A DNA stretch of 64,000 nucleotides from the NCBI GenBank assembly GCA_038314665.1, contig GCA_038314665.1_3677.1; one strand, given 5' to 3'. Of this stretch, positions 1 through 64,000 are shown one piece after another. The stretch comes from a phage. A model generated the notes under the pieces. It had not been told where the DNA came from and did not search any database. It saw only the letters and a list, made by a program, of their open reading frames with translations. Every line of letters begins with the position of its first letter. The stretch's first letter is position 1. The translations under genes and the position numbers were made by a program.

Positions 1-37
1 TGTTGCTTTTGATGTATCTTTGTGGTAAAATACATTA

Positions 38-508
38 GTGAGGGATATAATGCTAAAGGTTAAATGTCAAACAAGGTTCAACCTAAAGCGTTTAGACAGC
101 TTCTACAAAGAACTTGTGAGACTTGAAAGTAAAACAATAACCTACGGCTTTTATGATGAACCTCACCCGTCAGGCTTAAATATGGCAACATTGGCAGCCA
201 TTCACAACTTCGGTTGGAACGGGCTGCCTGTTCGCAATTTCATGGAGACAGCCTTTGCATTTCACAGCACTCAACTACAGACCTTGACAGAAAAATTGTT
301 GAGAGCTATGGCTAGAGGATCAAGTGCAGAGGCTATTCTTAAGCAGATGGGGGACACAGGGGCCAAAGCTATCCAGTTTGTTATTGAGGCTGGTCAGTTT
401 AGTAATCCTACTGTTAGTGAGCAGTGGGCACAAGAAAAGGGCTTCAACGAGGCTATGCGGCATTACGATGTGCTGCTTGAATCTGCAACCTTTAAAATCG
501 GACAGTAA
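38..508 (+). CDS. hypothetical virion morphogenesis/neck protein
   Basis: 156-aa ORF directly upstream of the sheath operon; no diagnostic motif, function inferred from position only. Confidence 0.4.
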   Translation: MRDIMLKVKCQTRFNLKRLDSFYKELVRLESKTITYGFYDEPHPSGLNMATLAAIHNFGWNGLPVRNFMETAFAFHSTQLQTLTEKLLRAMARGSSAEAILKQMGDTGAKAIQFVIEAGQFSNPTVSEQWAQEKGFNEAMRHYDVLLESATFKIGQ

Positions 509-523
509 AAATAAGGGGGTTGA

Positions 524-949
524 GTGGCAGCAGGTTATAAGCTGATAGGAAAGAACAGACTAATACCTCGTAAAACATTCAAAGGTCGCCACAGAGTGTA
601 TAACAAAACAGTTGGTGGTCCTTTTGTCAACGAGGGGTTAGAGCTTGAGTATGAAGAGTTTGATGTCTTAGAGTGTGTTGTGCAGCCGTTGACAGGAAGG
701 GCAGCTAAAGATTACTCCTCTCAAATAAACCCTGAAGGTGACAGACAGTACGAGGCTTTTACAGTGTACTCCTCAACCAAGTTGTATAGTCCGGACGAAG
801 GAACATATGCAATGGCTGACCAAATTCAGCTGCCTGACATCCGTGGTGACTTGAAATGGTTTACCGTTTTAAAATGCGATGCATATGTTACCTCTGGTGG
901 TGGGAGATATAGATTTTTTGTGGTAGAAGAGCCTGAAGGAGAGAACTGA
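524..949 (+). CDS. hypothetical structural protein (neck or tail completion)
   Basis: 141-aa ORF, GTG start preceded by AAGGGGG RBS; position-based call. Confidence 0.4.
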   Translation: MAAGYKLIGKNRLIPRKTFKGRHRVYNKTVGGPFVNEGLELEYEEFDVLECVVQPLTGRAAKDYSSQINPEGDRQYEAFTVYSSTKLYSPDEGTYAMADQIQLPDIRGDLKWFTVLKCDAYVTSGGGRYRFFVVEEPEGEN

Positions 950-1500
950 TGGAAGCTTTCGAAAAAGTTTTTTCTGATCTTGAAACAACCATTGCTAAGC
1001 TCGTCAAGGTTGCCACAGGAAGAACTGTAGTTCTGGCAGAAAGCTCTACCATACCGAAGCCGGAAGGTGAGTTTGTACTTTTACAAACCTTGGCGATCAA
1101 TCCCACCACTTGGGAAGATAATGAGTTTCAAGATGCGGAGGGTAATGCTTACGTCACCCACAGCTACACTGTTACTTATCTATTAACAGCTTATCGTGGC
1201 AGGGCATATGCTGCACTTAGCAGAGTATTGCAAGCAATAAACCTTCCAATGTTTTATGACAAGTATTTCCCTCTGGGATCGTGCTTTGCCTACTCTAACA
1301 ATTCAACAATCTCACCTCAAAGAGTGCCGTTGAATAAGCAGACGTATGAAAATAGAGCCACTGTGATGCTGACATTTAACGTAAGGTTTGTTGAAACAGA
1401 CATTGGGGCTTTTGAGGATCTTCAGGGAATTAAGGCTGAAATAACCACACACTTCCCTTCACCCAATTCTGGTAAAGCGGTTACAGACAGTGGTCAGTAA
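949..1500 (+). CDS. hypothetical structural protein (tail completion)
   Basis: 183-aa ORF whose start overlaps the upstream stop (translational coupling); position-based call. Confidence 0.4.
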   Translation: MEAFEKVFSDLETTIAKLVKVATGRTVVLAESSTIPKPEGEFVLLQTLAINPTTWEDNEFQDAEGNAYVTHSYTVTYLLTAYRGRAYAALSRVLQAINLPMFYDKYFPLGSCFAYSNNSTISPQRVPLNKQTYENRATVMLTFNVRFVETDIGAFEDLQGIKAEITTHFPSPNSGKAVTDSGQ

Positions 1501-1510
1501 TCGTTATAAT
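1482..1510 (+). promoter_or_regulatory. sigma70-like promoter candidate (TTACAG-N17-TATAAT) upstream of sheath gene
   Basis: -35 TTACAG 1482-1487, 17-nt spacer, -10 TATAAT 1505-1510, in the 72-nt gap before the sheath ORF. Confidence 0.35.
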
Positions 1511-1516
1511 TGTGTA

Positions 1517-1531
1517 GTGTAATGATTACAC
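1517..1531. promoter_or_regulatory. 15-bp perfect palindrome GTGTAAT-G-ATTACAC (candidate operator)
   Basis: Read directly: 7-bp inverted arms around a single central base, 7 nt downstream of the candidate -10. Confidence 0.4.
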
Positions 1532-1572
1532 TGCGTGTTTGATATCCGTGCACAGATATTAAGAGGAAACAA

Positions 1573-2949
1573 ATGCCATATTTAGATAAAGTGGTAGATG
1601 TTACAGTTAACCTCGGAACCCAGCCTATTGACACTGTAGGTTTCGAAACTCCCCTGTTCATCGCTATCCACAATAACTTTACTGAGCGAGCTCGCGTATA
1701 TGCGGAGCTGGATCAGATGGTGGAAGATGGTTTCGCACAAGGCTCTGCAGCGTATGAGTTTGCAGCAAAAGCTTTTGGTGGTGTATTCCCTCCACAATAC
1801 GTTATGATCGGCAGACAGGCCAAAGAAAAGACCACTGTAGATTTTAAAGGTATTGCTGCCGCAGCTGATACCGATGTCGTAATGACTATTGCAAAAGGTG
1901 ACTACAATACTGCCTTGATAGTCCCTATCTCTGGTGGAACAGGGGCAACTCAGATCGCAGAGGCAATGAAGGAAAAAATTGAGGCTGATGATAGCTTAGA
2001 CGGTATCACCGTGCAGGCCGACGAAGGTGTTATCACCATCACTGGTGATTGTACTGTTGGTTATCATACTGGTAATTATACGATCAAAAACATTGCCAAT
2101 AGTGAAAAACCTTCTACCGTGATCGACAAGATCAACGCTGAGCAGGATAATTGGTACTTCTTGTGCCATGAAGACCACACAGATATTGAAGCATGTGCTA
2201 AGTGGGCTCAGGCTAACTACAAACTGCATGTCTACTCTACTGCAGAAGATGTTACTGGTAAAGACAGCAACATTGCCACTAAACTGAAAGCTGCAAAATA
2301 TGACAGTGTTGGTATGTACGATCCTCGCGCCGACAAAGACTTCCCAGAGGGCGGTATTATCGGAGCTATGGCATCCAACGATCCGTCTTACGGCGACAGC
2401 TTACACTTAAAACAGATGCCTGGTGTTCTTGCACCATCCCTGACCTTGACCCAGCGCATGGCGATTTGGGAGAACAATATTAACTTCTACAGAACAATCA
2501 ACGGTGTTGGTGCTTTCTGGGAAGGTAAATGTGCCTCTGGTCAGTATGCAGATGCTATCCGATTCGCTCACTGGGTTAAGTTTAGATCTGAAGAGTCCAT
2601 GTTTGGATATATGCACCGCCGATCTAATATGGGCCTGAGCATGAAGATGTCTGATGATGATCTTCCGGTTATTAAGTCTGTCCTGATGAACAACCCAATC
2701 AACACTGGCATTAAGAATGGTGCGATCCTGACAGGTTTCGACGAAGACAATAATGTATTCTACGACCCGATCATCACAGTTCCTAAACGTGCAGAAATTC
2801 CAACTAATCAGTTGGCTGCTCGTGTTCTGGAAGGTGTGAAAGTAGAACTGGTGTATAATAACGCCCTGCACTTCGTTCGTATCCGGATCAACGTCCTTCT
2901 GGACAAAGTTGGTTCTAAATCCACCAATGCTGTTGCAATGACTGAATAA
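1573..2949 (+). CDS. tail sheath protein
   Basis: 458-aa ORF with AGAGGAAACAA RBS; N-terminal region resembles contractile sheath proteins; followed by tube, chaperone pair and tape measure in canonical order. Confidence 0.6.
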   Translation: MPYLDKVVDVTVNLGTQPIDTVGFETPLFIAIHNNFTERARVYAELDQMVEDGFAQGSAAYEFAAKAFGGVFPPQYVMIGRQAKEKTTVDFKGIAAAADTDVVMTIAKGDYNTALIVPISGGTGATQIAEAMKEKIEADDSLDGITVQADEGVITITGDCTVGYHTGNYTIKNIANSEKPSTVIDKINAEQDNWYFLCHEDHTDIEACAKWAQANYKLHVYSTAEDVTGKDSNIATKLKAAKYDSVGMYDPRADKDFPEGGIIGAMASNDPSYGDSLHLKQMPGVLAPSLTLTQRMAIWENNINFYRTINGVGAFWEGKCASGQYADAIRFAHWVKFRSEESMFGYMHRRSNMGLSMKMSDDDLPVIKSVLMNNPINTGIKNGAILTGFDEDNNVFYDPIITVPKRAEIPTNQLAARVLEGVKVELVYNNALHFVRIRINVLLDKVGSKSTNAVAMTE

Positions 2950-2959
2950 GGAAGCCTAG

Positions 2960-3433
2960 ATGGAAACTCAAATTTTAACTCCTTATGCGTATGACCCTAA
3001 AAAGGTCAAACTGTATCTGATGCAGCAGCGTGTCACTGGCTTCGCTGCTGACACCAAGATTGTTGTTTCAAGAAACGAAGACAACATTTATCCTCACGTC
3101 GGTGTGGATGGTGAAATGTCTGCGGCTCTGTCCCGTAACCAATCTGGTGTTATGACTGTGTCTTTGCAGAACACTTCTGTATGGAACGCTTACCTCTCTG
3201 ACTGGCAGAAACAGGCATCGATTACTGGCCTGGTATTCTTCCCGGTTCTGCTGGAAGGTAGCCAGGGCCCCGGTATTTCCACAATAGGTTGGATCCAGAA
3301 ACAGCCTGACCTGACTTACGGAACAGAAGTAGGTCAACTGGACTGGGATATCGGTATTCTGGATGCATGGCTCAACCGTGATAACATCACTGGTGCTCTC
3401 ACTGGCCTCGCAGGTCTTGCAGGTATTATCTAA
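2960..3433 (+). CDS. tail tube protein
   Basis: 157-aa ORF immediately after sheath gene, followed by a strong terminator; size and position typical of myovirus tube proteins. Confidence 0.55.
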   Translation: METQILTPYAYDPKKVKLYLMQQRVTGFAADTKIVVSRNEDNIYPHVGVDGEMSAALSRNQSGVMTVSLQNTSVWNAYLSDWQKQASITGLVFFPVLLEGSQGPGISTIGWIQKQPDLTYGTEVGQLDWDIGILDAWLNRDNITGALTGLAGLAGII

Positions 3434-3450
3434 GGGCACACTTTAGCATA

Positions 3451-3480
3451 AGCCTCACCTTAGGGTGGGGCTTTTTGCTT
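3451..3480 (+). terminator. rho-independent terminator
   Basis: GC-rich hairpin CCTCACC-TTAG-GGTGGGG followed by TTTTTGCTTTTTATT. Confidence 0.7.
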
Positions 3481-3524
3481 TTTATTGTTTTGACACACGT
3501 TCTTGAATTGCTTGAAAGGTTAAA

Positions 3525-3553
3525 TTGACAATGCATCATAATCATGGTAAAAT
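3525..3553 (+). promoter_or_regulatory. sigma70-like promoter with extended -10 (TTGACA-N17-TGgTAAAAT)
   Basis: -35 TTGACA 3525-3530, 17-nt spacer, -10 TAAAAT 3548-3553 preceded by TGG. Confidence 0.55.
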
Positions 3554-3596
3554 ACACAAATATGGTGCACAACATGACTAATAAGGATGCTATAAA

Positions 3597-4070
3597 ATGG
3601 CTATAAACTTTAGACCTACAACAGAGATTGATTTAGCAGGGCACAACTTTGTGATCACCCACTGGGGACCGATGAAAGCAATGAAAAACATGCCTAAAAT
3701 CGGTAAGATTGTGGCTGTTCCGCTAGGTGCTATCGGTGGATCTATTATCTCTGGCGGTCAGAATATGGCAGAGGTCCTTCCTACTGCCCTGGCTTACCTG
3801 TTCCAAGAACTTGATGATAACTCTATTGAAGAGTTATTTAAAATCTTGTTCGAAGATGTTACCGTGGATGGTGTAGATAAGCTTAACCCAGATGTTGTGT
3901 TTGCAGGGCATCTTCTGGAGATGATTAAGCTGGCAGGTAAGGTTCTGGAGGTTAACTACGGCTGTTTTTTCACACAAGACGGTTTAGGAAGCCTTCTGGA
4001 GATGTTACAGCAGATGGGTATGATTCAGCAGGTGAACAACCTGGATCAGACTCCGGAAGAGCAGGAATAA
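3597..4070 (+). CDS. tail assembly chaperone (G-like)
   Basis: 157-aa ORF between tube and tape-measure genes; contains slippery heptamer near its 3' end. Confidence 0.55.
   Translation: MAINFRPTTEIDLAGHNFVITHWGPMKAMKNMPKIGKIVAVPLGAIGGSIISGGQNMAEVLPTALAYLFQELDDNSIEELFKILFEDVTVDGVDKLNPDVVFAGHLLEMIKLAGKVLEVNYGCFFTQDGLGSLLEMLQQMGMIQQVNNLDQTPEEQE
3965..3971 (+). other. candidate -1 programmed ribosomal frameshift site (T TTT TTC)
   Basis: Heptamer in X XXY YYZ register of the 3597 ORF; the -1 frame is open from here with no stop through 4330, joining the 4082..4330 ORF. Confidence 0.45.
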
Positions 4071-4081
4071 GCAAGGTTGTT

Positions 4082-4330
4082 GTGAGGGCCAGTGAGTGGG
4101 CAGCCAAGAACAGTTCACTTAACTGGTTCGACTTTCTTTGGTGCAGGGTGCTCAAGAATTTCAAAGGGGAAAATTTTGAATCGCTAAATCTTGCAGATAT
4201 GGCGTATTTCCTGAAGCTCTGTGAGTATCTTGATATTGAAGAATTCCTAGATACCGTCCAAAACAGGGAAATGGAGCGGGAGCAGAAGGCTGCCGCAGCT
4301 GCTGCGAAAGCTAAGCGCAGGAGAGGATAA
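4082..4330 (+). CDS. C-terminal extension of tail assembly chaperone (GT-like, reached by -1 frameshift)
   Basis: Open frame with GTG pseudo-start and no convincing independent RBS; same frame as the -1 shift from 3965-3971; Lys/Ala-rich C-terminus. Confidence 0.45.
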   Translation: MRASEWAAKNSSLNWFDFLWCRVLKNFKGENFESLNLADMAYFLKLCEYLDIEEFLDTVQNREMEREQKAAAAAAKAKRRRG

Positions 4331-4334
4331 TCTA

Positions 4335-4372
4335 AGGGCCGGATTCCTTTTCTGGGATCTGGCCCTTTTTAT
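4335..4372 (+). terminator. hairpin plus U-tract between chaperone and tape-measure genes (possible attenuator)
   Basis: 10-bp stem AGGGCCGGAT/ATCTGGCCCT with one G-T wobble, followed by TTTTTATTATG. Confidence 0.45.
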
Positions 4373-4384
4373 TATGAGGAAACC

Positions 4385-6724
4385 ATGGCTACAAACAAAA
4401 TAGTTGCCACAACAGTCAACAAGATTGGCTTTGAGATAGAGAACTCCTCCTACAAAAAAGCTGTAGAGAAAATTCGCAGTATTGGGAGGGAGTTCAGGAA
4501 ACTAGGTGAGGATTTTAACTCAGCCAACCCCATGGGGAGATGGCAGGCGGTAGCTGTTAAAACCCAGCAGACAATGCAGAGGGTTGCCAGACAGCAATCT
4601 CAGGCAAATGCTAAACTGCACAGGGAGAGCGTAACACAGGCTAAGAAAGAGGCTGCAGTAAGGGCTGCAATAGAACGTAGGGAGAATGCGAGACGTAAAC
4701 AAGCTGTAGGTAATCTTACCGCTAAAAATCCAGAAATGGCTAGGATGCGTAAGTTCTACCAGCAGCAAGCTAAAGAGGCCAAAAAGGCTGCCAAATCTGC
4801 ACCAGTGTCTTACGGTGGTTATAAGGCACCTAAGGCAAGAGTTTTGGCTAATGCCAAATCTTTCAAATATATCCCCGGTAACCCTAATATGGGTGGTGTG
4901 GCTTCCGACCCTAACCTTGTGAAAGCTCAGACAGCCGCTATGAATCGTTATCATAGACAGCTAAGAAGAGACAGTAAAGCTGGTATGGATAATAAGCTTA
5001 TGTCGGATCGTGAGGCAAGGAGAACCCACCTCTACAACTCCGCGATAAGACTTTCTGCCAAGTATGGGGCCGGATTCCGTGGAAGCTTGCCAGGATACTC
5101 AGAGTTAGAGTCCAGGTTTGCTCGTGGGGAGATGAAAAAGTCAACATTTAATGCCCACTTGTCAGCGCTGCAGTCTGGATTTAAAAGCGCCACCAGTCAA
5201 ACGCTTACACTAGGCGATGCCATGAGAGACCTACGTAGATCTGTTATTAATGCAACAGCTGCGTATACGGCTTTTTCTGGATTTACTGCTGTTAACAGAT
5301 CCGGTCACATGATGGAGGGTGCAAGTGCTGCTCTTACTGCTGTTACTGGAGATCCAAACAAAGCCAACAGTGAGGTTGCGTTTGTCCAGCAAGAGGCTAT
5401 GCGTCTTGGTTTTGATCTCAAATCTGGTCTTCAAGGTTACGCCCAGATGGCGGTAAACGCCAAAAACCAGATGACAAATCAGGAGGTTCATGAGCTGTTC
5501 TCTGCATACTCCCAGTATGCTGCTGCTTATGGTGCTGATGAGGTAAAATATCAGCGCGGTATCATGGCAATACAACAAATGCTAGGCAAGGGACAAGTAA
5601 TGTCCGAAGAACTGAAGCAACAACTTGCTGAAGCGTTGCCTGGTGCATACGAACCTTTTATCAAGGCCACCAAAGAGGCTTTTGGTCTTTCTGAACTATC
5701 CATGGATCAGTTCATGGACATGATGAAGAAAGGTGAGGTTAAAACAGCCAAGATCATGAAGTATGTGGCTAAGTACATGAACGAGGCATCTGCAGCTGGT
5801 TATGAAAGAATGCAGAAGTCTAACGTACTGGCAGAAAACAGACTGAAAACCTTCATCGAACTGTCTCGTCAGAAACTGTTCACCCGTTGGGCAGATGAAT
5901 TGACAGAGTTCTACTACACCCTGATCCGCACAGGTGAGACTCTGCAATTTGTGTGGGATGCCTCAGGTGATTTTGTTAGCGGATTTATTAGAGGCCTTAA
6001 CTGGGTTGTTGGTGAGCTAAACAACACTATAGTTAAGATCCGCCTGTTTTTCCTTGAGTGGGGCATCAAATGGGGGTTCATAACAGCTAAGACGAAGGAG
6101 TATTCCGAAGAGCTGCATGACACCTTCAGCACTGCCAAATGGGCAGGGTATGCTGCTGCCATTATGCTGGTAGTGCACGCTCTTACAAAAGGGTTTGTCA
6201 TGGCATCCATGCTTGTAAAAACTTTTAAGTTCCTTAGCACCCTGAAAGGTGCAGCTGGAGCTGCTGGCGCTGGTGCCATCACCACAGGGGGTTCTGTAGG
6301 TGGCGCAGCAGGAAAAGGTGGTGGAATAAAAGCACCAGGCATCAAAGGTACCGGTATGTTAGGCAAGTTGGGGATACTTGGGACATTATTGAGTGCTGGG
6401 GCTATGGTTAATGATCGTTTCAACCCTTTCAGTGAGAGAAATCAACAGCTGGATACTATTAGTGACATGATCCGCAAAGATATAGTATCGGGTGGCAACG
6501 GGTTTGTTAATCCTCTAGACACTTTACCTGGTGGAACCCTTCCGCTACCCGGTGGTCCTGGTTTTGCCTCTCAACTGAGAACCATGGAAATGTTACCTTT
6601 GGAGATCAGCGATGGTAAAATCACCATTTCGATAGATGAAGGTGAGTTTAGCAAAATACTTGATGCAAAACTTGAGTGGGAGAATAACAAAGATATTAAC
6701 TTTATGTCAACAGATCTTTGGTAA
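4385..6724 (+). CDS. tail tape measure protein
   Basis: 779-aa ORF after the chaperone pair; long predicted helical N-terminal part, Gly/Ala-rich hydrophobic segment (GAAGAAGAGAITTGGSVGGAAGKGGG), GGAAACC RBS. Confidence 0.7.
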   Translation: MATNKIVATTVNKIGFEIENSSYKKAVEKIRSIGREFRKLGEDFNSANPMGRWQAVAVKTQQTMQRVARQQSQANAKLHRESVTQAKKEAAVRAAIERRENARRKQAVGNLTAKNPEMARMRKFYQQQAKEAKKAAKSAPVSYGGYKAPKARVLANAKSFKYIPGNPNMGGVASDPNLVKAQTAAMNRYHRQLRRDSKAGMDNKLMSDREARRTHLYNSAIRLSAKYGAGFRGSLPGYSELESRFARGEMKKSTFNAHLSALQSGFKSATSQTLTLGDAMRDLRRSVINATAAYTAFSGFTAVNRSGHMMEGASAALTAVTGDPNKANSEVAFVQQEAMRLGFDLKSGLQGYAQMAVNAKNQMTNQEVHELFSAYSQYAAAYGADEVKYQRGIMAIQQMLGKGQVMSEELKQQLAEALPGAYEPFIKATKEAFGLSELSMDQFMDMMKKGEVKTAKIMKYVAKYMNEASAAGYERMQKSNVLAENRLKTFIELSRQKLFTRWADELTEFYYTLIRTGETLQFVWDASGDFVSGFIRGLNWVVGELNNTIVKIRLFFLEWGIKWGFITAKTKEYSEELHDTFSTAKWAGYAAAIMLVVHALTKGFVMASMLVKTFKFLSTLKGAAGAAGAGAITTGGSVGGAAGKGGGIKAPGIKGTGMLGKLGILGTLLSAGAMVNDRFNPFSERNQQLDTISDMIRKDIVSGGNGFVNPLDTLPGGTLPLPGGPGFASQLRTMEMLPLEISDGKITISIDEGEFSKILDAKLEWENNKDINFMSTDLW

Positions 6725-6732
6725 TAAACTGC

Positions 6733-6760
6733 GGGGGGCTCCGGCCCCCTTTATTTTTAT
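6733..6760 (+). terminator. rho-independent terminator
   Basis: GGGGGC-TCCG-GCCCCC hairpin followed by TTTATTTTTAT. Confidence 0.8.
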
Positions 6761-6765
6761 CGGTG

Positions 6766-6794
6766 TTGTAAAAACAGCTATTTTATGATACAAT
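6766..6794 (+). promoter_or_regulatory. sigma70-like promoter candidate (TTGTAA-N17-TGaTACAAT)
   Basis: -35 TTGTAA 6766-6771, 17-nt spacer, -10 TACAAT 6789-6794 preceded by TG. Confidence 0.4.
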
Positions 6795-6827
6795 ATCTAA
6801 ATGGTATCGGAGTGTCCTGGAGAGGTT

Positions 6828-7712
6828 ATGCCAAATAATATAGTTGATGAAAAAGATCTGTACAAGCCTCAAGAGGTTAAGTCTCCAAAGGCTGAAAAGG
6901 CTGAGCAGCAAACTGAAGGTGATGTAAAGTACACTATGTTTGTCAGCGGTCTTAACTATGGTGGTCGCAATACGGAGATGAAGGGTAAAAACTTTACTAA
7001 CGATCTTGCTATTATCTTCGACCAGGTTGAGAACTATTCTTTCAAACATTCTGTTGATAAAACTGGTTTTGCAGTGGAAGATAAATCTACCATGTCAGAC
7101 CACGCTGTAATTAAAGATGGTGTATTTTCTTTTACTGGTAGGGTAAATACATCCCCACATATAATTTATGAGCAAAACTACATTGATAGGAATACTGACT
7201 CTAAAAACCCTGCAGCATCTATGAGACCAGGCGCTGCATTGGAGGCTTTGACTGAGATTATCAATAAGCGACAGTTGGTTTCCTTGGTTACCGAGGAGAG
7301 ACTCCTTGAGAACTATATCATAACCAGCCTTTCTGCCAACAAGTCTGTTGGTGAAGGGGCTGCAATGGTGTTTGATGTAGAACTTACAGAATTTCGCACA
7401 TTTTACTTGAACAAAGTTGTTAATGCAACAGTGTACAGCAATCCTAAAAAAGTTGGGAAGACCCAGCAAAAAGGTGCTGTCAACGATTGCAAGAATGGTA
7501 GTAATGTAGGTAACAAGAGAGATACAGGGGCATTTGCAGACACTGCATCCACAAATGCTGCAGAAGAGTGGCAGCCATACAAGTCTATGATGTGGACAGA
7601 TGAAAACGGTGTTACCCAGTCCGCTGCCGATTGGTACTATCAGGAATATGGAAGACCTTCCACTATAGTTCCGTCAGAGCAGGGAAACTACGACAAAGTT
7701 AACGGAAAATAA
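6828..7712 (+). CDS. hypothetical tail/baseplate protein
   Basis: ORF in six-frame track from 6801; ATG at 6828 preferred because of GGAG RBS and because the promoter -10 sits at 6789-6794. Confidence 0.4.
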   Translation: MPNNIVDEKDLYKPQEVKSPKAEKAEQQTEGDVKYTMFVSGLNYGGRNTEMKGKNFTNDLAIIFDQVENYSFKHSVDKTGFAVEDKSTMSDHAVIKDGVFSFTGRVNTSPHIIYEQNYIDRNTDSKNPAASMRPGAALEALTEIINKRQLVSLVTEERLLENYIITSLSANKSVGEGAAMVFDVELTEFRTFYLNKVVNATVYSNPKKVGKTQQKGAVNDCKNGSNVGNKRDTGAFADTASTNAAEEWQPYKSMMWTDENGVTQSAADWYYQEYGRPSTIVPSEQGNYDKVNGK

Positions 7713-7723
7713 GGGGAACAGTA

Positions 7724-8104
7724 ATGGAGCTTAAAGATTGGTGTGTAATCACTTTTGTGTGGGACATTGATGGCTTTCCTGATCAAACCATGCGTGTTGT
7801 TTTAGATAACGAAACGTATGAAATGCGTATGCAGTGGAATGAAAGAGATGAGTCCTGGTGGCTATCCCTTGGTCCGGTAGGGGATAGTCCTCTAGTAACC
7901 AGAAAGGTAACAGCTTGCCAAGATATTTTAGACGGTCTGCATTACAGAGACGATTTACCGAAAGGTAGATTGATGGCTTTGTCGTTTAAAGACGATCAAT
8001 ATTGGGGCAGGGTTGGAAGGTACAACCTTGGTGCGAGATCTGAGTTACAACTTGTGTACGGCACCCCAGTTGATCTTTACAAGGAACAGCAAGGGTTAGA
8101 CTAA
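7724..8104 (+). CDS. hypothetical tail/baseplate protein
   Basis: 126-aa ORF with GGGGAACAG RBS, tightly packed in the baseplate region. Confidence 0.4.
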   Translation: MELKDWCVITFVWDIDGFPDQTMRVVLDNETYEMRMQWNERDESWWLSLGPVGDSPLVTRKVTACQDILDGLHYRDDLPKGRLMALSFKDDQYWGRVGRYNLGARSELQLVYGTPVDLYKEQQGLD

Positions 8105-9108
8105 TGGCAGAGTACAGACGTAGAACATGGCGATTATTGTTTGGTCGTCCTGTAGAGCACGGTGGAAAATCAAAAACCAATATTCCGAAATCTGTTGAAA
8201 AGAAAGGTGAGAGTGATTCTGGAGTCTATGAGATTAGCTCAGACACAGGCGCTGCCAACATAGAGTTCGACATACAAAAGGATAATACAAAAGAGCCAAA
8301 CAAAGGTTATGTGACAGTTTACAACCTGTCTGACGATACAGTTAACTATTTGGATATGCATCAGGCTGATGCCCTTGCAGTTATGTTTGAAGCTGGCTAT
8401 GATAATGAGAACCAGTTGATATTCTCCGGAACTGTGGAGTTTGTTGAAGACAGATGGGAAGGTCCGACCAGAAAAACTAAGTTCATCTTTGGGGATGGCA
8501 CTGAGAACATCATTAAGTGCCAAAGCACAAGATCGTATCAGAAAGGCACACCTCTGAACTCTGTGCTTAATGACCTACTGAAGGATATGAACTTGCCAAA
8601 GGGTAGGGTTGTTGGTTTTGGAAACCAGACTTTGCAATACTCTATGGCTTTCTCTGGAAACACTGCAGAGAACCTCCGCAGGTTTGCAAGGCTGACCAAC
8701 TCAACATTCAGCGTTCAGGATGGGGCTTTGTATTGGACCAAGGTTGGAAAAAGGTTCAAGGACTCTGTGTTTGAAATAAGTGCAGAGTCTGGGATGCACG
8801 GATCTCCTACCCCTAAAAACCCAGAACCTGCTAAAAAACGAAAAGCTAAAGCTGCTGCCAAAGGTGGTTCGACATCTAAAAAGAAAAAGAAAAACCCGAG
8901 AGAGGATGTTGGCCTTACTGTAACCACATGCCTTAACGGGGCCATTCTTCCAGAATCCACCATTTACCTTAAAAGCAGGCAATACACAGGTTTCTATAAG
9001 GTGATCACGGTGCATCATAAAGGTACCATAGAAGGTGGTGATTACACTACAGAGCTTGGCCTTGGGGAAACAGTGGGTGGAGTTGTTGACAAAACTGAGG
9101 AGGTATAA
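8104..9108 (+). CDS. hypothetical baseplate protein (possible hub component) with Lys-rich segment
   Basis: 334-aa ORF with start overlapping upstream stop; contains PAKKRKAKAAAKGGSTSKKKKK basic stretch. Confidence 0.3.
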   Translation: MAEYRRRTWRLLFGRPVEHGGKSKTNIPKSVEKKGESDSGVYEISSDTGAANIEFDIQKDNTKEPNKGYVTVYNLSDDTVNYLDMHQADALAVMFEAGYDNENQLIFSGTVEFVEDRWEGPTRKTKFIFGDGTENIIKCQSTRSYQKGTPLNSVLNDLLKDMNLPKGRVVGFGNQTLQYSMAFSGNTAENLRRFARLTNSTFSVQDGALYWTKVGKRFKDSVFEISAESGMHGSPTPKNPEPAKKRKAKAAAKGGSTSKKKKKNPREDVGLTVTTCLNGAILPESTIYLKSRQYTGFYKVITVHHKGTIEGGDYTTELGLGETVGGVVDKTEEV

Positions 9109-9785
9109 TGGCAATAAACAGGAAAGATGCTGCTGTAAGATCCTTTATAGAAAAAATAATGAGGGACTACCACACCAGCATCAGGGCCAGAGTTGTCAGC
9201 GTAGATTACAGTATCCCCTCTGCAGCCGTGCAGCCAATAGCTGAAACCACGTTTGATGACGGAGATGTGGAGAGATACCCGCTTATCTATGACGTTCCAA
9301 TTCAGGTGATGTCTGCAAACAGTGGGAAGGCAAGGTTAACACTTCCTATTAAGGCTGGAGATGTTGTAGGGCTGCAGTTTTCAGAGAGAAATGAAAACAA
9401 TAACGATGATCAACAAACTCACGGCCTGTTTCCTGGGTGGGCAATCACCTCTGTTCATTCAGACTCAAACGCTTTACAGATCGATCCTGATAACGTAGAG
9501 TTATGGAATGATAGGGTTTATTTTAAACTGACACCTTCTGGCGATTTTGAGCTTCAAACCCCGGGTGGGACATTACGGTGCGACAGCAGCGGGGAGTTTT
9601 CTTTCACTAACGGTGCTGCCAATTTGCGAGCCGCTGTGGATGGAAATATCAGAATGAATGGTGCCACAATAGACCCATCTGGTAGAATTATAACTGCTGC
9701 TGGTGTGGATTTGGATTCATTCTATGCAGAATATAAAGGTCATACCCACTCTTGCCCTGATGGCGAGACAAGTGGACCGCACTAA
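9108..9785 (+). CDS. hypothetical baseplate protein (possible central spike, gpV-like)
   Basis: 225-aa ORF, ATGA start/stop overlap; position before W-like gene; no firm motif. Confidence 0.3.
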   Translation: MAINRKDAAVRSFIEKIMRDYHTSIRARVVSVDYSIPSAAVQPIAETTFDDGDVERYPLIYDVPIQVMSANSGKARLTLPIKAGDVVGLQFSERNENNNDDQQTHGLFPGWAITSVHSDSNALQIDPDNVELWNDRVYFKLTPSGDFELQTPGGTLRCDSSGEFSFTNGAANLRAAVDGNIRMNGATIDPSGRIITAAGVDLDSFYAEYKGHTHSCPDGETSGPH

Positions 9786-9797
9786 TAGAGGGCTTTC

Positions 9798-10514
9798 ATG
9801 GCTACGCTTTATAGTGATATATTAATGGACCCACAGACAGGCGATTTGGCGATAGACAAAGGTCTTGAGTTGATAGATTCAAACCAGGTAAGTCTGCGCC
9901 AGCGCTTGTGGATGAGGTTTAATACGTGGAAGGGGAGCTGGTACTTTGACGAGTTGTTTGGCTTCCCTTATATGGACTTTCTCAGTAAGAAGGTCATGAA
10001 GACTGTTCTTGATAACAAGATTATGGAAGTGGCAAGACAAGAGCCGGATGTGCTAAACATCATAAACTTCCAGTCTACCATGGATCGAAGATCGAGAACA
10101 TACCAAGCGTTCTTTGAAGTTGTTACCAAAGAGAACGAGATTGTAAGGCTGGCTTTCGTAGGTCTTGATCAGTTTACCTACCCACAGCCTGATTCTGGGA
10201 CAACCTCTCTCTGTGATGATGAAGGTTGGATTAAGTGGGCTAATAAACTGTACTATCTGATCAACTTCAGATTGCCTAGAACCGGAGATGCCACATGGTG
10301 GAACCAGTATGCTGGTCCTGAGATGGAAAACCCGATCCCTGTAGGCTCTCTGTTGACTCAGGATAAAGATCTGCTGATGACTGAGGCAGAACAAACCATT
10401 AACCGCAATACCTGGACGCTTGCTCCAGATGAGCGCGAATACTCTGGTGTTATTGCTACCTCCAATGATGAGGCTATTGCCAACCAGTCTGGTCGTGCTA
10501 TTGATGTTAACTAA
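9798..10514 (+). CDS. baseplate wedge protein with gpW/gp25-like motif
   Basis: 238 aa; segment SLRQRLWMRFNTWKGSWYFDELFGFPY resembles the conserved core of gp25/W-family baseplate proteins (recalled consensus, not searched). Confidence 0.4.
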   Translation: MATLYSDILMDPQTGDLAIDKGLELIDSNQVSLRQRLWMRFNTWKGSWYFDELFGFPYMDFLSKKVMKTVLDNKIMEVARQEPDVLNIINFQSTMDRRSRTYQAFFEVVTKENEIVRLAFVGLDQFTYPQPDSGTTSLCDDEGWIKWANKLYYLINFRLPRTGDATWWNQYAGPEMENPIPVGSLLTQDKDLLMTEAEQTINRNTWTLAPDEREYSGVIATSNDEAIANQSGRAIDVN

Positions 10515-10523
10515 GGAGAAATC

Positions 10524-11192
10524 ATGGCTGTAGCTTATCCTACAATACCAATTCCAGATCTTGAAGATGCAGAAACAGTCCTGAGTGATGACTTCTTGGT
10601 TGTCAACCAGACTGATGGGACAAGAAAGGCGAAGATTGATGATGTTGTCAACGATCTCAGTATTACTAAAATAATCTATTTCACAGAGGGTGGTTATCTT
10701 AAGAGCAAGAAGGACTTTGCTTATGATCCAGAGACCAAGCGCTACTACACGTGGAACGGGGATTATCCTAAAATAATCCTCCCAGACTCCACTGTAGAGG
10801 GTGCTGGGGGTGTGTCTGCAAAAGCATGGTCTGTTTTTGGTGAGCTTGCTGCAACTTCTTCTGGCAGGATAGTTGATTACGGATCTATCGGTGGTCAGCT
10901 TGATATGGATCTTGAAGTTGCAGACACCTTTAAAGTTCGACTAACTTCAAATACCACAATCTCTTTTGAAAATCAAACAGAAGGTCTTGAAGGGGTGGCG
11001 AGAACTATAACCGTATGCATTACTCAGACCGCTGGCGGCAACAAAGTCTATTGGCCTGATAATGTTAAATGGGCCTACGGAAGAGATCCTATCCTAACAT
11101 TTACAGCTGGTGCAACAGACATTTTCAAGTTGGAAACCTACGACAACGGGTTAACTTGGTACGGAGCACTGATTATCGCAGGAGCTATCTAA
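10524..11192 (+). CDS. tail fibre/spike-related protein sharing N-terminal domain with the 13827 fibre
   Basis: 222 aa; N-terminus alignable with that of the 1268-aa fibre (shared positions L.V.Q.D.TR..KI.DVV and F.EGG.L....DFAY). Confidence 0.45.
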   Translation: MAVAYPTIPIPDLEDAETVLSDDFLVVNQTDGTRKAKIDDVVNDLSITKIIYFTEGGYLKSKKDFAYDPETKRYYTWNGDYPKIILPDSTVEGAGGVSAKAWSVFGELAATSSGRIVDYGSIGGQLDMDLEVADTFKVRLTSNTTISFENQTEGLEGVARTITVCITQTAGGNKVYWPDNVKWAYGRDPILTFTAGATDIFKLETYDNGLTWYGALIIAGAI

Positions 11193-11193
11193 G

Positions 11194-13791
11194 ATGCGTA
11201 TTCAACACAACATTGATAACGTATTTCAGATGATTGAGGGGCACAGGAAGTGCCTCGATAACAACACAGGTATTACCAACACCCCTACACAAAATAAGTT
11301 AGTGAACCCTGATGGTCTTATAGCTGCAGGGTGGGCAGGTAATAAGATAAATAATGATTGGGCAATGCATGAGGCCCAAGCTGTGTTGATTCTGGGGTAC
11401 ATTGAAGCATACAGGGCATCGAAAAGCGATTTCTACCTGGATAGGGCAAAAGATGCTTGGGAAGCTTACAATAGTCATCTTCTGGGTGCATATGCAGTAG
11501 AAAGTAAAATGCAAAGATTGTCCCACTACCCTCTATCCACAGACGGGGTTCCATCGCATGGTGGGTTTAAAGATGTAGTGGTGTCTTTTACCAATGGTAG
11601 AGGAAAAATCCCAGCTGGATCTCCGACATGGGGGGAATATCTGGACAAGGCATTCCAAGCGTATAACGGCGTGTTAGGAAGAAACACTGTAGACTCTGAT
11701 GTTTACGGTGGCACAGATGATAACCCAGATTGGACAACATCCGGATTAAGTTGGTGGGTTGAGTGGTATATAGCATGGGATGGTAATCGCTATTGGGCTA
11801 ACGGTAGCATAGCTGATAGTGGTCATACGTCTGTAGAGTTTGGCACAATCCAATTACAAGACAAGGGTGTTACAGGCAACCACAAAGTGACCTATTGTGT
11901 AAGATTACCTCAAGAGCAGGGTGGATCGGTGATCCCTGCTGGATCCCCTGTAATTGTGAATCCTATAAACGTGGTTGCAGACAATCAAGCCCCAGAGTTG
12001 GATGGGGAAGAAATGTGGTGTGACGCTTGTTATCAACTCTACACCTTGACAGGTGAGGAAAAGTATTACACCGCGTTTAAACAGTCTTACAACAAGTTGC
12101 TTAATTTCAGTGATATAAACGCTTACGACAAACTGTTTAGAAAGACCACGTTGATTAAGGCACCATTTACAGATGGTACTTGTCTTGTTGCAGGAACAGT
12201 TCCTGTCACGAGCAGAGACAGTGACGGGTATATCAATTTTAGAATGAACGCACGCCAGCCTTGCGAAATAATTCAAAAAGGTACCACCTACAAAATAGGC
12301 AGAGATGCTGAAATTGTCATGAATTTCGGAGGAGAGGGGGTTCTGTTCCAGCCACATTTCATCCTTAATGATGGCAACAATAACAAAAAACAGTACAGGA
12401 TAGGTGTCCCTTTTGGAGGTGCAGAGGTAACAGAAATAGTTGCCAAGGTTACCGATTTCGTAGAGGTAGTTGGTAAAGACGGTAATCCGTACCTCTTACC
12501 TAAAGAGGAAAACATTGCCGTGAGCGGTGGTGCCAGTGTTAGTATGCAGTACGATACTGACATTTACAACCACTCTGACAACTTCACCCGTTGTAATATA
12601 GCAAGAGGCAAAGTAACTTTCAATTTTGGAAGAGAGATTTCTTTAAACTCAGTAACTTATCGATCAGATGATGAGATGGTAAGGGTCAAATTTCTTGACA
12701 AAGATAGGTGGTTATGGTATGCTGATCTATATGCCACTAATGGACAATGGATAACAGAAACTCTTACTCTAGGAGATTTCAAACTAGATCCGACACAACC
12801 TCATCACACTGAAGAAGAGATTAAACCTTTCTTTGCTAATCCTAAGGGACTCACCTCTGTAGATTTCAGCCTAAGCGACAGACAGATAGGTAATGGCTTG
12901 TTTGATCTATATTGCGTCAACACACTGCCGCAATTCTATATTGCAGATAGGGATGCTTATCTAATCTGGTTTAGCGTATGGATGGCAAGCAAGACAGAAT
13001 CAACCGCTAAGGTTGGTGATTGCTATGTCAGAAACTACAAGCAAGGTGCATACAGGCACACTCCTGGTGTGTTCCCTGCCGGAAAGGTGATAGATAAGGA
13101 AAATTACCTCTTGGAGGAAAAGCCAAATTGGCCATATCCAGGTATGCAATACCCAGCAGTCTACTGTATGGGTGCAGAAAACATAGATCGCTATAGGTTG
13201 TCAAATACAATAGGCTTTCTGTATGACGCTCAAGTCTGGTATAATAACACATTTAAGACAGAGGGTCCAGTCGCCTCACGTTATGTATGGCAGAGAGGTA
13301 ATGAAGGATTAACTGGTTGGTGGGAGATGGTAGATAACTCTAAGCTCCAGTCAAGATCTTTTGTTGCTGCGTGCCGCACAATCTATGAGCTCAAGAAACA
13401 TAAAGAACCTGTTGATGAAAGATTATTCCTGTTCTGCCAGAAATGGGCATGGTTCCTCAACAGATTCCAGTCATCTCATTCAGGAAATCTACCTACAGAC
13501 TTTAACACCTCTGGGGGATATTCTTATCAAGACAGAGGAGACAGGATGTGGGTGGTAGGTGAATGGCTTGCAGGCTGCTGCTGGCTAGGTCTGTGCGGGT
13601 ATTCAGAGACAATACCACAAATAGATATTGTTGTAGAAGCCTGTGTGAAGCTACTGCAAAAGCACCACTTCATTAATGGTGATAATGTTTTAAACGGCTG
13701 CTGGGCAGTTTCTGATCCGGTGGGCTATCACTCTGGCGAAATCCTTCGCGGTCTGGGACTTTATGCTCAATACCGTGGATTGTACCTTTAA
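11194..13791 (+). CDS. large tail spike/fibre protein (possible enzymatic domain)
   Basis: 865-aa ORF with GGAG RBS; Trp/Tyr-rich, in the fibre cluster; no catalytic motif confirmed. Confidence 0.4.
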   Translation: MRIQHNIDNVFQMIEGHRKCLDNNTGITNTPTQNKLVNPDGLIAAGWAGNKINNDWAMHEAQAVLILGYIEAYRASKSDFYLDRAKDAWEAYNSHLLGAYAVESKMQRLSHYPLSTDGVPSHGGFKDVVVSFTNGRGKIPAGSPTWGEYLDKAFQAYNGVLGRNTVDSDVYGGTDDNPDWTTSGLSWWVEWYIAWDGNRYWANGSIADSGHTSVEFGTIQLQDKGVTGNHKVTYCVRLPQEQGGSVIPAGSPVIVNPINVVADNQAPELDGEEMWCDACYQLYTLTGEEKYYTAFKQSYNKLLNFSDINAYDKLFRKTTLIKAPFTDGTCLVAGTVPVTSRDSDGYINFRMNARQPCEIIQKGTTYKIGRDAEIVMNFGGEGVLFQPHFILNDGNNNKKQYRIGVPFGGAEVTEIVAKVTDFVEVVGKDGNPYLLPKEENIAVSGGASVSMQYDTDIYNHSDNFTRCNIARGKVTFNFGREISLNSVTYRSDDEMVRVKFLDKDRWLWYADLYATNGQWITETLTLGDFKLDPTQPHHTEEEIKPFFANPKGLTSVDFSLSDRQIGNGLFDLYCVNTLPQFYIADRDAYLIWFSVWMASKTESTAKVGDCYVRNYKQGAYRHTPGVFPAGKVIDKENYLLEEKPNWPYPGMQYPAVYCMGAENIDRYRLSNTIGFLYDAQVWYNNTFKTEGPVASRYVWQRGNEGLTGWWEMVDNSKLQSRSFVAACRTIYELKKHKEPVDERLFLFCQKWAWFLNRFQSSHSGNLPTDFNTSGGYSYQDRGDRMWVVGEWLAGCCWLGLCGYSETIPQIDIVVEACVKLLQKHHFINGDNVLNGCWAVSDPVGYHSGEILRGLGLYAQYRGLYL

Positions 13792-13795
13792 CATA

Positions 13796-13822
13796 GGGGG
13801 CTGTTTGCCCCCTTTCAGGAGA
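13796..13822 (+). terminator. weak hairpin terminator candidate
   Basis: GGGGGC-TGTTT-GCCCCC followed by only TTTC. Confidence 0.35.
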
Positions 13823-13826
13823 AAGA

Positions 13827-16800
13827 ATGGCTGATATTAAAGTTGTCAGAATTGAATCTCTTCCTGCCACTACCGCAGTGACAGAGGATGATTACCTGGT
13901 TGTTCAACAACCAGACCTGACCCGTCGTGTAAAAATTGGCGATGTTGTCCATGTGGATGGGACTGTTTCTCATGTAATCTCCTTTAAGGAAGGTGGTAAG
14001 TTAAACGGCCCAATGGATTTTGCCTACTTCGAAGAGGAAGACCTCTACCTGCGTTGGAAAGGCGAATTTCCACACACTGTTCCTGCACTGTCTTCACCGT
14101 ACTCCGATGGTGGGATTACTGACGCTGCATGGATGGTATATACTGATCCGTCCTTAAGGGAGGAGCTGGAATCTACCATTGGCGCATCCATGATTATGAC
14201 AGCTGAAGGTCAGTCTGTCCAGGATGTAATGGATGTTACAGTTAAGACCGCCAACGATGCTAAAGCACTTGCACAGCGGGTAGATTTTGGTACCGTGCAC
14301 ACTGTAGGCGATGTTATTCACCTTGTCAATTTTGTTGGCCCTGCAGTTATTGAAGAGGGAAGAACTACTAACTACCCTTCTGTAGCAGCTGGTGAAAAAT
14401 TCCTGAACGGTGTGGTATCTCGTCGTGATACTACAACTGTTGATGGTATTTTCCGTGGCGCTACCTCCGGAGCTATGTACACCATTGCAGTAACCAACGG
14501 TGTAGCAACAACAAAAAGAATAGCACTTCGTGATGAATTTAAACGCCTAGAGGCAAACAACCCAACAAGAACCATTATTCGTGCTGGTGATGATGTAAAC
14601 ACAGCCGGGTACTTGCAGCTTGATGCAACAGGTCGTTGGGGCATGTGGAACCAACAGACATCTTCATGGCAACCTCTTGCTGTAGAGCAAGGTGGTACAG
14701 GTGCCAGAGATGCCGCAGGTGCACGTATTAATTTAGGAACTTTTTATAAACAACGTGCAGCCCTTGAGGCAAATTTCAATATCAATAATTTGACGGGTAA
14801 TCAGGATGGTGTATACTACCAGCCGATGACTGCTAATGCAACTGAGGAAAATGGCTACCCTGCAGGTTCTGGTGCTGGTCACTTAATTGTTTGGCAGAAC
14901 AATGCTAACGGCGGTGCAGGTTGTCGTCAGGAATACTATCCATTCTCTAACGTAGATGTTTGGTATTTGAGAACCTATCAGGCCAACACAAATCAGTGGA
15001 CTGCATGGCAGCCTATGGTCAGACCTCGTAACGATGACACCTTCAGATCTCATATCGGCCTTGGTAAAAACAACTCACCAGCATTCGGGCACCTTTACTT
15101 AGCTCAATACTCTGGAGATGTTAAATCGGCCTCAGGTATTGTACACGGTGACAAGTATAATCGAGAAGGTACTCTTGAGCATGGATATCGTATCTACTCT
15201 GAAGTAAGAAACGATAATAAAGCTTGGTTAACAATACACCTCCATAAGGGAGCTACTGGTGCAGAAACACATAGATACCTCGGATTCAGAGAGGATGGTG
15301 TTTTAGATTGTCCTAAATATATGCAGGTTGGCGATCTAAATGGTCAGCTGGCAAACTGGGGACTGGCAGAGTGGATCCGTAGTTCAGGCGCTGAAAGAGG
15401 TTTCTGGGGTTCCAAGAAAGCAGCCAAAATGGTTATCTGGGACGGAGGCATGGATGAGTCTGGTAACGGCACTCTGGAATGGGGTGTTTATAACAACCGG
15501 AAGGCCAAGTGGGAACCTTTACCTCAAGCCGCAGGTGGTACTGGAGCTACAACTCTGGCAGAAGCTCAAAACCTGTTTAGAATACCTATGGCAGCAGGTG
15601 TAAAAGATTTCTTAACACTGCCAAGAACAGCAGCCATGGTGGATGGTAAATATTACCCTGTTATTGTAAGAACAGATCCGTACTATGCACCAGCTGTTGG
15701 GACAGATATTACAATAGTTACAAGATCCTCTTCTGGCAACGATCCTATGAACTGCGCAACACTCCAGTGTCATTACAGAACTGGTGGTTGGACAGACCGT
15801 GGAGACTCTTTTACTGGTGTTATAAACTTCTACCAGAACGAAAGAGCAATACTTGGTTGTGTTGCTCCTACTCGCGGAAAACAAGAGTATGTTGCTTTTT
15901 ATGTAGAGGCCAGAGCTTTCCCAGTAAGCGTATATACAAGCCGAAACGTGCTTGAGGTATTTACCAGGGAAAATGACTGGCAGGTAGGGAATGTAACTGA
16001 CAATCAGGACGGTGTTAAGTTTTGTGCTCCGTTAGAGTCAGCAGACTTAAATCTTGCGATAAAGGGTGATAATGTAACTAACACCAGATCTCTTGCGGAG
16101 TTTAAAGGAACATCAGGTTTTTACACAGGCGGTGGTACTCAGTGGCACTACATCGGCACACCTGAACGCTATGCGGTCATGAGTAAAATGACCATGCCTA
16201 AAGTTGAGCTGTGGGCAGATGGTATCGACTACCTATGCCCTGGTAGCCAGACCACAAGGAAAGCACTGTTCTCTAATGCTGGATTCCAGGCAGCATCTGA
16301 AGGTACAGAGGACTTAATTAACAACACATTTACTTCCAAATGCGGCAAGGGTGCAGGTCTGAAAGGCCAGTCAGAGTTCAGGTCTACCCCAGAGGCTGGA
16401 CAGGTAATTGTCAGAGATGTTGTTGGTTCTGCACATAAATTCTTTAACTTCAACAAAGACGGCACATTCTACCCTCCTGGAGGTTATGTTTGCCAGACAG
16501 GTGCGGATTGGAACAATCAGTTTGGTAACACGAACCCGTCAAAAATAATGGCTGGTAATGTTAACGGACCTGAAGGTTCCATGGTTGTAGCAGGGTTGTC
16601 GGTCGGTTTTTCTGGAAATTATGCATTCCAGATGGCTGGTCGTCTTGATCAGTTATACACTAGGTCTATTGAGGGTGGCAATCACAGAGCGTGGAACAAG
16701 GTAATCCAACACCGTGGTCAGGGCCTAGGGACAAACGATCTTAATGACTACAAGGGCGATAGAGAGGGTTTTTATCATCAAGAGGCCAACTCTCAAGCCA

Positions 16801-17633
16801 CACCTGAGAGAAACTACCCATGCGGACAGGCAGGTACTCTCCTTGTCTATAGAAACTATGCTAACGTTCCAGAGAGTTGCGTACAGGAATATACAACATA
16901 TCTTGGAGAAAAATTCCTGCGTTATGGAACAACGATAGGTGGTGTTTTCACATGGGGCCATTGGCAGCAGCTTGGTGGTAAGGGTATCACTTTAAAAACT
17001 CAAGGGTCCAATCTTGAACCTGAGTTCACAATACACACAGGTGGCGGTACTGATGTTACCAACACTTCAAACATGCCTTCTAATACAGGCAGGTTGTACT
17101 ATTGGGGTAATGGCGCGGATAGGAAGAATGTGCTGGAGTTCCAGATAAGTGATGACTCAACAGCCGCCAGCTGGGTATTCCACTGTGGAGCTAAGACAGA
17201 TGAGGCTAAATCAAGATATTTTGCTGTCAACGGCACGGTAGAATGTACCACTGTTAGCCAAAGTTCCGATAGAGACCTGAAGGATAATATAGAGGTCATA
17301 CCTAACGCTCTGGAAGCAATTAGAAAGATGAAAGGCTATACCTACACCTTGAAAGAGAATGGTATGCCTTATGCAGGCGTGATTGCTCAAGAGGTTATGG
17401 AAGCATTGCCAGAGGCAGTAGGATCTTTCGTGAAAAGGAAGGAAATAGAAGGTCCTACTCAAGACGGTACTCCTCTGATGACCGAGGAAAGGTTCTATAA
17501 CGTTGACTACGCAGCCGTAACAGGCTTGCTTGTCCAGGTTTGCAGGGAGCAGGATGATAAAATAACTGCCCTTGAGGAGCAGGTTAAAAAATTAACGGAG
17601 GTTGTTACTGGGTTGCAAGAGAAACTGAAGTAA
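13827..17633 (+). CDS. tail fibre/spike with C-terminal intramolecular chaperone (peptidase S74-like) domain
   Basis: 1268 aa; C-terminus SDRDLKDNIEVIPNALEAIRKMKGYTYTL...AGVIAQEVMEALPEAV matches the self-cleaving chaperone domain known from endosialidases and L-shaped tail fibres; terminal coiled coil. Confidence 0.65.
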   Translation: MADIKVVRIESLPATTAVTEDDYLVVQQPDLTRRVKIGDVVHVDGTVSHVISFKEGGKLNGPMDFAYFEEEDLYLRWKGEFPHTVPALSSPYSDGGITDAAWMVYTDPSLREELESTIGASMIMTAEGQSVQDVMDVTVKTANDAKALAQRVDFGTVHTVGDVIHLVNFVGPAVIEEGRTTNYPSVAAGEKFLNGVVSRRDTTTVDGIFRGATSGAMYTIAVTNGVATTKRIALRDEFKRLEANNPTRTIIRAGDDVNTAGYLQLDATGRWGMWNQQTSSWQPLAVEQGGTGARDAAGARINLGTFYKQRAALEANFNINNLTGNQDGVYYQPMTANATEENGYPAGSGAGHLIVWQNNANGGAGCRQEYYPFSNVDVWYLRTYQANTNQWTAWQPMVRPRNDDTFRSHIGLGKNNSPAFGHLYLAQYSGDVKSASGIVHGDKYNREGTLEHGYRIYSEVRNDNKAWLTIHLHKGATGAETHRYLGFREDGVLDCPKYMQVGDLNGQLANWGLAEWIRSSGAERGFWGSKKAAKMVIWDGGMDESGNGTLEWGVYNNRKAKWEPLPQAAGGTGATTLAEAQNLFRIPMAAGVKDFLTLPRTAAMVDGKYYPVIVRTDPYYAPAVGTDITIVTRSSSGNDPMNCATLQCHYRTGGWTDRGDSFTGVINFYQNERAILGCVAPTRGKQEYVAFYVEARAFPVSVYTSRNVLEVFTRENDWQVGNVTDNQDGVKFCAPLESADLNLAIKGDNVTNTRSLAEFKGTSGFYTGGGTQWHYIGTPERYAVMSKMTMPKVELWADGIDYLCPGSQTTRKALFSNAGFQAASEGTEDLINNTFTSKCGKGAGLKGQSEFRSTPEAGQVIVRDVVGSAHKFFNFNKDGTFYPPGGYVCQTGADWNNQFGNTNPSKIMAGNVNGPEGSMVVAGLSVGFSGNYAFQMAGRLDQLYTRSIEGGNHRAWNKVIQHRGQGLGTNDLNDYKGDREGFYHQEANSQATPERNYPCGQAGTLLVYRNYANVPESCVQEYTTYLGEKFLRYGTTIGGVFTWGHWQQLGGKGITLKTQGSNLEPEFTIHTGGGTDVTNTSNMPSNTGRLYYWGNGADRKNVLEFQISDDSTAASWVFHCGAKTDEAKSRYFAVNGTVECTTVSQSSDRDLKDNIEVIPNALEAIRKMKGYTYTLKENGMPYAGVIAQEVMEALPEAVGSFVKRKEIEGPTQDGTPLMTEERFYNVDYAAVTGLLVQVCREQDDKITALEEQVKKLTEVVTGLQEKLK

Positions 17634-17640
17634 CTGTTTT

Positions 17641-17670
17641 GCCCTCGCTTCGGCGGGGGCTTTTTGTTTG
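17641..17670 (+). terminator. rho-independent terminator
   Basis: GCCCTCGC-TTCG-GCGGGGGC hairpin followed by TTTTTGTTTG. Confidence 0.8.
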
Positions 17671-17672
17671 TA

Positions 17673-17701
17673 TTGCGTATTAACTCAAAATCTGGTAAAA
17701 T
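17673..17701 (+). promoter_or_regulatory. sigma70-like promoter with extended -10 (TTGCGT-N17-TGgTAAAAT)
   Basis: -35 TTGCGT 17673-17678, 17-nt spacer, -10 TAAAAT 17696-17701 preceded by TGG; same TGGTAAAATA motif as at 3548 and 22967. Confidence 0.5.
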
Positions 17702-17732
17702 AACTATCATGATTGTTTAACCTGGAGGCACA

Positions 17733-18323
17733 ATGTTTTTATGGGAAAGGCCTAGATACCTTCCAGATATTAGATTGGAGCTGCTGGCAGATATTGTTAC
17801 GTTTAAAAGTCCGTTTACAGGTAAAACGCAAAAAGTAACCTATGCCACACCTAACTGGAAAGGCACTTTGACGGTTTCCAATATCAGCGAGTCACAGTTG
17901 CTAGAGCTTAAGAGCTTTGTTGATCAGGTGTATAAAGATGGGAACATATTTCTCATTAAAACTTACGGTCACTCAGTAACAGCTAATGAGCCAATCGCCC
18001 TTGGGCCTACTGGTAACGACGATTTTTTGAAGACGGTTGGGTGGGAGCCAAACAGAGACATAGCTAGAGCTGGGGATAAAATATCTGTCAATGATGAATT
18101 GAAAGTGGTAACAGCTCCAGTACGCAGCGATGGTGTTGGGTCTGCTGTTATAAGCATATCTCCAAGACTTAGAAAACCTATTGCCGCAGGGGATACTATG
18201 AAGATAATAACTCAATCCCCAAAGGGTAGGTTTCATATCAGAGATATTTATAAAATTAAGCAAAAAGTCGATGCTATGCAAAAAGGTGATAATATAGTTA
18301 TCAACTTCTTTGAGGATTTCTAA
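17733..18323 (+). CDS. hypothetical tail-tip protein
   Basis: 196-aa ORF with GGAGG RBS; first gene of a tail-tip-like operon; no motif. Confidence 0.4.
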   Translation: MFLWERPRYLPDIRLELLADIVTFKSPFTGKTQKVTYATPNWKGTLTVSNISESQLLELKSFVDQVYKDGNIFLIKTYGHSVTANEPIALGPTGNDDFLKTVGWEPNRDIARAGDKISVNDELKVVTAPVRSDGVGSAVISISPRLRKPIAAGDTMKIITQSPKGRFHIRDIYKIKQKVDAMQKGDNIVINFFEDF

Positions 18324-18324
18324 G

Positions 18325-18876
18325 ATGATTAGAGCGCCATTAGATAATTTATTTCTTGAGAAGCTGGAGCTTGATGGTGTTGAGATCTTAATTGCTGCAA
18401 AGCTAGAGCTACCGACAGGGACTGTCAGGGTGTGCTCAGGCACTGGTGTTGTAGTAATTGAGGGTCAACATTTTATAGGGATAGGTGGATCAGCAACATT
18501 AACTGCTGTGTCTGAGAAAGATGCCACCAACTTCGGATCTGTGGTAGCAACATTGAACGGGTTTGATCCTAAGTATGTTGGTGATCTACTGAAGACGGAG
18601 TATTCTGGTTGTCGTGCCACGTTGTACATTACCGCTATGGAGAATGGTCTGCCTGTTACAACTAATGGTTTGTTTGACGGCCTTATAACAGATATGGCTA
18701 TTCAGACAGGTGAGAACAGTGCTTTGTCCATATCCATCTCTTCCATCTTCAACAGTTGGTTAAGAGGTTTTCCTTATCGGTACACGGAGGAAAGCCACAG
18801 CTCAAGAAACGATAATGACAGATTTTTTAAATATGTGGATCAGGTGGCGAGCCGCCCGATCATTTGGGAGGTTTAA
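18325..18876 (+). CDS. hypothetical tail-tip protein
   Basis: Track ORF begins at a TTG (18310); ATG 18325 with GAGGA RBS preferred. Confidence 0.4.
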   Translation: MIRAPLDNLFLEKLELDGVEILIAAKLELPTGTVRVCSGTGVVVIEGQHFIGIGGSATLTAVSEKDATNFGSVVATLNGFDPKYVGDLLKTEYSGCRATLYITAMENGLPVTTNGLFDGLITDMAIQTGENSALSISISSIFNSWLRGFPYRYTEESHSSRNDNDRFFKYVDQVASRPIIWEV

Positions 18877-19301
18877 TGAGCACACATCCTCGTTTAGTAG
18901 ATTGGCAAGAAAGATTGTGGAAAGTGTTTGACGAAGAGGCCACCATACCTTTTGAATGGGGATTCCACGATTGTTGCACCTTTGCAGCCAAGTGCGTTGA
19001 TGCCCAGTACGGAACAGATTTTCTTTCTAACTTCGAAGGAACGTATAAAACAGAGTTGGAAAGCAAAAGATGGTGCATGCTCCGTTTCAAAACCACACAC
19101 CTGCCTACTATTTTTGATCTCTTTATGACTCGGCTGGATACTCATAAACAGGTTCAGCGTGGAGATATTGTCATTTTCGAAGGTCTGAACGGGCTCACCG
19201 CTGGTGTGTTCTGGAACAACCAGATTTGGGCGAAAGGTGATAAAGGGGTCTTTATGTTCGACATGAAAGATTCTATCGTTGTTGATGTCTGGAGGTATTA
19301 A
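18876..19301 (+). CDS. NlpC/P60-like putative tail-associated peptidase (gpK-like)
   Basis: Motifs WGFHDCCTF (Cys-containing) and RGDIVIFEG resemble NlpC/P60 peptidase cores; ATG 18876 chosen over the TTG at 18864. Confidence 0.4.
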   Translation: MSTHPRLVDWQERLWKVFDEEATIPFEWGFHDCCTFAAKCVDAQYGTDFLSNFEGTYKTELESKRWCMLRFKTTHLPTIFDLFMTRLDTHKQVQRGDIVIFEGLNGLTAGVFWNNQIWAKGDKGVFMFDMKDSIVVDVWRY

Positions 19302-22300
19302 TGCCAATTGCAATGATTGATAACATCGTTGCTTCTGCAAGATCTTCAAGTTATGACTGGAACGCATCCAAGGCAGCTCTGGCTGACAGCCTGAACACTG
19401 TTACCACCAGAACTCTGGATAAGATTTTTGAGGGCAACAAATCTTACAGAAGTCAGCAAGATAGACAAAAGCTTCTCAGATCTTCTGCTGCACCCTGCTC
19501 TGTAGTGTATGGGAAGACACGCACGTCTGGGCTGCTTGCGTTTTTGGAGCAGGACAGAGACAGAACCCTCCATTGTGCCATTGTTCTTGCTAATCATCCT
19601 CTGGAAGGTATAGAAGACATACTCATCGACGGTAATCCTATTTCCTCGTATGGAGATCTGGTATCGTGGGAGCTACATAACGACAGAAAAACATCTGATC
19701 CTTTCATGGGTACACACTGCCCATCGTGGTCACCAGATATGATAGGCAGAGGTATCAGTTGGCTGCGTGCCAGCTTCAAGTTTGACCCCAGTAAGTTTCC
19801 TTTTGGGTTGCCAAACGTTACACTGGTCAAGGTTGGTAAAAAATGCTATGACCCCCGCATCAGTAAAGAGGTGTATACCAATAACGCGGCCTTGGTGATC
19901 CTGGACTATTTAAGAACGTACCTTAAATGTCCTGACGAAACCATCAACTGGGAGTCCTTTAGGGAGGCTGCCAATATATGCGACGAGGCGGTAAAAAACG
20001 CTGACGGAACCAGTGAGCGACGTTACACCATTAACGGTGAGTTTGACATGGATGAGGCCCCAGCAAGTATTATGGCAGAAATGCTGAAAGCTTGCGGTGC
20101 AGACCTTAGTTATGTTGCTGGTAAGTATGGTTTGCTGGTTGGTGCATACTATGGCCCAGCAACAATGACACTGAGTGAGGATTGTGTCTGTGGTGAGGTC
20201 AAGATCTATCCGGAAGCCTCCTTTGACAAGAGATCCAACACAATAACTGGCAGATTCACTAGTCCGACCAAAGGGTATTCTGAAACAGATTTTCCATCAG
20301 TGTTTGTCCCAGAGTGGATAGAGAAGGATGGAGAAAGAAAGATAATTGATATAGACTATCGCTTTGTTACCAGTCCTTATCAAGCTCAGCGTGTTTCTGC
20401 AATCTTCTTAAGACGTGCTAGAGCTGGCAGGATTATTGAAGTCACCTGCAATATGCGAGGTTTTAAATTTAAACCTGGCCGTTACGTTACAATGGACCTT
20501 CCAAGTATTGGTATAGTAGGCCAAGAAATGAGGGTTCTTGAATGGGAGTTCACCAAAAAGGGCGGTGTCAAGGTAAAACTTCGTCAAGATGCTAAAGAGT
20601 GGAATGATGCCACAGGGCAACTTCCGGATTCTGGTGATGTAGATATTCCGATATCTCCATCTGGTGTAGCTCAACCGCAAAACTTCAGATATTCCGTTCT
20701 CCAAGCCGGGGAAGTAACTCACGGTGTTTTGGCTTGGGACAACGTTGGAACTTACGCTCAAAATATTGTGCAGGTAAGAAAGAACGGAGAGATTGTTTGG
20801 ACAGCACAGACAGTTGAGCAGTTTGTCCGAGTAGAAGGCTTGACCAAAGGATCATACACAGCAACCGTGGTTGCAACATCTTATAAAGGTGGTGTATCTC
20901 CAGAAGCGTACTGCGAGTTCAACATTCAGGCACCTGAAGCTCCTGTTTCTGTGGAAGTTAAGCAGGGATACTTTGCTATTACCCTGATCCCGCACAGCAG
21001 AGACTTGGCTAGTGTAAGCACCCAGTACGACTTTTGGACATCTGGGATGACAAGATTGCCAGATACCAGTGATGTAACAGTTACTTCAAAAGCCACTCGT
21101 ATGGGTGTTGGTTCAACTTGGACATCTGAAGGTCTGCAGAACGATAAGATTTATTACTGGTATATCAGGACAACAAATGCTTTTGGTTCATCTGCTTTTG
21201 TGGAGTGTGCAGCCCACTGTTACACATCCATAGAAGATCTTATGCCACAGATTGATGCTGAGTTCAAAAAGACAGAGACTTATAAAGAGCTTACCGCCAA
21301 TCTTGATAATGCAGTCAAGGAAATGGATAAAAATGTTGGTGCAGTCAATGACCGTGTTACTAGCATTTTTGAAGAGCTTGGGGATACAATAGAGGGTGTT
21401 GTCAGAGAGACGACAGAAAAATTTACAGGGGTTAATGGAGAAATTTCTGCCCTTAACAGTAAGCTGGTAGCAGCTCAGCAATCCTTTGACGATAAACTTG
21501 CAGCAGAGTCTGGTAGGCTTGGGTCACTAATCGAGACAACAAATAGATCAACCGTTGATCTTGTTAATCGTAAAACTCAAGCATTGAGTGAGCAAATAAC
21601 TGCAACTCAAGGTACTCTGCGGGAAGAGTTGAAGAACACTGAGAGCAAACTTAACTCCTCTATTCAAGAAACCAACAAGGCAACAACCGATCTGCTAAGT
21701 AAGACAACGGAAGCTATTAAGCAGGATCTGGTGGCAGCTACAGGGAAGATCACCAAGCTGGAAGATGATGTGCAGAAAGAGGTTGCCAATCTGCAAGCAT
21801 CTATTCAAGAAACTAATAGTACAACAGTTGATCTTGTTAATAATACAGCCACAGCGATCCGTCAAGAACTTACCTCTGCAAAACAAGAAATTGTTGACGA
21901 AATGGGTAATATTGATGAGCTCAGGGCTACAGTATCTAATACCTCTAAAGCTGTAACAACACTTGAGGGTAAAATAGATGCTCAGTGGGGAGCTAAGATT
22001 CAGGTTGACAGCCATGGTAATAAATATGTGGCAGGTATCCAGCTGGGCATGGAGGGGTCTGGAGGACAAGTTCAATCATACTTCATGGTTAGTGCAAACA
22101 ACTTTGCGGTATATAACCCCGGAAATGGAACAGCAACCCTTGCTTTCGCAATCAAGAACAACCAAGCGTTCTTGAAAGACGCTTTTATAGAGAATGGCAC
22201 GATCTCCTCTGCCAAGATCGCACAAGAAATTTCGTCAAACAACTACGATGGCAACGGGTACCATAAATACGGTTGGTATATTAACAAGAACGGGCATGCC

Positions 22301-22900
22301 CAATTTATGGATGTGTGGGTGAAAGGCAACATCAACGCCAGTTCTGGTAACTTCACAGGGGCAGTTAATGCCACTAGTGGTACCTTCCGTGGAGATGTTT
22401 ATGCCAATAATGGTAGCTTTAGAGGCACCATAGATGCAACCGGAGGTACATTCCGTGGTCGTGTAGAAGCTTCTGTTATCCGTGCTAACCAGTTCGAAGG
22501 TGCAATTGTTGCACACAGGACTTACGGAGATTGTGCTCCAGTGCATAACTCCCAGCAGAGGGTTTGCCGTTGGAGGTGGAGATACGTAGATAACGTTTCA
22601 GGTCAAGGTAAGAACGTAACATTCTTCTTTAAACTGAACGGTACTCGTGCCAACTCCCAACTAAATGCGTGGATAGCTGGTCATCAACTCCTTGCTGGCA
22701 AGAAGTACGGGAACGACAACGATGGCATGTGTGCAATTGGGATAACAGGTCTAGGTGAACAAACTATAGACATTATTATTGAAATCTACACCCCGTGGTC
22801 AACGTCAAACGTGACAGGTGTCACAATCTCCTGTCCCACTGTGATCGTTAGTCGTTCTAACTCAAGCTTCCAGGGACCTTGGAACGAGTCTCACGACTAA
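19301..22900 (+). CDS. large tail tip/host-specificity protein (gpJ-like) with coiled-coil repeats and C-terminal fibre repeats
   Basis: 1199 aa; central region resembles J-type tail tip proteins; internal repeats (IQETN..TVDLVN), GTFRG-type C-terminal repeats. Confidence 0.5.
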   Translation: MPIAMIDNIVASARSSSYDWNASKAALADSLNTVTTRTLDKIFEGNKSYRSQQDRQKLLRSSAAPCSVVYGKTRTSGLLAFLEQDRDRTLHCAIVLANHPLEGIEDILIDGNPISSYGDLVSWELHNDRKTSDPFMGTHCPSWSPDMIGRGISWLRASFKFDPSKFPFGLPNVTLVKVGKKCYDPRISKEVYTNNAALVILDYLRTYLKCPDETINWESFREAANICDEAVKNADGTSERRYTINGEFDMDEAPASIMAEMLKACGADLSYVAGKYGLLVGAYYGPATMTLSEDCVCGEVKIYPEASFDKRSNTITGRFTSPTKGYSETDFPSVFVPEWIEKDGERKIIDIDYRFVTSPYQAQRVSAIFLRRARAGRIIEVTCNMRGFKFKPGRYVTMDLPSIGIVGQEMRVLEWEFTKKGGVKVKLRQDAKEWNDATGQLPDSGDVDIPISPSGVAQPQNFRYSVLQAGEVTHGVLAWDNVGTYAQNIVQVRKNGEIVWTAQTVEQFVRVEGLTKGSYTATVVATSYKGGVSPEAYCEFNIQAPEAPVSVEVKQGYFAITLIPHSRDLASVSTQYDFWTSGMTRLPDTSDVTVTSKATRMGVGSTWTSEGLQNDKIYYWYIRTTNAFGSSAFVECAAHCYTSIEDLMPQIDAEFKKTETYKELTANLDNAVKEMDKNVGAVNDRVTSIFEELGDTIEGVVRETTEKFTGVNGEISALNSKLVAAQQSFDDKLAAESGRLGSLIETTNRSTVDLVNRKTQALSEQITATQGTLREELKNTESKLNSSIQETNKATTDLLSKTTEAIKQDLVAATGKITKLEDDVQKEVANLQASIQETNSTTVDLVNNTATAIRQELTSAKQEIVDEMGNIDELRATVSNTSKAVTTLEGKIDAQWGAKIQVDSHGNKYVAGIQLGMEGSGGQVQSYFMVSANNFAVYNPGNGTATLAFAIKNNQAFLKDAFIENGTISSAKIAQEISSNNYDGNGYHKYGWYINKNGHAQFMDVWVKGNINASSGNFTGAVNATSGTFRGDVYANNGSFRGTIDATGGTFRGRVEASVIRANQFEGAIVAHRTYGDCAPVHNSQQRVCRWRWRYVDNVSGQGKNVTFFFKLNGTRANSQLNAWIAGHQLLAGKKYGNDNDGMCAIGITGLGEQTIDIIIEIYTPWSTSNVTGVTISCPTVIVSRSNSSFQGPWNESHD

Positions 22901-22908
22901 CCTTTAAA

Positions 22909-22935
22909 GCCCCGCTTCGGCGGGGTTTATTTTTA
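22909..22935 (+). terminator. rho-independent terminator
   Basis: GCCCCGC-TTCG-GCGGGG hairpin followed by TTTATTTTTAT. Confidence 0.8.
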
Positions 22936-22943
22936 TGCTCAGA

Positions 22944-22972
22944 TTGACTATTGTTACAAAATTTGGTAAAAT
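22944..22972 (+). promoter_or_regulatory. sigma70-like promoter with extended -10 (TTGACT-N17-TGgTAAAAT)
   Basis: -35 TTGACT 22944-22949, 17-nt spacer, -10 TAAAAT 22967-22972. Confidence 0.55.
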
Positions 22973-23005
22973 ACCTTGTAGAGATTTTCATACCGGAGGA
23001 GTGAC

Positions 23006-24496
23006 GTGGCTAAGTATGGATTGACAGAGGCTGGTTTCGTTATACCAACCCTAAATGACCTAATCGTTGAAACTAAGCAAAGCCTGATCCGTGCTTTTGG
23101 CGAAAACTTCAACGTACAGAGTAACTCCGTTGCAGATAAGCTGACCACTATCTTCAACGAGCGAGAGTATCAACTTATTCTTATGGCAGCATCTGTATAC
23201 GCATCACAGACGCTGTATGGGGCAGAAGGTATTTACCTAGACGAACTTCTTGGAAGACGGGGTATTTACCGAAGAGGCCGTTCTAAATCATCAGGTACCT
23301 GCCAGTTGACGATCAACACAACTGTTCCGTACAATATGATTTACGATTCCAAAACTTATACGTTGGATAGTGGCAACTTTGTTCTTAGCAATGATGTGCA
23401 AGTAGCAGGGAATCTTATTGCTCACAGAATAAATGCTCCAGACCTAAGGATTGGTAAATACAACTTTCAAATTACCAACCAGACAGATGGAAGTATCAAA
23501 ACAAAAAGTCTGGTTTTAACAGATAAGGCTCTGGACTCTTCTGATCTGCCAAGCTTTTACGGAGAGATTAAGCAATTCATTGTCGATAATACAACTCTGT
23601 TGAACGACGATTTGATTCAGATCGATATGTTGACAGGAACGTTGTGGATAGGGTACAATTCGAATCTTGACCAAGTTGGACTTAATAGTAGGGTAGATTT
23701 CAGAGTATCCCCGATTGTAGGGGAAAGAACTATCACCCTAGATGTTATCGCTAACGAGGCTGGTGAGCTGTCAAGAGAGGCAGAAACCGTGACAACAATG
23801 TCACCTACTCCCAGTGGATTTATCAAGCTTACCAACCGAGAAAGATTCAATGAGGGAAGGGATGTTGAGAAAGACTCAGAGTACCGCTTAAGAGCTTCCA
23901 GCACAAAACAGTTAACATCTAAGGCTACCCGTCCTGCAATCCTTAGCGCTGTAAGCGAGGTGAAAGGTGTTGAGAAAGTGAGAGTGTTCTCTAACAATAC
24001 CGATAAAACTGATGCTAAAGGTATACCTCCTTACAAGTTCCAAGTGGTTGTGTTTGGTGGTGCAACAGAGGACATTTGCCAAGCACTTTACCAAACTATA
24101 GCCTGTACGAACAGGACTTATGGTAATATTTTCTACGATGTAACTACATCTGACGGTCAAACTGAAAGAATTTATTATTCCAAGGCAAATACCTACCGCC
24201 TGGATGTAAGAATTACCTACTCCGGTGCTGCGCTTTCCACAACCGAAAAAGATGCCATTGTAGAGGCTCTTTTGCAGGTTGTTAACGGACTGGATGTTGC
24301 AGATACGTTGTACAATATCCAATTGGTCGGTGCTGCATCTGCTGCTGTGTCGATAGGCAGATTTAATAGACTGGTAATTCAAGTTAAACCTGTAGGGGCT
24401 TCTGATGAAGCTTACACTGCAAACGATATTGTTGCAAACATGACCGAGGTGTTTGACCTCGATGAAAGTAATATAACTTTCCAACAAACTATTTAA
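23006..24496 (+). CDS. baseplate wedge protein (gpJ/gp6-like)
   Basis: 496 aa; N-terminal and central segments resemble baseplate J family proteins; GTG start with GGAGGA RBS. Confidence 0.55.
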   Translation: MAKYGLTEAGFVIPTLNDLIVETKQSLIRAFGENFNVQSNSVADKLTTIFNEREYQLILMAASVYASQTLYGAEGIYLDELLGRRGIYRRGRSKSSGTCQLTINTTVPYNMIYDSKTYTLDSGNFVLSNDVQVAGNLIAHRINAPDLRIGKYNFQITNQTDGSIKTKSLVLTDKALDSSDLPSFYGEIKQFIVDNTTLLNDDLIQIDMLTGTLWIGYNSNLDQVGLNSRVDFRVSPIVGERTITLDVIANEAGELSREAETVTTMSPTPSGFIKLTNRERFNEGRDVEKDSEYRLRASSTKQLTSKATRPAILSAVSEVKGVEKVRVFSNNTDKTDAKGIPPYKFQVVVFGGATEDICQALYQTIACTNRTYGNIFYDVTTSDGQTERIYYSKANTYRLDVRITYSGAALSTTEKDAIVEALLQVVNGLDVADTLYNIQLVGAASAAVSIGRFNRLVIQVKPVGASDEAYTANDIVANMTEVFDLDESNITFQQTI

Positions 24497-24507
24497 GGCG
24501 GCGAGAT

Positions 24508-25194
24508 ATGGCAGAGATTAAGTCGGATGTTAACCACATCCACACTCTGCCAGATTTTGTTCAGGGGGGTCTTGACTACCTGCCTGGAGATTTTCTGGCT
24601 GAGAAGGTTAATTTAGTCACATTCTTAACCGTGTACCTTAAAAGGTTGGAGGATGTTGATAAGATGCTGGTAGGTTTGGCTGAAGGAAGATTGCTTAACA
24701 ATGCCAGCGGAAGATACCTTGACGAAGTTGGTAATCAACTCGGTATTCTTAGGAATGGACTTTCAGATGCTGATTTTCGTGCCACACTAATTATTCAGCA
24801 GGCCGCAGCATCAAGGGGCGGGACTCGCGAAGATGTCATCTCCACCTTGCGACAATTGTTCGGAAGAGACAATTTCGATACGTGGAAAGGAGACAACTTC
24901 AGGTTTGACATAAATATTAGAAAAACTTGCTTTGACATATTGCAGTCTATTGATCAGATCTTAGACATGCTACCACTGCCTTGTCATTTGCGTCTTACAG
25001 AATCGCAAGGGCAAGCTTTTGGTTTTGAAGGTGACTCTACAGCTCTTGGCTTCGGATCAGTGTGGGAAGAAAGCCAATTCGGAGTTGGTGGGCTGGCTAC
25101 TTTGCTGTATGTTCCTGACGTAAGACCTGATTGGGACACCACAACCATTTATTGTGAAAGTATTACAGTAAACGCAACTAGACAGGAGGGTTAA
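24508..25194 (+). CDS. baseplate protein (tail protein I-like)
   Basis: 228-aa ORF directly after the J-like gene, the usual position of gpI-type wedge proteins. Confidence 0.4.
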   Translation: MAEIKSDVNHIHTLPDFVQGGLDYLPGDFLAEKVNLVTFLTVYLKRLEDVDKMLVGLAEGRLLNNASGRYLDEVGNQLGILRNGLSDADFRATLIIQQAAASRGGTREDVISTLRQLFGRDNFDTWKGDNFRFDINIRKTCFDILQSIDQILDMLPLPCHLRLTESQGQAFGFEGDSTALGFGSVWEESQFGVGGLATLLYVPDVRPDWDTTTIYCESITVNATRQEG

Positions 25195-27266
25195 TGGCAA
25201 CAGCTGTTTTTAAACCTTACCGTGATTACTCTACAATGGCTGCACGGTTTCATTACCGCACAGTTCAGGATACTGCCGTTCCTGGTAGGGATTATGATCA
25301 TGTTGAGGGCGATATAACTATCCCAGTTGGGGCAACCAGTATTGAGATCCCAGTGGAAATTGTTGACAAATTACCCAACAGGTTACCAAGAAGCTTCTTT
25401 ATGGAGTTTTCATCAAAATCCCAAGGGGTGATGATTGGGACACAAAGGGCGAAATGTACAATAGTTTCAGATGAGAATCTTGACAGGATATCTTGGGATA
25501 CTGTCGAGGAGAGAATGTTTCACCCAAGATACTGGGTTACAACCACCCAGCAGACTGAAAGTACCTGTATTGTTGCAGATGACAACTGTTGTATTAACCG
25601 TTTAGTGTCAAGAACATATGGAGGTATGGCTGGGTGCATTTGGGAAACAGTTGACAAGTATGACCATTTCGGTATTGGGTTTGATGATCACTATGAGATG
25701 AGAAACACCAAGCTTTGGTTCAGAATGTCAATAACCAATGCCAGCAACTTCTCCACTCCTGAAAAGATGATTATGACTGTAGACCTTGTTGATGGTACAA
25801 TCATCTATGTTCCTTTAGCTCAATATGCTGTCAGCATCTCAGAGGATAAGAATGTTGCAGAGATTCATATTGATTTCGAGGACTGCGTCGGGATGGATCA
25901 GAACAACAACATGATGGGTGTTGATCCTCGACAGGTGAGAAGAATTTTAATACCGCTCATGCCTAAAGACTGGGTAAGTAATAGCACAGACCCGAGAACG
26001 GAAAATGTAGAGTGTGAGTTGCGCCTAGATCTGCTTCAGCCAGACACGGGCTGGAAAATGATGCAACTTAACAATATTCAGGTTAAAGAGCACGACGTTG
26101 GGATCTGCACCGCATATGACGATATGTGGAACGTATCTCCTTTAAGGGTGTTGAACAATATCAAGCGTCTGGGCTATACCGGAACCATAAACCATTATGT
26201 TGGTATGAGTCATTATTATGACTACACATGGTCAGGAACCCAATGGTCTATAAACAGAACAGGAGCGCTAAACGCTGCAGCTTATAAATGGCATGATGAT
26301 TTTATGTACAATGCCAAACGACATAACTTCGACGTTATGCAGTCTGTAAGTTTTGAGCTTTACAGCGATGCCTGCCCGTTGGAATGGACCCAAAGAGACT
26401 GGAATGATAACTACGCTAAAACAGGATATACACCTTGTAGCTACCTCCTGTCTCCAACCATTGAAGAGGGTATGAATTTCCTTACTGCAGTATTTAAGAA
26501 TTTTGCATCAGCCGCTATGAGAAACAACCTGCCAGTGATTATGCAGGTTGGTGAACCGTGGTGGTGGTACAATACCGATACTCGCAGACCTTGCATTTAT
26601 GATTACCCTACAAAACAGGCGTTTTATGATGAGACAGGCGAGTATGCCTTAGATATTGGGACTATTGACGATCCTAAAACTGGCGGTGTTTACGACAAGT
26701 ATGTAGCATTTTGTCGTGGTAAGCTTGGCGCTCGTATTGCGGCTATTTCAAAGGCAATAAAGGCACACGCTGCATCAGCTCAGATGACAGCTCTGCTGTT
26801 TTTCCCAACCATTATGGAAACCGAGCTTACGCAAAAGCTGAACCTTGCTGACCAATATAAAAAAGAAGCAGGTACTCTTGATTTCTTCTGCACTGAGTGC
26901 TACGATTGGGTGATGCAGGGAGGTATTGAAAAGGCAAAAGAGTCTGTAAACATACCTATCGTTAAGTTAGGTTGGCAACCGTCTGAAATACAATACCTTG
27001 CAGGGTTCGTTCCTAGTAAAGAGCTTGCTCCGGTATATGGATACGACCCAACTAGGAATTACCAAGAATTTTTATGGAGATGTATTTGCGGAAACATGGC
27101 AACTATAGAGTATAGATACCCTGAGGTAAAACAGTATGTGTGGGCATACCCGCAAGTAATGTCTGACAGCATCACTGTTACCGCTAGAGATTCTACCGTG
27201 CTTCATATGGGGCAGGTTGCTCTGAAAGGGTATGTAGAAGATGTTGTCCCGCCAGACTTCTCATAA
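25194..27266 (+). CDS. large baseplate/tail-associated protein, possible enzymatic domain
   Basis: 690-aa ORF, start overlaps upstream stop; Trp-rich C-terminal half (GEPWWWY); no catalytic motif confirmed. Confidence 0.35.
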   Translation: MATAVFKPYRDYSTMAARFHYRTVQDTAVPGRDYDHVEGDITIPVGATSIEIPVEIVDKLPNRLPRSFFMEFSSKSQGVMIGTQRAKCTIVSDENLDRISWDTVEERMFHPRYWVTTTQQTESTCIVADDNCCINRLVSRTYGGMAGCIWETVDKYDHFGIGFDDHYEMRNTKLWFRMSITNASNFSTPEKMIMTVDLVDGTIIYVPLAQYAVSISEDKNVAEIHIDFEDCVGMDQNNNMMGVDPRQVRRILIPLMPKDWVSNSTDPRTENVECELRLDLLQPDTGWKMMQLNNIQVKEHDVGICTAYDDMWNVSPLRVLNNIKRLGYTGTINHYVGMSHYYDYTWSGTQWSINRTGALNAAAYKWHDDFMYNAKRHNFDVMQSVSFELYSDACPLEWTQRDWNDNYAKTGYTPCSYLLSPTIEEGMNFLTAVFKNFASAAMRNNLPVIMQVGEPWWWYNTDTRRPCIYDYPTKQAFYDETGEYALDIGTIDDPKTGGVYDKYVAFCRGKLGARIAAISKAIKAHAASAQMTALLFFPTIMETELTQKLNLADQYKKEAGTLDFFCTECYDWVMQGGIEKAKESVNIPIVKLGWQPSEIQYLAGFVPSKELAPVYGYDPTRNYQEFLWRCICGNMATIEYRYPEVKQYVWAYPQVMSDSITVTARDSTVLHMGQVALKGYVEDVVPPDFS

Positions 27267-27278
27267 TCAGGAGATAAA

Positions 27279-28319
27279 ATGTCAAAACCTAGTTTTCCAT
27301 TAGAGATTTGGGCAGAGGAGGATCAGGTTCTGCCTAACACCCACAGACAGAACAGGCTACGCCCGATTGATGATTTGTGGAGAAAAGGTTGGGATCTTGG
27401 TCAAAAGCCCTCATGTGAAGAACTTAACTATATTTTCAATATGCTCGGAACTTGGGCAAAATACATTGCTGACGAGCAGATCCCCGCTCAAGAAGGTCGT
27501 TATCTGGTACGTGATAATAACTTGAGTGATCTTTTGAACATCCCTGTTGCCCGTAGAAACCTTGGGATTATTACTAAGGAAGAGGCAGACGCCAGGTATG
27601 TAAAAGTTACAGGTGATACAATGACAGGCCCCTTGGGTTTGCAACGTATCAACTTTAAAGCTGCCGAGACAGATAAGGCTTGGATAGAGACAACTATTGG
27701 CCCAGATAAGACAACTCTCGACTTTGGGTTAAGTGATAATACCGGGTCGTTTGATGATGGTGGTACATCTACAGTAGATGCGTTCCGTTGGAGATTCCAG
27801 CCAACTCAGCCGGATATTAATCCAGAGTTCACTTTGATGTACCTTAACGCGATCACGGCTAACCGTGCGATGTTGAAAGTGGTAGGCAATGTTGAAGTTG
27901 TCGATAACATGAGGTGCAATAACCTTACTATCAGCAATACAGCAACATTCACCAACTGTAATGTGGCCAGTCAGTTGACGGCTGGGTCAGTATATGTTAA
28001 TGGTGGTGCAAGTTGTGACAGTATGGTTGTAAGAAGCCAGCACTGTGTTGTCGGTAACAGAAATGTGGTGCGCTCTGTGAATGGGGTGACGGCTAACGGT
28101 AACGGTGATGTAACAATCACTATCCCGCAGACAGGTGTGCAAGACATCAGAATCGGTGCAAGACTTGTTGACGGCGTTTCTGAATCTCCAATTCGCAACG
28201 GCTACGTTGTCACAGGTTGGCATTTCGGTGACAAAAAAGAGATGCGTGGTTCAACCTACTGGGCAGGACCTTTACAAAAACTTGTAAATGGTCAATGGAT
28301 CACTGTTAATTATGCATAG
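27279..28319 (+). CDS. tail fibre protein (copy 1 of a duplicated pair)
   Basis: 346 aa; fibre motifs LSDLLNIPVARRNLG and GDTMTGPLGLQRI; C-terminus QKLVNGQWITVNYA shared with the 29334 ORF. Confidence 0.6.
   Translation: MSKPSFPLEIWAEEDQVLPNTHRQNRLRPIDDLWRKGWDLGQKPSCEELNYIFNMLGTWAKYIADEQIPAQEGRYLVRDNNLSDLLNIPVARRNLGIITKEEADARYVKVTGDTMTGPLGLQRINFKAAETDKAWIETTIGPDKTTLDFGLSDNTGSFDDGGTSTVDAFRWRFQPTQPDINPEFTLMYLNAITANRAMLKVVGNVEVVDNMRCNNLTISNTATFTNCNVASQLTAGSVYVNGGASCDSMVVRSQHCVVGNRNVVRSVNGVTANGNGDVTITIPQTGVQDIRIGARLVDGVSESPIRNGYVVTGWHFGDKKEMRGSTYWAGPLQKLVNGQWITVNYA
28275..28304 (+). repeat. 30-nt direct repeat (copy 1), identical to 30333-30362
   Basis: caaaaacttgtaaatggtcaatggatcact read at both positions, at the 3' ends of the two paralogous fibre genes. 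Confidence 0.8.
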
Positions 28320-28333
28320 ATCGGAGGACTAGC

Positions 28334-28918
28334 ATGAAAATACTTCAAGAGTTTAAACTTTACCAACCGGGATCTGGCGAATACCTCCCCAACAAGGGAA
28401 CCAAGGAGCTGACCCCTCAAGAGGTTGAGGATTACACTGCATACACTGGGTATTTTTTACGTAATGATGATGGCGATTGGTATGTGCAGTCACGAACATT
28501 ACGACAAGAAAATCCTGGTTGTATCTTCCTACTTGTTGACGAGAAGGGAATTCTTAAGACATCTACAGAAGAACCTGATGCCCTATGGCCTGCTCCAGGT
28601 CTTCGTGTGGTTATCGCCAAAAAAGAAGAGGTACCAGAAAACATTATGCTTCACCACGACGCTTTGCGTTTAGTTGGTGATGAATTTGTCACAGACAATG
28701 AATTCTTTGTTCAACAGGCAGAGGGTGTCATAGAGACAGAACTTGCTTGGGCTACTGCTAGAATTGGTGCCTATCAAGACATGATTGACCTTGAATATGA
28801 TCTTACTGATGACCAGAAACGTAACATCAGAGATTTGAAAATGTACAGGGTAAAACTTCTTGAAATAGATACATCTAAAGCCCCTGACATTTTCTTCCCG
28901 GAGCGACCTACCCTCTAA
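28334..28918 (+). CDS. tail fibre assembly protein (Tfa-like chaperone)
   Basis: 194 aa; C-terminal RDLKMYRVKLLEIDTSKAPDIFFPERP resembles the conserved C-terminus of tail fibre assembly proteins; directly downstream of a fibre gene. Confidence 0.6.
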   Translation: MKILQEFKLYQPGSGEYLPNKGTKELTPQEVEDYTAYTGYFLRNDDGDWYVQSRTLRQENPGCIFLLVDEKGILKTSTEEPDALWPAPGLRVVIAKKEEVPENIMLHHDALRLVGDEFVTDNEFFVQQAEGVIETELAWATARIGAYQDMIDLEYDLTDDQKRNIRDLKMYRVKLLEIDTSKAPDIFFPERPTL

Positions 28919-28929
28919 GAGGAGGTGTT

Positions 28930-29244
28930 GTGGAGTTGGATTTGGCGGCATTGTACGGTATCTGCATGGGTACCGTTGTCCCGATCTGTGTATGGGCTTT
29001 CAACCAGTGGCACACCAAATGGAAAGGCATTTCCAAGAGGTTGGATGAACTGGAGAAAGACCTCATCTTAGTGAAAAACAGTATGGTTACAAAAGATAAA
29101 CTTGATTCTATTATCGAGACCCGGTTAAGCAAGCTAGAGGCCGATATTAACGACCTTAAGCAGGATGTTAGGACAGATGTCTCCGGCATCAGAGCTGATG
29201 TACAAAAGATTTTGCACATGCTTGTAGAGCATAGTAAAAGGTAA
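28930..29244 (+). CDS. small membrane protein with N-terminal TM helix and C-terminal coiled coil
   Basis: 104 aa; hydrophobic LAALYGICMGTVVPICVWAF followed by heptad-like charged region; GTG start with GAGGAGG RBS. Confidence 0.4.
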   Translation: MELDLAALYGICMGTVVPICVWAFNQWHTKWKGISKRLDELEKDLILVKNSMVTKDKLDSIIETRLSKLEADINDLKQDVRTDVSGIRADVQKILHMLVEHSKR

Positions 29245-29249
29245 ACAAA

Positions 29250-29285
29250 GGTCAGGACGGAAAGGACTCCGTTCTTGCATTTTGT
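29250..29285 (+). terminator. weak hairpin terminator candidate
   Basis: GGACGGA/TCCGTTC stem with one wobble followed by TTGCATTTTGTT. Confidence 0.3.
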
Positions 29286-29333
29286 TCACTAAAGTGTTAA
29301 AATAGTCCTAAGGAATTTTCTCAGGAGAACGTG

Positions 29334-30377
29334 ATGACTAAACCAGTTATCTCTCTTGATATTTGGGCCAATCAGGATGTTGTGCTTGAAAATACGGGAG
29401 AATTGAATAAGTCCCAACCAAAAAAAGAAGAGAGACTGAAAGGTTGGGATATGACACAAAGAGTGGCATGTGAAGTTGTTAACTTTGAACTTCACATGCT
29501 TTCTGCGTGGTTAAAGCATTTAACAGAAGATGTTGTCCCAGGATGGGATAATAGATTCTTAAGGGTCACTAATAATCTGGCAGACGTTCCAGACAAAGCT
29601 GCTGCACGTCAAGTTCTCAATGTATACTCGCCTGAAGAAATGGATGACCTTTATGTTGACAAGGCTGGAGACACAATGATCCAGACTCAAACTTTAGGTC
29701 TTCAAAGAATCGAGTTTGCATCCGCGTCAACAGACAATGCGGCGATATACACCACCATAACTTCAGACAAGACGATGATGGATTTCTGGATTATGGACAA
29801 CATCGGTGGTGCTGACGGCACAGACCTTGATGATCCCTCTCACCAAATAGACGGTTTCCGTTGGAGATTTCAACCTTCTGGTGGGCAGCCTGTGTTTTCA
29901 GCTATGAAGCTCAATGCTATAACTGCCAACCGTGCAAGACTGGCTATCCAAGGAAATCTTGAATGCAACGACGCAAAAAGTTCCTCTACAAATGCCAATG
30001 CAGCTACTATACCAAGAGCCACTGTTAATGGACAACAATCCTGTGGAAGCGCTCAAATAGGTGGAAGAGTTGATTGTAACGATGAAACCGTCAGGGGCCA
30101 ATATGCAACAGTTGGTGGAAGAAACGTGGTCCGCAGGGTAAATGGTAACAGCGCAGACGGTATTGGTAACCTTACTATCCCTATGCCCAGCAGAGGGGTT
30201 GATGATGTGAGGATAGCAAACCGTTTCAAAACCACCTACAGAGAGTCAAGAGTCTACCCTGGACATGTGATGTGCTCGGGTAACTACGCTTATAAACACC
30301 CTTATCAAGGTGATTACTGGACAGGTGCTATCCAAAAACTTGTAAATGGTCAATGGATCACTATATCTTATGCTTAA
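29334..30377 (+). CDS. tail fibre protein (copy 2 of the duplicated pair)
   Basis: Paralogue of 27279..28319 (shared GDTM..LGLQRI, FRWRFQP and C-terminal QKLVNGQWITISYA); ATG 29334 with AGGAGA RBS. Confidence 0.6.
   Translation: MTKPVISLDIWANQDVVLENTGELNKSQPKKEERLKGWDMTQRVACEVVNFELHMLSAWLKHLTEDVVPGWDNRFLRVTNNLADVPDKAAARQVLNVYSPEEMDDLYVDKAGDTMIQTQTLGLQRIEFASASTDNAAIYTTITSDKTMMDFWIMDNIGGADGTDLDDPSHQIDGFRWRFQPSGGQPVFSAMKLNAITANRARLAIQGNLECNDAKSSSTNANAATIPRATVNGQQSCGSAQIGGRVDCNDETVRGQYATVGGRNVVRRVNGNSADGIGNLTIPMPSRGVDDVRIANRFKTTYRESRVYPGHVMCSGNYAYKHPYQGDYWTGAIQKLVNGQWITISYA
30333..30362 (+). repeat. 30-nt direct repeat (copy 2), identical to 28275-28304
   Basis: Same 30-mer as copy 1, read directly. 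Confidence 0.8.
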
Positions 30378-30388
30378 AAAGAGGGTAA

Positions 30389-30655
30389 ATGAAACTAACT
30401 CAGTTTTTATGGGGACTGGTTGCGGCATCTGATGACCCTACGAAAGTGTCCCAATCTAAGCTATGGTCAAACATAGGTATGGCGGTGATGACTGGGGTGT
30501 TTATTCATATGGGGTATAATGATACGCTTCCTGAATGGTATGCGTGGATATATGCGCCTTCGGTAGCTTGCCCCCAGCTTATTAGCAAATTCATCTCGCT
30601 CCGGTGGGGTTGCCAGCACCCTGACCACGTTAAAAACGAAGAGCAAAAAGCTTAA
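30389..30655 (+). CDS. small putative membrane protein
   Basis: 88 aa with one hydrophobic segment (IGMAVMTGVFIHMGY); GAGGG RBS; sits between fibre genes. Confidence 0.35.
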   Translation: MKLTQFLWGLVAASDDPTKVSQSKLWSNIGMAVMTGVFIHMGYNDTLPEWYAWIYAPSVACPQLISKFISLRWGCQHPDHVKNEEQKA

Positions 30656-30664
30656 GGAGAAATC

Positions 30665-32410
30665 ATGGCGCAAGACATGACAAGCTTTGAGCAGGCGGTA
30701 GATCAAGTAATTGTTGATTCTGAACGTTTGCACTTGATTGTCAACGGTAACGCTGTGGATGAAGTTGTCGTAGAGGATGGGACCACCATCCCTACGGTAC
30801 GAAAAGCCATGCTTGACACCCTTTATTTTAAAACGCCACCAATCCCTTGGGCGTATGGTGCATCCACAACAGTTTTTAACCAGTTGTATGAGTTTAAAGG
30901 GGATACAGGCACTCAGTGGTGGTACGCTCCAGCAGCATCAAAATCTAACCCGGTTAGGATGCCAGCAGATCCTTCACAATCTCCGAACTGGAGATTATAT
31001 ACCGATTCTGCAGTAATGGCAAAATACTACGCAAAACTTAACAGTCCAAGGTTCGAAGGTGACCCGAGAGCACCTACACCTCCAATGGACGATAAGTCTG
31101 AGTCTATAGCAAACACAGAGTTTGTTGTTGACTATGTTGATAGTATATTTAAAGCCATGGAGGGGATGAAAGTTACTGTAGGATCTTTGGTGGTAAAAGG
31201 TCTTACAGAACTCGCTAACACCATAGTTGGTGGTACCCTTACCTTACATGGACCTGTTAATGGGGCAGATTCTACTGCACGCTTTAGGAATCTAATCCTT
31301 ACGGCAAATACTTCTACACTTACTTTTGCGTGGAGCGATCCTAAGCATGCAGACTGGAGGAGTACAGAGCTGCAACCTCATGAAGTGTCCACCCACAGGG
31401 TTATAGCCGACACTATAACTTCTGGGAAACCAGTGGCTAATAACAACGATGTACATTTTGATGGTCTTGGTAATAACTTTTTTGACTACGTGTACATTCG
31501 TGGTAATGCCATGAAGGCAGCAACCGAACCGACATTGCAGGTCGATGGGACCACCAGGGTTAAGAACCTTGAGGTGACAGGTACCGTTACAGGGATAACC
31601 TACTCTGTCGATGGCACCATGATCTACCCTAGCTATATCGAAAGCACGGGTGATGCATTGATAAATGGCGATTTGGAGGTTGGCGGGTCTGTAGTTATTC
31701 GAGGAACAGCCTCTATCCAAAATATAGCTCTGAATACTCTAAGAGTCAATGAGCGTGCAACTTTTGAAGGGGAAGGGCTTACAGCTAATAAAGGTACAAT
31801 TACCGAGCTGACAACCACCACTTTAACTGCAACAACTGCAAACTCTGAAAACTGCAACGTTACCAGAAACTTGCAGGTAAATGGAGATGTTAGTTTAAAC
31901 GCAGCAGGGACGGGCACCACCTACCTTCACAATCTTGAAATATCCGGCACAGTGACCGGATGGCTGCCAGACTTCTCTAATGTCAATTTTGTCTGTAATG
32001 GCATTAACTCCAGTGGTAAGATAACCACCTCTCAAGAAATTGAGGCTGGTAAAACCATCACTGCACCTACTTTCCACGCAGGGAAGGTAGATTTCGATTT
32101 AGAGGAGGTTGACGCGTCCAGTGGGACATGGACACCTAACGGGCAGGCCAGTATGTATGTTGTCCACGCGAAAGGGGATTTTACAATAGGGCAGTGGCCT
32201 GGGACATCAGCGGAAGATAAACCTTATCCATTCACTGCGGTTATCTATGTAATTCAGGATGCTGTAGGTCACAACGTGACTTTGCACGATAAGTATGCTA
32301 TCCTGTCGGCAACACCTGTTATTAACAACAAGGCTAACAGTGTTACCTTGCTGCAATTAACGTATTGTGGTGTTGGTGATATCGTAGATGTAGTAATTGC
32401 ACAACGTTAA
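30665..32410 (+). CDS. tail fibre protein (P2 gpH/Mu S-like N-terminal motif)
   Basis: 581 aa; N-terminal SPRFEGDPRAPTPPMDDKSESIANTEFV matches the conserved N-terminal motif of myovirus tail fibres. Confidence 0.6.
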   Translation: MAQDMTSFEQAVDQVIVDSERLHLIVNGNAVDEVVVEDGTTIPTVRKAMLDTLYFKTPPIPWAYGASTTVFNQLYEFKGDTGTQWWYAPAASKSNPVRMPADPSQSPNWRLYTDSAVMAKYYAKLNSPRFEGDPRAPTPPMDDKSESIANTEFVVDYVDSIFKAMEGMKVTVGSLVVKGLTELANTIVGGTLTLHGPVNGADSTARFRNLILTANTSTLTFAWSDPKHADWRSTELQPHEVSTHRVIADTITSGKPVANNNDVHFDGLGNNFFDYVYIRGNAMKAATEPTLQVDGTTRVKNLEVTGTVTGITYSVDGTMIYPSYIESTGDALINGDLEVGGSVVIRGTASIQNIALNTLRVNERATFEGEGLTANKGTITELTTTTLTATTANSENCNVTRNLQVNGDVSLNAAGTGTTYLHNLEISGTVTGWLPDFSNVNFVCNGINSSGKITTSQEIEAGKTITAPTFHAGKVDFDLEEVDASSGTWTPNGQASMYVVHAKGDFTIGQWPGTSAEDKPYPFTAVIYVIQDAVGHNVTLHDKYAILSATPVINNKANSVTLLQLTYCGVGDIVDVVIAQR

Positions 32411-32418
32411 TATATCTA

Positions 32419-32446
32419 ACCGCTCCTGACGGGGCGGTTTTCTTAT
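32419..32446 (+). terminator. rho-independent terminator
   Basis: ACCGCTCC-TGAC-GGGGCGGT hairpin followed by TTTCTTATC. Confidence 0.65.
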
Positions 32447-32458
32447 CTGGAGAACACA

Positions 32459-35400
32459 ATGCTTCCAATCCCTTTGCTAAAACTTGGTCGTCATTTCCTC
32501 GATAAGAGGGGTGGAATTAAGGAACTTGCTGTTCTGTCATACCCAATAGACAACAGTGATGGTACAAGCAATACAGTATCCTATGTAAATAGCTTAGCTA
32601 TACTTTTTGATGATGGTCAGCTTAATATTACTGGCTATAATAGGTTCGGAGAGTGTCGGACTGGAGATCTTGATACAATAAACTATCCTAATGAGGCAGC
32701 TTGGAACGTAGACCATGTTTGGAGAGCTGACCGTGCATTTGTAATCCGCACATTCGATAATAAATTTTTCTATATTGGTTGCACAGCTGGTCTTATCGGA
32801 TCTGAGGCAGCAGGTGGAAACGATGTTTGTGTCAGGGAGTGGACACCTTTGCCGGAACAGATCGTAACAGGGTTGCATTTGGACACCCATCCTGAGAGAC
32901 TTGTTGAAGTAATGGGTGGCGTAAACAATACAGTGTGGGTAATTGCCGCACCGGAGGCTGATGGTATGCTTCACCTGTACGGCTCTGGCAATAATACTTA
33001 CGGCTCTCTTCATGTTGACAAAAATCAACACGCTACTCCAGTTAAGATTGGTGAAACATCTGAAAGTCCAGAGACAGGTCCTTGGAAAAATCCAAGAATT
33101 AATTGTGAAGTTCATGACAACTCGGTTATTTTTGGTGGTCCTAACGGATTCTGGATTGCAGGTTACGATTTCTTAAGAAATAACAGCAAAAACGCACTAG
33201 TTTATCCAGCCGAGCATGTGACTCTTGACCAGTTTAAAGGCATCCCGGTAGGCGAGACATGGAAAGGGTTCATGTGTGGACCTAATGGTGCAATTATAGC
33301 CACAGAAAGGATGCACAAACCTGATGACCAACAGCTTGTTAATGTGTTTTATGGTCAGGATGTTTGGGGTGACGACACGTGGAGAAGCCTTAACATCACC
33401 TATACCCATGAAGTAATTATGTCTCGCGGGTACGGGACTAGTGGAATTTTCTTCAATAATGGTACAAAACAGTACCGTGGTTTCTCCAGAAACCTGTGTA
33501 ACGATATTGGTGCTCAATCTGCTAATAATAATCCTAGGGCCAATTTTATTCATTACAGAGCGCTGGCAACAGCTAAGTTTGTTGAACAGACAGAGCCAGT
33601 AAGCTGGACAGAAAGCGTTTATTTTCAAGGGATCCACAGGGAAGGTTTCTTAGGCACATTTTGTGTGGTAAATGGAAAGCTTTGGTGGTCAGGAATACCA
33701 CGTGGTAGTTTTTCAGGATCTAATAACCTCTTTGGCGGCAGACTTAACAGCCAAGGGTTCACAGAGATTCCGGAGAATTGGTATAAAAATGTCCCGGTAG
33801 ATAGCTGGGGTATCGAAGACATCTTTGATGTCAATGGTGTAAGCAATGCTAGCAACATTTACATTGGAGATACTGTCAAGATGAAATTGAAACCTCAGCC
33901 GGAGGGTGCTACGTTCATTATTGACAAGATTGAGTTGGTAAATGCTGCAGGCACTGTTGTTACAGATGCAAACTATCAGTTTTCCACTAACTGGAACCAT
34001 GGTGGTGCTAACGAAGTTGTGGTTACCCAGTATAACCGTAACATCAACAGACGTGGTTTGTATTCTATCAAGATCACCTACCATGACAAGCATGGCACTG
34101 GAAGAACCTATACGACAAGGACTTTGAACTGGAACACTATAGTTCCTGCGTATCCGTCCGACGGCAAGTGGCATACCGTTGGTAGAAACAAGCAGTTCCA
34201 TATTAACGATACTGTATACTTTGGGCTGAATGGGACCCAGCCTGCAGTAGAAGGGGATACATCGTATATGGTCAGACTCCACAGAATGGATGCTGGATCG
34301 GTCACTTATGATGTGACCCAAGAGATCTACGATCAAAGACGCGCCACGTATGACAATATTGTGAAAACACAAGCCTTGTGGGAGTTCAATCCTAATGGCA
34401 AGGGTGGTAAAATGTTGCAGGTTAATGAGCAGAACGGAACGTCGTTGACTGTTCACGAACACCCAGATCCTTGGCCTGACCCTGGAAAACCTCACCCTGG
34501 AGCTCGTACGCTGAAAGTTGTCAGCCATGATGCAGGATATTTCGGAATACGCTGGGAAGCCACAGTAAGATATGCCGACGGGACAACAAACAACATAGGG
34601 ATCACCCTTGGTGGCACTAGTGAAGATAACTCACTGAAAATTGCCTATACCCCTAGAGGCATCTCTATTGATAATATGGATGTTGTTCGCAACGGTTACG
34701 GCGATGTAAATGTCAAAGTTACTCTTGGTGAACATCTCGGTGGGGAAAGGATCATCATGTATGCCTTTGATCATGATCCTCGCACCAACGGAACCTATGC
34801 AAATCAGGCGTGGAGTTACCTGATAAATGCACCTGAGCCGAATACTAAAGAGTTTTATTACGGTATGAAGCGGGATGTGTGCAAGAAAACAGGGACACAT
34901 GATTGGATTGCTATCTGCGTTAAAGATGAACGAACCGCTTGGGACGAGCCTGTTAACCGATGGTTCATAGGGATTCCCACCAGAAGTGATAAGTATGTCG
35001 CAGAATATATTGTGTGCATGGGCGGCACCAACCTGAACTTGTGTTGGAACGAGGATGCAAATAAATACTCTGATTATGACTATATGAGGGATATCTCTTG
35101 CAATCAGTGGTTTAGCCAATCAACAGGTTACCCTCCAAGACAGGCGAGAGTAAACCCTGCAATCTTCACAGACACGCAGGTTTTCTTGACAAAACAGGCC
35201 AACGAGGTTCAGACCTTCAAGAATAAATACGATCCTAACAAGTGGTTCTACAACTGTTACGGCGCATTTTTCTGGGGACCTGGTGAGTTACCTGGTGGAG
35301 GATCTTGCTTGAATGAGGCAACTTACGCCAGTGACTACATCATGGGGCAGGTCAAGAAGTATAAGATAATCCCCGGTCCTGAGACTTTGGGCAATGCCGT

Positions 35401-38086
35401 TGACCCTTATATCATCATGACTGCACTGAGATCAAACATGGATGGGACATCCATGTCCATGCAAATTCCGGTAACAAACGGATACAAACGTGTTGTGATG
35501 ATCATTAAGTGCGACCTGATAGGTAAACAAGTTCTTGCAGAAAACGGGACATCCACACATCCTTTTGAGATCGCTCTACACTATCAGTTTGCTGACTCAC
35601 CTTTTGCAGGGGATAAGAGAATATCTGATACAGACGCACAGCGTTGTAAGAAAGTATTGTTGGGTGCAGGTTGGTGGTGGTATGAGTTTGATTTAACAGA
35701 TAAATTCACCGACACGTCTAAAGTTGTAACAGGACTTCGTCTAGACCTTGGCGAGAACATGCACAAAGCTGTTTGTGATGGCACCTATGGTGACCCTACA
35801 ATATACCTAAAATATGTTTCTTTTGAGCATCCGGAAGATGTTGTCTACGGTCCAAAACTGAGATTGTTTGGCAGCTGGATTGCAAAAGATAGGGTAGGTA
35901 TGGGTAAGAAGGTAAGAGGGTTCTTGGTTGATGCAGGAACAGAAGACATGCTGGTTAATGCAGTATGGCCTGAATTACCTGGGACTCAGTGGGACAACTC
36001 AGCCAAATCTGTAAACTGGTTTAACATTCATAGGGCCATGTGGACCACTAACTGCTACTTGTGGAGAGAGCTTAACGATCAGGCCTTTGGCTTCAGCGAT
36101 GGTAGAAGGATGGCGATCATTTGCTGGACAACACTGCAAAGATGTTATGACCATAACTATGAGATTGGAGGCAGGGAATGGAAAAATATCAGGGACAGAA
36201 TCATAACCAATTTTGCAGACGACAACGGTGGCGGAGCACATAACTTTGGCACAAGCCGACTCATCCATTTGAACGGATCCTCAGCCTACAAGAAAGAAGG
36301 ATACTCTGGGTCCATGATTGAGTGGGGTCTGGTAAAAGATGCTCGTGTGTTGATGGGTCAGCAACTTGCTGCTGCAATAGGGCCGAACGCAGTACAATCT
36401 GTTAAACCAGCGTGGTTCGATATCCCATTATGGTCATCTGGAACACCAGGAACTGCTGCAATCAACCCTACCACTGGGGATTTGGAAATCTCCTGGGAAG
36501 ACTTGAAGCAGGTCGGTGGTTGGGACAAAACAGGGTATCAGGTTCAGTGGTGGAGAGCTGACGGATCTTTAGCCGCTGATGAGTTTGTTAAGGACAATTT
36601 CTACACCATGTCCTCTGCAAAAGCACAGGAATTGTTCGGTCAGGCAACTCCGTCAACGATCACCATGTCTATGTGCTGTAAAGACAACAGGACTGGAGCT
36701 TTGGGGCCAAGGGTTGCTAAGGTTTTCTCAGGTATTAAATGGAATCCCTCTGTTCAAAGTGTTTCATGGAAGCAAATAGGTGATAACAAGCTGCTAGTTA
36801 CCCCCGCCTGTCAGTTCAACGCAACTCTTAACGTTGATCCTGCTGCTGCGGCAAACTCAGCTAAAGCTTCTGACTTCTCTGTGTCTAACACTGCTATGGC
36901 AGATGTGAGGAAGATTGACACGCTGAACGCCAGAATTACCTGTAAAAACACTTATGGCACATTCCAGATCATCAACAACTTCACAGATGCTGATTCTAAG
37001 GTAGTGAGGACAGCAAGCCAGACTCTGAGTTTAGGAACTCTGGCCTATGCAGCCCTGATCACTGAACAGTCGGCAACACTCCAAGGAGGTGGTGTAGGCA
37101 AGTCTATTACAACACCTGTGTGGAAGCCAAATGAGTGGGTTGTGTTTGATTTGACTGTGGACTTCTCTAGTGATAATAACTGGACATGGGTAAGGGATTG
37201 CTTGTCACAACTGATGGGTGGTCCAAGCTCCGTTAGTGATAGCCACGACTCCACTGACCCGAGTGTGTTTCAGGTGGGTAAAACTCACCCGGAGACTGGA
37301 GCAACTTTGCCTGACAGGAAGTATGCTTTGGTTTGCATCTCTAACGGCAAGGCAGATGTCACATTCTCAGGAACACACACTTATAACGGTACATATAACT
37401 TCTCAAGGAAGTATAGTCTTAAGGCAGGGAACATTATAGATGAGGTTGGTCCGTTATATAACCCTGGTAACGGTATAGGTATTGTTGGCGGTTGGTTGCA
37501 AATGCAAGAGCCATCCATAACACCTTCTAATGTTCCTGGCATTATCAAAAAGTGGAAGAGTAATAACGAAACTGTTGCAACAGTCGATCCTAAGACTGGC
37601 AAGGTGACTTTTAAAGCACCCGGTAACGTAGAGATTACCTTCATGGTTATTGACGATGCAGGAACAAAAAGGTCAACAACGTCATTTACTGTTAAACAGA
37701 TGACCCCTCAGTGGTTTATTTGGGAAGGAAATCCTCTTGACGGGGCCTACCCTAGACCTTCAGGAACGTCTAATATGAGGGTATTTACTGGTCCGGTCAT
37801 GGACAATCCGACCACAACCACCAACCCTGCATTTTTTGGTGCTTACATACCTGAAATTATTGGCCTACCAAGGAACCAGATACAACTGCTTTTAGGAACA
37901 GGTGTTGATGGTCTGGCTACTTTTGGGTACAGTGACAACATTGATGCAGCCAGAAGCTCTGGTTGGATTGGATTTAAGTTCCAGTGGAACCCTGGTGGTA
38001 GAACATTAGGCCTCGCAAGTATAGGTGTTATGCTGCCTGGCAACCAGCAATACCATCTCGAAGCTTATACAAACTTCCCTAGTTAA
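32459..38086 (+). CDS. giant virion/fibre-like protein with Ig-like (Big_2-type) domain near C-terminus
   Basis: 1875-aa uninterrupted ORF with GGAGAA RBS; Ig-like segment NETVATVDPKTGKVTFKAPGNVEITFMVIDDAGTKRSTTSFTVK; last gene of the plus-strand structural block. Confidence 0.5.
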   Translation: MLPIPLLKLGRHFLDKRGGIKELAVLSYPIDNSDGTSNTVSYVNSLAILFDDGQLNITGYNRFGECRTGDLDTINYPNEAAWNVDHVWRADRAFVIRTFDNKFFYIGCTAGLIGSEAAGGNDVCVREWTPLPEQIVTGLHLDTHPERLVEVMGGVNNTVWVIAAPEADGMLHLYGSGNNTYGSLHVDKNQHATPVKIGETSESPETGPWKNPRINCEVHDNSVIFGGPNGFWIAGYDFLRNNSKNALVYPAEHVTLDQFKGIPVGETWKGFMCGPNGAIIATERMHKPDDQQLVNVFYGQDVWGDDTWRSLNITYTHEVIMSRGYGTSGIFFNNGTKQYRGFSRNLCNDIGAQSANNNPRANFIHYRALATAKFVEQTEPVSWTESVYFQGIHREGFLGTFCVVNGKLWWSGIPRGSFSGSNNLFGGRLNSQGFTEIPENWYKNVPVDSWGIEDIFDVNGVSNASNIYIGDTVKMKLKPQPEGATFIIDKIELVNAAGTVVTDANYQFSTNWNHGGANEVVVTQYNRNINRRGLYSIKITYHDKHGTGRTYTTRTLNWNTIVPAYPSDGKWHTVGRNKQFHINDTVYFGLNGTQPAVEGDTSYMVRLHRMDAGSVTYDVTQEIYDQRRATYDNIVKTQALWEFNPNGKGGKMLQVNEQNGTSLTVHEHPDPWPDPGKPHPGARTLKVVSHDAGYFGIRWEATVRYADGTTNNIGITLGGTSEDNSLKIAYTPRGISIDNMDVVRNGYGDVNVKVTLGEHLGGERIIMYAFDHDPRTNGTYANQAWSYLINAPEPNTKEFYYGMKRDVCKKTGTHDWIAICVKDERTAWDEPVNRWFIGIPTRSDKYVAEYIVCMGGTNLNLCWNEDANKYSDYDYMRDISCNQWFSQSTGYPPRQARVNPAIFTDTQVFLTKQANEVQTFKNKYDPNKWFYNCYGAFFWGPGELPGGGSCLNEATYASDYIMGQVKKYKIIPGPETLGNAVDPYIIMTALRSNMDGTSMSMQIPVTNGYKRVVMIIKCDLIGKQVLAENGTSTHPFEIALHYQFADSPFAGDKRISDTDAQRCKKVLLGAGWWWYEFDLTDKFTDTSKVVTGLRLDLGENMHKAVCDGTYGDPTIYLKYVSFEHPEDVVYGPKLRLFGSWIAKDRVGMGKKVRGFLVDAGTEDMLVNAVWPELPGTQWDNSAKSVNWFNIHRAMWTTNCYLWRELNDQAFGFSDGRRMAIICWTTLQRCYDHNYEIGGREWKNIRDRIITNFADDNGGGAHNFGTSRLIHLNGSSAYKKEGYSGSMIEWGLVKDARVLMGQQLAAAIGPNAVQSVKPAWFDIPLWSSGTPGTAAINPTTGDLEISWEDLKQVGGWDKTGYQVQWWRADGSLAADEFVKDNFYTMSSAKAQELFGQATPSTITMSMCCKDNRTGALGPRVAKVFSGIKWNPSVQSVSWKQIGDNKLLVTPACQFNATLNVDPAAAANSAKASDFSVSNTAMADVRKIDTLNARITCKNTYGTFQIINNFTDADSKVVRTASQTLSLGTLAYAALITEQSATLQGGGVGKSITTPVWKPNEWVVFDLTVDFSSDNNWTWVRDCLSQLMGGPSSVSDSHDSTDPSVFQVGKTHPETGATLPDRKYALVCISNGKADVTFSGTHTYNGTYNFSRKYSLKAGNIIDEVGPLYNPGNGIGIVGGWLQMQEPSITPSNVPGIIKKWKSNNETVATVDPKTGKVTFKAPGNVEITFMVIDDAGTKRSTTSFTVKQMTPQWFIWEGNPLDGAYPRPSGTSNMRVFTGPVMDNPTTTTNPAFFGAYIPEIIGLPRNQIQLLLGTGVDGLATFGYSDNIDAARSSGWIGFKFQWNPGGRTLGLASIGVMLPGNQQYHLEAYTNFPS

Positions 38087-38094
38087 CAGGAGGC

Positions 38095-38130
38095 AAATAA
38101 AAAAGGGGCCGTTTGGCCCCTTTCTTTTTA
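38095..38130. terminator. bidirectional rho-independent terminator between convergent genes
   Basis: AGGGGCC-GTTT-GGCCCCT hairpin flanked by an A-run upstream and T-run downstream. Confidence 0.8.
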
Positions 38131-38133
38131 TAA

Positions 38134-38334
38134 TTAGTAATATTCCCAACACGACCCATCTTCAGACGGCTGGACACGCCTACCTTCATGATCGACATAG
38201 GTGTAACCACAGCCTTCACAGATAACAGGTGCCGCGTAACCTTCCTTCCACTGGTCTTCTGTGATCAGTCCTTTCAGATCTCCGCAGTCACGACCAAACA
38301 ACTCTTCAGAACAATCTTTGCAAAAATCAGCCAT
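38134..38334 (-). CDS. small Cys4 zinc-ribbon-like protein
   Basis: 66 aa with CxxC (FCKDC) and CxxC (CEGC) pairs. Confidence 0.45.
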   Translation of the reverse strand: MADFCKDCSEELFGRDCGDLKGLITEDQWKEGYAAPVICEGCGYTYVDHEGRRVQPSEDGSCWEYY

Positions 38335-38337
38335 TTC

Positions 38338-38784
38338 TCAGTCCTCGCATTTAACAAATTTTTCTACAGATCCACCAAGCACAGCTTGCTGTTTTATGGC
38401 ACTTTCTTCATCATAGTGGATAGACTTATGTTCCGTACCTCCAAACTTACCTGTGTGGAAGGTGTGCACCCAAATCTCTTTAGGAAGGGATTTATTCTCT
38501 TCCTCCACCAACTCCCACATACCCCACAAGTGATCTGTGATATCTTTGATGAAATATCCCTCTCCTAGGTTTGTATTCACACTATAGGCCGATTCGTGAT
38601 TTCCGCAAATATAACGGAAGGCAGTGTACTCTTTTCCTGGTGTGAAGTGGGTATCCATTAGTATAGCTGTTAAAGAATAAGGGTCTCGAAAGCCCAAGAA
38701 CTTTAGTTTAACAATTTCGACATTTACATCTGCAAGATTGTCCATGACGATCTCCTCTGTTTGGTTGGTGAGATAATCATACAT
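38338..38784 (-). CDS. phosphoesterase-like protein (partial calcineurin-like motif GNHE)
   Basis: 148 aa containing ICGNHES, reminiscent of metallophosphoesterase motif; other canonical motifs not evident. Confidence 0.35.
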   Translation of the reverse strand: MYDYLTNQTEEIVMDNLADVNVEIVKLKFLGFRDPYSLTAILMDTHFTPGKEYTAFRYICGNHESAYSVNTNLGEGYFIKDITDHLWGMWELVEEENKSLPKEIWVHTFHTGKFGGTEHKSIHYDEESAIKQQAVLGGSVEKFVKCED

Positions 38785-38909
38785 AGATCTGATGTTAGGG
38801 TCAAGCTTAATTTTAAACTATTTTGGAGAGGTATTTTGTTCAGGAGGGTAATCACATAGGATAGGGCAATTTATGAAGGCACAGGCCTCTTTTGAGGCCT
38901 TAAAATCGA

Positions 38910-39293
38910 TTATGACACTTTGACGTAGCGCTCCGACAGAGCTGGAAAGCCAAAAGCAGTACCTATACTACCGTATGCTACCCACCATTGAAGTTCATCG
39001 TGACACCATTTTCCGATCAGGAAGGTGCTGGGGTAGCGGGTCAGTATTTTGGCATAAGCTTTAGGGTCTGCATCCTCTGGGATAATGATGCTTGGAACAT
39101 CTTTGTTATGACCGCAGCAGCAGTTTAGAGTTTTCAGTCCTGCCGCCCATAGACTTATGATAGGCTTAGCCATGCACTTATCAAGGCACACACGTTTTTT
39201 GCCGTCTCGAAGTTTTTTAGGCACATCAACGATAACATTTGGATGCTTGGCACCTTTCACTTTCCAATTATAGGATTTACACTTGCACATCAT
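38910..39293 (-). CDS. hypothetical Cys-rich protein
   Basis: 127 aa with CKCK and NCCCGH clusters; GGAG RBS on minus strand. Confidence 0.4.
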   Translation of the reverse strand: MMCKCKSYNWKVKGAKHPNVIVDVPKKLRDGKKRVCLDKCMAKPIISLWAAGLKTLNCCCGHNKDVPSIIIPEDADPKAYAKILTRYPSTFLIGKWCHDELQWWVAYGSIGTAFGFPALSERYVKVS

Positions 39294-39324
39294 TTAATCA
39301 GTCTCCATCTAGAAAGCAATACTT

Positions 39325-39495
39325 TACTTAAAATCTTTGTCACCTATTACGATTGCACGAATCCACTCATTGTGATGTTTAATGGCGGTAAGGTGCAACA
39401 TAATGCAGCGATTGTCATTACTAAACACGGTACGGTAAGCTTTAGCAGCACCATGATATAACTTCCACATCAGGTAATGATATCTTCGCCTCATA
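39325..39495 (-). CDS. small hypothetical protein (56 aa, not in six-frame track)
   Basis: Translated by hand from minus strand: ATG at 39495 four nt after the HAD gene stop, GGAG RBS, TAA at 39325-39327; fills a 200-nt gap. Confidence 0.3.
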
Positions 39496-39499
39496 GCTC

Positions 39500-39970
39500 T
39501 TACTCCGGTTCAGGATCTGGGTAATCTTCAATAATAAAGGGCCATCCGTTCCGCTTAGCCTCCGACTTATACTCAATCTCCTTCATTGCAAACTCTAACT
39601 GATTCTTAGCCGGAATACATGCCGGAGAATCATCAATCCAGATATCTGGGTAGATATCAAACTGCGCCAGATAGGCTGCCTTCTGAATACCCCCAGTATA
39701 AAACACTCCAACATCAAGCTCCTTGCGCCAATATTCAATGTCCACGTTGTCTTGAGTGATGAACCGAGAAGTCACAAGATAGACTGTCCACCCTTCCTTC
39801 TTCAGGTCCTTAATCAGACGGGAGAAGATGAAAGGGCTCGCATTAAACGTTCCATCAAAGTCAATGGCAATGATATGTGTGCCGTGGCGAGTCTCATATG
39901 GATTGCTCGTGGTAAGATTGCTATAGTTAAAAGGTACTTCTTCCCCGCAGTAGCTATAGTCCATATTCAC
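39500..39970 (-). CDS. HAD-superfamily phosphatase (5'-nucleotidase-like)
   Basis: 156 aa with HAD motif I IAIDFDGT, motif II-like VTSR, and acidic IWIDDSP motif. Confidence 0.55.
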   Translation of the reverse strand: MNMDYSYCGEEVPFNYSNLTTSNPYETRHGTHIIAIDFDGTFNASPFIFSRLIKDLKKEGWTVYLVTSRFITQDNVDIEYWRKELDVGVFYTGGIQKAAYLAQFDIYPDIWIDDSPACIPAKNQLEFAMKEIEYKSEAKRNGWPFIIEDYPDPEPE

Positions 39971-40242
39971 ACCTTCTCGTTGATAAATTTACGGGCGGTT
40001 TGGTGAGTTGTTTCTGCTGTCTTCAGAATGATATTGATTTTGTTGTCAAGATCATTCATCTCAGCAGTTAATTCAGGAATCTCTCCAGCATGCATGGTGA
40101 AATCATACATGGACATGCCTAGAATCTCATTGATGCGGCGGTTGCATTCTGCAGCACGCTGGTTCATTTTCCAAGCTAACACCAAAGCCTCCTGCGTAGC
40201 CTCTAGTGCAAAATCTAATACGTCGGCTTCTTCTTTCGTCAT
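39967..40242 (-). CDS. hypothetical protein
   Basis: 91-aa ORF overlapping neighbour by 4 nt. Confidence 0.4.
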   Translation of the reverse strand: MTKEEADVLDFALEATQEALVLAWKMNQRAAECNRRINEILGMSMYDFTMHAGEIPELTAEMNDLDNKINIILKTAETTHQTARKFINEKV

Positions 40243-40300
40243 CTCAGTCTCTCCTGTTGTATTGTTGGTAGGTGTATGAATACCTTATAACTAACCTTTT

Positions 40301-40867
40301 TTATTCAAACTGCAATAGTAAGTCCACTACCGCGCTAGGTCTGTCGACAAATTCCCCAGGTCCACATGCCCACAGAGGGTATCCGTCCACATACCGCCAA
40401 ATCCAACCTGCAGTGTGTAGCTCAAGCAGGGCAGTACCGTCCTTACTGTCAACCACCCTTTCCCACAGTGTTGGGCAGCGAAGCTTGAGAATCGGATCAC
40501 CCCCCTTATACCCATCCATGTAGATACCCATTGCAAAATTCAGCATCATCTTTTTGTGCACTGATCTCTTATTGAGAGTGCTCATCACTTCCTCTTTGTG
40601 AATATTTGTAAGCTTCTCCCTGGCTACCCGCAGATCGTTGCAACCATTGTTCAGCAGATCTTCCAGACACTTGATCCGGAGGTCGTGAATGTCTTTGTCG
40701 TGTACCGTTGGCACAGGGTCGTAGCGGTATAGCACTGTTGATACAAGGTTGCTCGGGTGTGGGTCTGACAGCAACCCATAACCCCAATACTCTTCTGTAT
40801 CTGAAAGGACAAGACATCCAATGTCTCTGTCAAGCTTTCCTGTGTTGTAAGCCACATTGACCGCCAT
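40301..40867 (-). CDS. hypothetical protein
   Basis: 188-aa ORF, no recognisable motif. Confidence 0.45.
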   Translation of the reverse strand: MAVNVAYNTGKLDRDIGCLVLSDTEEYWGYGLLSDPHPSNLVSTVLYRYDPVPTVHDKDIHDLRIKCLEDLLNNGCNDLRVAREKLTNIHKEEVMSTLNKRSVHKKMMLNFAMGIYMDGYKGGDPILKLRCPTLWERVVDSKDGTALLELHTAGWIWRYVDGYPLWACGPGEFVDRPSAVVDLLLQFE

Positions 40868-40869
40868 GA

Positions 40870-41115
40870 CTATAGTTCCACTAGCAAAGTGCTTTCAAAG
40901 TGCCGTTCATGCAGACCGCTGTAAGGGACCACTTCCACAACACCATCACGGACATACGGGGCCATCATAGTGGTATACTCTCCAAACGGGTTGGTATTGT
41001 CACTAACCACAACCACCTTCTGCCCTTCCTTGGCAGAGTGCCAAATAGATCTACACTTCATCAGGTGTTCGAGAGCTCCAGGTAAAATTTTGTTACGTTC
41101 TTTACGGGTCTTCAT
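40870..41115 (-). CDS. hypothetical protein
   Basis: 81-aa ORF, coupled to neighbours. Confidence 0.4.
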   Translation of the reverse strand: MKTRKERNKILPGALEHLMKCRSIWHSAKEGQKVVVVSDNTNPFGEYTTMMAPYVRDGVVEVVPYSGLHERHFESTLLVEL

Positions 41116-41561
41116 AACAGATATAGCTCCTTATGAAAGTGGTCTTTTAATTTCTCACTGAGAAACTTCTTGATACCTTCCTCTAAAGTGTTTTCGATGT
41201 AGTCCAGCTTAACTGCTTCGATGGACATATCATAGATTGCCAGCTCTAAGCTGTCAAGTCCCATCATAGCATGAACCATAAGATTTTCATCTTCAGATAC
41301 ATTCAGGGGACTTCCTATAACATCTGGAGGCAGAATAGTTTCCCAATTATTCTGGGTGGTAGTTCTCCCGCCATCTACTTTACGGCGCAGTTCGAATGTG
41401 TTCTTAGTGTAGAACACTTCATAAGAAACGATACGACTGTCACTCTCATAATAAACGAAGTTCAGGTAGGAGCCTAGCCGCAGTCGGCAAACTTCCACCC
41501 CAAACCATTGTTTCTTATAAGAATTCAGGCTAATGCTGTCGCATTCACGTTTGCTCAACAC
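41112..41561 (-). CDS. hypothetical protein
   Basis: 149-aa ORF, no motif. Confidence 0.45.
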   Translation of the reverse strand: MLSKRECDSISLNSYKKQWFGVEVCRLRLGSYLNFVYYESDSRIVSYEVFYTKNTFELRRKVDGGRTTTQNNWETILPPDVIGSPLNVSEDENLMVHAMMGLDSLELAIYDMSIEAVKLDYIENTLEEGIKKFLSEKLKDHFHKELYLL

Positions 41562-41577
41562 GGCTATCTCCTTTTTG

Positions 41578-41811
41578 TTAATCTTCGTAAATCAGGATTT
41601 CTGCTTTAGGTTTTCGTGCTTTCAGGTCCAGCTCTATCCAGTGCACCATAGCTGTTTCAAGAAAAACAGCTTGGATGCATCCGTCCTCAGCGTGCCCCAC
41701 CAACATAACAAGATCTTCACATTCGTCATCTGCATCACGAACATACAGAATCTCTCCAGATTCAAAGTCTTTCACAACCTGATTGCTGGATAATTTACGA
41801 ATTTTTGCCAT
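41578..41811 (-). CDS. small paralogue family A, member 4
   Basis: 77 aa; shares G(E/T)(I/V)(L/V)..V and C-terminal (E/K)I.I(L/Y) features with the three upstream 87-aa ORFs. Confidence 0.45.
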   Translation of the reverse strand: MAKIRKLSSNQVVKDFESGEILYVRDADDECEDLVMLVGHAEDGCIQAVFLETAMVHWIELDLKARKPKAEILIYED

Positions 41812-41812
41812 A

Positions 41813-42076
41813 TCAGAAACCCTCTAAAAAGCTCTTGTAGAAAACAATCTCAGTATCCACACCAGTCACGATCTTGTCGTTCCTGATTTCGTCGGTAAGA
41901 TAGGTGTCAAAACGCAGAACCTGTGTGGTGTTGTCACACATCCACTCAGCTGTGACCATTGCGAAAATCTTAGCATCTTCATTGTCTGGTGTGAATGTTA
42001 CCACCTCACCGCACTTAAACTTTTCGATAGGTTGAGTGTTGGCTTTCGGTTCTGCGATAGTGATTTTTGTGGTCAT
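41813..42076 (-). CDS. small paralogue family A, member 3
   Basis: 87 aa; CGEVVTF and TGVDTEIVFY segments alignable with neighbours. Confidence 0.5.
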   Translation of the reverse strand: MTTKITIAEPKANTQPIEKFKCGEVVTFTPDNEDAKIFAMVTAEWMCDNTTQVLRFDTYLTDEIRNDKIVTGVDTEIVFYKSFLEGF

Positions 42077-42339
42077 TATTCTCCTCCTTCTTTTGAATAG
42101 CTTGTCTCTCCAAGGATGGTAATTTTGGTGTCAAGCTCTGTAACTTTCATGTTTGGCGGCAGATCGTACAACTCATTATTTTCTAAATCGAAACCCCACA
42201 CACAATGTTCTCCTGTTTTGACAATCATAACTATGTTTTGAATGCCGTCTCCGTCGCAACTTACCACGGTCCCACACGGAAAACTGTCTGCACGCTTTTT
42301 GTTCTTCACCTTAGAATTGAATACAATGCTAGTAGCCAT
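42076..42339 (-). CDS. small paralogue family A, member 2
   Basis: 87 aa; MAT..F.S..K.KK N-terminus, CGTVV and VTELDTKITILGE shared with member 1. Confidence 0.5.
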   Translation of the reverse strand: MATSIVFNSKVKNKKRADSFPCGTVVSCDGDGIQNIVMIVKTGEHCVWGFDLENNELYDLPPNMKVTELDTKITILGETSYSKEGGE

Positions 42340-42602
42340 TATTGTTCCTCCACCATAACTTCGCCAAGAATTTCTATGCAGGCATCCATTTCTGTAACAA
42401 CCGAACTGTGAGGTAGTTCTACAAACACCTTTCTGAACAGGTCAAATACCCCAACATATATGTTTGCAGGATGTGATTTTACAACAAGTGCTGTATTCAC
42501 ATCCCCAAGTTCATCAACAAACATCACCACAGTGCCTGGAGCTACTGAGGACAGATACTTCTTAGTTTTACGGTTTGATGCAAATTTTAACTCTGTTGCC
42601 AT
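42339..42602 (-). CDS. small paralogue family A, member 1
   Basis: 87 aa; PGTVV and VTEMDACIEILGE; 1-nt overlap with member 2. Confidence 0.5.
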   Translation of the reverse strand: MATELKFASNRKTKKYLSSVAPGTVVMFVDELGDVNTALVVKSHPANIYVGVFDLFRKVFVELPHSSVVTEMDACIEILGEVMVEEQ

Positions 42603-42617
42603 AAATAACCTCCTCTC

Positions 42618-44099
42618 TTACTTAGCGTACTCGATTAATTCCACAGTTTTCCCAAAGCTCGGGATATAATTTTTATTATACCCATCAGTGAGGACCCATA
42701 GAGTATCGTACTTTTTCCACTTGTTGTCAATAGCCTTTTGTTCAAAGTTATGCTCAAAGTATAGGTCGGTCAGGACGATGACATCTTTTGCATTCGGTAT
42801 GTTGGCATCCAGATACTCGAACACGCAAGCAGCTGTTGTTCCCCATGTTGAGTGGACCTCATAGTTGATTATCTCGTCTATGTTGCCACGAGTGTATACT
42901 TTAACCTCTCCAACCTCAGTTGACCAACAGAACATTGTAACCTTAAACTCTTTATACAGATTGCACAATCCGGTGATTTCATTGAACATTTTCTTTAAAG
43001 TTCTTTGAGAGATCGAGCCAGAAACGTCTAAAGCCACCACAATATCTATAGTGTTTTCCGGATTACGACCAGGAACAATAACGTGCTGGTTCTTGTTTAT
43101 AGCCCCAACTTTTCGCATTGTGCTGGTCAAAGACCCAGATCGGCGACCAGGTTTTCTGTAGGTCAGTTCGGCCTTTCTTTTAGACAACATGCGTTGCTTA
43201 ATGATGTCTATATAATTGATTACGGGCTTACCTCTGTTCTTGACAAACTCGCGCACCGCCTCAGGGCAACGACCTCCGGAAGCTTGCATTGCTGCCTCCA
43301 GCATGTCACCAGAGTCCTGCATGGCCTGATCTTTATCAGATTGGCTGATTACAGGTTGTGGCTGATCATACCCCATAGCCTTTCCAAGATTATCACTGGT
43401 GCCACCATTCCCACTCATGTGATCATCGGTTTGTCGCTTATCGCCTTGAGAGTTCTCACCTTTACCGCTCTTACTTTTACCGTTATTCTGATCTCTTTGC
43501 TTATCAAGAACTGCATAGACGTTCTCAGCAATCCATCCATGAAACTTCATGTCGCAGTAGCAGCTGGCTAAGAAGCCAAAAGGCTTACCTTTCACGAACG
43601 TAGTGCTTTTCCCCTTCGGGAAGAAAACACAAGGAGGTTTGCTAAAGTCAACCACAAGGCCTGTGTTGATAACGTGATCACAAGCAATATTGAACAGTTC
43701 CGGCTCAAAGCTTTTACCACGGACCAGGTGATCACAGATAATATGCCCCACCTCATGTGACAAAAGAAAGGCCACCTCTTTCACAGATTTGGGGGAATAG
43801 AAAACCTCAGCCATCTCAAACTGCTCGTCAGTTAGAGAAGCCTTAAGAATAGCCCTGCGTTCGTCAGCCAACCCCACAATGAACTCAGGACTGTAATAGA
43901 TGCGTTTATGGTCGGTTGCCATGGTGGAGCACCATGTGTGGTTTTCTACGAACTGCAACCCTGACAGTAGTGTGCCATAAAAAGGCAGCTTTTCAAGAAG
44001 ATACATACGTGCAGCTTGCAACATTCTCAGGGCATCATCTTTCTGTGAGGTAATGATTTCTGAACTTCTGCTATCCATTAAAACTCCAGAAGGGGCCAT
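42618..44099 (-). CDS. VWA-domain protein with N-terminal HExxH metallopeptidase-like domain
   Basis: 493 aa; HEVGH zinc-binding motif near N-terminus, long Gly/Ser/Asp/Lys-rich low-complexity linker, C-terminal MIDAS motif DVSGS. Confidence 0.65.
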   Translation of the reverse strand: MAPSGVLMDSRSSEIITSQKDDALRMLQAARMYLLEKLPFYGTLLSGLQFVENHTWCSTMATDHKRIYYSPEFIVGLADERRAILKASLTDEQFEMAEVFYSPKSVKEVAFLLSHEVGHIICDHLVRGKSFEPELFNIACDHVINTGLVVDFSKPPCVFFPKGKSTTFVKGKPFGFLASCYCDMKFHGWIAENVYAVLDKQRDQNNGKSKSGKGENSQGDKRQTDDHMSGNGGTSDNLGKAMGYDQPQPVISQSDKDQAMQDSGDMLEAAMQASGGRCPEAVREFVKNRGKPVINYIDIIKQRMLSKRKAELTYRKPGRRSGSLTSTMRKVGAINKNQHVIVPGRNPENTIDIVVALDVSGSISQRTLKKMFNEITGLCNLYKEFKVTMFCWSTEVGEVKVYTRGNIDEIINYEVHSTWGTTAACVFEYLDANIPNAKDVIVLTDLYFEHNFEQKAIDNKWKKYDTLWVLTDGYNKNYIPSFGKTVELIEYAK

Positions 44100-44111
44100 T
44101 GGCCCCTGTCA

Positions 44112-45155
44112 TTATTTAACGTGTTTGAAAATACCTGCCAACTCGGTCATTGTCATGCGAGTGGTCTTCATAAGGTCTGTCATAGCTTTCTCCATAATTG
44201 GAGATACTACCATAAAGTTTCCTTTAGTGAAACCTTTATTCCAGTCGGTCACCAACAGGGGTTTAAGTCCAGCTCCAAGACGTTCACCAGTTAAAGCACA
44301 GCATTTGCGAATATACGAACTCTTAAATTGGCTGAACGACAGATCAACTTTCATACCTGCATCGTAGAACGTTTGACAATAGAAAGTGTAAGCCTTAGCA
44401 ATCTCAACATCATCAGGCAGTGCAGGAACCTCTTCTGCAATCCCCTCTTCGACCTCCTGAGGCTCTTTTTCCTCTTCAGAGTTCTGTTCTTCAACTTCTT
44501 CTGTCACAGTCTCGTTTACGATGTCTGAAATGTGTTTGTTGGCTGCACGATCAGCCATGAAATTTTTAAAGTCCTGCATTGGTGACATATCTTCTTCCTC
44601 TTCGTCAAAGAGTGCCAGTTTATCCTCTTCCGTTCCATATTGCAAGATGAAATCTTCAAAAGTATAATCACCTTTCAATTTCTCCATACGCTCTTCGCTC
44701 AGGTGGAGCATCATCTGCTGGACAATTTTTCGATCAGTTTCGTCTTTAATCAAGACTGCAGTCTTTTTATCTACCAGACAGTCCTTTAGAGAGTTGCATC
44801 TCAATCCCACCACACAACAGTTATCAACCGCATAAGGACCTTCATCATCTATCCGCTCCAGAGATGGGTAGAAAGGATTTCCCAGCCCGTTTTCATCTGT
44901 GTGCATGTCAAAAGGTATAAGGGTATAGTCGCATACTCCATCTCCTAAAAGTTTTTTACCAAATAGGAGGTATTCTTCCCATGACAGGTCGAACTCTATA
45001 TCTCGTTTCCGTGCATTATTCTGTTTGCGTCTATATTTTTTGAGCAGGCGCTCTAACTCTTCTGGTGTATAATATTTTTCAAGATTCATGAGTTGTCTCT
45101 CGTGCTCTGTAAGTGAAGAAATCGTATCAATTGTCTCAACAGATGTCAACATCAA
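44112..45155 (-). CDS. hypothetical protein with internally duplicated degenerate HNH/AP2-like motif and poly-acidic linker
   Basis: 347 aa; N-terminal DLSWEEY...PSLERID...YAVDNCCVV...CN..K echoed near the C-terminus (DLSFSQF...PLLVTDWNKGFTKGNFMVV); central EEEED/EEVEEQNSEEEKE run. Confidence 0.4.
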   Translation of the reverse strand: MMLTSVETIDTISSLTEHERQLMNLEKYYTPEELERLLKKYRRKQNNARKRDIEFDLSWEEYLLFGKKLLGDGVCDYTLIPFDMHTDENGLGNPFYPSLERIDDEGPYAVDNCCVVGLRCNSLKDCLVDKKTAVLIKDETDRKIVQQMMLHLSEERMEKLKGDYTFEDFILQYGTEEDKLALFDEEEEDMSPMQDFKNFMADRAANKHISDIVNETVTEEVEEQNSEEEKEPQEVEEGIAEEVPALPDDVEIAKAYTFYCQTFYDAGMKVDLSFSQFKSSYIRKCCALTGERLGAGLKPLLVTDWNKGFTKGNFMVVSPIMEKAMTDLMKTTRMTMTELAGIFKHVK

Positions 45156-45162
45156 AAATGTG

Positions 45163-45191
45163 TTGACTTTACTCTAACTCCATAATATAGT
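45163..45191 (+). promoter_or_regulatory. sigma70-like promoter (TTGACT-N17-TATAGT) in divergent intergenic region
   Basis: -35 TTGACT 45163-45168, 17-nt spacer, -10 TATAGT 45186-45191, upstream of 45232 ORF. Confidence 0.5.
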
Positions 45192-45231
45192 GCACCCATT
45201 CGAAAGAAAACTAACATAGGAGCACTTACTT

Positions 45232-46131
45232 ATGGCAAATCTTAACAGTTTTAGTACGCGGTGGAAACAGGACATAACAACCAATCTTTCAGCTGGGGAC
45301 ATCCTTTCTGCAATTTACGAGGCTTTAGATGATAAAGCTACTTCAAAAGCGGTTTGTACCAACCCACTAATTCCTGTAGTGATGAAGGTTATTGAGCGTA
45401 GATTGGTATCTGGGTCTGATAAGTGGACATATTTAGATAATGAAGGACACACCTATTCCAATGGGTATGTCGATATAAAAGTAGAATACGCGGTATCATA
45501 CCGCCGAAGCGGTTCTGTGACTTTCAACTTTTCTGGAGGTTTCAGATCTCTGGCAACTTCACCTTTTGTTTCCTCAGAAGAGAAGTATGAGCTGCCATTT
45601 CTTTGGATGATGGCTAACGCGACAGGAAAAACCCCCGTTAGCATCCGAGTAAAATACAATTACAACGGATCTAGTAAGATCTATGCCGAAAGTGTCTCAG
45701 CAAGTTTTTATTTTGTGATGGGGGATGGAATCCTCAAACATATAAAGATGTGCGATATGCATGATGTTATAAATGAAGTGACTGATAAGAATGTTCTAGT
45801 GAAAGACCTCAACAATTTTTATACACCCGGAGACTATTACGTCAACCGTCCACTGTGCATCTTTAATGCCGCACACCCTCTAGGTGAGTATTTGATCGCC
45901 AATAGCGATATTGCCAATAACCGCTTCGAGGTAGCAAGAGTTCAGAATGAGGTATTGACATCTTGCAAGAGCGGTGATAAGTTTACCGAAGAAGAGATGG
46001 GTGTTTTAGAAATGATGGGATATAAGTGTAGCCTTTGGGTAGATGAGGTGTTTAATGATTGCATCTATGGACAGGATATTCACCCACTAAAGAAGTATAC
46101 TGATTCCAGTTTAATTTACGCGGAGATTTGA
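45232..46131 (+). CDS. hypothetical early protein
   Basis: 299-aa ORF with AGGAG RBS. Confidence 0.5.
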   Translation: MANLNSFSTRWKQDITTNLSAGDILSAIYEALDDKATSKAVCTNPLIPVVMKVIERRLVSGSDKWTYLDNEGHTYSNGYVDIKVEYAVSYRRSGSVTFNFSGGFRSLATSPFVSSEEKYELPFLWMMANATGKTPVSIRVKYNYNGSSKIYAESVSASFYFVMGDGILKHIKMCDMHDVINEVTDKNVLVKDLNNFYTPGDYYVNRPLCIFNAAHPLGEYLIANSDIANNRFEVARVQNEVLTSCKSGDKFTEEEMGVLEMMGYKCSLWVDEVFNDCIYGQDIHPLKKYTDSSLIYAEI

Positions 46132-46406
46132 CTATGATGAAGTCATGTGGTAGTGTATATTATGTTGGTGAGAATGTTCAGGCAGATAGTGTGTGGAAAT
46201 CCATTAAGTCCACCACCGATGATGCCTTTCTGAGCGGGTTATGTTTTCCCAATCCGGGAGACATCCTCCCTCATCCTGGAGATTTTGTTGTCAACAAGAT
46301 GGACGGTTATACCGTGTGCCTGATGGTTGAAAAAATCTTTTTAGACACTAGACACAATCACCGTCTTGTGTTAAAATTTCAAGAATGTAAAATGACAATT
46401 TCCTAA
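46128..46406 (+). CDS. hypothetical protein
   Basis: 92-aa ORF overlapping upstream stop. Confidence 0.4.
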   Translation: MTMMKSCGSVYYVGENVQADSVWKSIKSTTDDAFLSGLCFPNPGDILPHPGDFVVNKMDGYTVCLMVEKIFLDTRHNHRLVLKFQECKMTIS

Positions 46407-46419
46407 GGAGACCTTACCG

Positions 46420-46776
46420 ATGTCTAAAGTTACTTATCGTGCAGCTATTTACTGCAATGAACACCCAATCAATAATGATGGTCACTGCCTTTTCAAAGAA
46501 AATCAGTTGGGATGTATTGTCCTCCCTGATGAAGGGGAAGGTTATCTGATTGCATTAACAGGGTTTGAGCCTGAAGCTTTGGAAGCCAATCTGGACTACC
46601 TGGTAGAAGAGGGTGCTGCAGACCTGGTTGCCAATGGCTTCCCCGTAAGCCTTGACGAAGTGGAGCGCTTCATGGGCAATTACCGTGTAGTGCGTGAGTT
46701 TACTATCGAGGTGGAAACTCCAGAGTGGGGCAGCCATGAAACTAATGCCGAAGAAAAAGAAGAGGGGGTAGAATAA
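46420..46776 (+). CDS. hypothetical acidic protein
   Basis: 118-aa ORF with AAGGAGA RBS; Glu-rich C-terminus. Confidence 0.45.
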   Translation: MSKVTYRAAIYCNEHPINNDGHCLFKENQLGCIVLPDEGEGYLIALTGFEPEALEANLDYLVEEGAADLVANGFPVSLDEVERFMGNYRVVREFTIEVETPEWGSHETNAEEKEEGVE

Positions 46777-47033
46777 TGAAAGTGCAGATCTTGACTAATG
46801 CCGAGAAGATGTTTATCGAAGATACACCTTTTGAAGCTGGTGAGCTACAGTTCGTTTATTTTGTTGACTTAGATAAGGTGTTCCCTGCACTGAATCTGGG
46901 TCTGGATGAAGTTCCTCATAAGGTTTTGTGCCAAGTTGTTCGTGCATTAGCGGCAGATGGAGAGTTCCACACCCTTCAAGATGTCCAGACCTACGGGTAC
47001 CTTGAACTACAACGAGAAGAAGAGGTGGACTGA
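46776..47033 (+). CDS. hypothetical protein
   Basis: 85-aa ORF, coupled start. Confidence 0.4.
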   Translation: MKVQILTNAEKMFIEDTPFEAGELQFVYFVDLDKVFPALNLGLDEVPHKVLCQVVRALAADGEFHTLQDVQTYGYLELQREEEVD

Positions 47034-47035
47034 TA

Positions 47036-47416
47036 ATGGCTCAGTGGAAGACAACAGTTGACCTTCATGATCAGTGGTTAGGACGCATCACTGAAGACGG
47101 GAAGCTAGTGGAGTGGGACAATAAGCATGTTAGCGAGTTGGCAAGTATTGTGGCTGGTAAGCTACGCTCCAAGTTCCCTGAACAACTGGATCCTGATAGT
47201 TCAAAGTTCGATCCTGAGTTGGAGGATGTTGTATACTACTTCGACACCGTTGATGACTACGATGCGTGGTTTGCAGCACGGGAGCTTTACCCACAAGGCT
47301 CTGCTATGCGCCAGATGGAAGAAGATTATCCTCCGTGCGAGCAATTTAATAGCGCAATGACTTGCCTCTACGATTGGGCAGATAAGAACCTTGTCTGGAT
47401 TCGGACTGCATTTTAG
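47036..47416 (+). CDS. hypothetical protein
   Basis: 126-aa ORF. Confidence 0.45.
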   Translation: MAQWKTTVDLHDQWLGRITEDGKLVEWDNKHVSELASIVAGKLRSKFPEQLDPDSSKFDPELEDVVYYFDTVDDYDAWFAARELYPQGSAMRQMEEDYPPCEQFNSAMTCLYDWADKNLVWIRTAF

Positions 47417-47460
47417 TGGGCAGGAATGGCGGCAAGGATGCTGCTTAAGGAGTAGTAGAG

Positions 47461-47730
47461 ATGTTATACCAGCAATATGAACTTCGTGCAGAAAAAGAGT
47501 TAAATTTTGACAAAGATATTCACAGATATTATTATGGGAAAGTTAGAGGGCAAGCAAGAAAGTGTACTCCAACACTCTTTTATGCCAGCAGACGACTAGC
47601 GCCAGAAGAGGCAACAGCAGAAAGGGTTGCGTACAACTGGAGAGTCACGTATGATATTGACAGATCCGATGTGATATCTGTTTTGGAAAACTTTGAAAAC
47701 ACTTACACACAAGTAGAGGACTTTTACTAA
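47461..47730 (+). CDS. hypothetical protein
   Basis: 89-aa ORF with AAGGAG RBS. Confidence 0.45.
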   Translation: MLYQQYELRAEKELNFDKDIHRYYYGKVRGQARKCTPTLFYASRRLAPEEATAERVAYNWRVTYDIDRSDVISVLENFENTYTQVEDFY

Positions 47731-48914
47731 TGTCAAGAAACGTATTTGAAAGTGGTCAAATCACTGTCCGTGAGTTGCCAGCTATCATTCAGTTTGCCCA
47801 GCGTCATAACCGATCTGTCCTGATTTTAGGACCAATGGGCGTGGGAAAGAGCCAAGTGATGAAGCAGATCGCCGATAATATGTTCGGTGAGCGAGATGAT
47901 AACTTGGTTGACGTGCGACTGTCAGATAAAGATCCTGCCGACTTATCTGGGCTACCTATCCCTGTAGAAGCGGATGGAACTACACGTACAGTATTTGCAA
48001 TTCCAGAATTTTGGCCTGCGGATCCTGACTGGAGCGGAATTATCTTTCTGGATGAGCTCACTCATGCAGATAACTACCTGCAAAAGGTTGCAATGCAAAT
48101 TATGCTCGACCACAAGTGCGGTACCTATGCATTCCCTAAGGGTTCTGTTTTTGTGGCTGCTGGTAACCGTTCTACAGATGGTGCGGTTCTTTCGGCGCTC
48201 GAAGCCCCTCTGGCTAACCGTTTTATCATTGTAGAAGTTACAAGCAATGCAGAGGTGTTTATTGAGGACTACGCATTCCTTAATGGGGTGCACTCCTCTG
48301 TAATTGGATATCTGAAAAGAGTTCCATCAGCTATCGATAATTATGAGGCCATGGCTGAGATTAATTGTCCATCTTTTGCCACACCACGATCTTGGGTTGC
48401 TGCATCTGATATCTTGCACGATTTTGACAGCGGTATTATTTCTGACGCTATGGCCCGTGTTCTTCTGCAAGGTGCTATCGGTCACACTGCAGCGGTAGAG
48501 ATCTGGACTTACCACACCAAGAAACGCAACTTACCGGAAATCGGTCGGATTATGGCAGGAGGTTGCAAAGAATACGTAGGTCCTAAACAGCCGGACATCT
48601 TGTGGATTCTTGGATCTGAAGGTTGTATCGCTATTCGTAATATGATGGAAAATGCAAGTATCTCCGACGAAGATCTTGTTAGCTGTGTGGCAAACTTCCT
48701 CGATTTCCTTTGGGAAAACTTCAAGGACGAGAACCGAGATTTTGTATTCTCAGTCTTTATGGCGATGATGAAACCTAATGCCTTAGGAAATGCCTTGCTT
48801 ATCGGTAAAGGTCGTGACAAGATCGTTGCTCAGCTGATCAAAGCATACCCAAACCTGATGAAGATTGTAAAGGAGTTTGGTGAAGAGTTTAGCGCCATTT
48901 TGGCTAAAGCTTAA
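47730..48914 (+). CDS. MoxR-like AAA+ ATPase (CobS-like)
   Basis: 394 aa; Walker A GPMGVGKS, Walker B IIFLDELTHAD, single AAA module of MoxR/AAA_5 size. Confidence 0.65.
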   Translation: MSRNVFESGQITVRELPAIIQFAQRHNRSVLILGPMGVGKSQVMKQIADNMFGERDDNLVDVRLSDKDPADLSGLPIPVEADGTTRTVFAIPEFWPADPDWSGIIFLDELTHADNYLQKVAMQIMLDHKCGTYAFPKGSVFVAAGNRSTDGAVLSALEAPLANRFIIVEVTSNAEVFIEDYAFLNGVHSSVIGYLKRVPSAIDNYEAMAEINCPSFATPRSWVAASDILHDFDSGIISDAMARVLLQGAIGHTAAVEIWTYHTKKRNLPEIGRIMAGGCKEYVGPKQPDILWILGSEGCIAIRNMMENASISDEDLVSCVANFLDFLWENFKDENRDFVFSVFMAMMKPNALGNALLIGKGRDKIVAQLIKAYPNLMKIVKEFGEEFSAILAKA

Positions 48915-48923
48915 GGAGGTTGT

Positions 48924-49304
48924 ATGGCTAAAGTAGGTAAGCGGGGAAACTACCTGGTGGTATTAACTGAGGAGCCGGAGAAGGAGTACGAATGCAGCTC
49001 CACTTGCGTGATCGATATCCGAGAAAAAGATGTAGATGAAATCTGGTTTAAAATATTGGACGCTTGCGATAGCAGTGATTATTTCTTCATCTATGTCAAC
49101 GATAAGGCTGGGTTCTTCCATGACGACGGAGAGTTACCGTATGAAATTTATGAACTTGTAGAGGCTTGCCATCGTGGAGATGCGGAGTTATTTGGCTTAC
49201 GGCTGAAAAGCGGTAAATTCTTCTATCAAGATGAGTGCATGAATCTTCATAACTTTGTAGAGGGAACTTGCAACGATGGAGAAATTTTGGCACACTACGA
49301 TTAA
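48924..49304 (+). CDS. hypothetical protein
   Basis: 126-aa ORF with AAGGAGG RBS. Confidence 0.45.
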   Translation: MAKVGKRGNYLVVLTEEPEKEYECSSTCVIDIREKDVDEIWFKILDACDSSDYFFIYVNDKAGFFHDDGELPYEIYELVEACHRGDAELFGLRLKSGKFFYQDECMNLHNFVEGTCNDGEILAHYD

Positions 49305-49314
49305 TTTCTAAGAC

Positions 49315-49345
49315 CACCCCGCTTCGGCGGGGATTTTCTATTTGG
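49315..49345 (+). terminator. rho-independent terminator
   Basis: CCCCGC-TTCG-GCGGGG hairpin followed by ATTTTCTATTT. Confidence 0.7.
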
Positions 49346-49352
49346 AGTTATT

Positions 49353-49853
49353 GTGAAAATTAAGATCTTTGCTATTATTTTGAGCGCATTTTTATCGCTG
49401 CCTGTTGTTGCAGCACCAAAACAAAAAGTATACCATACTTGCAAGCCATCAGATACTAAGGAAAACATTCTAGCATGCAATATCTACAGGGAAGCTAGAG
49501 GTGATGGCACGATGGGTATGCTGGCATCTGGGTTTGCCACCCTAAACAGGAAATCTCACCCCAAATACCCAGACACTATAAGAAAGATTGTCTACCAACC
49601 TAACCAGTTTTCGTGGACAAACCACGGCAAAACTTTTAAGGTGACAGAAAAAGATTCATGGGATCACGCTAAAAGTCTTGCAAAGATGCTTCTAAAGGTC
49701 TATAATAACAACCATGTTGCATACATGGCTATGGATATAACAGGTGGAGCAACACACTACCATACAACCAAAGTACGACCGAAATGGGCAAAAAAGATGC
49801 AGAGGACAGCTCAATTCGGGAGCCATATCTACTACAAGGAGTGCAATAAATGA
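49353..49853 (+). CDS. cell wall hydrolase (SleB/Hydrolase_2-like) with N-terminal signal peptide
   Basis: 166 aa; hydrophobic N-terminus MKIKIFAIILSAFLSLPVVAAP; motifs YREARGDG, NQFSWTNHG and GATHYHT resemble the SleB-type hydrolase fold. Confidence 0.55.
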   Translation: MKIKIFAIILSAFLSLPVVAAPKQKVYHTCKPSDTKENILACNIYREARGDGTMGMLASGFATLNRKSHPKYPDTIRKIVYQPNQFSWTNHGKTFKVTEKDSWDHAKSLAKMLLKVYNNNHVAYMAMDITGGATHYHTTKVRPKWAKKMQRTAQFGSHIYYKECNK

Positions 49854-51832
49854 TCGTAAACAGTAATGAAACTAAAGCGGTACTAACCGGGAATATGGAG
49901 GTCACCAGGGGCTCAATTTCTCTGAACAAAGAGACTTTTGGGCTAATTATTAAAGGGATTTACGAAGATAAGGTGCTGGCAAGCTGCCGTGAACCAATCT
50001 TCAATGCCGTGGACTCCCATGTTGAGTCTGGACGGGGGGATGTACCGATCATTATTCACTCTCCTACAGACCTTGAACCATACTTCTTTGTACAGGACGT
50101 TGGATTGGGTATGTCAGAAGAGATGGTCCGCAACACTTTTATGAACCTCGGGGAGTCAACCAAGCGCAACAGCAACGCTCTGGTAGGTAATAAAGGTGTT
50201 GGTTCAAAGGCTCCGTTCAGCATGGTGGACACTTTCGATGTGATCAGTGTGCATAATGGTGTTGAAAGCACATATCTATTGTTCTTGGATCAGGGTATCC
50301 CAAACGTTACCAAGATCCGCGAGCGGAAGACTGAAGAGCACAACGGGGTAAAAGTTCAGTTCCATGTTAAGAAAGAGCATGTACTGAAATATCGCACTGC
50401 TATTGCATCGTGCTTACGCTATGCGAAGTTTCCGTTCACCGTCACCGATCCCATGACCAGTAAGATGTTAGAAGGTGACAAGGTTGAGGCACAGTATCAT
50501 TACGAGAAGGATGGTTGGAAGATGACCATTCTGAAGGGCTATACCAGCTCAGACGAGAGCCGTGTTGTGATGGGTCACCAACCTTACCGCTCTAAGTTCC
50601 TGGAGACATTGACCGATTACCCTGCAATCTGCGTGGAAATTCCTATCGGAGATTGCAATATTAACCCAGGACGTGAATGGACTATAGAGGGCCATGACGA
50701 CGGTGGATTCCAGGATCGCCTGGAGGCCTTTGTCAAAGAAGGTATACGTCTTCGTGGGGCAGAAGTTGTTGCAGAACTGGAGACGGCAAAAACCTCCGCA
50801 GAAGCACGTGAAATGATGAAGAATAGTGGAGTGTTCGGACACATCTTCGGCAAAAACTTTATGTGGAACCGTTGGGAAGAAACAGGGCTTGGCGACTTAG
50901 GCGATTGTGAAATTTTCGCTGGCGGCTTAAATAAAGGCCGCATAGGTTATGCTCGTTACGGAAAGTCGGAGTTCTTACGAGGTGTATACCTTGTATTTAA
51001 CGACGGAGACGGCAAATATAACCGAAATAAGTGTAACTACTTAAGCGAGATCACCGGACGCAACGTTTTCTATTGCCGGGACACGGATCTGGTGAAAGAG
51101 TTTAAAGAGGTGGCACACCATCCGTTCTTTGCAGATACGGTCAAATTGTTATCTGAGCTTCCACGCCGACCTGCGAAGAAAGGTGAAACCAAAACTCATT
51201 ATGAGCCAGGTTATTGGGTTAAAAAACTTGAGAAGGATGGTTACTTCCGTCGTGAACGTATTACTAAGGCAGAGTTCAAGAAGATTAAGCACTGCATTCC
51301 TTATGAGGGTGATATCCAACGTGGAAGTTGTTGGCTGGGGCAGCTGAGTAACATCTACCAGCAAGATTATGACCGCGTGCGTGCGGCACTCCAGATTCCT
51401 GAAGGGGAAGATCTGTACCTGGTATCGGAATCCCGTCTGCTTTGGACTGATCCTGATTGCCAGTATGTTACAGAGAAGAATGTGGAACATTTGTTGAAAG
51501 AGGACGCTTGGAAATTCTTACTGACTCGCGCAGCAAATGAAACTTCATATGACAGCCTGTATAAACAATTAGGGAAAATTATCCCCATGCAAGATTTTGG
51601 AAATTATCGGCCACATTTCCACAAGTGGGAAGGCAACACCGCGTGGAAGCACAGTGAGCTAAATCATCGTGCCAAAATCTTAATCGCCAACCGAGTCAAG
51701 TGCGGGAAGGCCTATATTGCAAGATTGGAAAAGAAATATCCACTTTTGGAGCATGTAGGCTTGAAATATTGGGACACTCCTGCTATGATTGAATACCGTG
51801 AGCTGATTGATACAAAGAATAACACCAAATAA
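49850..51832 (+). CDS. rIIA: rIIA-like protein (GHKL ATPase-like N-terminal domain)
   Basis: 660 aa; N-terminal GHKL-type boxes REPIFNAVDS, DVGLGM, GNKGVGSKA; followed by a second large gene as in rIIA-rIIB pairs. Confidence 0.55.
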   Translation: MIVNSNETKAVLTGNMEVTRGSISLNKETFGLIIKGIYEDKVLASCREPIFNAVDSHVESGRGDVPIIIHSPTDLEPYFFVQDVGLGMSEEMVRNTFMNLGESTKRNSNALVGNKGVGSKAPFSMVDTFDVISVHNGVESTYLLFLDQGIPNVTKIRERKTEEHNGVKVQFHVKKEHVLKYRTAIASCLRYAKFPFTVTDPMTSKMLEGDKVEAQYHYEKDGWKMTILKGYTSSDESRVVMGHQPYRSKFLETLTDYPAICVEIPIGDCNINPGREWTIEGHDDGGFQDRLEAFVKEGIRLRGAEVVAELETAKTSAEAREMMKNSGVFGHIFGKNFMWNRWEETGLGDLGDCEIFAGGLNKGRIGYARYGKSEFLRGVYLVFNDGDGKYNRNKCNYLSEITGRNVFYCRDTDLVKEFKEVAHHPFFADTVKLLSELPRRPAKKGETKTHYEPGYWVKKLEKDGYFRRERITKAEFKKIKHCIPYEGDIQRGSCWLGQLSNIYQQDYDRVRAALQIPEGEDLYLVSESRLLWTDPDCQYVTEKNVEHLLKEDAWKFLLTRAANETSYDSLYKQLGKIIPMQDFGNYRPHFHKWEGNTAWKHSELNHRAKILIANRVKCGKAYIARLEKKYPLLEHVGLKYWDTPAMIEYRELIDTKNNTK

Positions 51833-51842
51833 GGAGACAGTT

Positions 51843-53048
51843 ATGATTTTCATCTACGAACACTTCAAAACTCGTAAAGAAGCACGCGACCGCCGTGCAG
51901 AGCTTGAGAAGAAGGGTTTCACATGTGCCATTGAGAAAGGCGACACAACCTGGACACTGGCAGTTGGTGCCCCAGAGTTGTTCGATCCTGACCGTGACAG
52001 CGTCTGCTACACCCGTGAGGATTTTGAAACCCGCGAAGAGGCCCGTTTATTTCGATACGGTCTGGAAGATAACGGTAAGTACGCCATGATCTTAGATTTA
52101 GGCGAAGGTTCCGTTAAACGTTGGGGCGTGGTATACCCACTGTGTGTTGTTCACGGTGTAGGGTTCACTGGGGTAGCAATCAAGTCAGAAGAACCTTTAG
52201 TAGAAGTAAAAGATCCGGTGTTGGAGGTGGTGAGCAGTGTGTCTCAGCAACAGACTCGAAGCATCGAGCCTTTGGTAGTTATTTGCGGAGAACTCCTCCA
52301 GATCACCTGCAACGAAGGTATTTTTGAAATTCGCCGCAGTGAAAGTGAGGAAGTTTACCAGAAAGTCTTCGACCATATCTCTGTTCAGGAATATGATGAG
52401 GCAATTGGTGAAATCCTTGTCTGGCTGGAACGCAAGAACGAGTTCACTACACTTGCAGACAACCTGATCATGAAAGATGGTAAGCTCTACTACTACGGCG
52501 TAGAGATGCGATCCACCATTGCAAAGAAAATTGAGAAAGACTACGCAGACGGAACATTGGATGACCGCTATGTGAAATTCCTCGTTCGCCTGCTACGCAA
52601 TCCATCTGCAAAATCTGTAAACATGCTTTACGATTTTATGCAGGCCAACGATATCCAGATTGCAGAAGATGGTCGAATCATTTGCTATAAGGGGGTTCAG
52701 TTTAACGGAAGCAAGTGGGTGGATTGGCACAGCGGTAAAGTTCCACAATACCAGGGTGCTTTTGTATCCATGCCTCGTAACTTTGTAGAAGATGATCCGG
52801 AAGCTGCGTGTTCTTATGGCCTGCACTGCGCCAGCAAAGAGTATGCAAAGAGCTACGGCACTGTAATGACTGTTATGGTTGACCCTGCAGATGTGGTTAG
52901 TGTGCCATACCAACACAATAGCGCTAAGTGCCGTGCATGCCGCTATGAGATTGTGGTAGCTCCGGAAGCACGCAAAGATGGAGACCCTATCGAATACGTA
53001 GTTGACCGCGACGGTAACACTATCGACATTCTTTACGAGGAGGCGTAA
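51843..53048 (+). CDS. rIIB: rIIB-like protein (position-based)
   Basis: ORF immediately downstream of rIIA-like gene; ATG 51843 with AAGGAG RBS preferred over track start 51807. Confidence 0.35.
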   Translation: MIFIYEHFKTRKEARDRRAELEKKGFTCAIEKGDTTWTLAVGAPELFDPDRDSVCYTREDFETREEARLFRYGLEDNGKYAMILDLGEGSVKRWGVVYPLCVVHGVGFTGVAIKSEEPLVEVKDPVLEVVSSVSQQQTRSIEPLVVICGELLQITCNEGIFEIRRSESEEVYQKVFDHISVQEYDEAIGEILVWLERKNEFTTLADNLIMKDGKLYYYGVEMRSTIAKKIEKDYADGTLDDRYVKFLVRLLRNPSAKSVNMLYDFMQANDIQIAEDGRIICYKGVQFNGSKWVDWHSGKVPQYQGAFVSMPRNFVEDDPEAACSYGLHCASKEYAKSYGTVMTVMVDPADVVSVPYQHNSAKCRACRYEIVVAPEARKDGDPIEYVVDRDGNTIDILYEEA

Positions 53049-54418
53049 TGGAAAAAGGGCAGTATGATGTAGGCACAGATGCTGCCCTCGTTGCAATCAT
53101 GAGCGGTGAGAATGTCTTCGTCTCAGGACCTGCAGGTTGTGGGAAGACGTACCTCATCAACATGATCCAGTCAATGTATGGAGACTCTTGCATAACGGTT
53201 GCCCCGACAGGGGTAGCCGCTTTAAACGTTAATGGAGCAACAGCACACCGAACCTTCGATCTTGCAGCAGGTGTGAGCATGGAGTCAGACTGGACCGCAA
53301 TAAGGGCAAAAACAGCAAAGCCTTTGAAAAGCAAGGCATTTACCATCCTAATTATCGATGAAATCTCTATGATCCGTGCTGATAAGTTTATAGAGATGGA
53401 TAGGAAACTCCGCTTCCTTCGAAAAAATGACAAACCTTTCGGAGGCATACAGGTCATATTGTTTGGCGATTTTTACCAGGCACCTCCTGTTGTCTCTTCT
53501 ATGGAGAAGGAAGCCTACTTCAACTTCTACCATACGGACCTGTGTTGCTATACCGAATCTTGGAAAGAGCTTGACCTCCACAACATAGCCCTAGTAGATC
53601 AGTTCCGACAGGAGTCTATTCGATTTGCCACAATGCTCAACTGTGTTCGTGAGGGTCGTCGCATAAAAGAAGTTGTAGCAGAACTTAATGCTCGCTGTTA
53701 CAAAGGAGGTGTACCAACAGACGCTCTCACAATTTGCGCCACCAACAAACAAGCGGAGGAAGTGAACAGAAGGTTCTATGATGCCATCAACGCCCCAGAG
53801 AAGGTATACACTGGTGAAATGAAAGGTAAGTTTCCCTCCACCCTGCCAGTTGAGCAGGAGATGAAGTTGAAAATTGGCATGAAGGTTATGATAACCGCCA
53901 ACGATGTTGACCCGACGCACAAAGTACCTTATTATGTTAACGGAACACGTGCCACGATTGTTAAATTTAAGAACAAGGCGGTGGTGGTGGAGCTTGAAGA
54001 TGGAACACAGGTTGACATAGAGCAAAGGTTGTGGGAGAATAACGAGTATAAGCCATCTCAAAGATACAACATTGCAGAAAGGAAGATGGAGAAGTTTATA
54101 GAGAGGGTAGTGATTGGATCATACAGGCAACTTCCTCTGAAATCTGGATACGCCGTAACATCTCATAAAAGTCAAGGACTTACGCTAGATTGTTACAACC
54201 TGGACCTTGGAAAGAACGGAGCTTTCTCTCCTGGGATGACGTATGTTGCTTTGAGTCGAGTTAAGACAATACAAGGAATAAACTTGTTGCGTCCACTAAG
54301 AGAAGTTGACATTATTGTTGACCCGCGAGTCGTAGAGTTTTACAATACAACATTCCCTGACTTAGACAAAATTGTCAGGAAAGATTTTGAAACCAGAGCA
54401 GAAGAGGGGGACGTATGA
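53048..54418 (+). CDS. SF1B DNA helicase (Dda/PIF1/RecD-like)
   Basis: 456 aa; Walker A GPAGCGKT, Walker B LIIDEISM, and GGIQVILFGDFYQ motif typical of Dda/RecD-like helicases. Confidence 0.65.
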   Translation: MEKGQYDVGTDAALVAIMSGENVFVSGPAGCGKTYLINMIQSMYGDSCITVAPTGVAALNVNGATAHRTFDLAAGVSMESDWTAIRAKTAKPLKSKAFTILIIDEISMIRADKFIEMDRKLRFLRKNDKPFGGIQVILFGDFYQAPPVVSSMEKEAYFNFYHTDLCCYTESWKELDLHNIALVDQFRQESIRFATMLNCVREGRRIKEVVAELNARCYKGGVPTDALTICATNKQAEEVNRRFYDAINAPEKVYTGEMKGKFPSTLPVEQEMKLKIGMKVMITANDVDPTHKVPYYVNGTRATIVKFKNKAVVVELEDGTQVDIEQRLWENNEYKPSQRYNIAERKMEKFIERVVIGSYRQLPLKSGYAVTSHKSQGLTLDCYNLDLGKNGAFSPGMTYVALSRVKTIQGINLLRPLREVDIIVDPRVVEFYNTTFPDLDKIVRKDFETRAEEGDV

Positions 54419-54756
54419 GTTTGTGGAGAAATATAGTTAACTACGTGTGTGGCAATCCAACTCCTGAAGAGAAGGATGTTGTGATTCACGATTTTACTAA
54501 AAGATCTCGTGAAAAAGACCTGCTGCTAACAAAGGTGGTTGATAAAGATCCTGCAGTCGGGGACTGGGCAGGTTTTGCGTTTACATCGGACAAATACACC
54601 TTTAACAAAGGTGACTATCTTGTTGTAGATTTTAACGAAGACATTGAGGGTGCTGAACCTTACTATCAGACCCTTATTATTGCAGGGTGCGTTGATCTCT
54701 CTGCAGGAATGCACAGTTTGATTCTTTTTGAGCTTGACTCTGAAGACCTTCAGTAG
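54415..54756 (+). CDS. hypothetical protein
   Basis: 113-aa ORF with overlapping start. Confidence 0.4.
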   Translation: MSLWRNIVNYVCGNPTPEEKDVVIHDFTKRSREKDLLLTKVVDKDPAVGDWAGFAFTSDKYTFNKGDYLVVDFNEDIEGAEPYYQTLIIAGCVDLSAGMHSLILFELDSEDLQ

Positions 54757-54815
54757 TAAGATGTTAGTCTAAAGGGGAGGCACTCCTCCCCACAAAACTA
54801 AGGAAGCACTAAACG

Positions 54816-55118
54816 ATGAAACGTTATAAACCATACACTTTTGAAATCGATTTCGAACTTGACGATATGTTTACTGTGGAAGCTCAAGCAGTTGTCCAGT
54901 TGCCAGACTCGGCGTGCCGTGACTCTGATGTTGACTATTACGGATTTAGACAAATTACCGATGTGCGTGTTTACCACAACGGTAAAGAGGTGGACTTCCA
55001 CCAACTACCAAACGATATGCGCCACTCAATTTACAAACGTGCAGCCCGTGAACTAGAGTCCTATCTGGATGCAGCGACGACAGCAGCTGCATTTGCTGAA
55101 GAAGTTGGAGGTTTCTGA
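54816..55118 (+). CDS. hypothetical protein
   Basis: 100-aa ORF with AAGGAAG RBS. Confidence 0.45.
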   Translation: MKRYKPYTFEIDFELDDMFTVEAQAVVQLPDSACRDSDVDYYGFRQITDVRVYHNGKEVDFHQLPNDMRHSIYKRAARELESYLDAATTAAAFAEEVGGF

Positions 55119-55513
55119 TGATTACAAGTGTGAAGATTATCCAATACCACTTAACCAAATTGGGAGATGCTGAAAAAGAGCTTGCAGAAGTTCTGAATAG
55201 TGGATATACTTTGCTATCATGCGCCTGCTCAGATACCTACGCTGTGTGGACACTTACCCGGAAGGAAGAGCCTGCATGGGTCTTGGTGCCAAACCCTAAG
55301 ATTATTAGTGAGGTGGATGACTACCCTCAGGACGGCGTGCCGGAAGACTGGGTAGTATGGGAAGGTGGTGAAAACCCTGCACCAGGTAAGTGGGTAAAAT
55401 ATAAACTACGTAGTGGTGCACAGTACGCTGACTACTCTGATAACCTAGACTGGAGTCATTCTTCACTAGGATCGTCTGCAAGTTCATATGATATCGTTGC
55501 TTTTCAGGAATAA
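55118..55513 (+). CDS. hypothetical protein
   Basis: 131-aa ORF, ATGA coupling. Confidence 0.45.
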   Translation: MITSVKIIQYHLTKLGDAEKELAEVLNSGYTLLSCACSDTYAVWTLTRKEEPAWVLVPNPKIISEVDDYPQDGVPEDWVVWEGGENPAPGKWVKYKLRSGAQYADYSDNLDWSHSSLGSSASSYDIVAFQE

Positions 55514-55524
55514 GGAGAAGGTGG

Positions 55525-56007
55525 ATGTCAGATTTTATGTGGAAAGTTGGTTATTCCTCCCCTGAAATGTGTAAGGCCTGTTTTGTGAAAATAGGTCGCG
55601 AAGATATCGACAAAGTGATCCTTAAGTTTCGTGATGTGGCTGTGATCGGCAACCGAGTGCTTAAGCACTTAAAGAATCTGAAGCTCACCAAAAAGAAATT
55701 CTTCGGACTTTTCGAAGAGAAAGTTGATGCTTGGACCCATTGCATTCAGGAAGCTAAATCTCACTACAGTGCTATCGTTACCCCAGAACGGGTAGCCAAG
55801 ATGGAAGGACTCATCAACAGCACAGAGTTTGAGTGTCTGAAAGCTGCACTCGATAGTTATCCGAAATGCCTCAAGCACTTGGACAAGTATGTAGAAAAGG
55901 ATGGGGAAATGTATCTCACCCTGGACGCATACTATGAGATGCAAGAAATTTTAAATTTAGATTTGACATTGGTATCCACCGAGTATACAATAGGTATCCG
56001 GGTTTAA
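55525..56007 (+). CDS. hypothetical protein
   Basis: 160-aa ORF with AAGGAGAAGG RBS. Confidence 0.45.
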   Translation: MSDFMWKVGYSSPEMCKACFVKIGREDIDKVILKFRDVAVIGNRVLKHLKNLKLTKKKFFGLFEEKVDAWTHCIQEAKSHYSAIVTPERVAKMEGLINSTEFECLKAALDSYPKCLKHLDKYVEKDGEMYLTLDAYYEMQEILNLDLTLVSTEYTIGIRV

Positions 56008-56012
56008 CACTA

Positions 56013-56041
56013 GGCCCTGCCCGAAAGGGTGGGGCTTTTTG
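56013..56041 (+). terminator. rho-independent terminator
   Basis: GCCCTGCCC-GAAA-GGGTGGGGC hairpin followed by TTTTTG; overlaps the track start of the next ORF, so the real start lies downstream. Confidence 0.65.
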
Positions 56042-56058
56042 CATTAGGAGACAGCAAA

Positions 56059-56823
56059 TTGAAATTTATCTACAAAGAACACTACCACAAAGGTGTTGTG
56101 TGGAGTCTATTTGACGGGTCTGGTGGTGCAGTCATTGACTGGGCAAAAGCTGGGTACCTGTGCCTGTGCTTTAATGCAGAAGGTGCTGATCACGGCAGTT
56201 ATGCAGAGGTGATAACCGATCATCCCAACATTCACTATGTGGATTATTGGATTGACCCATGGTTCCCTCAGGAAACTTTTTGCATGTACCCAGCTCCAGA
56301 CTTTATTCTTGCATTTCCTCCGTGCACGCATTTAGCGGTATCAGGTGCTGCACATTTTAAGAAAAAGCTGGCTAAGGACCCTATGATCCAAATTAATGCT
56401 GTAAAGGATGCTCGGGTTGCGGAAGAGCTGGGAGAGATTTACGATTGCCCGTGGCATGTAGAGAATCCTGTAGGTGTTATGTCCACACTGTGGCGCAAAC
56501 CTGATTACCGTTTTCATCCTTCTGACTATGGCGGGTATTTACCGGAGGATGATGTAAACCCTTGGTTTCCTGAATTTATAGCTCCACGCGATGCCTATCC
56601 AAAAATAACTTGCGGCTGGATAGGTAATGGATTTATAATCCCGGTCACAAAACCTGTCCCGCAAATAGTTGACGCGGTTAGCGGGTATTCCATGCAACAC
56701 GCTAAGCTAGGTGGAAAAAGTGCAAGGACGAAGATGATTCGAAGCCTCACGCCCCGTGGCTGGGCAAAAGCCGTATTCTTAGCAAACGAGCCTGTGGTAA
56801 GGAGCAGAATTAATGGGAAGTAA
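56059..56823 (+). CDS. DNA (cytosine-5)-methyltransferase-like protein
   Basis: Motif I-like LFDGSGG, motif IV-like FPPCTHLAVSG (Pro-Cys), ENV-like HVENPVG; TTG start at 56059 with AGGAGA RBS (start uncertain). Confidence 0.5.
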   Translation: MKFIYKEHYHKGVVWSLFDGSGGAVIDWAKAGYLCLCFNAEGADHGSYAEVITDHPNIHYVDYWIDPWFPQETFCMYPAPDFILAFPPCTHLAVSGAAHFKKKLAKDPMIQINAVKDARVAEELGEIYDCPWHVENPVGVMSTLWRKPDYRFHPSDYGGYLPEDDVNPWFPEFIAPRDAYPKITCGWIGNGFIIPVTKPVPQIVDAVSGYSMQHAKLGGKSARTKMIRSLTPRGWAKAVFLANEPVVRSRINGK

Positions 56824-58891
56824 ATTTATGGCATCTGCATATAACCGTTTCGGTGAGCCAAACCCGAAAGCAACTAAGTATAAAAGTGGGGGAAGTGTGA
56901 AACGAGACTATCGTGATGAAAAAGAGGTTGAAACTGTAGAGACTGTTTTAGAAAATACTAAAATCGTCCCTGTCCCACAACAAAATATCGGTCTGATGGC
57001 TGCACAATATTTTGGTGTGCGATCAGCATTGTCCCAAGAAGACGGTGTGACAGTTACTGCAACATATTTCCCATATTACGACCGCTACGGGAATCTGTCC
57101 GGTTTCAAAAAGCGTGACTGGACGATCCCCAAAGAGCAACGTGGGCACTTTACGACGGTTGGGATCGTAAAGGCTAACTCCCAAATGTTTGGGCAAAAGC
57201 TGTGTGCATCTTCTAACAACCGTAAGCAGATTAACGTTTGTGAGGGGGAAGGCGATGTTATTGCAGCATGGCAGGCTGCATATCAGATACAAGTAAAAGG
57301 GATTCTCACCAACGCTAAAGCCCCGGCAAAGGTGAAACAGTGGGCTAAAGAGGTCCAGGACGGGATCGATGCAGTTATCAACGGGGGTGATCTGGCAGGA
57401 AAACCCTGCCTGCCTTTTGTTGGAATTAACTGTGGATGTGCAAACGCAGTAGATACTTTTGCAAACAATGAGAAATTTATCCGTAGCTACGGAACAGTGG
57501 TCCTTGCAATGGACAACGATGCAGCTAACGAGGTAGAGAAGCAAAAACACGTTATCAAAGGTGTTGAAGCCACACATAATATCGCGGCATTTTTGATGGC
57601 TGATAACGTTTACCACGTGGAATACCCAAGTGAGGTAAACGACCCTGACGGTGTAAAAGATATCCGTGACATGCTGAAGGCTAAAAAGCTGGAAGATATT
57701 GTCAACATGTTCCGTCACCCAGTCAAATATGTGCCTGATGCTGTATCTGATTTAGAAGACTTCTCCATTGAATCTCTTCGTAAGAAGACTTCTAATGGCG
57801 TAGATATCAGCGCGGAGTTCCCTAAATTGCAGAAGATGCTGAAAGGACTTCACAAAGGCACCTTGATGATGCTGACAGGCCCATCTGGTGGTGGTAAAAC
57901 AACTGTAGCCAAGAAACTAGAGCACTGTATTGCAAAATACTTGATGGATCCGACATGCCCTAAAGCCGATGATTATGAAGAGGATGATCGCCTGTGTCTG
58001 ATTCACCTTGAAGAGGACCCTGAGGAAGCAATTAACTCTCTATACGCCAACCAGTTGGGGTTTGATGTTAAAGAGTTTGTTGAAGACCCTAGTCAGTTCC
58101 TGACTGATCAGGAGCATGCTGAGATTCACCAATCTTGGGCCAAGGCGGGAAAAATCAAAGTGTTCAAGCATTTTGGGTCTATTCCTGTAGATGAGTTGAT
58201 CACTAAGCTTAAACAAATGGTGTGTCTGTATCACTGCCGTTATATTGTGCTGGATCACCTGTCCATGGTAATTTCAGGGCTTAATGTTAAGGATGAGCGA
58301 AAAGAGCTGGACATGGCTATGACCCAACTAGCCGCGTTCTGTAAGCAGTTTAATGTGTTTATCTTGGTGATCGCTCACCTGAAACGCACAGAGATTGTGC
58401 CTCCAAAGGACAAGGATGGGAATCCGTTACCTTTCTGGTATCCTGTACGAAAAGAGAACCTTCGGGGTAGTGCCGGATTGGAGCAACTTAGCTGGGTAGT
58501 TGTTGGGGTGGAGGCAGAAGAGATGGTGGATCGTTCCCGTGGACGTGTCCGACTGGTAGGTCTTAAAAACCGCCCAGCAAAAACGTTAGGCATTGCGGAT
58601 ACCTTAGTTATGGATCCTCACACAGGTAAGTTCCATGATGCCAGCAACTGGTACTGGGACAAAGAAATGCAGATGTTCACAGACGGAGAAGGTGGGGAGG
58701 TTGTTTGGAGACCTCAAGCTATGTTTGAGGATCAAGAGCACGCAGTTGTAGAAACACCTGTAGGTAGGGTTGTGGCTGATAAGGTTGTAACTCCTACTGT
58801 TAACCATGTTGACACACAAGAAGACCTTCCGTATGATGATCCGTCCTCTGACCCTGTTCCCGGTTTTGAAGACGATGAAACACCTTTTTAA
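56813..58891 (+). CDS. primase-helicase (TOPRIM-like N-terminal region plus DnaB/gp4-like helicase)
   Basis: 692 aa; acidic VCEGEGDVIAA and AMDNDAANE in N-terminal half; helicase Walker A LTGPSGGGKT, Walker B IVLDHLSMV, motif NLRGSAGLEQ in C-terminal half; no N-terminal Cys4 zinc domain. Confidence 0.6.
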   Translation: MGSKFMASAYNRFGEPNPKATKYKSGGSVKRDYRDEKEVETVETVLENTKIVPVPQQNIGLMAAQYFGVRSALSQEDGVTVTATYFPYYDRYGNLSGFKKRDWTIPKEQRGHFTTVGIVKANSQMFGQKLCASSNNRKQINVCEGEGDVIAAWQAAYQIQVKGILTNAKAPAKVKQWAKEVQDGIDAVINGGDLAGKPCLPFVGINCGCANAVDTFANNEKFIRSYGTVVLAMDNDAANEVEKQKHVIKGVEATHNIAAFLMADNVYHVEYPSEVNDPDGVKDIRDMLKAKKLEDIVNMFRHPVKYVPDAVSDLEDFSIESLRKKTSNGVDISAEFPKLQKMLKGLHKGTLMMLTGPSGGGKTTVAKKLEHCIAKYLMDPTCPKADDYEEDDRLCLIHLEEDPEEAINSLYANQLGFDVKEFVEDPSQFLTDQEHAEIHQSWAKAGKIKVFKHFGSIPVDELITKLKQMVCLYHCRYIVLDHLSMVISGLNVKDERKELDMAMTQLAAFCKQFNVFILVIAHLKRTEIVPPKDKDGNPLPFWYPVRKENLRGSAGLEQLSWVVVGVEAEEMVDRSRGRVRLVGLKNRPAKTLGIADTLVMDPHTGKFHDASNWYWDKEMQMFTDGEGGEVVWRPQAMFEDQEHAVVETPVGRVVADKVVTPTVNHVDTQEDLPYDDPSSDPVPGFEDDETPF

Positions 58892-58949
58892 TGTTTAACC
58901 AAGAGTGGGAGGGGTAGTACAACCGCCTCCCCTTTAAGGAGAACTGTAT

Positions 58950-61379
58950 ATGAGTATGTGGTCTTTCGACCTGGAGGCCTCTGGTTTACTAGAAGACCTA
59001 GATCTTTATTATCACTGCGGCTTGTTTAAAGAGCTGAATAAGAACCGTTTTATGCTGTTCCTTCCTCTAAATGACCGCACACACTACTCTGAAGAGGATA
59101 TAGAGAAGGCTAAGAACTTTATTCTGGCAAAGAAAACTCTTTATAAAGATTTTGAAGTTCGCATAGCAGATTTTTCAGAGTTGGAAGGTTGGCTTACAGG
59201 CAATTCTGACTGGTCACCCACAGCTTTGAACTGCCACAACTGCTACAGCTACGACTTTATGCTGATGGAGAGATTGTCCGGTATTCATTTTGATATGTTC
59301 CGTGATCCTAAGTGTATGGGGACTATCAACGACCACCAGGTTAATCTGTTTGATACATTGGCTATGAGCCGAATTTTGTGGCCTGACCGACCTTTGCCAA
59401 AAGGTTGTCCAGACTCAGTATTTAACCCGGTTACTAAGAAAATGCAGCCTGTTGGACCTCACGGTCTTATGGCATGGGGCTACGCCCTTGGTAACCAGAA
59501 AGTTCAAATTGATGACTGGCGCGATCTCCCGTTGTGGAAGTATGTGGATCGTGTATTCGAGGACGTTATCATCCAGGAGCTACTCTGGAAAGAGCTGGTA
59601 GCGGAATCAAAAGGTGTATTCTACGGCAAATCTGACATGCAGAACTTTATGTACGATCCAGCCAAAGAGAAGCCGAAAGGGTTCAAGAAGATCACCTGGA
59701 AGAACGCATTACGTCGAGGCATGCTGCAGCACTTCCTGATGGAGCTGCAGGCCCGTCAGGGTGTATACTTCGACATAGATGGAGCTATTGCTTTACGTGA
59801 CCGTTGCGATGCGTGGATGAAAGAAATAGCTGATCGTGTTGAACCACAACTGCCTTTAAAAGAGCTGTCAATGTCTCAGCGGCCCAAATTCCCTGAAAAG
59901 CCGTTTAACCAAGACGGGACAATCTCTAATAATGGTTGGAAATGGTTAAAAGATAAGCTTGGCTATCCTGTAGACATGAGCGCTTTAGAGTTCAAAGCCC
60001 CGCCTAAGAGAGCATTTACCTCTACAGGGGATGTCAGCAAGATGGGGATAAAATGGTGTGAAGAGATGGGCTGCAAAGACCCCGATAAGATGGCTGATTT
60101 CTTGAGAGGCTATATTAAGGGCACTTCCACACCACACCCTTTGCCTAAAGAGCTGATGGATCAGGCAATAAGTGATCTACAGCAGAAGCGAATGCCGGAC
60201 TGCAAGATACCTATGAAAATCAGCAATCAGGACGACATTAAGCGGTATCTGATCAGCGCTGGCTGGCTCCCGACAATGTGGAGAACTAAGGATGTAACTA
60301 AAGACAGCAAGAAGAAAGCTCTACCTGATGCAGATGTTGATGCACGAGTATATGCTTATATGGACGAGCTTTTAGAGTCAGAGTATTGTGACCTAATTAT
60401 CAACTTCTGGAACAAAACTGATGCTAAGTTCCAGACAACCGTGCACAAGTTCCGAAGCTTTCCTAACTCCGAAAGGATTAAAAAGGAAGTGTTCGGGAAA
60501 ATACGTAGAAAAGCCAGGGCACTTATTACTTCTCCGCAACTGAAAGATACGTTTGGACACCTGTGCCCGAATCTTGAAAAATTGAACGGAGAGATGGCTA
60601 AAGATATCGTCTTGTGGTTATCATTGCGAAACCGCAGATCGGTCCTTGACCCAATCAAGGAGGATAAGGTTGATACTGGTCTTCTTAATCACCCACGTTT
60701 GAAGATTGACCATAAGCTTCCTGCTAAAAGTTCTGGGCTAACAAACACTTCCAGACAGAAACACAGTATTTGTGCAAACATGCCTAAACCATCTCCTAAA
60801 GTGGTTATGGGTAAAGAGATGCGTAGTCTATGGGGTGTTCCTCCTGGATACTTTCAGATCGGTATTGACGGGTCCAACTTAGAGCAGCTTATCGGGGCTT
60901 GGGGTGCCTTTGAGTTCGACAACGGCCTGTATTATGATGTTGTAAGTAACGGAGACGCACACCAAAACAATGCTGAGGCATATACAAAAGTAGCAGGCAG
61001 AGAGGTGTCCCGTAACGACGGTAAACCTATCACGTATGGTGTTATGTACGGGGCACAAAAAGATAAAGTTGCAGATATGCTGGACATCTCTCCAGAGTTG
61101 GGGCAAAGGGTAATAGATGCACTTTGGGATGCCAACCCCGGTCTTAAGGGGCGCAAAGAGGATCTGGAGAAATTCTGGGAAGCAACAGGTAAGAAGTTTA
61201 TCTACTCTTTTGATGGTCATGCTATCTGGACCCGATCTAAACACTCTTTACTTAATGCATACCAACAAAATGGTGGTGCATCGCTGTGTGACTTAGTCGG
61301 GATACTCATGCACCACCAAATGGTGAAGCGTGGGTGGTACGATGAAGGTGTCCGTCGTATTATTTATTACCATAAATAA
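58950..61379 (+). CDS. family A DNA polymerase, exon 1 (exonuclease, motif A and motif B)
   Basis: 809-aa ORF; N-terminal FDLEASGL (Exo I DxE), motif A GIDGSNLEQL, motif B RNDGKPITYGVMYGA; ORF stops before a canonical motif C region is completed. Confidence 0.65.
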   Translation: MSMWSFDLEASGLLEDLDLYYHCGLFKELNKNRFMLFLPLNDRTHYSEEDIEKAKNFILAKKTLYKDFEVRIADFSELEGWLTGNSDWSPTALNCHNCYSYDFMLMERLSGIHFDMFRDPKCMGTINDHQVNLFDTLAMSRILWPDRPLPKGCPDSVFNPVTKKMQPVGPHGLMAWGYALGNQKVQIDDWRDLPLWKYVDRVFEDVIIQELLWKELVAESKGVFYGKSDMQNFMYDPAKEKPKGFKKITWKNALRRGMLQHFLMELQARQGVYFDIDGAIALRDRCDAWMKEIADRVEPQLPLKELSMSQRPKFPEKPFNQDGTISNNGWKWLKDKLGYPVDMSALEFKAPPKRAFTSTGDVSKMGIKWCEEMGCKDPDKMADFLRGYIKGTSTPHPLPKELMDQAISDLQQKRMPDCKIPMKISNQDDIKRYLISAGWLPTMWRTKDVTKDSKKKALPDADVDARVYAYMDELLESEYCDLIINFWNKTDAKFQTTVHKFRSFPNSERIKKEVFGKIRRKARALITSPQLKDTFGHLCPNLEKLNGEMAKDIVLWLSLRNRRSVLDPIKEDKVDTGLLNHPRLKIDHKLPAKSSGLTNTSRQKHSICANMPKPSPKVVMGKEMRSLWGVPPGYFQIGIDGSNLEQLIGAWGAFEFDNGLYYDVVSNGDAHQNNAEAYTKVAGREVSRNDGKPITYGVMYGAQKDKVADMLDISPELGQRVIDALWDANPGLKGRKEDLEKFWEATGKKFIYSFDGHAIWTRSKHSLLNAYQQNGGASLCDLVGILMHHQMVKRGWYDEGVRRIIYYHK

Positions 61380-61646
61380 CATTGTGGCTTCATAGAGTAA
61401 TCTATGTCGAATAACCTCTTTAACTGCGGGAAGCCTAAACCTTATGGCAAGGTAATCCGCAACGAAGCGCTCAAAAGAGCGAACGCTCAGAGGCCATTCC
61501 GAAAGGAAGTAGACCAGCAAGTGCGGTCGAAATGGGAGGATTCCTGTGGTTGCTTATCATAGGAATATGAGATGGTCCGATCCTACGTGAAAACGTATGG
61601 CTATGCACGTAATGGTGCGGGGTAGCTTAACGACCTACCTGAACTA
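61380..61646 (+). ncRNA. putative group I self-splicing intron core in the DNA polymerase gene
   Basis: Non-coding gap containing, in order, P-like CTGCGGGAAG, Q-like AATCCGCAAC, R-like GCTCAGAGGCCA and S-like GAGATGGTCC elements with short hairpins between; exact splice sites not determined, 5' site probably lies inside the last codons of exon 1. Confidence 0.5.
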
Positions 61647-62003
61647 TTGGATGAGTACCAACTTCAAGTGCCTGACACACCGAAGTATAAGACTGTGTAC
61701 ACCTTCGACACAATTGAAGAACTGGAAGCATTTAAGGCAGAGCAGGAGGCCAAACTTCATGTGTTCGACGGTCATAAGTACAAAAAGGCACGCAAGGATG
61801 AGGACGGAAACGAAGTGGTTGACAGAGACGGAAACACGGTGTACGATCCTATTCTGAACGATGACGGAAAGCTTGAACTTATCTGGAGCCCTGTGGGTGA
61901 AATGGTGGTGCATTGCTTCTGGCAAGCTTCTAAAATGATGGGAGTCCCGTTCCAGATCACAGGTGAATACTTGTGTGGTCGTAACTGGGGTGATTGTCAC
62001 TAA
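61647..62003 (+). CDS. family A DNA polymerase, candidate exon 2 (C-terminal segment)
   Basis: Frame opens at 61626 without ATG or RBS; ends ...GRNWGDCH, resembling the conserved pol A C-terminus ending in His (E. coli pol I ...GENWDQAH, T7 ...GPNWAICH, recalled). Confidence 0.45.
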   Translation: MDEYQLQVPDTPKYKTVYTFDTIEELEAFKAEQEAKLHVFDGHKYKKARKDEDGNEVVDRDGNTVYDPILNDDGKLELIWSPVGEMVVHCFWQASKMMGVPFQITGEYLCGRNWGDCH

Positions 62004-62052
62004 TGTAAACCATCAGCACAGGGAGGTGCTGTTGAGCAAAGAGGAGACTTTT

Positions 62053-62337
62053 ATGGTAGTAGAGCCAACAAAAACATTTACATCCATGACCATTCCTGTT
62101 ATTATGCAGGTGGAGTGTGTTCAGGTATCTCAAGTGTGGCCCGGCACCAAAATCCCAACAGGGCCTGATTTCTTTCAGGTTGGGAAAGTGTACAATGTCT
62201 GGAAGGCACCAGATTGTTACCCTTTCATTAAAGATGACCGTGGGATGCTGTGGTACCTTGGAAATGACTTGACACTGCACCTTGGGAATACTATTATTGC
62301 AGTATTCAGACTTAACAAGAAGGAGACCGATCAATGA
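62053..62337 (+). CDS. small paralogue family B, member 1
   Basis: ATG 62053 with GAGGAG RBS (track ORF starts earlier at 61963); motif FFQVGKVY...IKDDRGMLWYL. Confidence 0.45.
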   Translation: MVVEPTKTFTSMTIPVIMQVECVQVSQVWPGTKIPTGPDFFQVGKVYNVWKAPDCYPFIKDDRGMLWYLGNDLTLHLGNTIIAVFRLNKKETDQ

Positions 62338-62561
62338 CGACTTTGGTTAAAGCTACCTTTGTAGAAGAAAAGATGACAGACCTGTCATTCTTTAAAGAAG
62401 GAAAGACCTACGAGGTTTATTACGATAAAGCTCGTGCAAACAAAATGATTAAAGACGAGGAAGGGGTTGCCTGGTATATCTCTCACCTGGCAAACGGTGA
62501 GTATCATATCTACGGAACCACTTTGCTTGCCAAGTTTGTAGTTGTTGAAGAGGACCTATGA
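62334..62561 (+). CDS. small paralogue family B, member 2
   Basis: 75 aa; FFKEGKTY...IKDEEGVAWYI. Confidence 0.45.
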   Translation: MTTLVKATFVEEKMTDLSFFKEGKTYEVYYDKARANKMIKDEEGVAWYISHLANGEYHIYGTTLLAKFVVVEEDL

Positions 62562-62752
62562 AAGTAAAGTATCTTGCTGAAGGTATGAATAGGTATTTTA
62601 CCCTTGGTGAAGAATATTGGCCCTTTACAAACAACGGCGATGTCTACGTGAAAGATAATTTCGGCACGCCGTGGTTTCTGCACTCTAATGGGCTGGGATA
62701 CTCCATTTACTGCGGTGCAGTGAACAACACAACTCTTGCAGAGTTCGTTTAG
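62558..62752 (+). CDS. small paralogue family B, member 3
   Basis: 64 aa; YFTLGEEY...VKDNFGTPWFL. Confidence 0.45.
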   Translation: MKVKYLAEGMNRYFTLGEEYWPFTNNGDVYVKDNFGTPWFLHSNGLGYSIYCGAVNNTTLAEFV

Positions 62753-62762
62753 AGGAGGTAGG

Positions 62763-63134
62763 ATGTTAGTAAAAGGTACCCACACAGTTAAACAACGTAT
62801 TGAAGTTGAGATTGATGATTGTGAGCTGAAGCATATTTTACGGTCATGCTCCAACGTTTTGCTCCTTAGTATTCTTCAGGAGCGAGCGGAGAACGAGTTC
62901 TTAAATGCATTGGCAGGCCGTCCCGGTGACTTCTGTGTGCGTAAGCGTGGTGACAACAAGTCGTGGTTGTGGGAGATCGATGCCGACTGGGATTACCACA
63001 AAAATGAGGGTATAGATGAGCCTATTCGTGAACTGACTGAAAACGAAGTTCAGATGTACGAAGATGTTTGCCAGTGGGCAAAAAGTCAACAAACCTACCT
63101 TGATCCTTGGTGGATGATTGAAAATAGTCGTTGA
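62763..63134 (+). CDS. hypothetical protein
   Basis: ATG 62763 with GAGGAGG RBS (track start 62736). Confidence 0.45.
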   Translation: MLVKGTHTVKQRIEVEIDDCELKHILRSCSNVLLLSILQERAENEFLNALAGRPGDFCVRKRGDNKSWLWEIDADWDYHKNEGIDEPIRELTENEVQMYEDVCQWAKSQQTYLDPWWMIENSR

Positions 63135-63159
63135 CAAGAAGTAAAGTTAGATGTAAGAT
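63131..63159 (+). promoter_or_regulatory. sigma70-like promoter (TTGACA-N17-TAAGAT)
   Basis: -35 TTGACA 63131-63136, 17-nt spacer, -10 TAAGAT 63154-63159, upstream of 63211 ORF. Confidence 0.5.
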
Positions 63160-63210
63160 ACTCCCCACAAACAGAGTATTGATTGTTAAATAATTAAGGA
63201 GACCTCCAAG

Positions 63211-63465
63211 ATGAAAATCATGTTGAAACCAGAATGCGTTGCAAACGACCGAGCTTTTAAAGATTGCACACTTGGCACTATTTATGAAGCAGAGTTTTGT
63301 GAGAACCCTTTGGTAAAAGCCCTTTTGGAAGAAGGGGCCCCTTTATCACAAGAAGAGATTGATGAGCTGGAAAACTCAGTACAGTGCCTTACCTTTAAAG
63401 ATGATGAAGGAGACTCTGTCTGGTGCACTGTTAATGAAGTAGTTTTTGTAAAACCTGAACATTAA
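63211..63465 (+). CDS. small paralogue family B, member 4
   Basis: 84 aa; AFKDCTLGTIY...FKDDEGDSVWCT; AAGGAGA RBS. Confidence 0.5.
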   Translation: MKIMLKPECVANDRAFKDCTLGTIYEAEFCENPLVKALLEEGAPLSQEEIDELENSVQCLTFKDDEGDSVWCTVNEVVFVKPEH

Positions 63466-63468
63466 TAC

Positions 63469-63497
63469 TTGACAACAGTGATGGGGCCTAATATAAT
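63469..63497 (+). promoter_or_regulatory. consensus sigma70 promoter (TTGACA-N17-TATAAT) with flanking palindrome
   Basis: -35 TTGACA 63469-63474, 17-nt spacer, -10 TATAAT 63492-63497; GGGCC...GGCCC inverted repeat brackets the -10. Confidence 0.55.
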
Positions 63498-63528
63498 GGC
63501 CCTATCAAAACGAAAGGGGACCACAGCA

Positions 63529-63801
63529 ATGACCAAACAATATCAACGAATTAAAGCCAAGGTTAAGCCAGACTATCTGGAGAAAGACTCTGCTTTTCGG
63601 GACTGCACAGCTGACAAAGTTTACACAGGGGCCGTCCTGTTGAACGATGAACTTGAAGTAGATATTCTGGGTAAAGAGGCAACTATTAAGGACGACCAAG
63701 GCGATTATGTTTGCTGCACCACACGTGAGCTAGAAATCTTAGAATACTTCGGTGAAATCTTCACCTCTCTTGATGATTACTTAGATGATGAGGAAGCGTG
63801 A
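63529..63801 (+). CDS. small paralogue family B, member 5
   Basis: ATG 63529 downstream of the consensus promoter (track start 63469 would place the promoter inside the gene); SAFRDCTADKVY...IKDDQGDYVCCT. Confidence 0.5.
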   Translation: MTKQYQRIKAKVKPDYLEKDSAFRDCTADKVYTGAVLLNDELEVDILGKEATIKDDQGDYVCCTTRELEILEYFGEIFTSLDDYLDDEEA

Positions 63802-64000
63802 TGAAAAATATTTGGGATATTGATATCTTTAAAGCCTCTAAGCTTGATGGTGCTGATGGAGTGATTATGGTGTCTGATGGCAAGGCAACACTAACTTCCG
63901 GAGATATCATCTATGCATTGGACGAGCTGGCACTTCTGAAATCTACTGGTAACACTTTGGAGGAGCGTCTTCAAGGATTCGCTTTCAAAGAAGGTACAAA
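63801..64000 (+). CDS. hypothetical protein (5' part; continues beyond window)
   Basis: ATG overlapping upstream stop (ATGA); open to the window end. Confidence 0.4.
   Translation, partial: MKNIWDIDIFKASKLDGADGVIMVSDGKATLTSGDIIYALDELALLKSTGNTLEERLQGFAFKEGT

What the first reader, a model, noticed from the sequence alone, without database searches (positions are those of the whole stretch)
3965..4330. Conserved -1 programmed frameshift in the tail assembly chaperone pair
The slippery heptamer T TTT TTC sits in the correct register 100 nt before the stop of the 3597 ORF, and the -1 frame is open from there through 4330 (I translated it codon by codon and found no stop). The downstream ORF has no convincing independent start. 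This is the G/GT arrangement conserved in long-tailed phages.
Basis: partly seen in the sequence, partly recalled or inferred. Interest (0 to 1): 0.45.

Follow-up and report, generated by a model that had tools for sequence, protein, structure and literature searches.

The report
Tail chaperone G/GT frameshift site
An rV5-like E. coli phage almost certainly makes a short and a long tail assembly chaperone from one gene by a conserved -1 ribosomal slip at T TTT TTC; this is the ordinary, well-known phage G/GT arrangement, but public records of this phage group do not annotate it.

Summary
The window comes from an rV5-like coliphage (Vequintavirus). Between the tail tube gene and the tape measure gene lies a tail assembly chaperone gene at 3597-4070 (Pfam Phage_TAC_15). 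T TTT TTC at 3965-3971 sits in the X XXY YYZ register of that gene. The -1 frame is open from 3956 to the stop at 4328-4330. The predicted products are G (157 aa) and GT (244 aa).

The comparative evidence is strong. In 67 distinct homologous loci from several phage groups:
- the codon before Phe-Phe always ends in T, although its amino acid varies (Cys, Ser, Pro);
- the first Phe codon is always TTT;
- the -1 frame stays open into a homologous T domain.

Half of the well-aligned relatives have no start codon upstream of the conserved T motif. One lineage replaces the site with G GGA AAG. An SD-like GGAGG lies 13 nt upstream and is widely conserved. No conserved downstream RNA structure was found.

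Nothing here is experimental. The kind is known: lambda G/GT, a joined CDS at the same site in Mooglevirus Mordin, and a 2025 paper on sister families. This is a new member of a known kind and, in practice, an annotation gap. Interest is low.

The parts
2960..3433 (+). Tail tube gene (context). By analogy with lambda, it is the likely binding partner of the T domain.
   Evidence: Pfam KPP10_Orf10 7.2e-09 and phrog_280. Annotated 'tail tube protein' in several rV5-like records.
3450..3473 (+). Terminator-like hairpin followed by a T run, between the tube gene and the chaperone gene.
   Evidence: A terminator is annotated at the same place in phage Murica.
3525..3553 (+). Sigma-70-like promoter upstream of the chaperone gene: TTGACA, 17 nt spacer, TAAAAT, with TG before the -10 hexamer (11 of 12 matches).
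   Evidence: This is a consensus match only.
3597..4070 (+). Gene G: the short tail assembly chaperone, 157 aa, 17.2 kDa, pI 4.5.
   Evidence: Pfam Phage_TAC_15 7.8e-24 and phrog_3840 4e-69. In the AF2 model residues 1-123 are folded and residues 124-157 have pLDDT below 50. Mass and pI.
3947..3951 (+). SD-like GGAGG, 13 nt upstream of the heptamer. Candidate upstream stimulator of the shift.
   Evidence: [quoted passage not shown] The Glu codon there is GAG 54 against GAA 5, while window usage is 0.54 to 0.46. Motifs of this type at this spacing are experimentally stimulatory in E. coli (PMC4066793).
3953..3955 (+). Last stop codon (TAA) of the -1 frame before the shift site.
3965..3971 (+). 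Slippery heptamer T TTT TTC, in register with gene G.
   Evidence: Conserved in 67 of 67 distinct homologous loci (T TTT TTC in 61, T TTT TTT in 6). U_UU.U_UU.C is among the efficient E. coli motifs.
3971..4330 (+). The -1 frame segment of GT: 119 codons plus the stop. GT consists of residues 1-125 of G followed by HTRRFRKP...RRRG, giving 244 aa and 27.1 kDa.
   Evidence: tblastn aligns from residue 1 of this segment in Seunavirus and Mydovirus at 51-60% identity.
3971..4075 (+). Gly/Ser/Pro-rich linker of GT (-1 frame). It overlaps the acidic C-terminal tail of G (0 frame, 3972-4067).
   Evidence: Its length and sequence vary among relatives but it is always stop-free. Residues 1-35 of the T part are predicted disordered, in a low-confidence model.
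4076..4327 (+). T domain: helical, with a conserved NSSLxW[FY]D motif.
   Evidence: phrog_10409 1.9e-51, a family of unknown function. Alignment. Four helices predicted at low confidence.
4082..4084 (+). GTG that gene callers use as the start of a separate 82-aa ORF. Probably not the main route to the T domain.
   Evidence: The start is not conserved: 8 of 16 relatives have no start codon before the conserved motif. An 8-nt perfect inverted repeat, 4035-4042 with 4074-4081, would sequester its AAGG.
4334..4367 (+). Terminator-like hairpin (14 pairs) followed by a T run, between GT and the tape measure gene.
   Evidence: Annotated as a terminator in Murica.
4385..6724 (+). Tape measure protein gene (context).
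   Evidence: Pfam TMP_3 4e-18; phrog_5255, E-value reported as 0.

Best explanation
This is the G/GT tail assembly chaperone pair of an rV5-like myovirus, expressed by a -1 programmed ribosomal frameshift.

Most ribosomes read gene G (3597-4070) to its stop and make the 157-aa chaperone. A minority slip back one base. This happens while tRNA-Phe occupies the P site on UUU 3966-3968 and the A site on UUC 3969-3971. Both tRNAs re-pair on UUU 3965-3967 and UUU 3968-3970. Decoding then resumes at CAC 3971 and runs to the stop at 4328-4330. The product is a 244-aa GT protein: the folded G core, a flexible Gly/Ser-rich linker, and a helical T domain.

The SD-like GGAGG 13 nt upstream probably raises the slip frequency by pairing with 16S rRNA. 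No downstream RNA structure seems to be involved.

By analogy with lambda, G and the G part of GT coat the tape measure protein. The T domain recruits the tube subunit, and neither protein stays in the virion.

What is shown: the anatomy, nucleotide-level selection on the heptamer, and coding conservation of the -1 frame starting at the shift site.

What is inferred: that the shift occurs, its frequency, the role of the SD-like element, and the binding partners.
For: - Gene identity and position between the tube and tape measure genes.
- Register and open -1 frame.
- Synonymous-site conservation in 67 distinct homologous loci, including 69 IMG/VR loci retrieved with a codon-blind peptide pattern. 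The codon before Phe-Phe is TGT 22, AGT 19, CCT 13 or TCT 13, so it always ends in T. Phe1 is TTT in 67 of 67. Phe2 is TTC 61 and TTT 6. Neighbouring codons vary freely (AAC 53/AAT 12; TAC, TAT, TTC, TTT; GGC, GGA, GGT, GGG). Window codon usage is close to 50:50 for these choices.
- The -1 frame is open 76-128 codons after the heptamer in every locus except one T7 outlier.
- The -1 peptide is conserved from the junction, with an RFRKP-like motif and then NSSLxW[FY]D.
- 8 of 16 well-aligned relatives have no ATG, GTG or TTG between the heptamer and the conserved T motif.
- Barbavirus has lost T TTT TTC but carries an in-register G GGA AAG four codons downstream, with the -1 frame open into a homologous T domain.
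- Felixounavirus CL1 has one extra T and so encodes the fusion in a single frame, with RSKHFQKP after the run.
- Mooglevirus Mordin is annotated with a joined CDS over this locus, and T TTT TTC is its only in-register heptamer.
- SD-like element: present in 56 of 67 loci, with GAG 54 against GAA 5. Motif efficiency and SD spacing rules come from PMC4066793.
- The slip site falls exactly at the end of the folded G core in the AF2 model.
- Within the window the site is unique among 77 in-register heptamers.
Against: - No experimental evidence exists for a GT product in any Vequintavirus. The rV5 genome and proteome paper does not mention a frameshift or a chaperone.
- Public records annotate two separate CDS or leave the T ORF out.
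- A GTG with a weak AAGG exists at 4082 in this phage, so some independent initiation cannot be excluded.
- No downstream stimulatory structure was found. Local folds have z about 0. The consensus fold of 10 relatives is -4.7 kcal/mol with no compensatory pairs.
- Part of the nucleotide conservation around the site is confounded by the conserved NYGxFF and LEV peptides and by dual coding in the overlap.
- The loci are phylogenetically related, so the counts are not independent trials.
Confidence: 0.88

Rival explanations
1. These are two independent genes, as annotated in GenBank. The T ORF is translated on its own from GTG 4082, perhaps by coupling to termination of G at 4068-4070. The heptamer is then only a by-product of a conserved Cys-Phe-Phe peptide.
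For: GTG 4082 is preceded by AAGG and lies 12 nt after the G stop. Gene callers and PHROGs (phrog_10409, an 82-position profile) treat it as a separate protein.
Against: - The start is not conserved. Annotated starts in relatives scatter over about 150 nt, and 8 of 16 relatives have no start codon before the most conserved T motif.
- The -1 frame is stop-free and conserved at the peptide level from the heptamer onward, upstream of any start.
- The third base of the codon before Phe-Phe and the TTT choice for Phe1 are invariant in 67 of 67 loci, which the protein does not require.
- An inverted repeat would occlude the AAGG.
Confidence: 0.05
2. The fusion is made by transcriptional slippage. 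RNA polymerase adds one extra U on the T6 run, giving a subset of mRNAs in which G and T are in one frame. The ribosome does not shift.
For: - The site is a homopolymer run.
- A run of T6 or more is conserved in almost all relatives.
- A T7 variant exists in one deposited genome, CL1, which shows that the run is indel-prone or error-prone.
- PMC4066793 notes that U7 and A7 runs can cause transcriptional slippage.
Against: - Six residues is shorter than the runs of about 8-9 known to give substantial slippage by bacterial RNA polymerase (my own knowledge, not tested here).
- The Barbavirus homologue uses G GGA AAG, which has no long run and is a classical ribosomal heptamer.
- A conserved SD-like element at the spacing known to stimulate ribosomal -1 shifting, with a GAG over GAA bias of 54 to 5, is explained only by a ribosomal mechanism.
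Confidence: 0.05
3. The arrangement is a non-functional remnant. Only G is functional, and the -1 ORF is a decaying or fortuitous open frame.
For: No experimental evidence exists for GT. The T part has no Pfam or NCBIfam family and no relative with a solved structure.
Against: The T part is conserved from 27% to 100% identity in 356 phage records. It keeps its frame relative to the heptamer despite linker length changes.
Confidence: 0.02

Closest known systems
Phage lambda G/GT tail assembly chaperones (Levin, Hendrix and Casjens 1993; Xu, Hendrix and Duda 2004, 2013, 2014; summarised in PMC5009743)
   Same: - Two overlapping ORFs between the major tail/tube gene and the tape measure gene.
- The downstream ORF is in the -1 frame without a conserved start of its own.
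- An in-register X XXY YYZ heptamer lies near the 3' end of G.
- No strong downstream structure.
- The long form is the G core plus a T domain.
   Different: - The heptamer is T TTT TTC rather than G GGA AAG.
- The host virus is a large (about 137 kb) lytic myovirus.
- There is no detectable sequence similarity to lambda G or T. The G part belongs to Pfam Phage_TAC_15.
- A conserved SD-like element lies upstream.
- The frameshift ratio and binding partners are untested.
Homologous chaperone locus of Ounavirinae (Felixounavirus, and Mooglevirus Mordin, Moogle and Sf14)
   Same: - Homologous G protein (24-31% identity).
- The same NFGSFF motif, the same T TTT TTC in the same register, and the same upstream GGAGG at the same spacing.
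- Mordin NC_041977 carries a joined CDS.
   Different: - The overlap is shorter (36-45 nt against 99 nt).
- The T part is shorter (92-93 aa).
- The frameshift is already annotated or suspected there, whereas no sampled Vequintavirinae or Stephanstirmvirinae record annotates it.
Vandenendeviridae (Pakpunavirus) and Andersonviridae TAC-N/TAC-NC locus, as proposed for Pseudomonas phage Adele (PMC12846349)
   Same: - A conserved poly-T motif (GTTTTT) near the 3' end of TAC-N.
- The -1 frame is uninterrupted in all genomes.
- The downstream 'hypothetical protein' is reinterpreted as the C-terminal part of the long isoform.
- These clades are related to Vequintavirinae by virion proteins.
   Different: That paper did not analyse the locus in Vequintavirinae or Stephanstirmvirinae. 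Its case is also purely bioinformatic.
E. coli dnaX and IS911/IS3 -1 frameshift signals
   Same: A heptamer plus an SD-like element upstream, within the 6-17 nt range that is experimentally stimulatory (PMC4066793).
   Different: dnaX and the IS elements also use a downstream hairpin or pseudoknot, and none is detectable or conserved here. The dnaX shift gives a shorter product, whereas the shift here gives a longer one.

Membership tests
G/GT-type tail assembly chaperone pair with programmed -1 frameshift | Located between the major tail (tube) gene and the tape measure gene, on the same strand. | tested here: met
   Order on the + strand: sheath 1573-2949, tube 2960-3433, G 3597-4070, T ORF to 4330, tape measure 4385-6724.
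G/GT-type tail assembly chaperone pair with programmed -1 frameshift | The upstream ORF belongs to a tail assembly chaperone family. | tested here: met
   Pfam PF21822 Phage_TAC_15, 85 bits against a cut-off of 22. phrog_3840 'tail assembly chaperone' at 4e-69.
G/GT-type tail assembly chaperone pair with programmed -1 frameshift | The downstream ORF overlaps the 3' end of G in the -1 frame and extends well beyond the G stop. | tested here: met
   The -1 frame is open 3956-4330, with a 115-nt overlap and 260 nt beyond the stop.
G/GT-type tail assembly chaperone pair with programmed -1 frameshift | A slippery heptamer X XXY YYZ lies in the 0-frame register within the overlap. | tested here: met
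   T TTT TTC at 3965-3971, with codons TTT 3966-3968 and TTC 3969-3971.
G/GT-type tail assembly chaperone pair with programmed -1 frameshift | The slip site and frame relation are conserved among divergent relatives beyond what the protein requires. | tested here: met
   In 67 of 67 distinct loci the preceding codon ends in T and Phe1 is TTT. The -1 frame is open in all but one T7 outlier. Barbavirus substitutes G GGA AAG.
G/GT-type tail assembly chaperone pair with programmed -1 frameshift | The downstream ORF lacks an independent translation start. | tested here: met
   No conserved start. 8 of 16 relatives have no ATG, GTG or TTG before the conserved T motif. The window has only GTG 4082 with a weak AAGG.
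G/GT-type tail assembly chaperone pair with programmed -1 frameshift | Both G and the fusion GT are produced, at a fixed low ratio. | not testable with these tools
   Needs proteomics, Western blotting or a reporter assay. No such data were found for rV5-like phages.
G/GT-type tail assembly chaperone pair with programmed -1 frameshift | G binds the tape measure protein, T binds the tube protein, and both are absent from virions. | not testable with these tools
   Inferred from lambda (PMC5009743).
SD-stimulated -1 frameshift signal (dnaX / IS911 type) | An SD-like sequence lies 6-17 nt upstream of the second base of the heptamer. | tested here: met
   GGAGG at 3947-3951, with spacing 14-15. 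Present in 56 of 67 loci. GAG 54 against GAA 5.
SD-stimulated -1 frameshift signal (dnaX / IS911 type) | A downstream hairpin or pseudoknot lies 5-9 nt after the heptamer. | tested here: not met
   The local MFE is not better than shuffles (z about 0 to +1). The consensus fold of 10 relatives is -4.7 kcal/mol with 0 compensatory pairs. There is no Rfam match.
Transcriptional slippage site | A long homopolymer run, typically about 8-9 or more A or T in bacteria (my own knowledge). | tested here: not met
   The run is T6 in the window and in 61 of 67 loci. The Barbavirus homologue has no run at all.

The most novel reading that the evidence does not exclude
The frameshift in this large clade of myoviruses may be driven by the heptamer plus a conserved upstream SD-like element (GGAGG, GAGGTG) and no downstream structure. 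The clade comprises Vequintavirinae, Stephanstirmvirinae, Ounavirinae and relatives. That would be a signal architecture distinct from lambda G/GT. It would be maintained for a very long time by synonymous selection, seen as GAG over GAA at 54 to 5. The G:GT ratio would then be tuned through anti-SD pairing.
Probability: 0.4. Interest if true: 0.35.

Novelty: new member of a known kind. Interest (0 to 1): 0.2.

Why it matters
The main value is for annotation.

- About 120 Vequintavirus genomes, and some 230 further Vequintavirinae and Stephanstirmvirinae genomes, list the T part as a separate hypothetical protein or leave it out. Many of these phages are candidates for therapy or biocontrol.
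- The T part should be annotated as the C-terminal part of a frameshifted tail assembly chaperone (join 3597..3971, 3971..4330 in window coordinates).
- PHROG families 10409, 8811 and 16039, now 'unknown function', could be named accordingly.
- The invariant T TTT TTC with its conserved upstream SD-like element gives a clean natural series for studying how G:GT stoichiometry is set without a downstream RNA structure.
- It adds nothing conceptually new to what is known about G/GT frameshifting.

Tried and rejected
- Downstream stimulatory hairpin or pseudoknot. Folds of +1..+45, +59, +70 and +104 nt in the window and in 16 relatives showed no consistent stable structure. Only the Acinetobacter and Aeromonas relatives have a hairpin with z of about -2.5 to -2.9. 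A long-range stem in the window (3992-4001 with 4051-4059, z = -2.0) is not conserved. RNAalifold on 10 relatives gave -4.7 kcal/mol and no compensatory pairs. Rejected as a conserved feature.
- Rfam scan of 3400-4500: only two sub-threshold chance hits.
- Natural in-frame G-T fusions ('Rosetta stone' evidence). A search of the large protein database with the 244-aa fusion returned 73 hits, all 149-159 aa G proteins. The only in-frame fusion seen is Felixounavirus CL1, a T7 outlier. All 32 other listed Felixounavirus records at 96-98% identity span one base less. It is probably an indel or a sequencing error.
- Literature. No paper was found that describes the frameshift in rV5-like phages. 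The paper on T4-like chaperones could not be retrieved. A search for PDB code 5IR0 returned only chemistry papers.
The T part folded alone gave a low-confidence model (pLDDT 53), so no fold search was run on it.
- The T part has no family in Pfam or NCBIfam and no relative with a solved structure.
- The +1 frame was considered as an alternative. It is open for only 19 codons, so it was rejected.

Full report
**What the window is**

The region 3400-4500 is 95-99% identical to about 118 rV5-like coliphage genomes (Vequintavirus, Vequintavirinae). The finding lies in a tail module on the + strand:
- head completion protein, 524-949
- tail terminator, 949-1500
- sheath, 1573-2949 (phrog_205)
- tube, 2960-3433 (KPP10_Orf10, phrog_280)
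- a 157-aa ORF, 3597-4070
- an 82-aa ORF, 4082-4330
- tape measure protein, 4385-6724 (TMP_3, phrog_5255)

The 157-aa ORF is a tail assembly chaperone. It matches Pfam Phage_TAC_15 at 7.8e-24 (85 bits against a cut-off of 22) and phrog_3840 at 4e-69. The 82-aa ORF matches only phrog_10409, a family of unknown function.

**Check of the observation**

ATG 3597 sets the frame. The codons at the site are TGT 3963-3965, TTT 3966-3968 and TTC 3969-3971. T TTT TTC at 3965-3971 is therefore in the X XXY YYZ register, 99 nt before the end of the stop codon at 4068-4070.

The -1 frame has a stop at 3953-3955, just before the heptamer. It is then open through 4330. The ORF 4082-4330 is in that same frame. 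After a -1 shift decoding resumes at CAC 3971. The product is a 244-aa, 27.1-kDa fusion, against a 157-aa, 17.2-kDa G protein.

Two internal controls show that the site is unusual:
- ORFs of 100 aa or more in the window contain 77 in-register X XXY YYZ heptamers. This is the only one whose -1 frame runs far past the 0-frame stop (119 codons, +260 nt; next best 52 codons, +107 nt).
- TTTTTTC is under-represented in the window, with 6 copies against 17.2 +/- 4.0 in shuffles.

**Comparative evidence for the slip site**

A tblastn search with the conceptual fusion found 491 phage records. In 355 of them both parts were matched.

I read the locus in 22 GenBank genomes. They cover Seunavirus, Mydovirus, Certrevirus, unclassified Vequintavirinae, Phapecoctavirus, Justusliebigvirus, Plateaulakevirus, Barbavirus, Felixounavirus and Mooglevirus. 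I also read 69 IMG/VR loci. These were retrieved with a peptide pattern that is blind to codon choice.

Together they give 67 distinct sequence contexts:

| Position | Codons observed |
|---|---|
| Codon before Phe-Phe | TGT 22, AGT 19, CCT 13, TCT 13 |
| First Phe | TTT 67 of 67 |
| Second Phe | TTC 61, TTT 6 |
| Neighbouring Asn | AAC 53, AAT 12 |
| Neighbouring Tyr/Phe | TAC 36, TAT 15, TTC 13, TTT 3 |
| Neighbouring Gly/Ala | GGC, GGA, GGT, GGG and GCN |

The amino acid before Phe-Phe changes between Cys, Ser and Pro, and Ser uses both of its codon families. Its third base is T every time. The neighbouring codons vary freely at synonymous positions.

Codon usage in the window is near 50:50 for these choices: TTT 0.54, TGT 0.48, CCT 0.48, T-ending Ser 0.50. 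The heptamer is therefore under selection at the nucleotide level. The loci are related, so these counts are not independent trials. Even so, repeated amino-acid replacement with retention of the wobble T is hard to explain otherwise.

**Evidence that the -1 frame is translated from the heptamer**

- The -1 frame is stop-free for 76-128 codons after the heptamer in every context except one. The linker between the shift site and the T domain varies in length and sequence.
- The -1 peptide is conserved immediately after the junction: HTRRFRKP in the window, HERRFRRP in PVP-SE1, HEKRFRKP in ABPH49, QT-RFRKT in ESCO13. Conservation resumes in the T domain at NSSLxW[FY]D.
- tblastn with the -1 translation starting at codon 3971 aligns from residue 1 in Seunavirus and Mydovirus at 51-60% identity. 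Part of the conservation inside the overlap could come from the 0 frame (G-F/L-G).
- Conservation beyond the G stop cannot come from the 0 frame. There, 8 of 16 well-aligned relatives have no ATG, GTG or TTG at all before the conserved T motif.
- The starts annotated by gene callers scatter over about 150 nt. In CR3, KpS8 and ABPH49 they cut off the conserved motif.

**Three natural 'experiments'**

- Rheinheimera Barbavirus has lost the T run (HYGCLTSGKSF). It carries an in-register G GGA AAG, the lambda heptamer, four codons downstream. Its -1 frame is open into a homologous T domain.
- Felixounavirus CL1 has T7 instead of T6 and is annotated with one 213-aa 'tape measure chaperone'. The sequence after the run, RSKHFQKP, matches the -1 peptide of the other phages. 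All 32 other listed Felixounavirus records at 96-98% identity span one base less, so CL1 is an outlier.
- Mooglevirus Mordin (NC_041977) already carries a joined CDS over this locus, where T TTT TTC is the only in-register heptamer in the short chaperone ORF.

**Mechanism**

U_UU.U_UU.C is one of the efficient -1 heptamers in E. coli (class H_HH.U_UU.Y). It is under-represented in E. coli genes (PMC4066793).

An SD-like GGAGG lies at 3947-3951, 13 nt before the heptamer. [quoted passage not shown] The Glu codon that supplies it is GAG 54 against GAA 5, while window usage is 0.54 to 0.46. The same paper lists these motifs, at 6-17 nt, as experimentally stimulatory. The element is partly confounded by the conserved LEV peptide, so I treat it as a probable stimulator and not a proven one.

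No downstream stimulator was found. Local folds are no more stable than shuffles. A long-range stem in the window is not conserved. The consensus fold of ten relatives has -4.7 kcal/mol and no compensatory pair. Rfam has nothing.

Transcriptional slippage is a weak rival. The run is only six residues. The Barbavirus site has no run. The SD-like element makes sense only for a ribosomal event.

**Protein architecture**

An AlphaFold2 model of G was built from 26 homologues (pLDDT 66, pTM 0.62). Residues 1-123 are folded and residues 124-157 have pLDDT below 50. The shift at F124-F125 therefore falls exactly at the end of the core.

In G the core is followed by an acidic tail (pI 4.05). In GT it is followed by a basic Gly/Ser/Pro-rich linker and a helical domain. 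The T-part model is low-confidence (pLDDT 53; pI values).

The only solved relative of the core is 5ir0, ORF19 of a Vibrio cholerae PICI-like element. The match is weak: profile E = 0.006, Foldseek probability 0.98, TM 0.60.

Function is inferred from lambda. There the G parts bind the tape measure protein and the T part recruits the tube subunit. The G:GT ratio is about 30:1, and neither protein is in the virion (PMC5009743).

**What is known**

G/GT frameshifting is a textbook feature of long-tailed phages. For the wider clade around this phage, a 2025 paper argues bioinformatically for a -1 shift at a conserved GTTTTT motif. It covers Vandenendeviridae and Andersonviridae chaperone genes (PMC12846349).

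I found no paper that describes the frameshift in rV5-like phages. About 25 Vequintavirinae and Stephanstirmvirinae records were inspected in detail. About 100 more were checked by the names of their annotated features. None carries a joined CDS. They list a separate hypothetical protein or nothing.

**Verdict**

It is a new member of a known kind and, in practice, an annotation gap. Interest is low (0.2).

The one mildly novel element is the conserved upstream SD-like sequence without a downstream structure, which could be tested with a synonymous GAG-to-GAA change.

Noticed in passing
L018 1030-1036 (Escherichia phage CL1, OK040806): A T7 run replaces the usual T6, so the chaperone is annotated as one 213-aa in-frame G-T fusion. 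All 32 other listed Felixounavirus records at 96-98% identity span one base less. This is either a sequencing or assembly indel, or a natural all-GT variant.
   Followed up: partly
L017 1024-1030 (Rheinheimera phage Barba18A, NC_048189): The homologous chaperone has lost T TTT TTC. It carries an in-register G GGA AAG (the lambda heptamer) four codons downstream, with the -1 frame open 931-1311 into a homologous T domain. This is a case of slippery-site replacement.
   Followed up: partly
window 3450-3473, 3525-3553 and 4334-4367: The G/GT pair is bracketed by two terminator-like hairpins and preceded by a near-consensus sigma-70 promoter (TTGACA, 17 nt, TAAAAT, with TG). It looks like a separate transcription unit inside the tail module. 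The terminator just before the tape measure gene is unexpected.
   Followed up: no
window 4035-4042 and 4074-4081: A perfect 8-nt inverted repeat (AACAACCT / AGGTTGTT). If it forms, it would sequester the AAGG and abut the GTG 4082 that gene callers use as the T ORF start.
   Followed up: no
GenBank MG0656xx records: Eighteen records named 'Campylobacter phage', with host C. jejuni, are about 98.5% identical to this E. coli rV5-like phage across the region. Others match Felixounavirus and Phapecoctavirus. This looks like mislabelling or contamination in that submission series.
   Followed up: no
PDB 5ir0: The best solved relative of the chaperone core, by both sequence profile and fold, is ORF19 of a Vibrio cholerae PICI-like element. 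The function of ORF19 is unknown. The match hints that this phage satellite encodes a protein resembling a tail assembly chaperone. The match is weak (E = 0.006; Foldseek probability 0.98, TM 0.60).
   Followed up: no
window 49790-49796, in ORF 49353-49853 (+): An in-register A AAA AAG, the most shift-prone heptamer in E. coli, lies 57 nt before the stop. Its -1 frame runs 17 codons and ends 4 nt before the 0-frame stop. Probably fortuitous.
   Followed up: no
window 55950-55959, in ORF 55525-56007 (+): Overlapping in-register heptamers T TTA AAT and A AAT TTA lie near the 3' end. Their -1 frame is open for 51-52 codons, 107 nt past the stop. This is the only other -1 extension of that kind on the + strand of the window.
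   Followed up: no
PHROG families 10409, 8811 and 16039: These families of 'unknown function' match the T part of the frameshifted chaperone. They appear to be artefacts of calling the -1 ORF as a separate gene.
   Followed up: partly

Follow-up and report, generated by a model that had tools for sequence, protein, structure and literature searches.

A siphovirus-type tail-tip cassette among the baseplate genes of a Vequintavirus genome

The reference architecture for lambda-like tail tips (PMC11945409) is that of the cones of phages lambda (gpM-gpL-gpK-gpI-gpJ) and T1 (gp37-gp36-gp35-gp34-gp33), and a C-terminal Fe-S domain is known for lambda gpL and T1 gp36 (PMC11945409). T5 unites the gpL-like and gpJ-like parts of the hub in one protein and has its central fibre (pb4) and RBP (pb5) as separate proteins. 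Seuratvirus vB_EcoS_SA126VB (SA126VB) carries four genes (17-20) that come straight after the tape measure and make up the sole tail tip, and a separate downstream RBP/exclusion locus has been described for Seuratvirus. The RcGTA genes are arranged in the order g12-g15, with g14 a recognised NlpC/P60 peptidase. The baseplate of phi92 is specified by gp134-gp147, and cryo-EM shows its axis to be filled by tube initiator, plug, hub, Fe-loaded spike and the TMP C-terminus (PMC13450770).

We analysed a 64,000-nucleotide stretch of phage DNA (GenBank assembly GCA_038314665.1, contig GCA_038314665.1_3677.1), referred to as the window, which belongs to the genus Vequintavirus (rV5-like E. coli myoviruses with contractile tails). 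The region is 99.6% identical to vB_EcoM-Pr121LW and 95% to Bas58, two phages assigned to Vequintavirus murica, and at least 80% of it is covered in 112 records. A sequence-only reading had proposed that a W-like baseplate gene (9798) is separated from J-like and I-like genes (23006, 24508) by fibre genes and tail-tip-like genes; all of its coordinates hold, and the intervening block (10524-22900) measures 12.4 kb (Table 1). Its premise that W, J and I genes are usually adjacent is true within the subfamily for Certrevirus CR9, where the three genes abut. This contiguity, a feature of P2/Mu-type simple myovirus baseplates, is absent in the window, which does retain another P2/Mu-type feature, a Baseplate_J wedge protein followed by an I-type partner. 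The block comprises two layers, three fibre genes (10524-17633) and a four-gene operon (17733-22900), here called the cassette.

Table 1. Features between and including the W-like and I-type baseplate genes of the window
Feature	Coordinates (strand)	Size	Assignment and evidence
W-like / sheath-initiator-type baseplate protein	9798..10514 (+)	238 aa	phrog_120 'baseplate wedge subunit', E=1e-20
Fibre/adaptor protein	10524..11192 (+)	222 aa	Tail_spike_N, Pfam PF18668, E=3e-10; phrog_7760 tail fiber
Tail/fibre protein	11194..13791 (+)	865 aa	phrog_2871
Fibre	13827..17633 (+)	1268 aa	Tail_spike_N anchor; C-terminal S74 chaperone domain (Pfam Peptidase_S74)
Intrinsic terminator ending fibre genes	17641..17660 (+)		GCCCTCGCTTCGGCGGGGGC + T-run
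Promoter-like element	17673..17701 (+)		TTGCGT-N17-TAAAAT, extended -10 (TGGTAAAAT); upstream of GGAGG RBS 17724-17728
Cassette gene 1, distal tail protein (Dit), T5 pb9 type	17733..18323 (+)	196 aa	phrog_1302 'distal tail protein', E=2e-50
Cassette gene 2, gpL-type tail-tip hub subunit	18325..18876 (+)	183 aa	Fold match
Cassette gene 3, DUF6950 protein, gpK position	18876..19301 (+)	141 aa	Pfam PF22262, E=2e-32
Cassette gene 4, hub + central-fibre protein (lambda gpJ / T5 pb3 / T1 gp33 type)	19301..22900 (+)	1199 aa	Residues 1-47, hydrophilic N-terminus; ~48-490, hub; 493-652, Ig/FN3; ~650-900, variable coiled coil; 878-1017, Phage_Tail_Tip; up to 1199, C-terminal domain
Intrinsic terminator ending cassette	22907..22928 (+)		AAGCCCCGCTTCGGCGGGGTTT + T-run
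Promoter-like element before wedge genes	22944..22972 (+)		TTGACT-N17-TAAAAT, TG-extended
J / gp6-type baseplate wedge protein	23006..24496 (+)	496 aa	Pfam Baseplate_J PF04865, E=3.1e-9
I-type baseplate wedge protein	24508..25194 (+)	228 aa	phrog_4056 'baseplate protein', E=3e-103

The tape measure (4385-6724) is followed by a myovirus tube initiator, itself Dit-like (PF21821), and then by plug, hub and spike; conserved homologues of the hub/spike proteins phi92 gp135-138 occupy the central baseplate. The core genes are homologous to those of phi92 and lie in the same order, and in both phages the gp139-type gene is split from those of gp145/146 type by fibre genes. The W-like protein corresponds to the post-spike gene product of EC152 (70% identity), CR9 (56%) and the phi92-like KMB37 (24%), and is 27-61 aa longer than the versions of cassette-free relatives. 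The phi92 counterpart of the KMB37 gene, gp139, is the sheath initiator by cryo-EM (PMC13450770). No Pfam GPW_gp25 match was obtained for the W-like protein; its phrog_120 match, together with its homology in sequence and position to the phi92 gp139 equivalent, points to a gp25/W-type sheath initiator. Beyond the block, the Baseplate_J wedge protein (homologue of phi92 gp145) shares 60/52/33/32% identity with its counterparts in EC152/CR9/ESCO13/KMB37, and the I-type protein (positional homologue of the phi92 wedge protein gp146) 64/52/30/29%. Each canonical baseplate component is already encoded once by the window phage.

Because two of the fibre genes have counterparts in Seunavirus, Phapecoctavirus and phi92-like phages, the W/J split predates Vequintavirus; it is older than the cassette and common to phi92-type phages. 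Homologues of the 222-aa fibre/adaptor protein are present in EC152, ESCO13 and KMB37, and those of the 865-aa protein in the three named groups retain 34-35% identity over the full length. The 1268-aa fibre is allelically variable (93% amino acid identity to Bas58/rV5, dS about 0.5), and its relatives match the N-terminal ~100 aa only. In the rV5/phi92 group, adsorption modules have been inserted repeatedly into the W-like/J-I interval.

Synteny comparison bears out the proposed likeness to a siphovirus tail-tip operon: the cassette is collinear with the genes that directly follow the Seuratvirus tape measure and homologous to them gene by gene (31% identity between gene 1 and the first post-TMP gene of SA126VB, 38% between gene 2 and gene 18, 46% between gene 3 and a 'peptidase', 54% between gene 4 and J). 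Order, sizes (194/194/144/879 aa in SA126VB against 196/183/141/1199 aa) and start/stop overlaps are alike. The TMP-Dit-hub-DUF6950-J layout is also found in PY54 and in Vibrio, Pseudomonas and Roseobacter siphophages. In 5/5 siphophage relatives examined such genes lie directly 3' of the tape measure, whereas those of the window lie 11 kb past the end of a myovirus tape measure, between baseplate genes, and are followed directly by a wedge gene instead of the RBP/exclusion locus described for Seuratvirus.

Among myoviruses, the cassette is absent from the baseplate loci of EC152, CR9, ESCO13 and KMB37, in which the seven core baseplate genes are conserved; its restriction to Vequintavirus refers to a comparison with these four relatives. 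In particular, phi92-like genomes contain no Dit/hub/DUF6950/J cassette at this locus, and the phi92 proteins screened by its authors include no such fibre candidate (PMC13450770). No 140-152 kb genome occurs among the listed matches with less than 60% identity to the J N-terminus. Within the genus the J N-terminus is present in 117 records (at least 95% identity), compared with 118 for the wedge gene. Conservation in more than 110 phage genomes with dN/dS of 0-0.16 marks the four cassette ORFs as real genes, not chance ORFs. Homology and gene order indicate horizontal acquisition of the cassette from a siphophage lineage, the nearest sampled representatives of which belong to the Queuovirinae (Seuratvirus); at 31-54% identity, either the transfer is old or the donor is unsampled. 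The mosaic origin of the adsorption apparatus, as the sequence-only reading had it, is well supported by the siphophage homology and by the absence of the cassette from the baseplate loci of four related myovirus genera.

Three of the four cassette products (Dit, gpL-type hub by fold, J-like) have direct links to solved siphophage tail-tip proteins, and the roles held in common with the lambda and T1 cones are Dit, gpL-type hub and gpJ-type hub/Ig-FN3/central fibre. Pairwise sequence similarity between the small cassette proteins and lambda M/L/K was not found. The best solved-structure matches are to T5/DT57C, for the Dit profile (8hqz_H, pb9), the J N-terminal hub (pb3) and the gpL-like fold (N-terminal part of pb3). 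For gene 1, a profile built from 70 sequences matches DT57C Dit at E=1.4e-4 over nearly the full length and T5 pb9 at E=0.02; the AF2 model is unusable (pLDDT 36), and the Dit call is based on these sequence profiles of modest significance. The protein would be of the larger pb9 type, as opposed to the 109-aa lambda gpM type. For gene 2, Foldseek with the AF2 model (pLDDT 74, C-terminal 35 residues low-confidence) returned T5 pb3 (7.5e-7), JBD30 (1.5e-5) and lambda gpL (8iyk_L, 3.9e-5), and further Chi (2e-4), RcGTA (6tba_7A, 3.7e-4) and T1 (9l9p_J, 3.7e-4); relatives carry the name DUF2163. Compared with lambda gpL the protein is shorter and without the C-terminal Fe-S cluster domain, and since it contains 2 Cys only in 183 aa it cannot form a 4-Cys Fe-S site. 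Unlike the fused arrangement of T5, the cassette hub is split in two, with the fibre fused to the larger part.

At the K position, lambda has an MPN+NlpC/P60 protein and the cassette a DUF6950 protein, the domain being recognised in 6/6 family members. These share a conserved WG-x-DC motif, the Cys of which is invariant in the 6-sequence alignment; no His is invariant there, and the family gave no NlpC/P60 model match at E<=1 and no PDB profile match. The 'NlpC/P60-like' label of the sequence-only reading (gene then placed at 18864) is the part of the operon claim that was not confirmed, as only DUF6950 matches and the Cys-His pair is not conserved; an NlpC/P60 assignment of gene 3 is unproven. 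No gpI-type gene was recognised among the four ORFs (hhalign of the one family compared gave no similarity to lambda gpI), and the Seuratvirus cassette likewise has no fifth gene. RcGTA is laid out in the same four roles (Dit, hub, a small protein at the peptidase position, a large tip protein of several domains), but the sequence relationship is remote only and its NlpC/P60 g14 stands where the cassette has DUF6950; the J N-terminus search gave one GTA-annotated match.

Gene 4 contains the Pfam domains Ig_J, Ig_J_second and Phage_Tail_Tip. Residues 497-665 and 874-1036 align to lambda J, identity to lambda J 666-991 is about 30%, and the N-terminal family profile matches T5 pb3 (3.5e-17) and lambda J 264-486 (8e-4). 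Phage-tail_3 is found in 6/6 family members, the window protein alone giving only E=0.09. Compared with Seuratvirus J, the N-terminus is hydrophilic instead of hydrophobic, the coiled coil is longer and there is an extra C-terminal domain of ~180 aa. The maximal 19-aa Kyte-Doolittle score at the J N-terminus is 1.7-2.2 in 5/5 siphophage homologues and 0.31 in gene 4, which has 9 charged residues at positions 1-45; judged from this comparison, gene 4 has lost the hydrophobic Gly/Ala-rich N-terminal segment that all five homologues carry. Its dN/dS is 0.05-0.16, with 0-0.07 for genes 1-3. Allelic variation is located in stalk and tip, and the J-like gene is one of the three fibre genes that vary most in Vequintavirus (BASEL paper). 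Virions of rV5 contain peptides of the J-like gp37, including GYSETDFPSVFVPEWIEK (4 peptides, 4.2% coverage; rV5 proteome).

The terminators and promoter-like elements on both sides (Table 1) set the cassette apart as its own transcription unit, which is translationally coupled and whose promoter and terminator are of types that the phage also uses elsewhere. Its stop/start junctions read TAAgATG, TAATG and TAATG, the likely true starts of genes 2 and 3 being ATG 18325 and ATG 18876, which corrects the earlier coordinates. A 15-nt motif, AAATNTGGTAAAATA, has two occurrences only, in the cassette promoter-like element and at 22959, and the core TGGTAAAAT is found again at other intergenic sites. 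The gap equivalent to the element before the wedge genes is conserved in EC152 and CR9.

The cassette is thus a complete, siphophage-derived tail-tip operon of the lambda/T5 type that is kept under strong purifying selection. On balance we lean towards the reading that its products form an accessory receptor-binding organelle off the tail axis. Such an organelle is the most likely role that we infer for the cassette. Because the phage has a tube initiator, plug, hub, spike and tape measure of its own that already fill the central baseplate, the module could not be a DNA conduit. The J-like protein would assemble as a trimeric fibre, and its hub domain, a gpL-like trimer and probably a Dit-like ring would close into a 'mini tail tip', an additional organelle for receptor binding that docks either at the periphery of the baseplate or at the end of another fibre. 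Reach and specificity would come from the coiled-coil stalk, which varies in length, and from the C-terminal domain, and loss of the N-terminal hydrophobic segment would fit adsorption better than membrane or channel formation. The usual docking site of a Dit ring is a tail-tube ring, which counts against a peripheral mini tail tip, and we know of no peripheral docking partner for such a ring. The rV5 proteome does not list gp38-40 among its 19 proteins, which makes the Dit-like and hub-like proteins putative virion components.

This last point bears on a competing view, unlikely in our judgement, in which only the J-like protein enters the virion as a lateral or accessory fibre, while the other three (Dit-like, gpL-like and DUF6950) serve as scaffolds or chaperones in its trimerisation and mounting and are missing from the mature particle. 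Tight translational coupling would suit co-assembly factors, lambda gpK, which holds the position corresponding to that of the DUF6950 protein, is missing from the solved lambda/T1 tips (PMC11945409), and mass spectrometry of rV5 found gp37 and not gp38-40. However, that proteome is shallow (19 proteins) and gp37 itself is near the detection limit; in all lambda-like tips that have been solved, the hub cone is completed by Dit and gpL-type proteins as stoichiometric structural components (PMC11945409); and the Dit-like and hub-like proteins show 100% amino acid identity across the window, Bas58 and rV5 although dS is 0.06-0.11, as is typical of structural interfaces. We consider an axial position very improbable, in which the module, for instance as a cone and fibre that extend beneath the central spike or take its place in all particles or only some, would share in envelope penetration as in siphophages. 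The axis is the only location known for such complexes (PMC11945409), a Dit ring is built for a tube-like ring, and the tube initiator of this phage is itself Dit-like; yet the complete axial set is kept and conserved with phi92, where that axis is filled, cassette-free relatives function with the same set, and the J-like protein lacks the siphophage-type hydrophobic N-terminus.

That the cassette is a functionless remnant of recombination with a siphophage is scarcely plausible. It is dispensable insofar as four related genera lack it, and gp37 is of low abundance in rV5 virions; against this, the four ORFs are intact in about 117 genomes, their dN/dS equals that of essential baseplate genes, they have their own promoter/terminator pair and coupled translation, and gp37 is present in the particle. 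Least credible of all is that the 17733-22900 genes represent diverged forms of the usual myovirus baseplate families, which the sequence-only reading had named as the finding that would speak against it. The gpL-type fold does resemble myovirus/CIS hub domains at lower rank (E217, Pa193, phiTE, Mu gp44), because all such hubs have a tube-like fold. The genes fall outside the standard myovirus baseplate families: the canonical components are each encoded elsewhere in the window, the related myovirus loci examined contain no cassette homologue, siphophage tip proteins give the best matches in sequence and in fold, and the cassette is in one-to-one synteny with siphophage post-TMP genes.

If the cassette products do form an accessory receptor-binding organelle, its placement is a more tentative matter. 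It is possible, if doubtful, that this phage with its contractile tail carries entire tail-tip cones of the siphovirus kind (Dit ring, gpL-like trimer and J trimer) off-axis, at the baseplate periphery or a fibre end. RBPseg cryo-EM of two Vequintaviruses located only three fibres, the J-like class not among them, and its maps show unassigned density attached to the head domain of one Vequintavirus fibre, which would be a candidate location for the cones. Were this so, a whole tube-capping complex would have been repurposed as a receptor-binding organelle, and assembly of its Dit ring would start from a structure that is not a tail tube.

In a phage database search the region spanning 9798-25194 showed 99.6% identity to Escherichia phage vB_EcoM-Pr121LW, its closest record, and about 95% to numerous other myoviruses of the rV5-like genus Vequintavirus; a single match covered at least 80% of it in 112 phage records. 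The coordinates and gene classes that the sequence-only reading had assigned here were borne out, and the gap from the W-like gene to the J/I wedge pair was measured at 12.4 kb. All genes of interest are carried on the plus strand in a dense late-gene array. Negative GC skew at about 38000-46000 marks a block of opposite-strand genes past an 1875-aa fibre gene (32459-38086). Eighteen GenBank records named 'Campylobacter phage', which give Campylobacter jejuni as the host, share 93-99% identity with E. coli Vequintaviruses in this region, and the host given for them looks doubtful.

Positions of the tail, baseplate and cassette-associated features in the window
Feature	Position (nt)	Strand	Remarks
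Tape measure	4385	+	
Tube initiator	6801	+	Dit_like domain
Plug	7724	+	Pam3-gp18 type
Hub	8104	+	
Spike	9108	+	
W-like gene	9798-10514	+	Just after the spike gene
Three fibre genes	10524, 11194, 13827	+	
Strong intrinsic terminator	17641-17660		5' side of cassette; followed by TG-extended -10 and GGAGG ribosome-binding site
Four-gene cassette	17733-22900	+	
Strong intrinsic terminator	22907-22928		3' side of cassette; followed by TG-extended -10 and GGAGG ribosome-binding site
J-type wedge gene	23006-24496	+	Product matches Pfam Baseplate_J
I-type wedge partner	24508-25194	+	Further fibre genes downstream

The W-like protein gave no match to Pfam GPW_gp25. It matched the PHROG 'baseplate wedge subunit' (E=1e-20) and is the homologue, by sequence and by position, of the post-spike gene product of Seunavirus EC152 (70%), Certrevirus CR9 (56%) and phi92-like KMB37 (24%). 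The phi92 post-spike gene product, gp139, is the sheath initiator in cryo-EM (PMC13450770), and the phi92 counterpart of the I-type protein is gp146, also a wedge protein. Compared with the four cassette-free relatives (EC152, CR9, KMB37 and Phapecoctavirus ESCO13), the W-like protein extends 27-61 aa further at its C-terminus and the I-type protein 14-19 aa further; these tails are candidate docking sites for extra Vequintavirus fibres or for the module encoded by the cassette. The adjoining gene (25194-27266) encodes a 690-aa protein with the TIM-barrel and N-terminal domains of Pfam 'non-contractile tail sheath protein' and with Calx-beta. In Phapecoctavirus and phi92-like phages the gene for its homologue (42-43% identity) stands upstream of the wedge genes, in the window downstream of them; the fibre genes around the wedge pair have therefore undergone rearrangement. 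Two Mu-type short tail fibre paralogues (27279-28319 and 29331-30377), against one copy in relatives, stand on either side of a Caudo_TAP gene (28334-28918), a lambda-gpK-family tail-fibre assembly gene.

Comparison of the baseplate loci of CR9, EC152, ESCO13 and KMB37, representing four related genera, separates two layers between the W-like and J-type genes. CR9 has its W-like, J and I genes side by side. EC152, ESCO13 and KMB37 carry 3-7 fibre genes between W and J, among them homologues of the window's 222-aa and 865-aa proteins. The W/J junction has therefore taken up adsorption genes repeatedly. In this synteny comparison, which the sequence-only reading had proposed, homologues of the cassette genes were found in none of the four baseplate loci, all of which keep the seven core baseplate proteins. 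The four-gene set is thus an added layer, specific to Vequintavirus within the compared group. Within the genus it appears to be universal: the J-like N-terminus was recovered at 95% identity or more in 117 records and the wedge gene in 118, the extra record being a 5.6-kb fragment.

Outside Vequintavirus the closest kin of the cassette genes are, judged from sequence, those of siphophages. In the Seuratvirus siphophage vB_EcoS_SA126VB, genes of 194, 194, 144 and 879 aa directly follow the tape-measure gene. Taken in order, their products share 31%, 38%, 46% and 54% identity with the window's proteins of 196, 183, 141 and 1199 aa. The arrangement of a tape measure followed by proteins of about 195, 195 and 140 aa and a large protein also occurs in PY54 (Yersinia) and in Vibrio, Pseudomonas and Roseobacter siphophages. 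These one-to-one ordered homologues behind a siphophage tape measure uphold the earlier suggestion of a siphovirus-type tail-tip operon.

The first protein (196 aa) matched the PHROG 'distal tail protein' (E=2e-50), and its 70-sequence profile matched, over nearly the full length, the distal tail protein of DT57C (E=1.4e-4) and T5 pb9 (E=0.02). An AF2 model of this Dit candidate, built from a shallow alignment, was unusable (pLDDT 36.5). The second (183 aa), whose relatives bear the name DUF2163, gave a model from a 58-sequence alignment (pLDDT 74) with Foldseek matches to the hub proteins of T5 (pb3), JBD30, lambda (gpL), Chi, RcGTA and T1 (E=7.5e-7 to 3.7e-4). The third (141 aa) had been labelled NlpC/P60-like, which was not confirmed: all six family members searched matched Pfam DUF6950 and none matched NlpC/P60. 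In its alignment a WG-x-DC motif is invariant and no histidine is, and the protein corresponds to lambda gpK by position only. The fourth (1199 aa) contains the Pfam domains Ig_J, Ig_J_second and Phage_Tail_Tip and shows about 30% identity to lambda gpJ over residues 666-991 of the latter. Phage-tail_3 was present in 6/6 members of its family, and the profile of the N-terminal half matched pb3, the baseplate hub protein of T5 (E=3.5e-17), and, in lambda gpJ, the hub region (E=8e-4).

Other searches did not recover these relationships. Pairwise BLASTP of the three small proteins against lambda gpM, gpL and gpK detected no similarity, phmmer against PDB chains returned noise only, and the six-sequence profiles (A1-A3) matched nothing meaningful in the PDB; among profiles, success there was limited to a deeper one for Dit (A8) and one for the J N-terminus (A5). 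When the family alignments were compared by local hhalign with individual lambda M, L, K and I sequences and with the phage's own tube initiator, probabilities stayed below 1%, and word-indexed homologue searches with single proteins returned near-identical sequences only. In lambda, T1 and T5 the cone-shaped tip is built from a Dit hexamer, a trimer of a gpL-type hub protein and a trimer of a hub-plus-central-fibre protein (PMC11945409). The Dit-like, gpL-like and J-like products together are the components of such a lambda-like cone.

The J-like protein bears signs of repurposing. In all five siphophage J homologues compared (L003 8848-11487, L008, L009, L010 and L011) the N-terminus is hydrophobic and Gly/Ala-rich, whereas that of the Vequintavirus protein is charged and hydrophilic; the hydrophobic segment is the feature lost in the myovirus copy. 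It is labelled 'TMhelix' in one siphophage record. A search for an anchoring motif common to J-like residues 1-55 and other window proteins found none. In a comparison with rV5, the window's J-like protein is about 99-100% identical over the hub and Ig region (1-650), 44-66% identical over the coiled-coil stalk (651-900), where the lengths differ by 80 aa, and 86-90% identical over the last 100 residues. This stalk and tip variation agrees with the BASEL paper, in which the J-like gene is among three allelically variable fibre genes of Vequintavirus. The C-terminal domain of about 180 aa is absent in SA126VB and weakly related (29%) to the JenK1 J C-terminus; in related siphophages a J-like C-terminal extension can stand in for a separate receptor-binding protein. 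The Pr121LW record (MH752840.1 74339-75662) contains a tandem duplication of about 130 bp in the J-like 3' end relative to window positions ~22589-22721, by which its annotated CDS ends early. The duplication may be genuine or may have arisen in assembly; the window's gene is intact at 1199 aa, as in Bas58.

The cassette genes abut or overlap (TAAgATG, TAATG, TAATG), and these coupled junctions, with the flanking terminators, -10 elements and ribosome-binding sites, mark the cassette as a self-contained late transcription unit. A 15-nt motif is restricted to the two cassette-flanking gaps. An insertion scar or duplication was considered for these gaps and rejected, since the window has further copies of both the motif core TGGTAAAAT and the terminator core, and relatives that lack the cassette keep the pre-wedge gap. 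The flanks are therefore read as the phage's normal regulatory elements, which is no proof of mechanism. The extended -10-like TGGTAAAAT occurs six times on the plus strand (23, 3545, 6613, 17693, 22964 and 34405), mostly in or near late-region intergenic gaps, and the searched pattern, including one TGATAAAAT variant, gave 7 matches against 1.8 expected by chance. The element may belong to the signature of the phage's late promoters.

We propose that the module forms a closed 'mini tail tip' that would give the phage an additional organelle for receptor binding. Its anchor would be the baseplate periphery or another fibre, and its reach and specificity would be set by the J-like stalk and tip. 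That the cassette is a functionless relic is poorly supported: in comparisons with Bas58 and an rV5 derivative, neither the Dit-like nor the hub-like protein differs (100% identity) at a synonymous divergence of 0.06-0.11, and dN/dS is 0.02-0.07 for the DUF6950 gene and 0.05-0.16 for the J-like gene, with the wedge genes in the same range. The operon structure and the recovery of the J-like protein from rV5 virions also speak for a functional module. Likewise poorly supported, beside the siphophage kinship and the complete core sets of cassette-free relatives, is the reading of the four as ordinary baseplate genes. A position on the tail axis is poorly supported too. Phi92 cryo-EM placed a tube initiator, plug, hub, iron-loaded spike and tape-measure C-terminus there (PMC13450770), and the window conserves all five, including the iron-loaded spike type. 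The axis is already occupied by the phage's own set, from which it is inferred that the transplanted module cannot be the DNA conduit.

The main rival to a complete mini tail tip is that virions take up the J protein alone and the small proteins serve in assembly. In purified rV5 virions the J-like protein, gp37, was detected by mass spectrometry through four peptides, one of them the fully tryptic GYSETDFPSVFVPEWIEK from the hub region, and gp38-40 are absent from the list of 19 proteins detected. RBPseg cryo-EM of two Vequintaviruses resolved only three fibres and did not locate the J-like class, whose N-terminal region it described as 'common in central tail fibers'; the maps contain density without assignment, attached to the head domain of one fibre.

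GenBank records already name the large gene 'central tail fiber J' or 'tip attachment protein J', and Kropinski et al. reported hub-like HHpred matches for gp37. In the literature searched we did not find the four genes described as one complete siphovirus tail-tip operon, their Vequintavirus specificity within the group reported, or the question asked of where a Dit/hub/J complex sits on a myovirus. Phages of the rV5-like type rank among the broad-host-range coliphages isolated most often and find use in cocktails for biocontrol and therapy, and their gene-to-fibre assignments are still unsettled (BASEL paper; RBPseg). Recognition of one transplanted tail-tip module predicts which proteins co-assemble, makes the solved lambda, T1 and T5 structures available as templates for a model of the complex, and defines a clean unit for deletion or swapping, bounded by its own promoter and terminator. 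The cassette is a lambda/T5-type tip module in a contractile-tail context, and a clear natural case of module exchange between tail morphotypes. It raises the structural question of how a tube-capping complex is attached elsewhere, and its interest would be higher if the full cone is indeed mounted off-axis.

Follow-up and report, generated by a model that had tools for sequence, protein, structure and literature searches.

We identified two putative appendage proteins of an rV5-like phage, p222 (222 aa) and p1268 (1268 aa), with homologous N-termini, and the larger of the two ends in a bona fide Peptidase_S74 chaperone domain. The analysed stretch of 64,000 nucleotides (the window) was 99.3% identical to vB_EcoM-Pr121LW and is Vequintavirus DNA, from an rV5-like E. 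coli myovirus. Three ORFs are discussed, and all features described below lie on the plus strand: the p222 gene (10524..11192), the p865 gene (11194..13791; 865 aa) and the p1268 gene (13827..17633), which are orthologues of rV5 gp43, gp42 and gp41, respectively, p865 also being a homologue of phi92 gp141. The rV5 paper names gp41, gp42 and gp43 among the virion-proteome proteins in its main text (PMC3606486).

The explanation that we favour, and consider reasonably probable as a whole, is that two side appendages of the rV5-like baseplate are encoded here, each attached by a homologous N-terminal head. The N-terminal ~136 aa of p1268 (peptide, head and neck) would fix the trimer to the virion, a long shaft would carry a hypervariable receptor-binding tip, and the last 122 aa would drive trimer folding and then remove themselves, with Ser1147 and Lys1152 cutting between S1146 and S1147 to leave a mature subunit of ~125 kDa. 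p222 would consist of the same head and only a small XD1-type connector, tethering the translationally coupled, anchor-less p865. As an invariant and separable part, the head could receive new distal modules by exchange, such as other tips, other C-terminal cassettes or, in phi92, an endosialidase. Both features are ordinary, largely documented cases of phage tail-fibre part mixing, and the S74 annotation of this fibre already dates from 2013.

Homologous N-terminal modules of p222 and p1268

An earlier note on this DNA had proposed that the two proteins begin with alignable N-termini of about 100 aa and, on this basis, may dock at one common baseplate site. The alignment was borne out: pairwise BLASTP matched p222 residues 8-105 to p1268 residues 7-105 over 99 aa, with 39% identity, 55% positives and one gap (E=1e-18). 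Within this region, Tail_spike_N (PF18668; Pfam cut-off 25 bits) was detected in p222 at aa 51-104 (10674..10835; E=3.1e-10, 40.4 bits) and in p1268 at aa 46-103 (40.9 bits). The N-terminal peptide of p222 (aa 1-47, 10524..10664) was delimited by alignments and an HMM match (E=5e-24). A search of all 660 six-frame ORFs with an HMM covering the first ~47 aa detected p222 and p1268 at E~1e-24 and no others at E<1; similarly, tblastn found no third copy of either N-terminus in the whole 64 kb. In p1268, the N-peptide (aa 1-47) and the Tail_spike_N domain are followed by a neck, and this unit of aa 1-136 (13827..14234), located by BLASTP to p222 and by PF18668, was at least 99% identical across 112 Vequintavirus records and matched aa 378-510 of a Kuttervirus TSP4-type protein, which form its D1-D2 head. 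Among PDB sequences, the head of p222 matched 9occ_G, 8x8m_A and CBA120 TSP3, and that of p1268 matched 9occ_G, 9d84_A, 9lna_A, 4qnl_A and 4oj5_A; the solved tailspikes matched by the sequences of the two heads were 4oj5, 5w6f, 5w6h, 6nw9 and 4qnl. These alignments indicate that the N-terminal similarity is real homology.

The ~45-aa N-peptide was also conserved in phi92 gp140, the phi92 endosialidase gp143 and ESCO5, and in a search of 654 ORFs, an HMM built from p222 and p1268 alone detected gp143 (E=6e-6). Both phi92 proteins keep the N-peptide without a Tail_spike_N domain. In K1F gp17, a homologous head domain is internal (~aa 138-224), behind a T7-type tail adaptor, indicating that attachment does not always fall to the Tail_spike_N domain. 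Judged from these sequences, the anchor is made of two modules, a ~45-aa N-peptide and an optional Tail_spike_N head domain. The proposed 100-aa anchor thus holds as shared homology but not as one unit, the head being missing in phi92 gp140 and gp143 and internal in K1F gp17.

Attachment of the two heads

For CBA120, ultracentrifugation showed that TSP1 and TSP3 bind acceptor domains through the D1-D2 head (PMC8825819), and by analogy p222 and p1268 may dock via their heads. As in the complexes of CBA120 (Ackermannviridae) and G7C, the Tail_spike_N domains of p222 and p1268 are homologous to TSP heads and one head type is common to several receptor-binding proteins; in addition, the C-domain of p222 resembles XD1 of CBA120 TSP4-N. 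However, a single head domain follows a 45-aa peptide here, whereas D1-D2 lies behind AD-XD1-XD2-XD3 in the CBA120/G7C type, and a fibre and a putative glycosidase take the distal positions instead of beta-helix tailspikes. Among the window's other baseplate and fibre proteins, Pfam scans turned up no acceptor domain of the gp10-like XD2/XD3 kind.

The evidence fits branching, in which one head sits on the baseplate wedge and the other docks on its partner, as well as it fits a common baseplate docking site for the heads. For example, the p1268 head could sit on the XD1-like domain of p222 and give a CBA120-/G7C-style p222-p865-p1268 complex. The C-domain of p222 does resemble the TSP4 N-terminal assembly region that organises the branched complex of CBA120, where Tail_spike_N-type heads dock onto another tailspike and not onto the baseplate (PMC8825819). 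However, the acceptors in CBA120 are XD2 and XD3, not XD1 (PMC8825819), the pair of a small protein and p865 also occurs in phages in which no p1268-like fibre was seen alongside, and two equivalent sockets are the simplest account of two homologous heads. We therefore regard branching as unlikely and favour separate attachment of each head to the baseplate.

p222 is probably an adaptor for p865

The C-terminal all-beta domain of p222 (aa 114-222, 10863..11189) showed an XD1-type connector fold of the T4 gp9/gp10 kind, as two methods matched it to XD1 of TSP4-N, to gp9 and to the Pa223 spike; in the p222 model, the N-terminal half was unreliable (pLDDT ~30). The p865 gene starts 1 nt past the p222 stop codon, with an AGGAG within the 3′ end of p222. 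The earlier note had left out this 865-aa protein encoded between p222 and p1268.

In five other phage lineages, each p865 homologue that we checked was immediately preceded by a gene with the p222 C-domain. In phi92, ESCO5, UPF_BP2, 7-11 and SPN3US, a small ORF carrying this domain precedes the p865 homologue, and the N-termini of the small ORFs differ in each of these phages. The best bacterial matches of rV5 gp42 and gp43 were the adjoining Cronobacter genes ESA_02316 and ESA_02317. This conserved gene pairing in six lineages suggests a p222-p865 complex, and we propose p865 as the cargo of p222. Homologues of p865 were present in 525 phage records, and the protein was 99% conserved within the genus. 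It matched phrog_2871 'tail protein', with no match among Pfam, NCBIfam and PDB sequences. Its AF2 model was poor (pLDDT 51.5) and gave weak GH116-like matches (TM ~0.16). We describe p865 as an anchor-less virion protein and a putative glycosidase.

The gp140-gp141-gp143 locus of phi92 (Justusliebigvirus) is syntenic with p222-p865-p1268 and likewise lies after the sheath initiator. There, p222 has its orthologue in gp140, with 40% identity in the C-domain (E=1e-29), the annotation of gp141 notes similarity to an rV5 protein, and gp143 joins the N-peptide of p222 and p1268 to an S74 chaperone. The third gene encodes an endosialidase in phi92 and a pb1-type fibre here, and phi92 lacks the lambda-J-like module found next in rV5-like phages. 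The p865 homologues of Phapecoctavirus and Cronobacter are equal in size and position and 33-36% identical to p865.

The earlier note had counted p222 as a receptor-binding fibre. According to this reading, p222 would be an independent short fibre whose C-domain binds a host glycan, and p865 would be attached otherwise. The PHROGs label is consistent with it (phrog_7760 'tail fiber protein', E=2.6e-118), as are the matches of the C-domain to the C-termini of several fibre families and the phi92 authors' counting of gp140 among the candidates for a fibre-like architecture. Moreover, two secreted proteases, CpaA and StcE, also have the XD1-like fold in domains that bind glycans, so that sugar binding by the p222 C-domain itself is conceivable. 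However, p865 has no recognisable anchor and, among the homologues checked, is always preceded by a p222-C-domain gene in phages of any morphotype, p222 is 98% invariant genus-wide (98% identical in rV5, JeffSchatz and HeinrichReichert), unlike a host-range determinant, and the phi92 gp140 model misfits the density of fibre II. An independent short fibre is thus doubtful, and p222 is probably an adaptor, serving the p865 encoded between both genes, and not a receptor-binding fibre.

A pb1-type fibre on a tailspike-type head

Whereas p222 and p865 were 98-99% conserved, p1268 varied. This protein matched phrog_6578, and for its shaft (aa ~170-960, 14334..16706) tblastn retrieved siphovirus lateral fibres, including those of Kenya-K33, ESCO30, HASG4, SE8, VAH1 and CAjan, among others. 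Residues 168-1263 were 32.6% identical to the fibre of Tequintavirus Kenya-K33 (E=2e-132), and other T5-like phages matched at 35-39%. Over residues ~170-1263, p1268 is homologous to the pb1-type fibres of Demerecviridae and small siphoviruses at 33-39% identity, covering up to 86% of the protein and including the repeated GGTG motifs, the tip and the chaperone. Those fibres belong to siphoviruses, whereas p1268 belongs to a contractile-tailed myovirus, and its N-terminus is a tailspike-type head in place of the Ala/Ser-rich coiled-coil of the siphovirus fibres. Over aa 1-160, p1268 was 7-25% identical to the Kenya-K33 fibre, which opens with an unrelated peptide and a repeat rich in Ala and Ser; p1268 thus shows no siphovirus-type attachment region there. 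From these comparisons we read p1268 as a T5 pb1-type L-shaped lateral fibre on a tailspike-type head. In the rV5 supplement, gp41 carries the label 'L-shaped tail fiber protein; Peptidase_S74; MS evidence'.

Compared with rV5 gp41, aa 1-120 of p1268 were 100% identical and the shaft was 75-100% identical (40-aa windows). Identity then fell to 37-67% in the tip (aa 961-1160), against 75-100% in its flanks, and was 85-96% in the rest of the chaperone. This drop marks a hypervariable distal tip at aa ~961-1146 (16707..17264), the presumed receptor-binding region. Within Vequintavirus, the tip and the whole C-terminal cassette vary and residues 1-120 are invariant; the C-terminal cassette is a different one in some relatives, and the JeffSchatz-type allele is replaced from ~aa 1040 onward and has no S74 domain. 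The modular exchange of receptor-binding modules on one anchor, as the earlier note had put it, is supported by this variation, by the same N-peptide heading the phi92 endosialidase, and by a p1268 body that recurs behind a different N-terminus in T5-like siphovirus fibres. Overall, the observation made in the earlier note was confirmed, and its reading was partly supported.

The shared N-terminus might instead be a duplicated trimerisation or spacer module with no docking role, the attachment lying elsewhere, as the domain is internal in K1F gp17 and TSP4-type proteins, behind other attachment domains. We consider this highly improbable, since nothing precedes the domain region in p222 and p1268, conservation across genera is greatest in the first ~45 aa, which phi92 gp140 and gp143 keep while lacking the head domain, and the N-terminus is invariant within the genus while the remaining p1268 varies.

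The C-terminal chaperone of p1268 and its predicted cleavage

The earlier note had assigned the C-terminus of p1268 to the intramolecular chaperone that is autoproteolytically removed from endosialidases and L-shaped fibres. The motif on which it relied, SDRDLKDN...GYTYTL...AGVIAQEV, is present, and Peptidase_S74 (PF13884; Pfam cut-off 22 bits) was identified at residues 1147-1198 (E=7.6e-15, 55.4 bits). The domain forms the extreme C-terminus, residues 1147-1268 of 1268 aa (17265..17633), as located by Pfam and by alignment of the catalytic dyad. Ser1147 (17265-17267) and Lys1152 (17280-17282) were invariant columns, aligned with S911/K916 of K1F and S757/K762 of phi92, and in the GenBank records of these two endosialidases the released C-terminal domain (CTD) begins at the aligned Ser. 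This register with the catalytic Ser and Lys of K1F and phi92 predicts cleavage at S1146|S1147, which would split the 139-kDa full-length protein into a mature subunit of ~125 kDa and a CTD of 13.7 kDa (predicted masses). A profile of related CTDs matched the solved domains 3gud, 6f45, 7dc3 and 8hqz. The sequence evidence thus argues for a bona fide S74 intramolecular-chaperone domain with a catalytic Ser-Lys dyad, and autoproteolytic cleavage is predicted by analogy.

The closest known systems are the Peptidase_S74 chaperones of K1F endoNF (CTD, 3GW6), phi92 gp143 (CTD), GA-1 gp12 (3GUD) and T5 pb1. Like these, p1268 has a C-terminal domain of ~120-150 aa with a Ser-x4-Lys dyad and a GVIAQ core, which follows immediately on the distal tip of a trimeric fibre and ends in a heptad-rich helix; a coiled-coil C-terminal character of gp41 was reported in the rV5 paper using PCOILS (PMC3606486). 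However, the p1268 chaperone is just 22-26% identical to the CTDs of K1F and phi92, for which processed products are annotated whereas cleavage of p1268 is predicted. Its closest relatives are the chaperones of Tequintavirus-type lateral fibres, and that of Kenya-K33, 60-85% identical (40-aa windows), shares with it the cleavage motif SSDRDLKDNIE. The conservation of the chaperone beside a hypervariable tip is as expected for a functional chaperone.

The peptide-level check of the rV5 virion data covered gp41, for which MudPIT had yielded 8 peptides, all within aa 434-1073 and 0/8 in the CTD, an outcome with a chance probability of ~0.38-0.45. That the S74 domain is kept in mature p1268 as a non-cleaving or purely structural relic is very improbable, sparse as these 8 peptides are, given their absence from the domain, its 85-96% conservation next to the tip, and an intact catalytic Ser, Lys and GVIAQ core in register with domains that have annotated processed products.

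Directly 3′ of the p1268 stop codon, we observed a hairpin and T-run resembling an intrinsic terminator at 17641..17670, with an 8-bp stem of which 7 pairs are G-C (GCCCTCGC-TTCG-GCGGGGGC, then TTTTTGTTTG); phage Murica has an annotated terminator at the equivalent position.

The N-termini of p222 and p1268 comprise two modules

Three consecutive plus-strand ORFs, preceded by genes for a baseplate hub, a spike and a sheath-initiator-like protein, encode proteins of 222, 865 and 1268 aa, named here p222 (10524-11192), p865 (11194-13791) and p1268 (13827-17633), which correspond to gp43, gp42 and gp41 of phage rV5, respectively. Similar N-termini had been proposed for p222 and p1268 in the earlier note, and pairwise alignment bore this out: residues 8-105 of p222 aligned with residues 7-105 of p1268 at 39% identity (E=1e-18), and both proteins matched Tail_spike_N (Pfam) above threshold. 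We found that the shared N-terminus is built of two modules, an N-peptide of the first ~45 residues with the consensus I..LP.T..V...DYLVV.Q.D.T.K and the head domain that follows (~46-105). The N-peptide occurs too in phi92 gp140, in the ESCO5 orthologue of gp140 and in the phi92 endosialidase gp143, the last being recovered at E=6e-6 among 654 ORFs by an HMM made from the two window proteins only. Residues ~46-105 are missing from the phi92 proteins with the N-peptide, and the Tail_spike_N head is found in hundreds of tailspikes. Over residues 1-136, p1268 was conserved at 99% identity or more in 112 Vequintavirus records. The structural model of p222 had a pLDDT of ~30 over residues 1-113, probably due to a shallow alignment and a real structure that is an intertwined trimer. 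Neither tblastn nor an HMM covering residues 1-47 revealed a third copy of the anchor in the 64-kb window. A segment of a wedge protein (23462-23506, ~aa 153-167; FQITNQTDGSIKTKS) was 53% identical to the N-peptide core FLVVNQTDGTRKAKI over 15 aa (E=0.39); it was rejected as an anchor copy, and the likeness probably arose by chance.

p1268 ends with an S74 chaperone and is predicted to be cleaved

The C-terminal intramolecular chaperone that the earlier note had assigned to p1268 was also recovered, as residues 1147-1198 matched Peptidase_S74 (E=7.6e-15). Alignment with K1F gp17 and phi92 gp143 showed that S1147 and K1152, the putative catalytic dyad, and the GVIAQ core are invariant, with K1F S911/K916 and phi92 S757/K762 in the same columns as the dyad. 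In the GenBank records of K1F and phi92, the released C-terminal domain (CTD) starts at the aligned serine, which places the predicted cut in p1268 between S1146 and S1147 and would leave a mature chain ending in ...NGTVECTTVSQS. From the full-length protein of 139 kDa, the computed products of this predicted cleavage are a mature chain of 125.4 kDa and a CTD of 13.7 kDa. A profile made from the aligned CTDs also matched chaperone domains of known structure, those of GA-1 gp12, S16 gp37, MYRF and T5 pb1. An HHpred match of rV5 gp41 to 3GW6 has already been reported, and the supplementary table of the same paper lists gp41 as 'L-shaped tail fiber protein; PF13884 Peptidase_S74' (PMC3606486). 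The raw virion peptide list of rV5 contains eight gp41 peptides, which lie within aa 434-1073, and none in the CTD; this agrees with cleavage, but chance alone would produce it ~40% of the time, and it does not decide the matter.

The distal part of p1268 is variable

Homology to the lateral or L-shaped fibres of T5-like phages extends over residues ~170-1263 of p1268. The Kenya-K33 fibre matched 86% of p1268 at 33% identity (E=2e-132), other T5-like fibres were 35-39% identical, and smaller siphoviruses also matched. The Kenya-K33 fibre differs from p1268 in having an unrelated N-terminus, but shares its cleavage motif and has a chaperone close to that of p1268 (TQSSDRDLKDNIE...KMKGYTYTLKENGLPYAGVIAQEVMEALPEAV). 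Identity profiles computed from sequence alignments showed that p1268 and rV5 gp41 are 100% identical over aa 1-120, 75-100% along the shaft, 37-67% at 961-1160 and 85-96% in the rest of the chaperone. Alleles of the JeffSchatz/APECc02 type (1479 aa; in JeffSchatz at 4501-9272 of locus L003, the counterpart of 13827-17633) diverge completely from ~aa 1040. No S74 domain was found in these alleles; the end of the JeffSchatz allele gave only a sub-threshold match, to a ConA-like lectin, and an extra ORF of 110 aa, possibly encoding a separate chaperone, lies after them. The variation pattern fits an attachment head that stays constant while the distal cassettes are exchanged.

p222 and p865 are encoded by a conserved gene pair

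p865 carries no recognisable anchor. Its ORF starts one base past the p222 stop codon, with an AGGAG within the end of p222, 8 nt before the ATG. Among divergent Vequintaviruses, p222 and p865 keep 98-99% identity, whereas p1268 does not. Homologues of p865 were present in 525 phage records. In each of the lineages checked (phi92, Phapecoctavirus ESCO5, Rosemountvirus UPF_BP2, podovirus 7-11 and jumbo phage SPN3US), the start of the p865 homologue adjoins or lies within the end of a small ORF. All of these small ORFs encode the p222-type C-terminal domain (~105 aa, 12 invariant residues) but differ in their N-termini. In bacteria, rV5 gp42 and gp43 matched best to two neighbouring genes of Cronobacter (ESA_02316/ESA_02317). 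A p865 homologue was also observed in Burkholderia vietnamiensis (P0048), and the Cronobacter and B. vietnamiensis homologues presumably lie within prophages or tailocin-like elements.

Expression of p222 and p865 as a single protein through frameshifting or readthrough was rejected: the two ORFs are in different frames and separated by a TAA stop, an AGGAG precedes the ATG, and start and stop codons abut or overlap in relatives, an arrangement typical of translational coupling. Because p865 is anchorless, the small-ORF pairing is conserved and the bacterial homologues are adjacent, we infer from fold and synteny that p222 is probably an adaptor, whose head would plug into the virion and whose C-terminal domain, resembling the XD1 connector domain of CBA120 tailspike protein 4 (TSP4), would hold p865.

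No matches to p865 were found in Pfam, NCBIfam or PDB sequences. Five p865 homologues were retrieved, and the p865 model reached a mean pLDDT of 51.5, with GH116-type matches at TM ~0.16, a weak hint that p865 might be a GH116-like glycosidase. phi92 gp141 has been termed a glycosidase in reviews (PMC5380687).

Docking of the heads

The head domain occupies different positions in other phages. In K1F gp17 it lies at ~aa 138-224, behind a T7-type tail adaptor; in a Kuttervirus protein of the TSP4 type it corresponds to aa 378-510, which make up the D1-D2 head and neck; and in a Hafnia myophage it lies near the N-terminus of a 636-aa protein whose gene adjoins baseplate genes. Ultracentrifugation showed that CBA120 TSP1 and TSP3 bind through their heads to acceptor domains on TSP4 and TSP2 (PMC8825819), and a docking function proposed for the p222 and p1268 heads is thus well founded by homology. 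Pfam searches of the other baseplate and fibre proteins of the window gave no relevant match to a gp10-like XD2/XD3 acceptor. The wedge proteins of the window are encoded at 23006-24496 and 24508-25194. In the 2026 structure of phi92, fibre I is attached to the wedge protein gp145, at its C-terminal domain, and fibre II to the fibre I base; the fibre I arm and the whole of fibre II have no assigned protein, and gp141 is not discussed. This picture is compatible with parallel docking of the two homologous heads on equivalent sockets, and equally with a branched complex.

We tentatively propose a joint reading, which taken as a whole we consider rather unlikely. Small proteins of the p222/gp140 type would be general adaptors, whose conserved XD1-like domain holds a conserved ~900-aa glycosidase-like protein and whose lineage-specific N-terminus plugs the pair into myoviruses, podovirus 7-11 and jumbo phage SPN3US. 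Vequintavirinae and phi92-like phages would use the same plug on a variable fibre or endosialidase, and the shared plug would place two appendages at one site or in a branched complex. If true, gp140 and gp141 together would account for the fibre I proximal arm and for fibre II in the phi92 cryo-EM maps of 2026.

Relation to published work

All elements are of known kinds, namely an S74 chaperone, a TSP-type head, a pb1-type fibre and an XD1-type connector. A 2013 paper (PMC3606486) had described S74 and P22-like N-terminal similarities for rV5 gp41 and gp43. In the literature searched, we found no earlier account of one head common to gp41 and gp43, of its 45-aa core on the phi92 endosialidase, of the cassette of small protein and p865 across morphotypes, or of the XD1-like C-terminal domain of p222. 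That chaperones cleave themselves off, that heads are shared and that fibres are modular is established knowledge, and current concepts are unchanged; the additions are conceptually unsurprising and help fibre assignment in the rV5-/phi92-like group. Which genes build which fibres in these phages, candidates with broad host range for biocontrol and therapy, was still unclear in 2021-2026 (BASEL paper; phi92 cryo-EM). Two assignments are testable: one invariant plug on two appendages, and the small protein with the 865-aa protein as a conserved cassette. On this basis we suggest ~aa 120-170 of p1268 as the point after which new receptor-binding modules could be spliced, and in engineered p1268 the tip would have to stay with its own chaperone.

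Neighbouring genes and related records

A strong intrinsic-terminator-like hairpin (17641-17660, with a T-run to 17670) lies 8 nt past the p1268 stop codon; its 8-bp stem contains 7 G-C pairs, and it suggests the end of a transcription unit that runs through the baseplate genes. Directly past it, a lambda-like tail-tip gene set (17733-22900) lies within the myovirus baseplate and fibre cluster and encodes a distal-tail-protein-like ORF (196 aa), a tail protein (188 aa), a DUF6950 protein (145 aa) and a J-like protein (1199 aa) in which Phage_Tail_Tip and Ig_J domains occur; similarity to Yersinia phage PY54 is noted in the rV5 annotation. A 690-aa protein (25194-27266) carries a Calx-beta domain and, in addition, NCTSP_N and TIM-barrel_NCTSP domains (E=4e-79). 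The NCTSP domains are those of the N4-type 'non-contractile tail sheath' protein, whereas the phage here is contractile-tailed. Both GC skew and AT skew are negative over ~8 kb (38000-46000), indicating a minus-strand gene block inside the otherwise plus-strand window.

The 7.1-kb region was 99.3% identical to that of Escherichia phage vB_EcoM-Pr121LW, and its identity to over 100 genomes of Vequintavirus (rV5-like myoviruses) was 88-93%. The 10524-17633 locus of this E. coli Vequintavirus was also matched at 91% identity or more by 18-25 GenBank records named 'Campylobacter phage' (host Campylobacter jejuni), a host label that looks doubtful.
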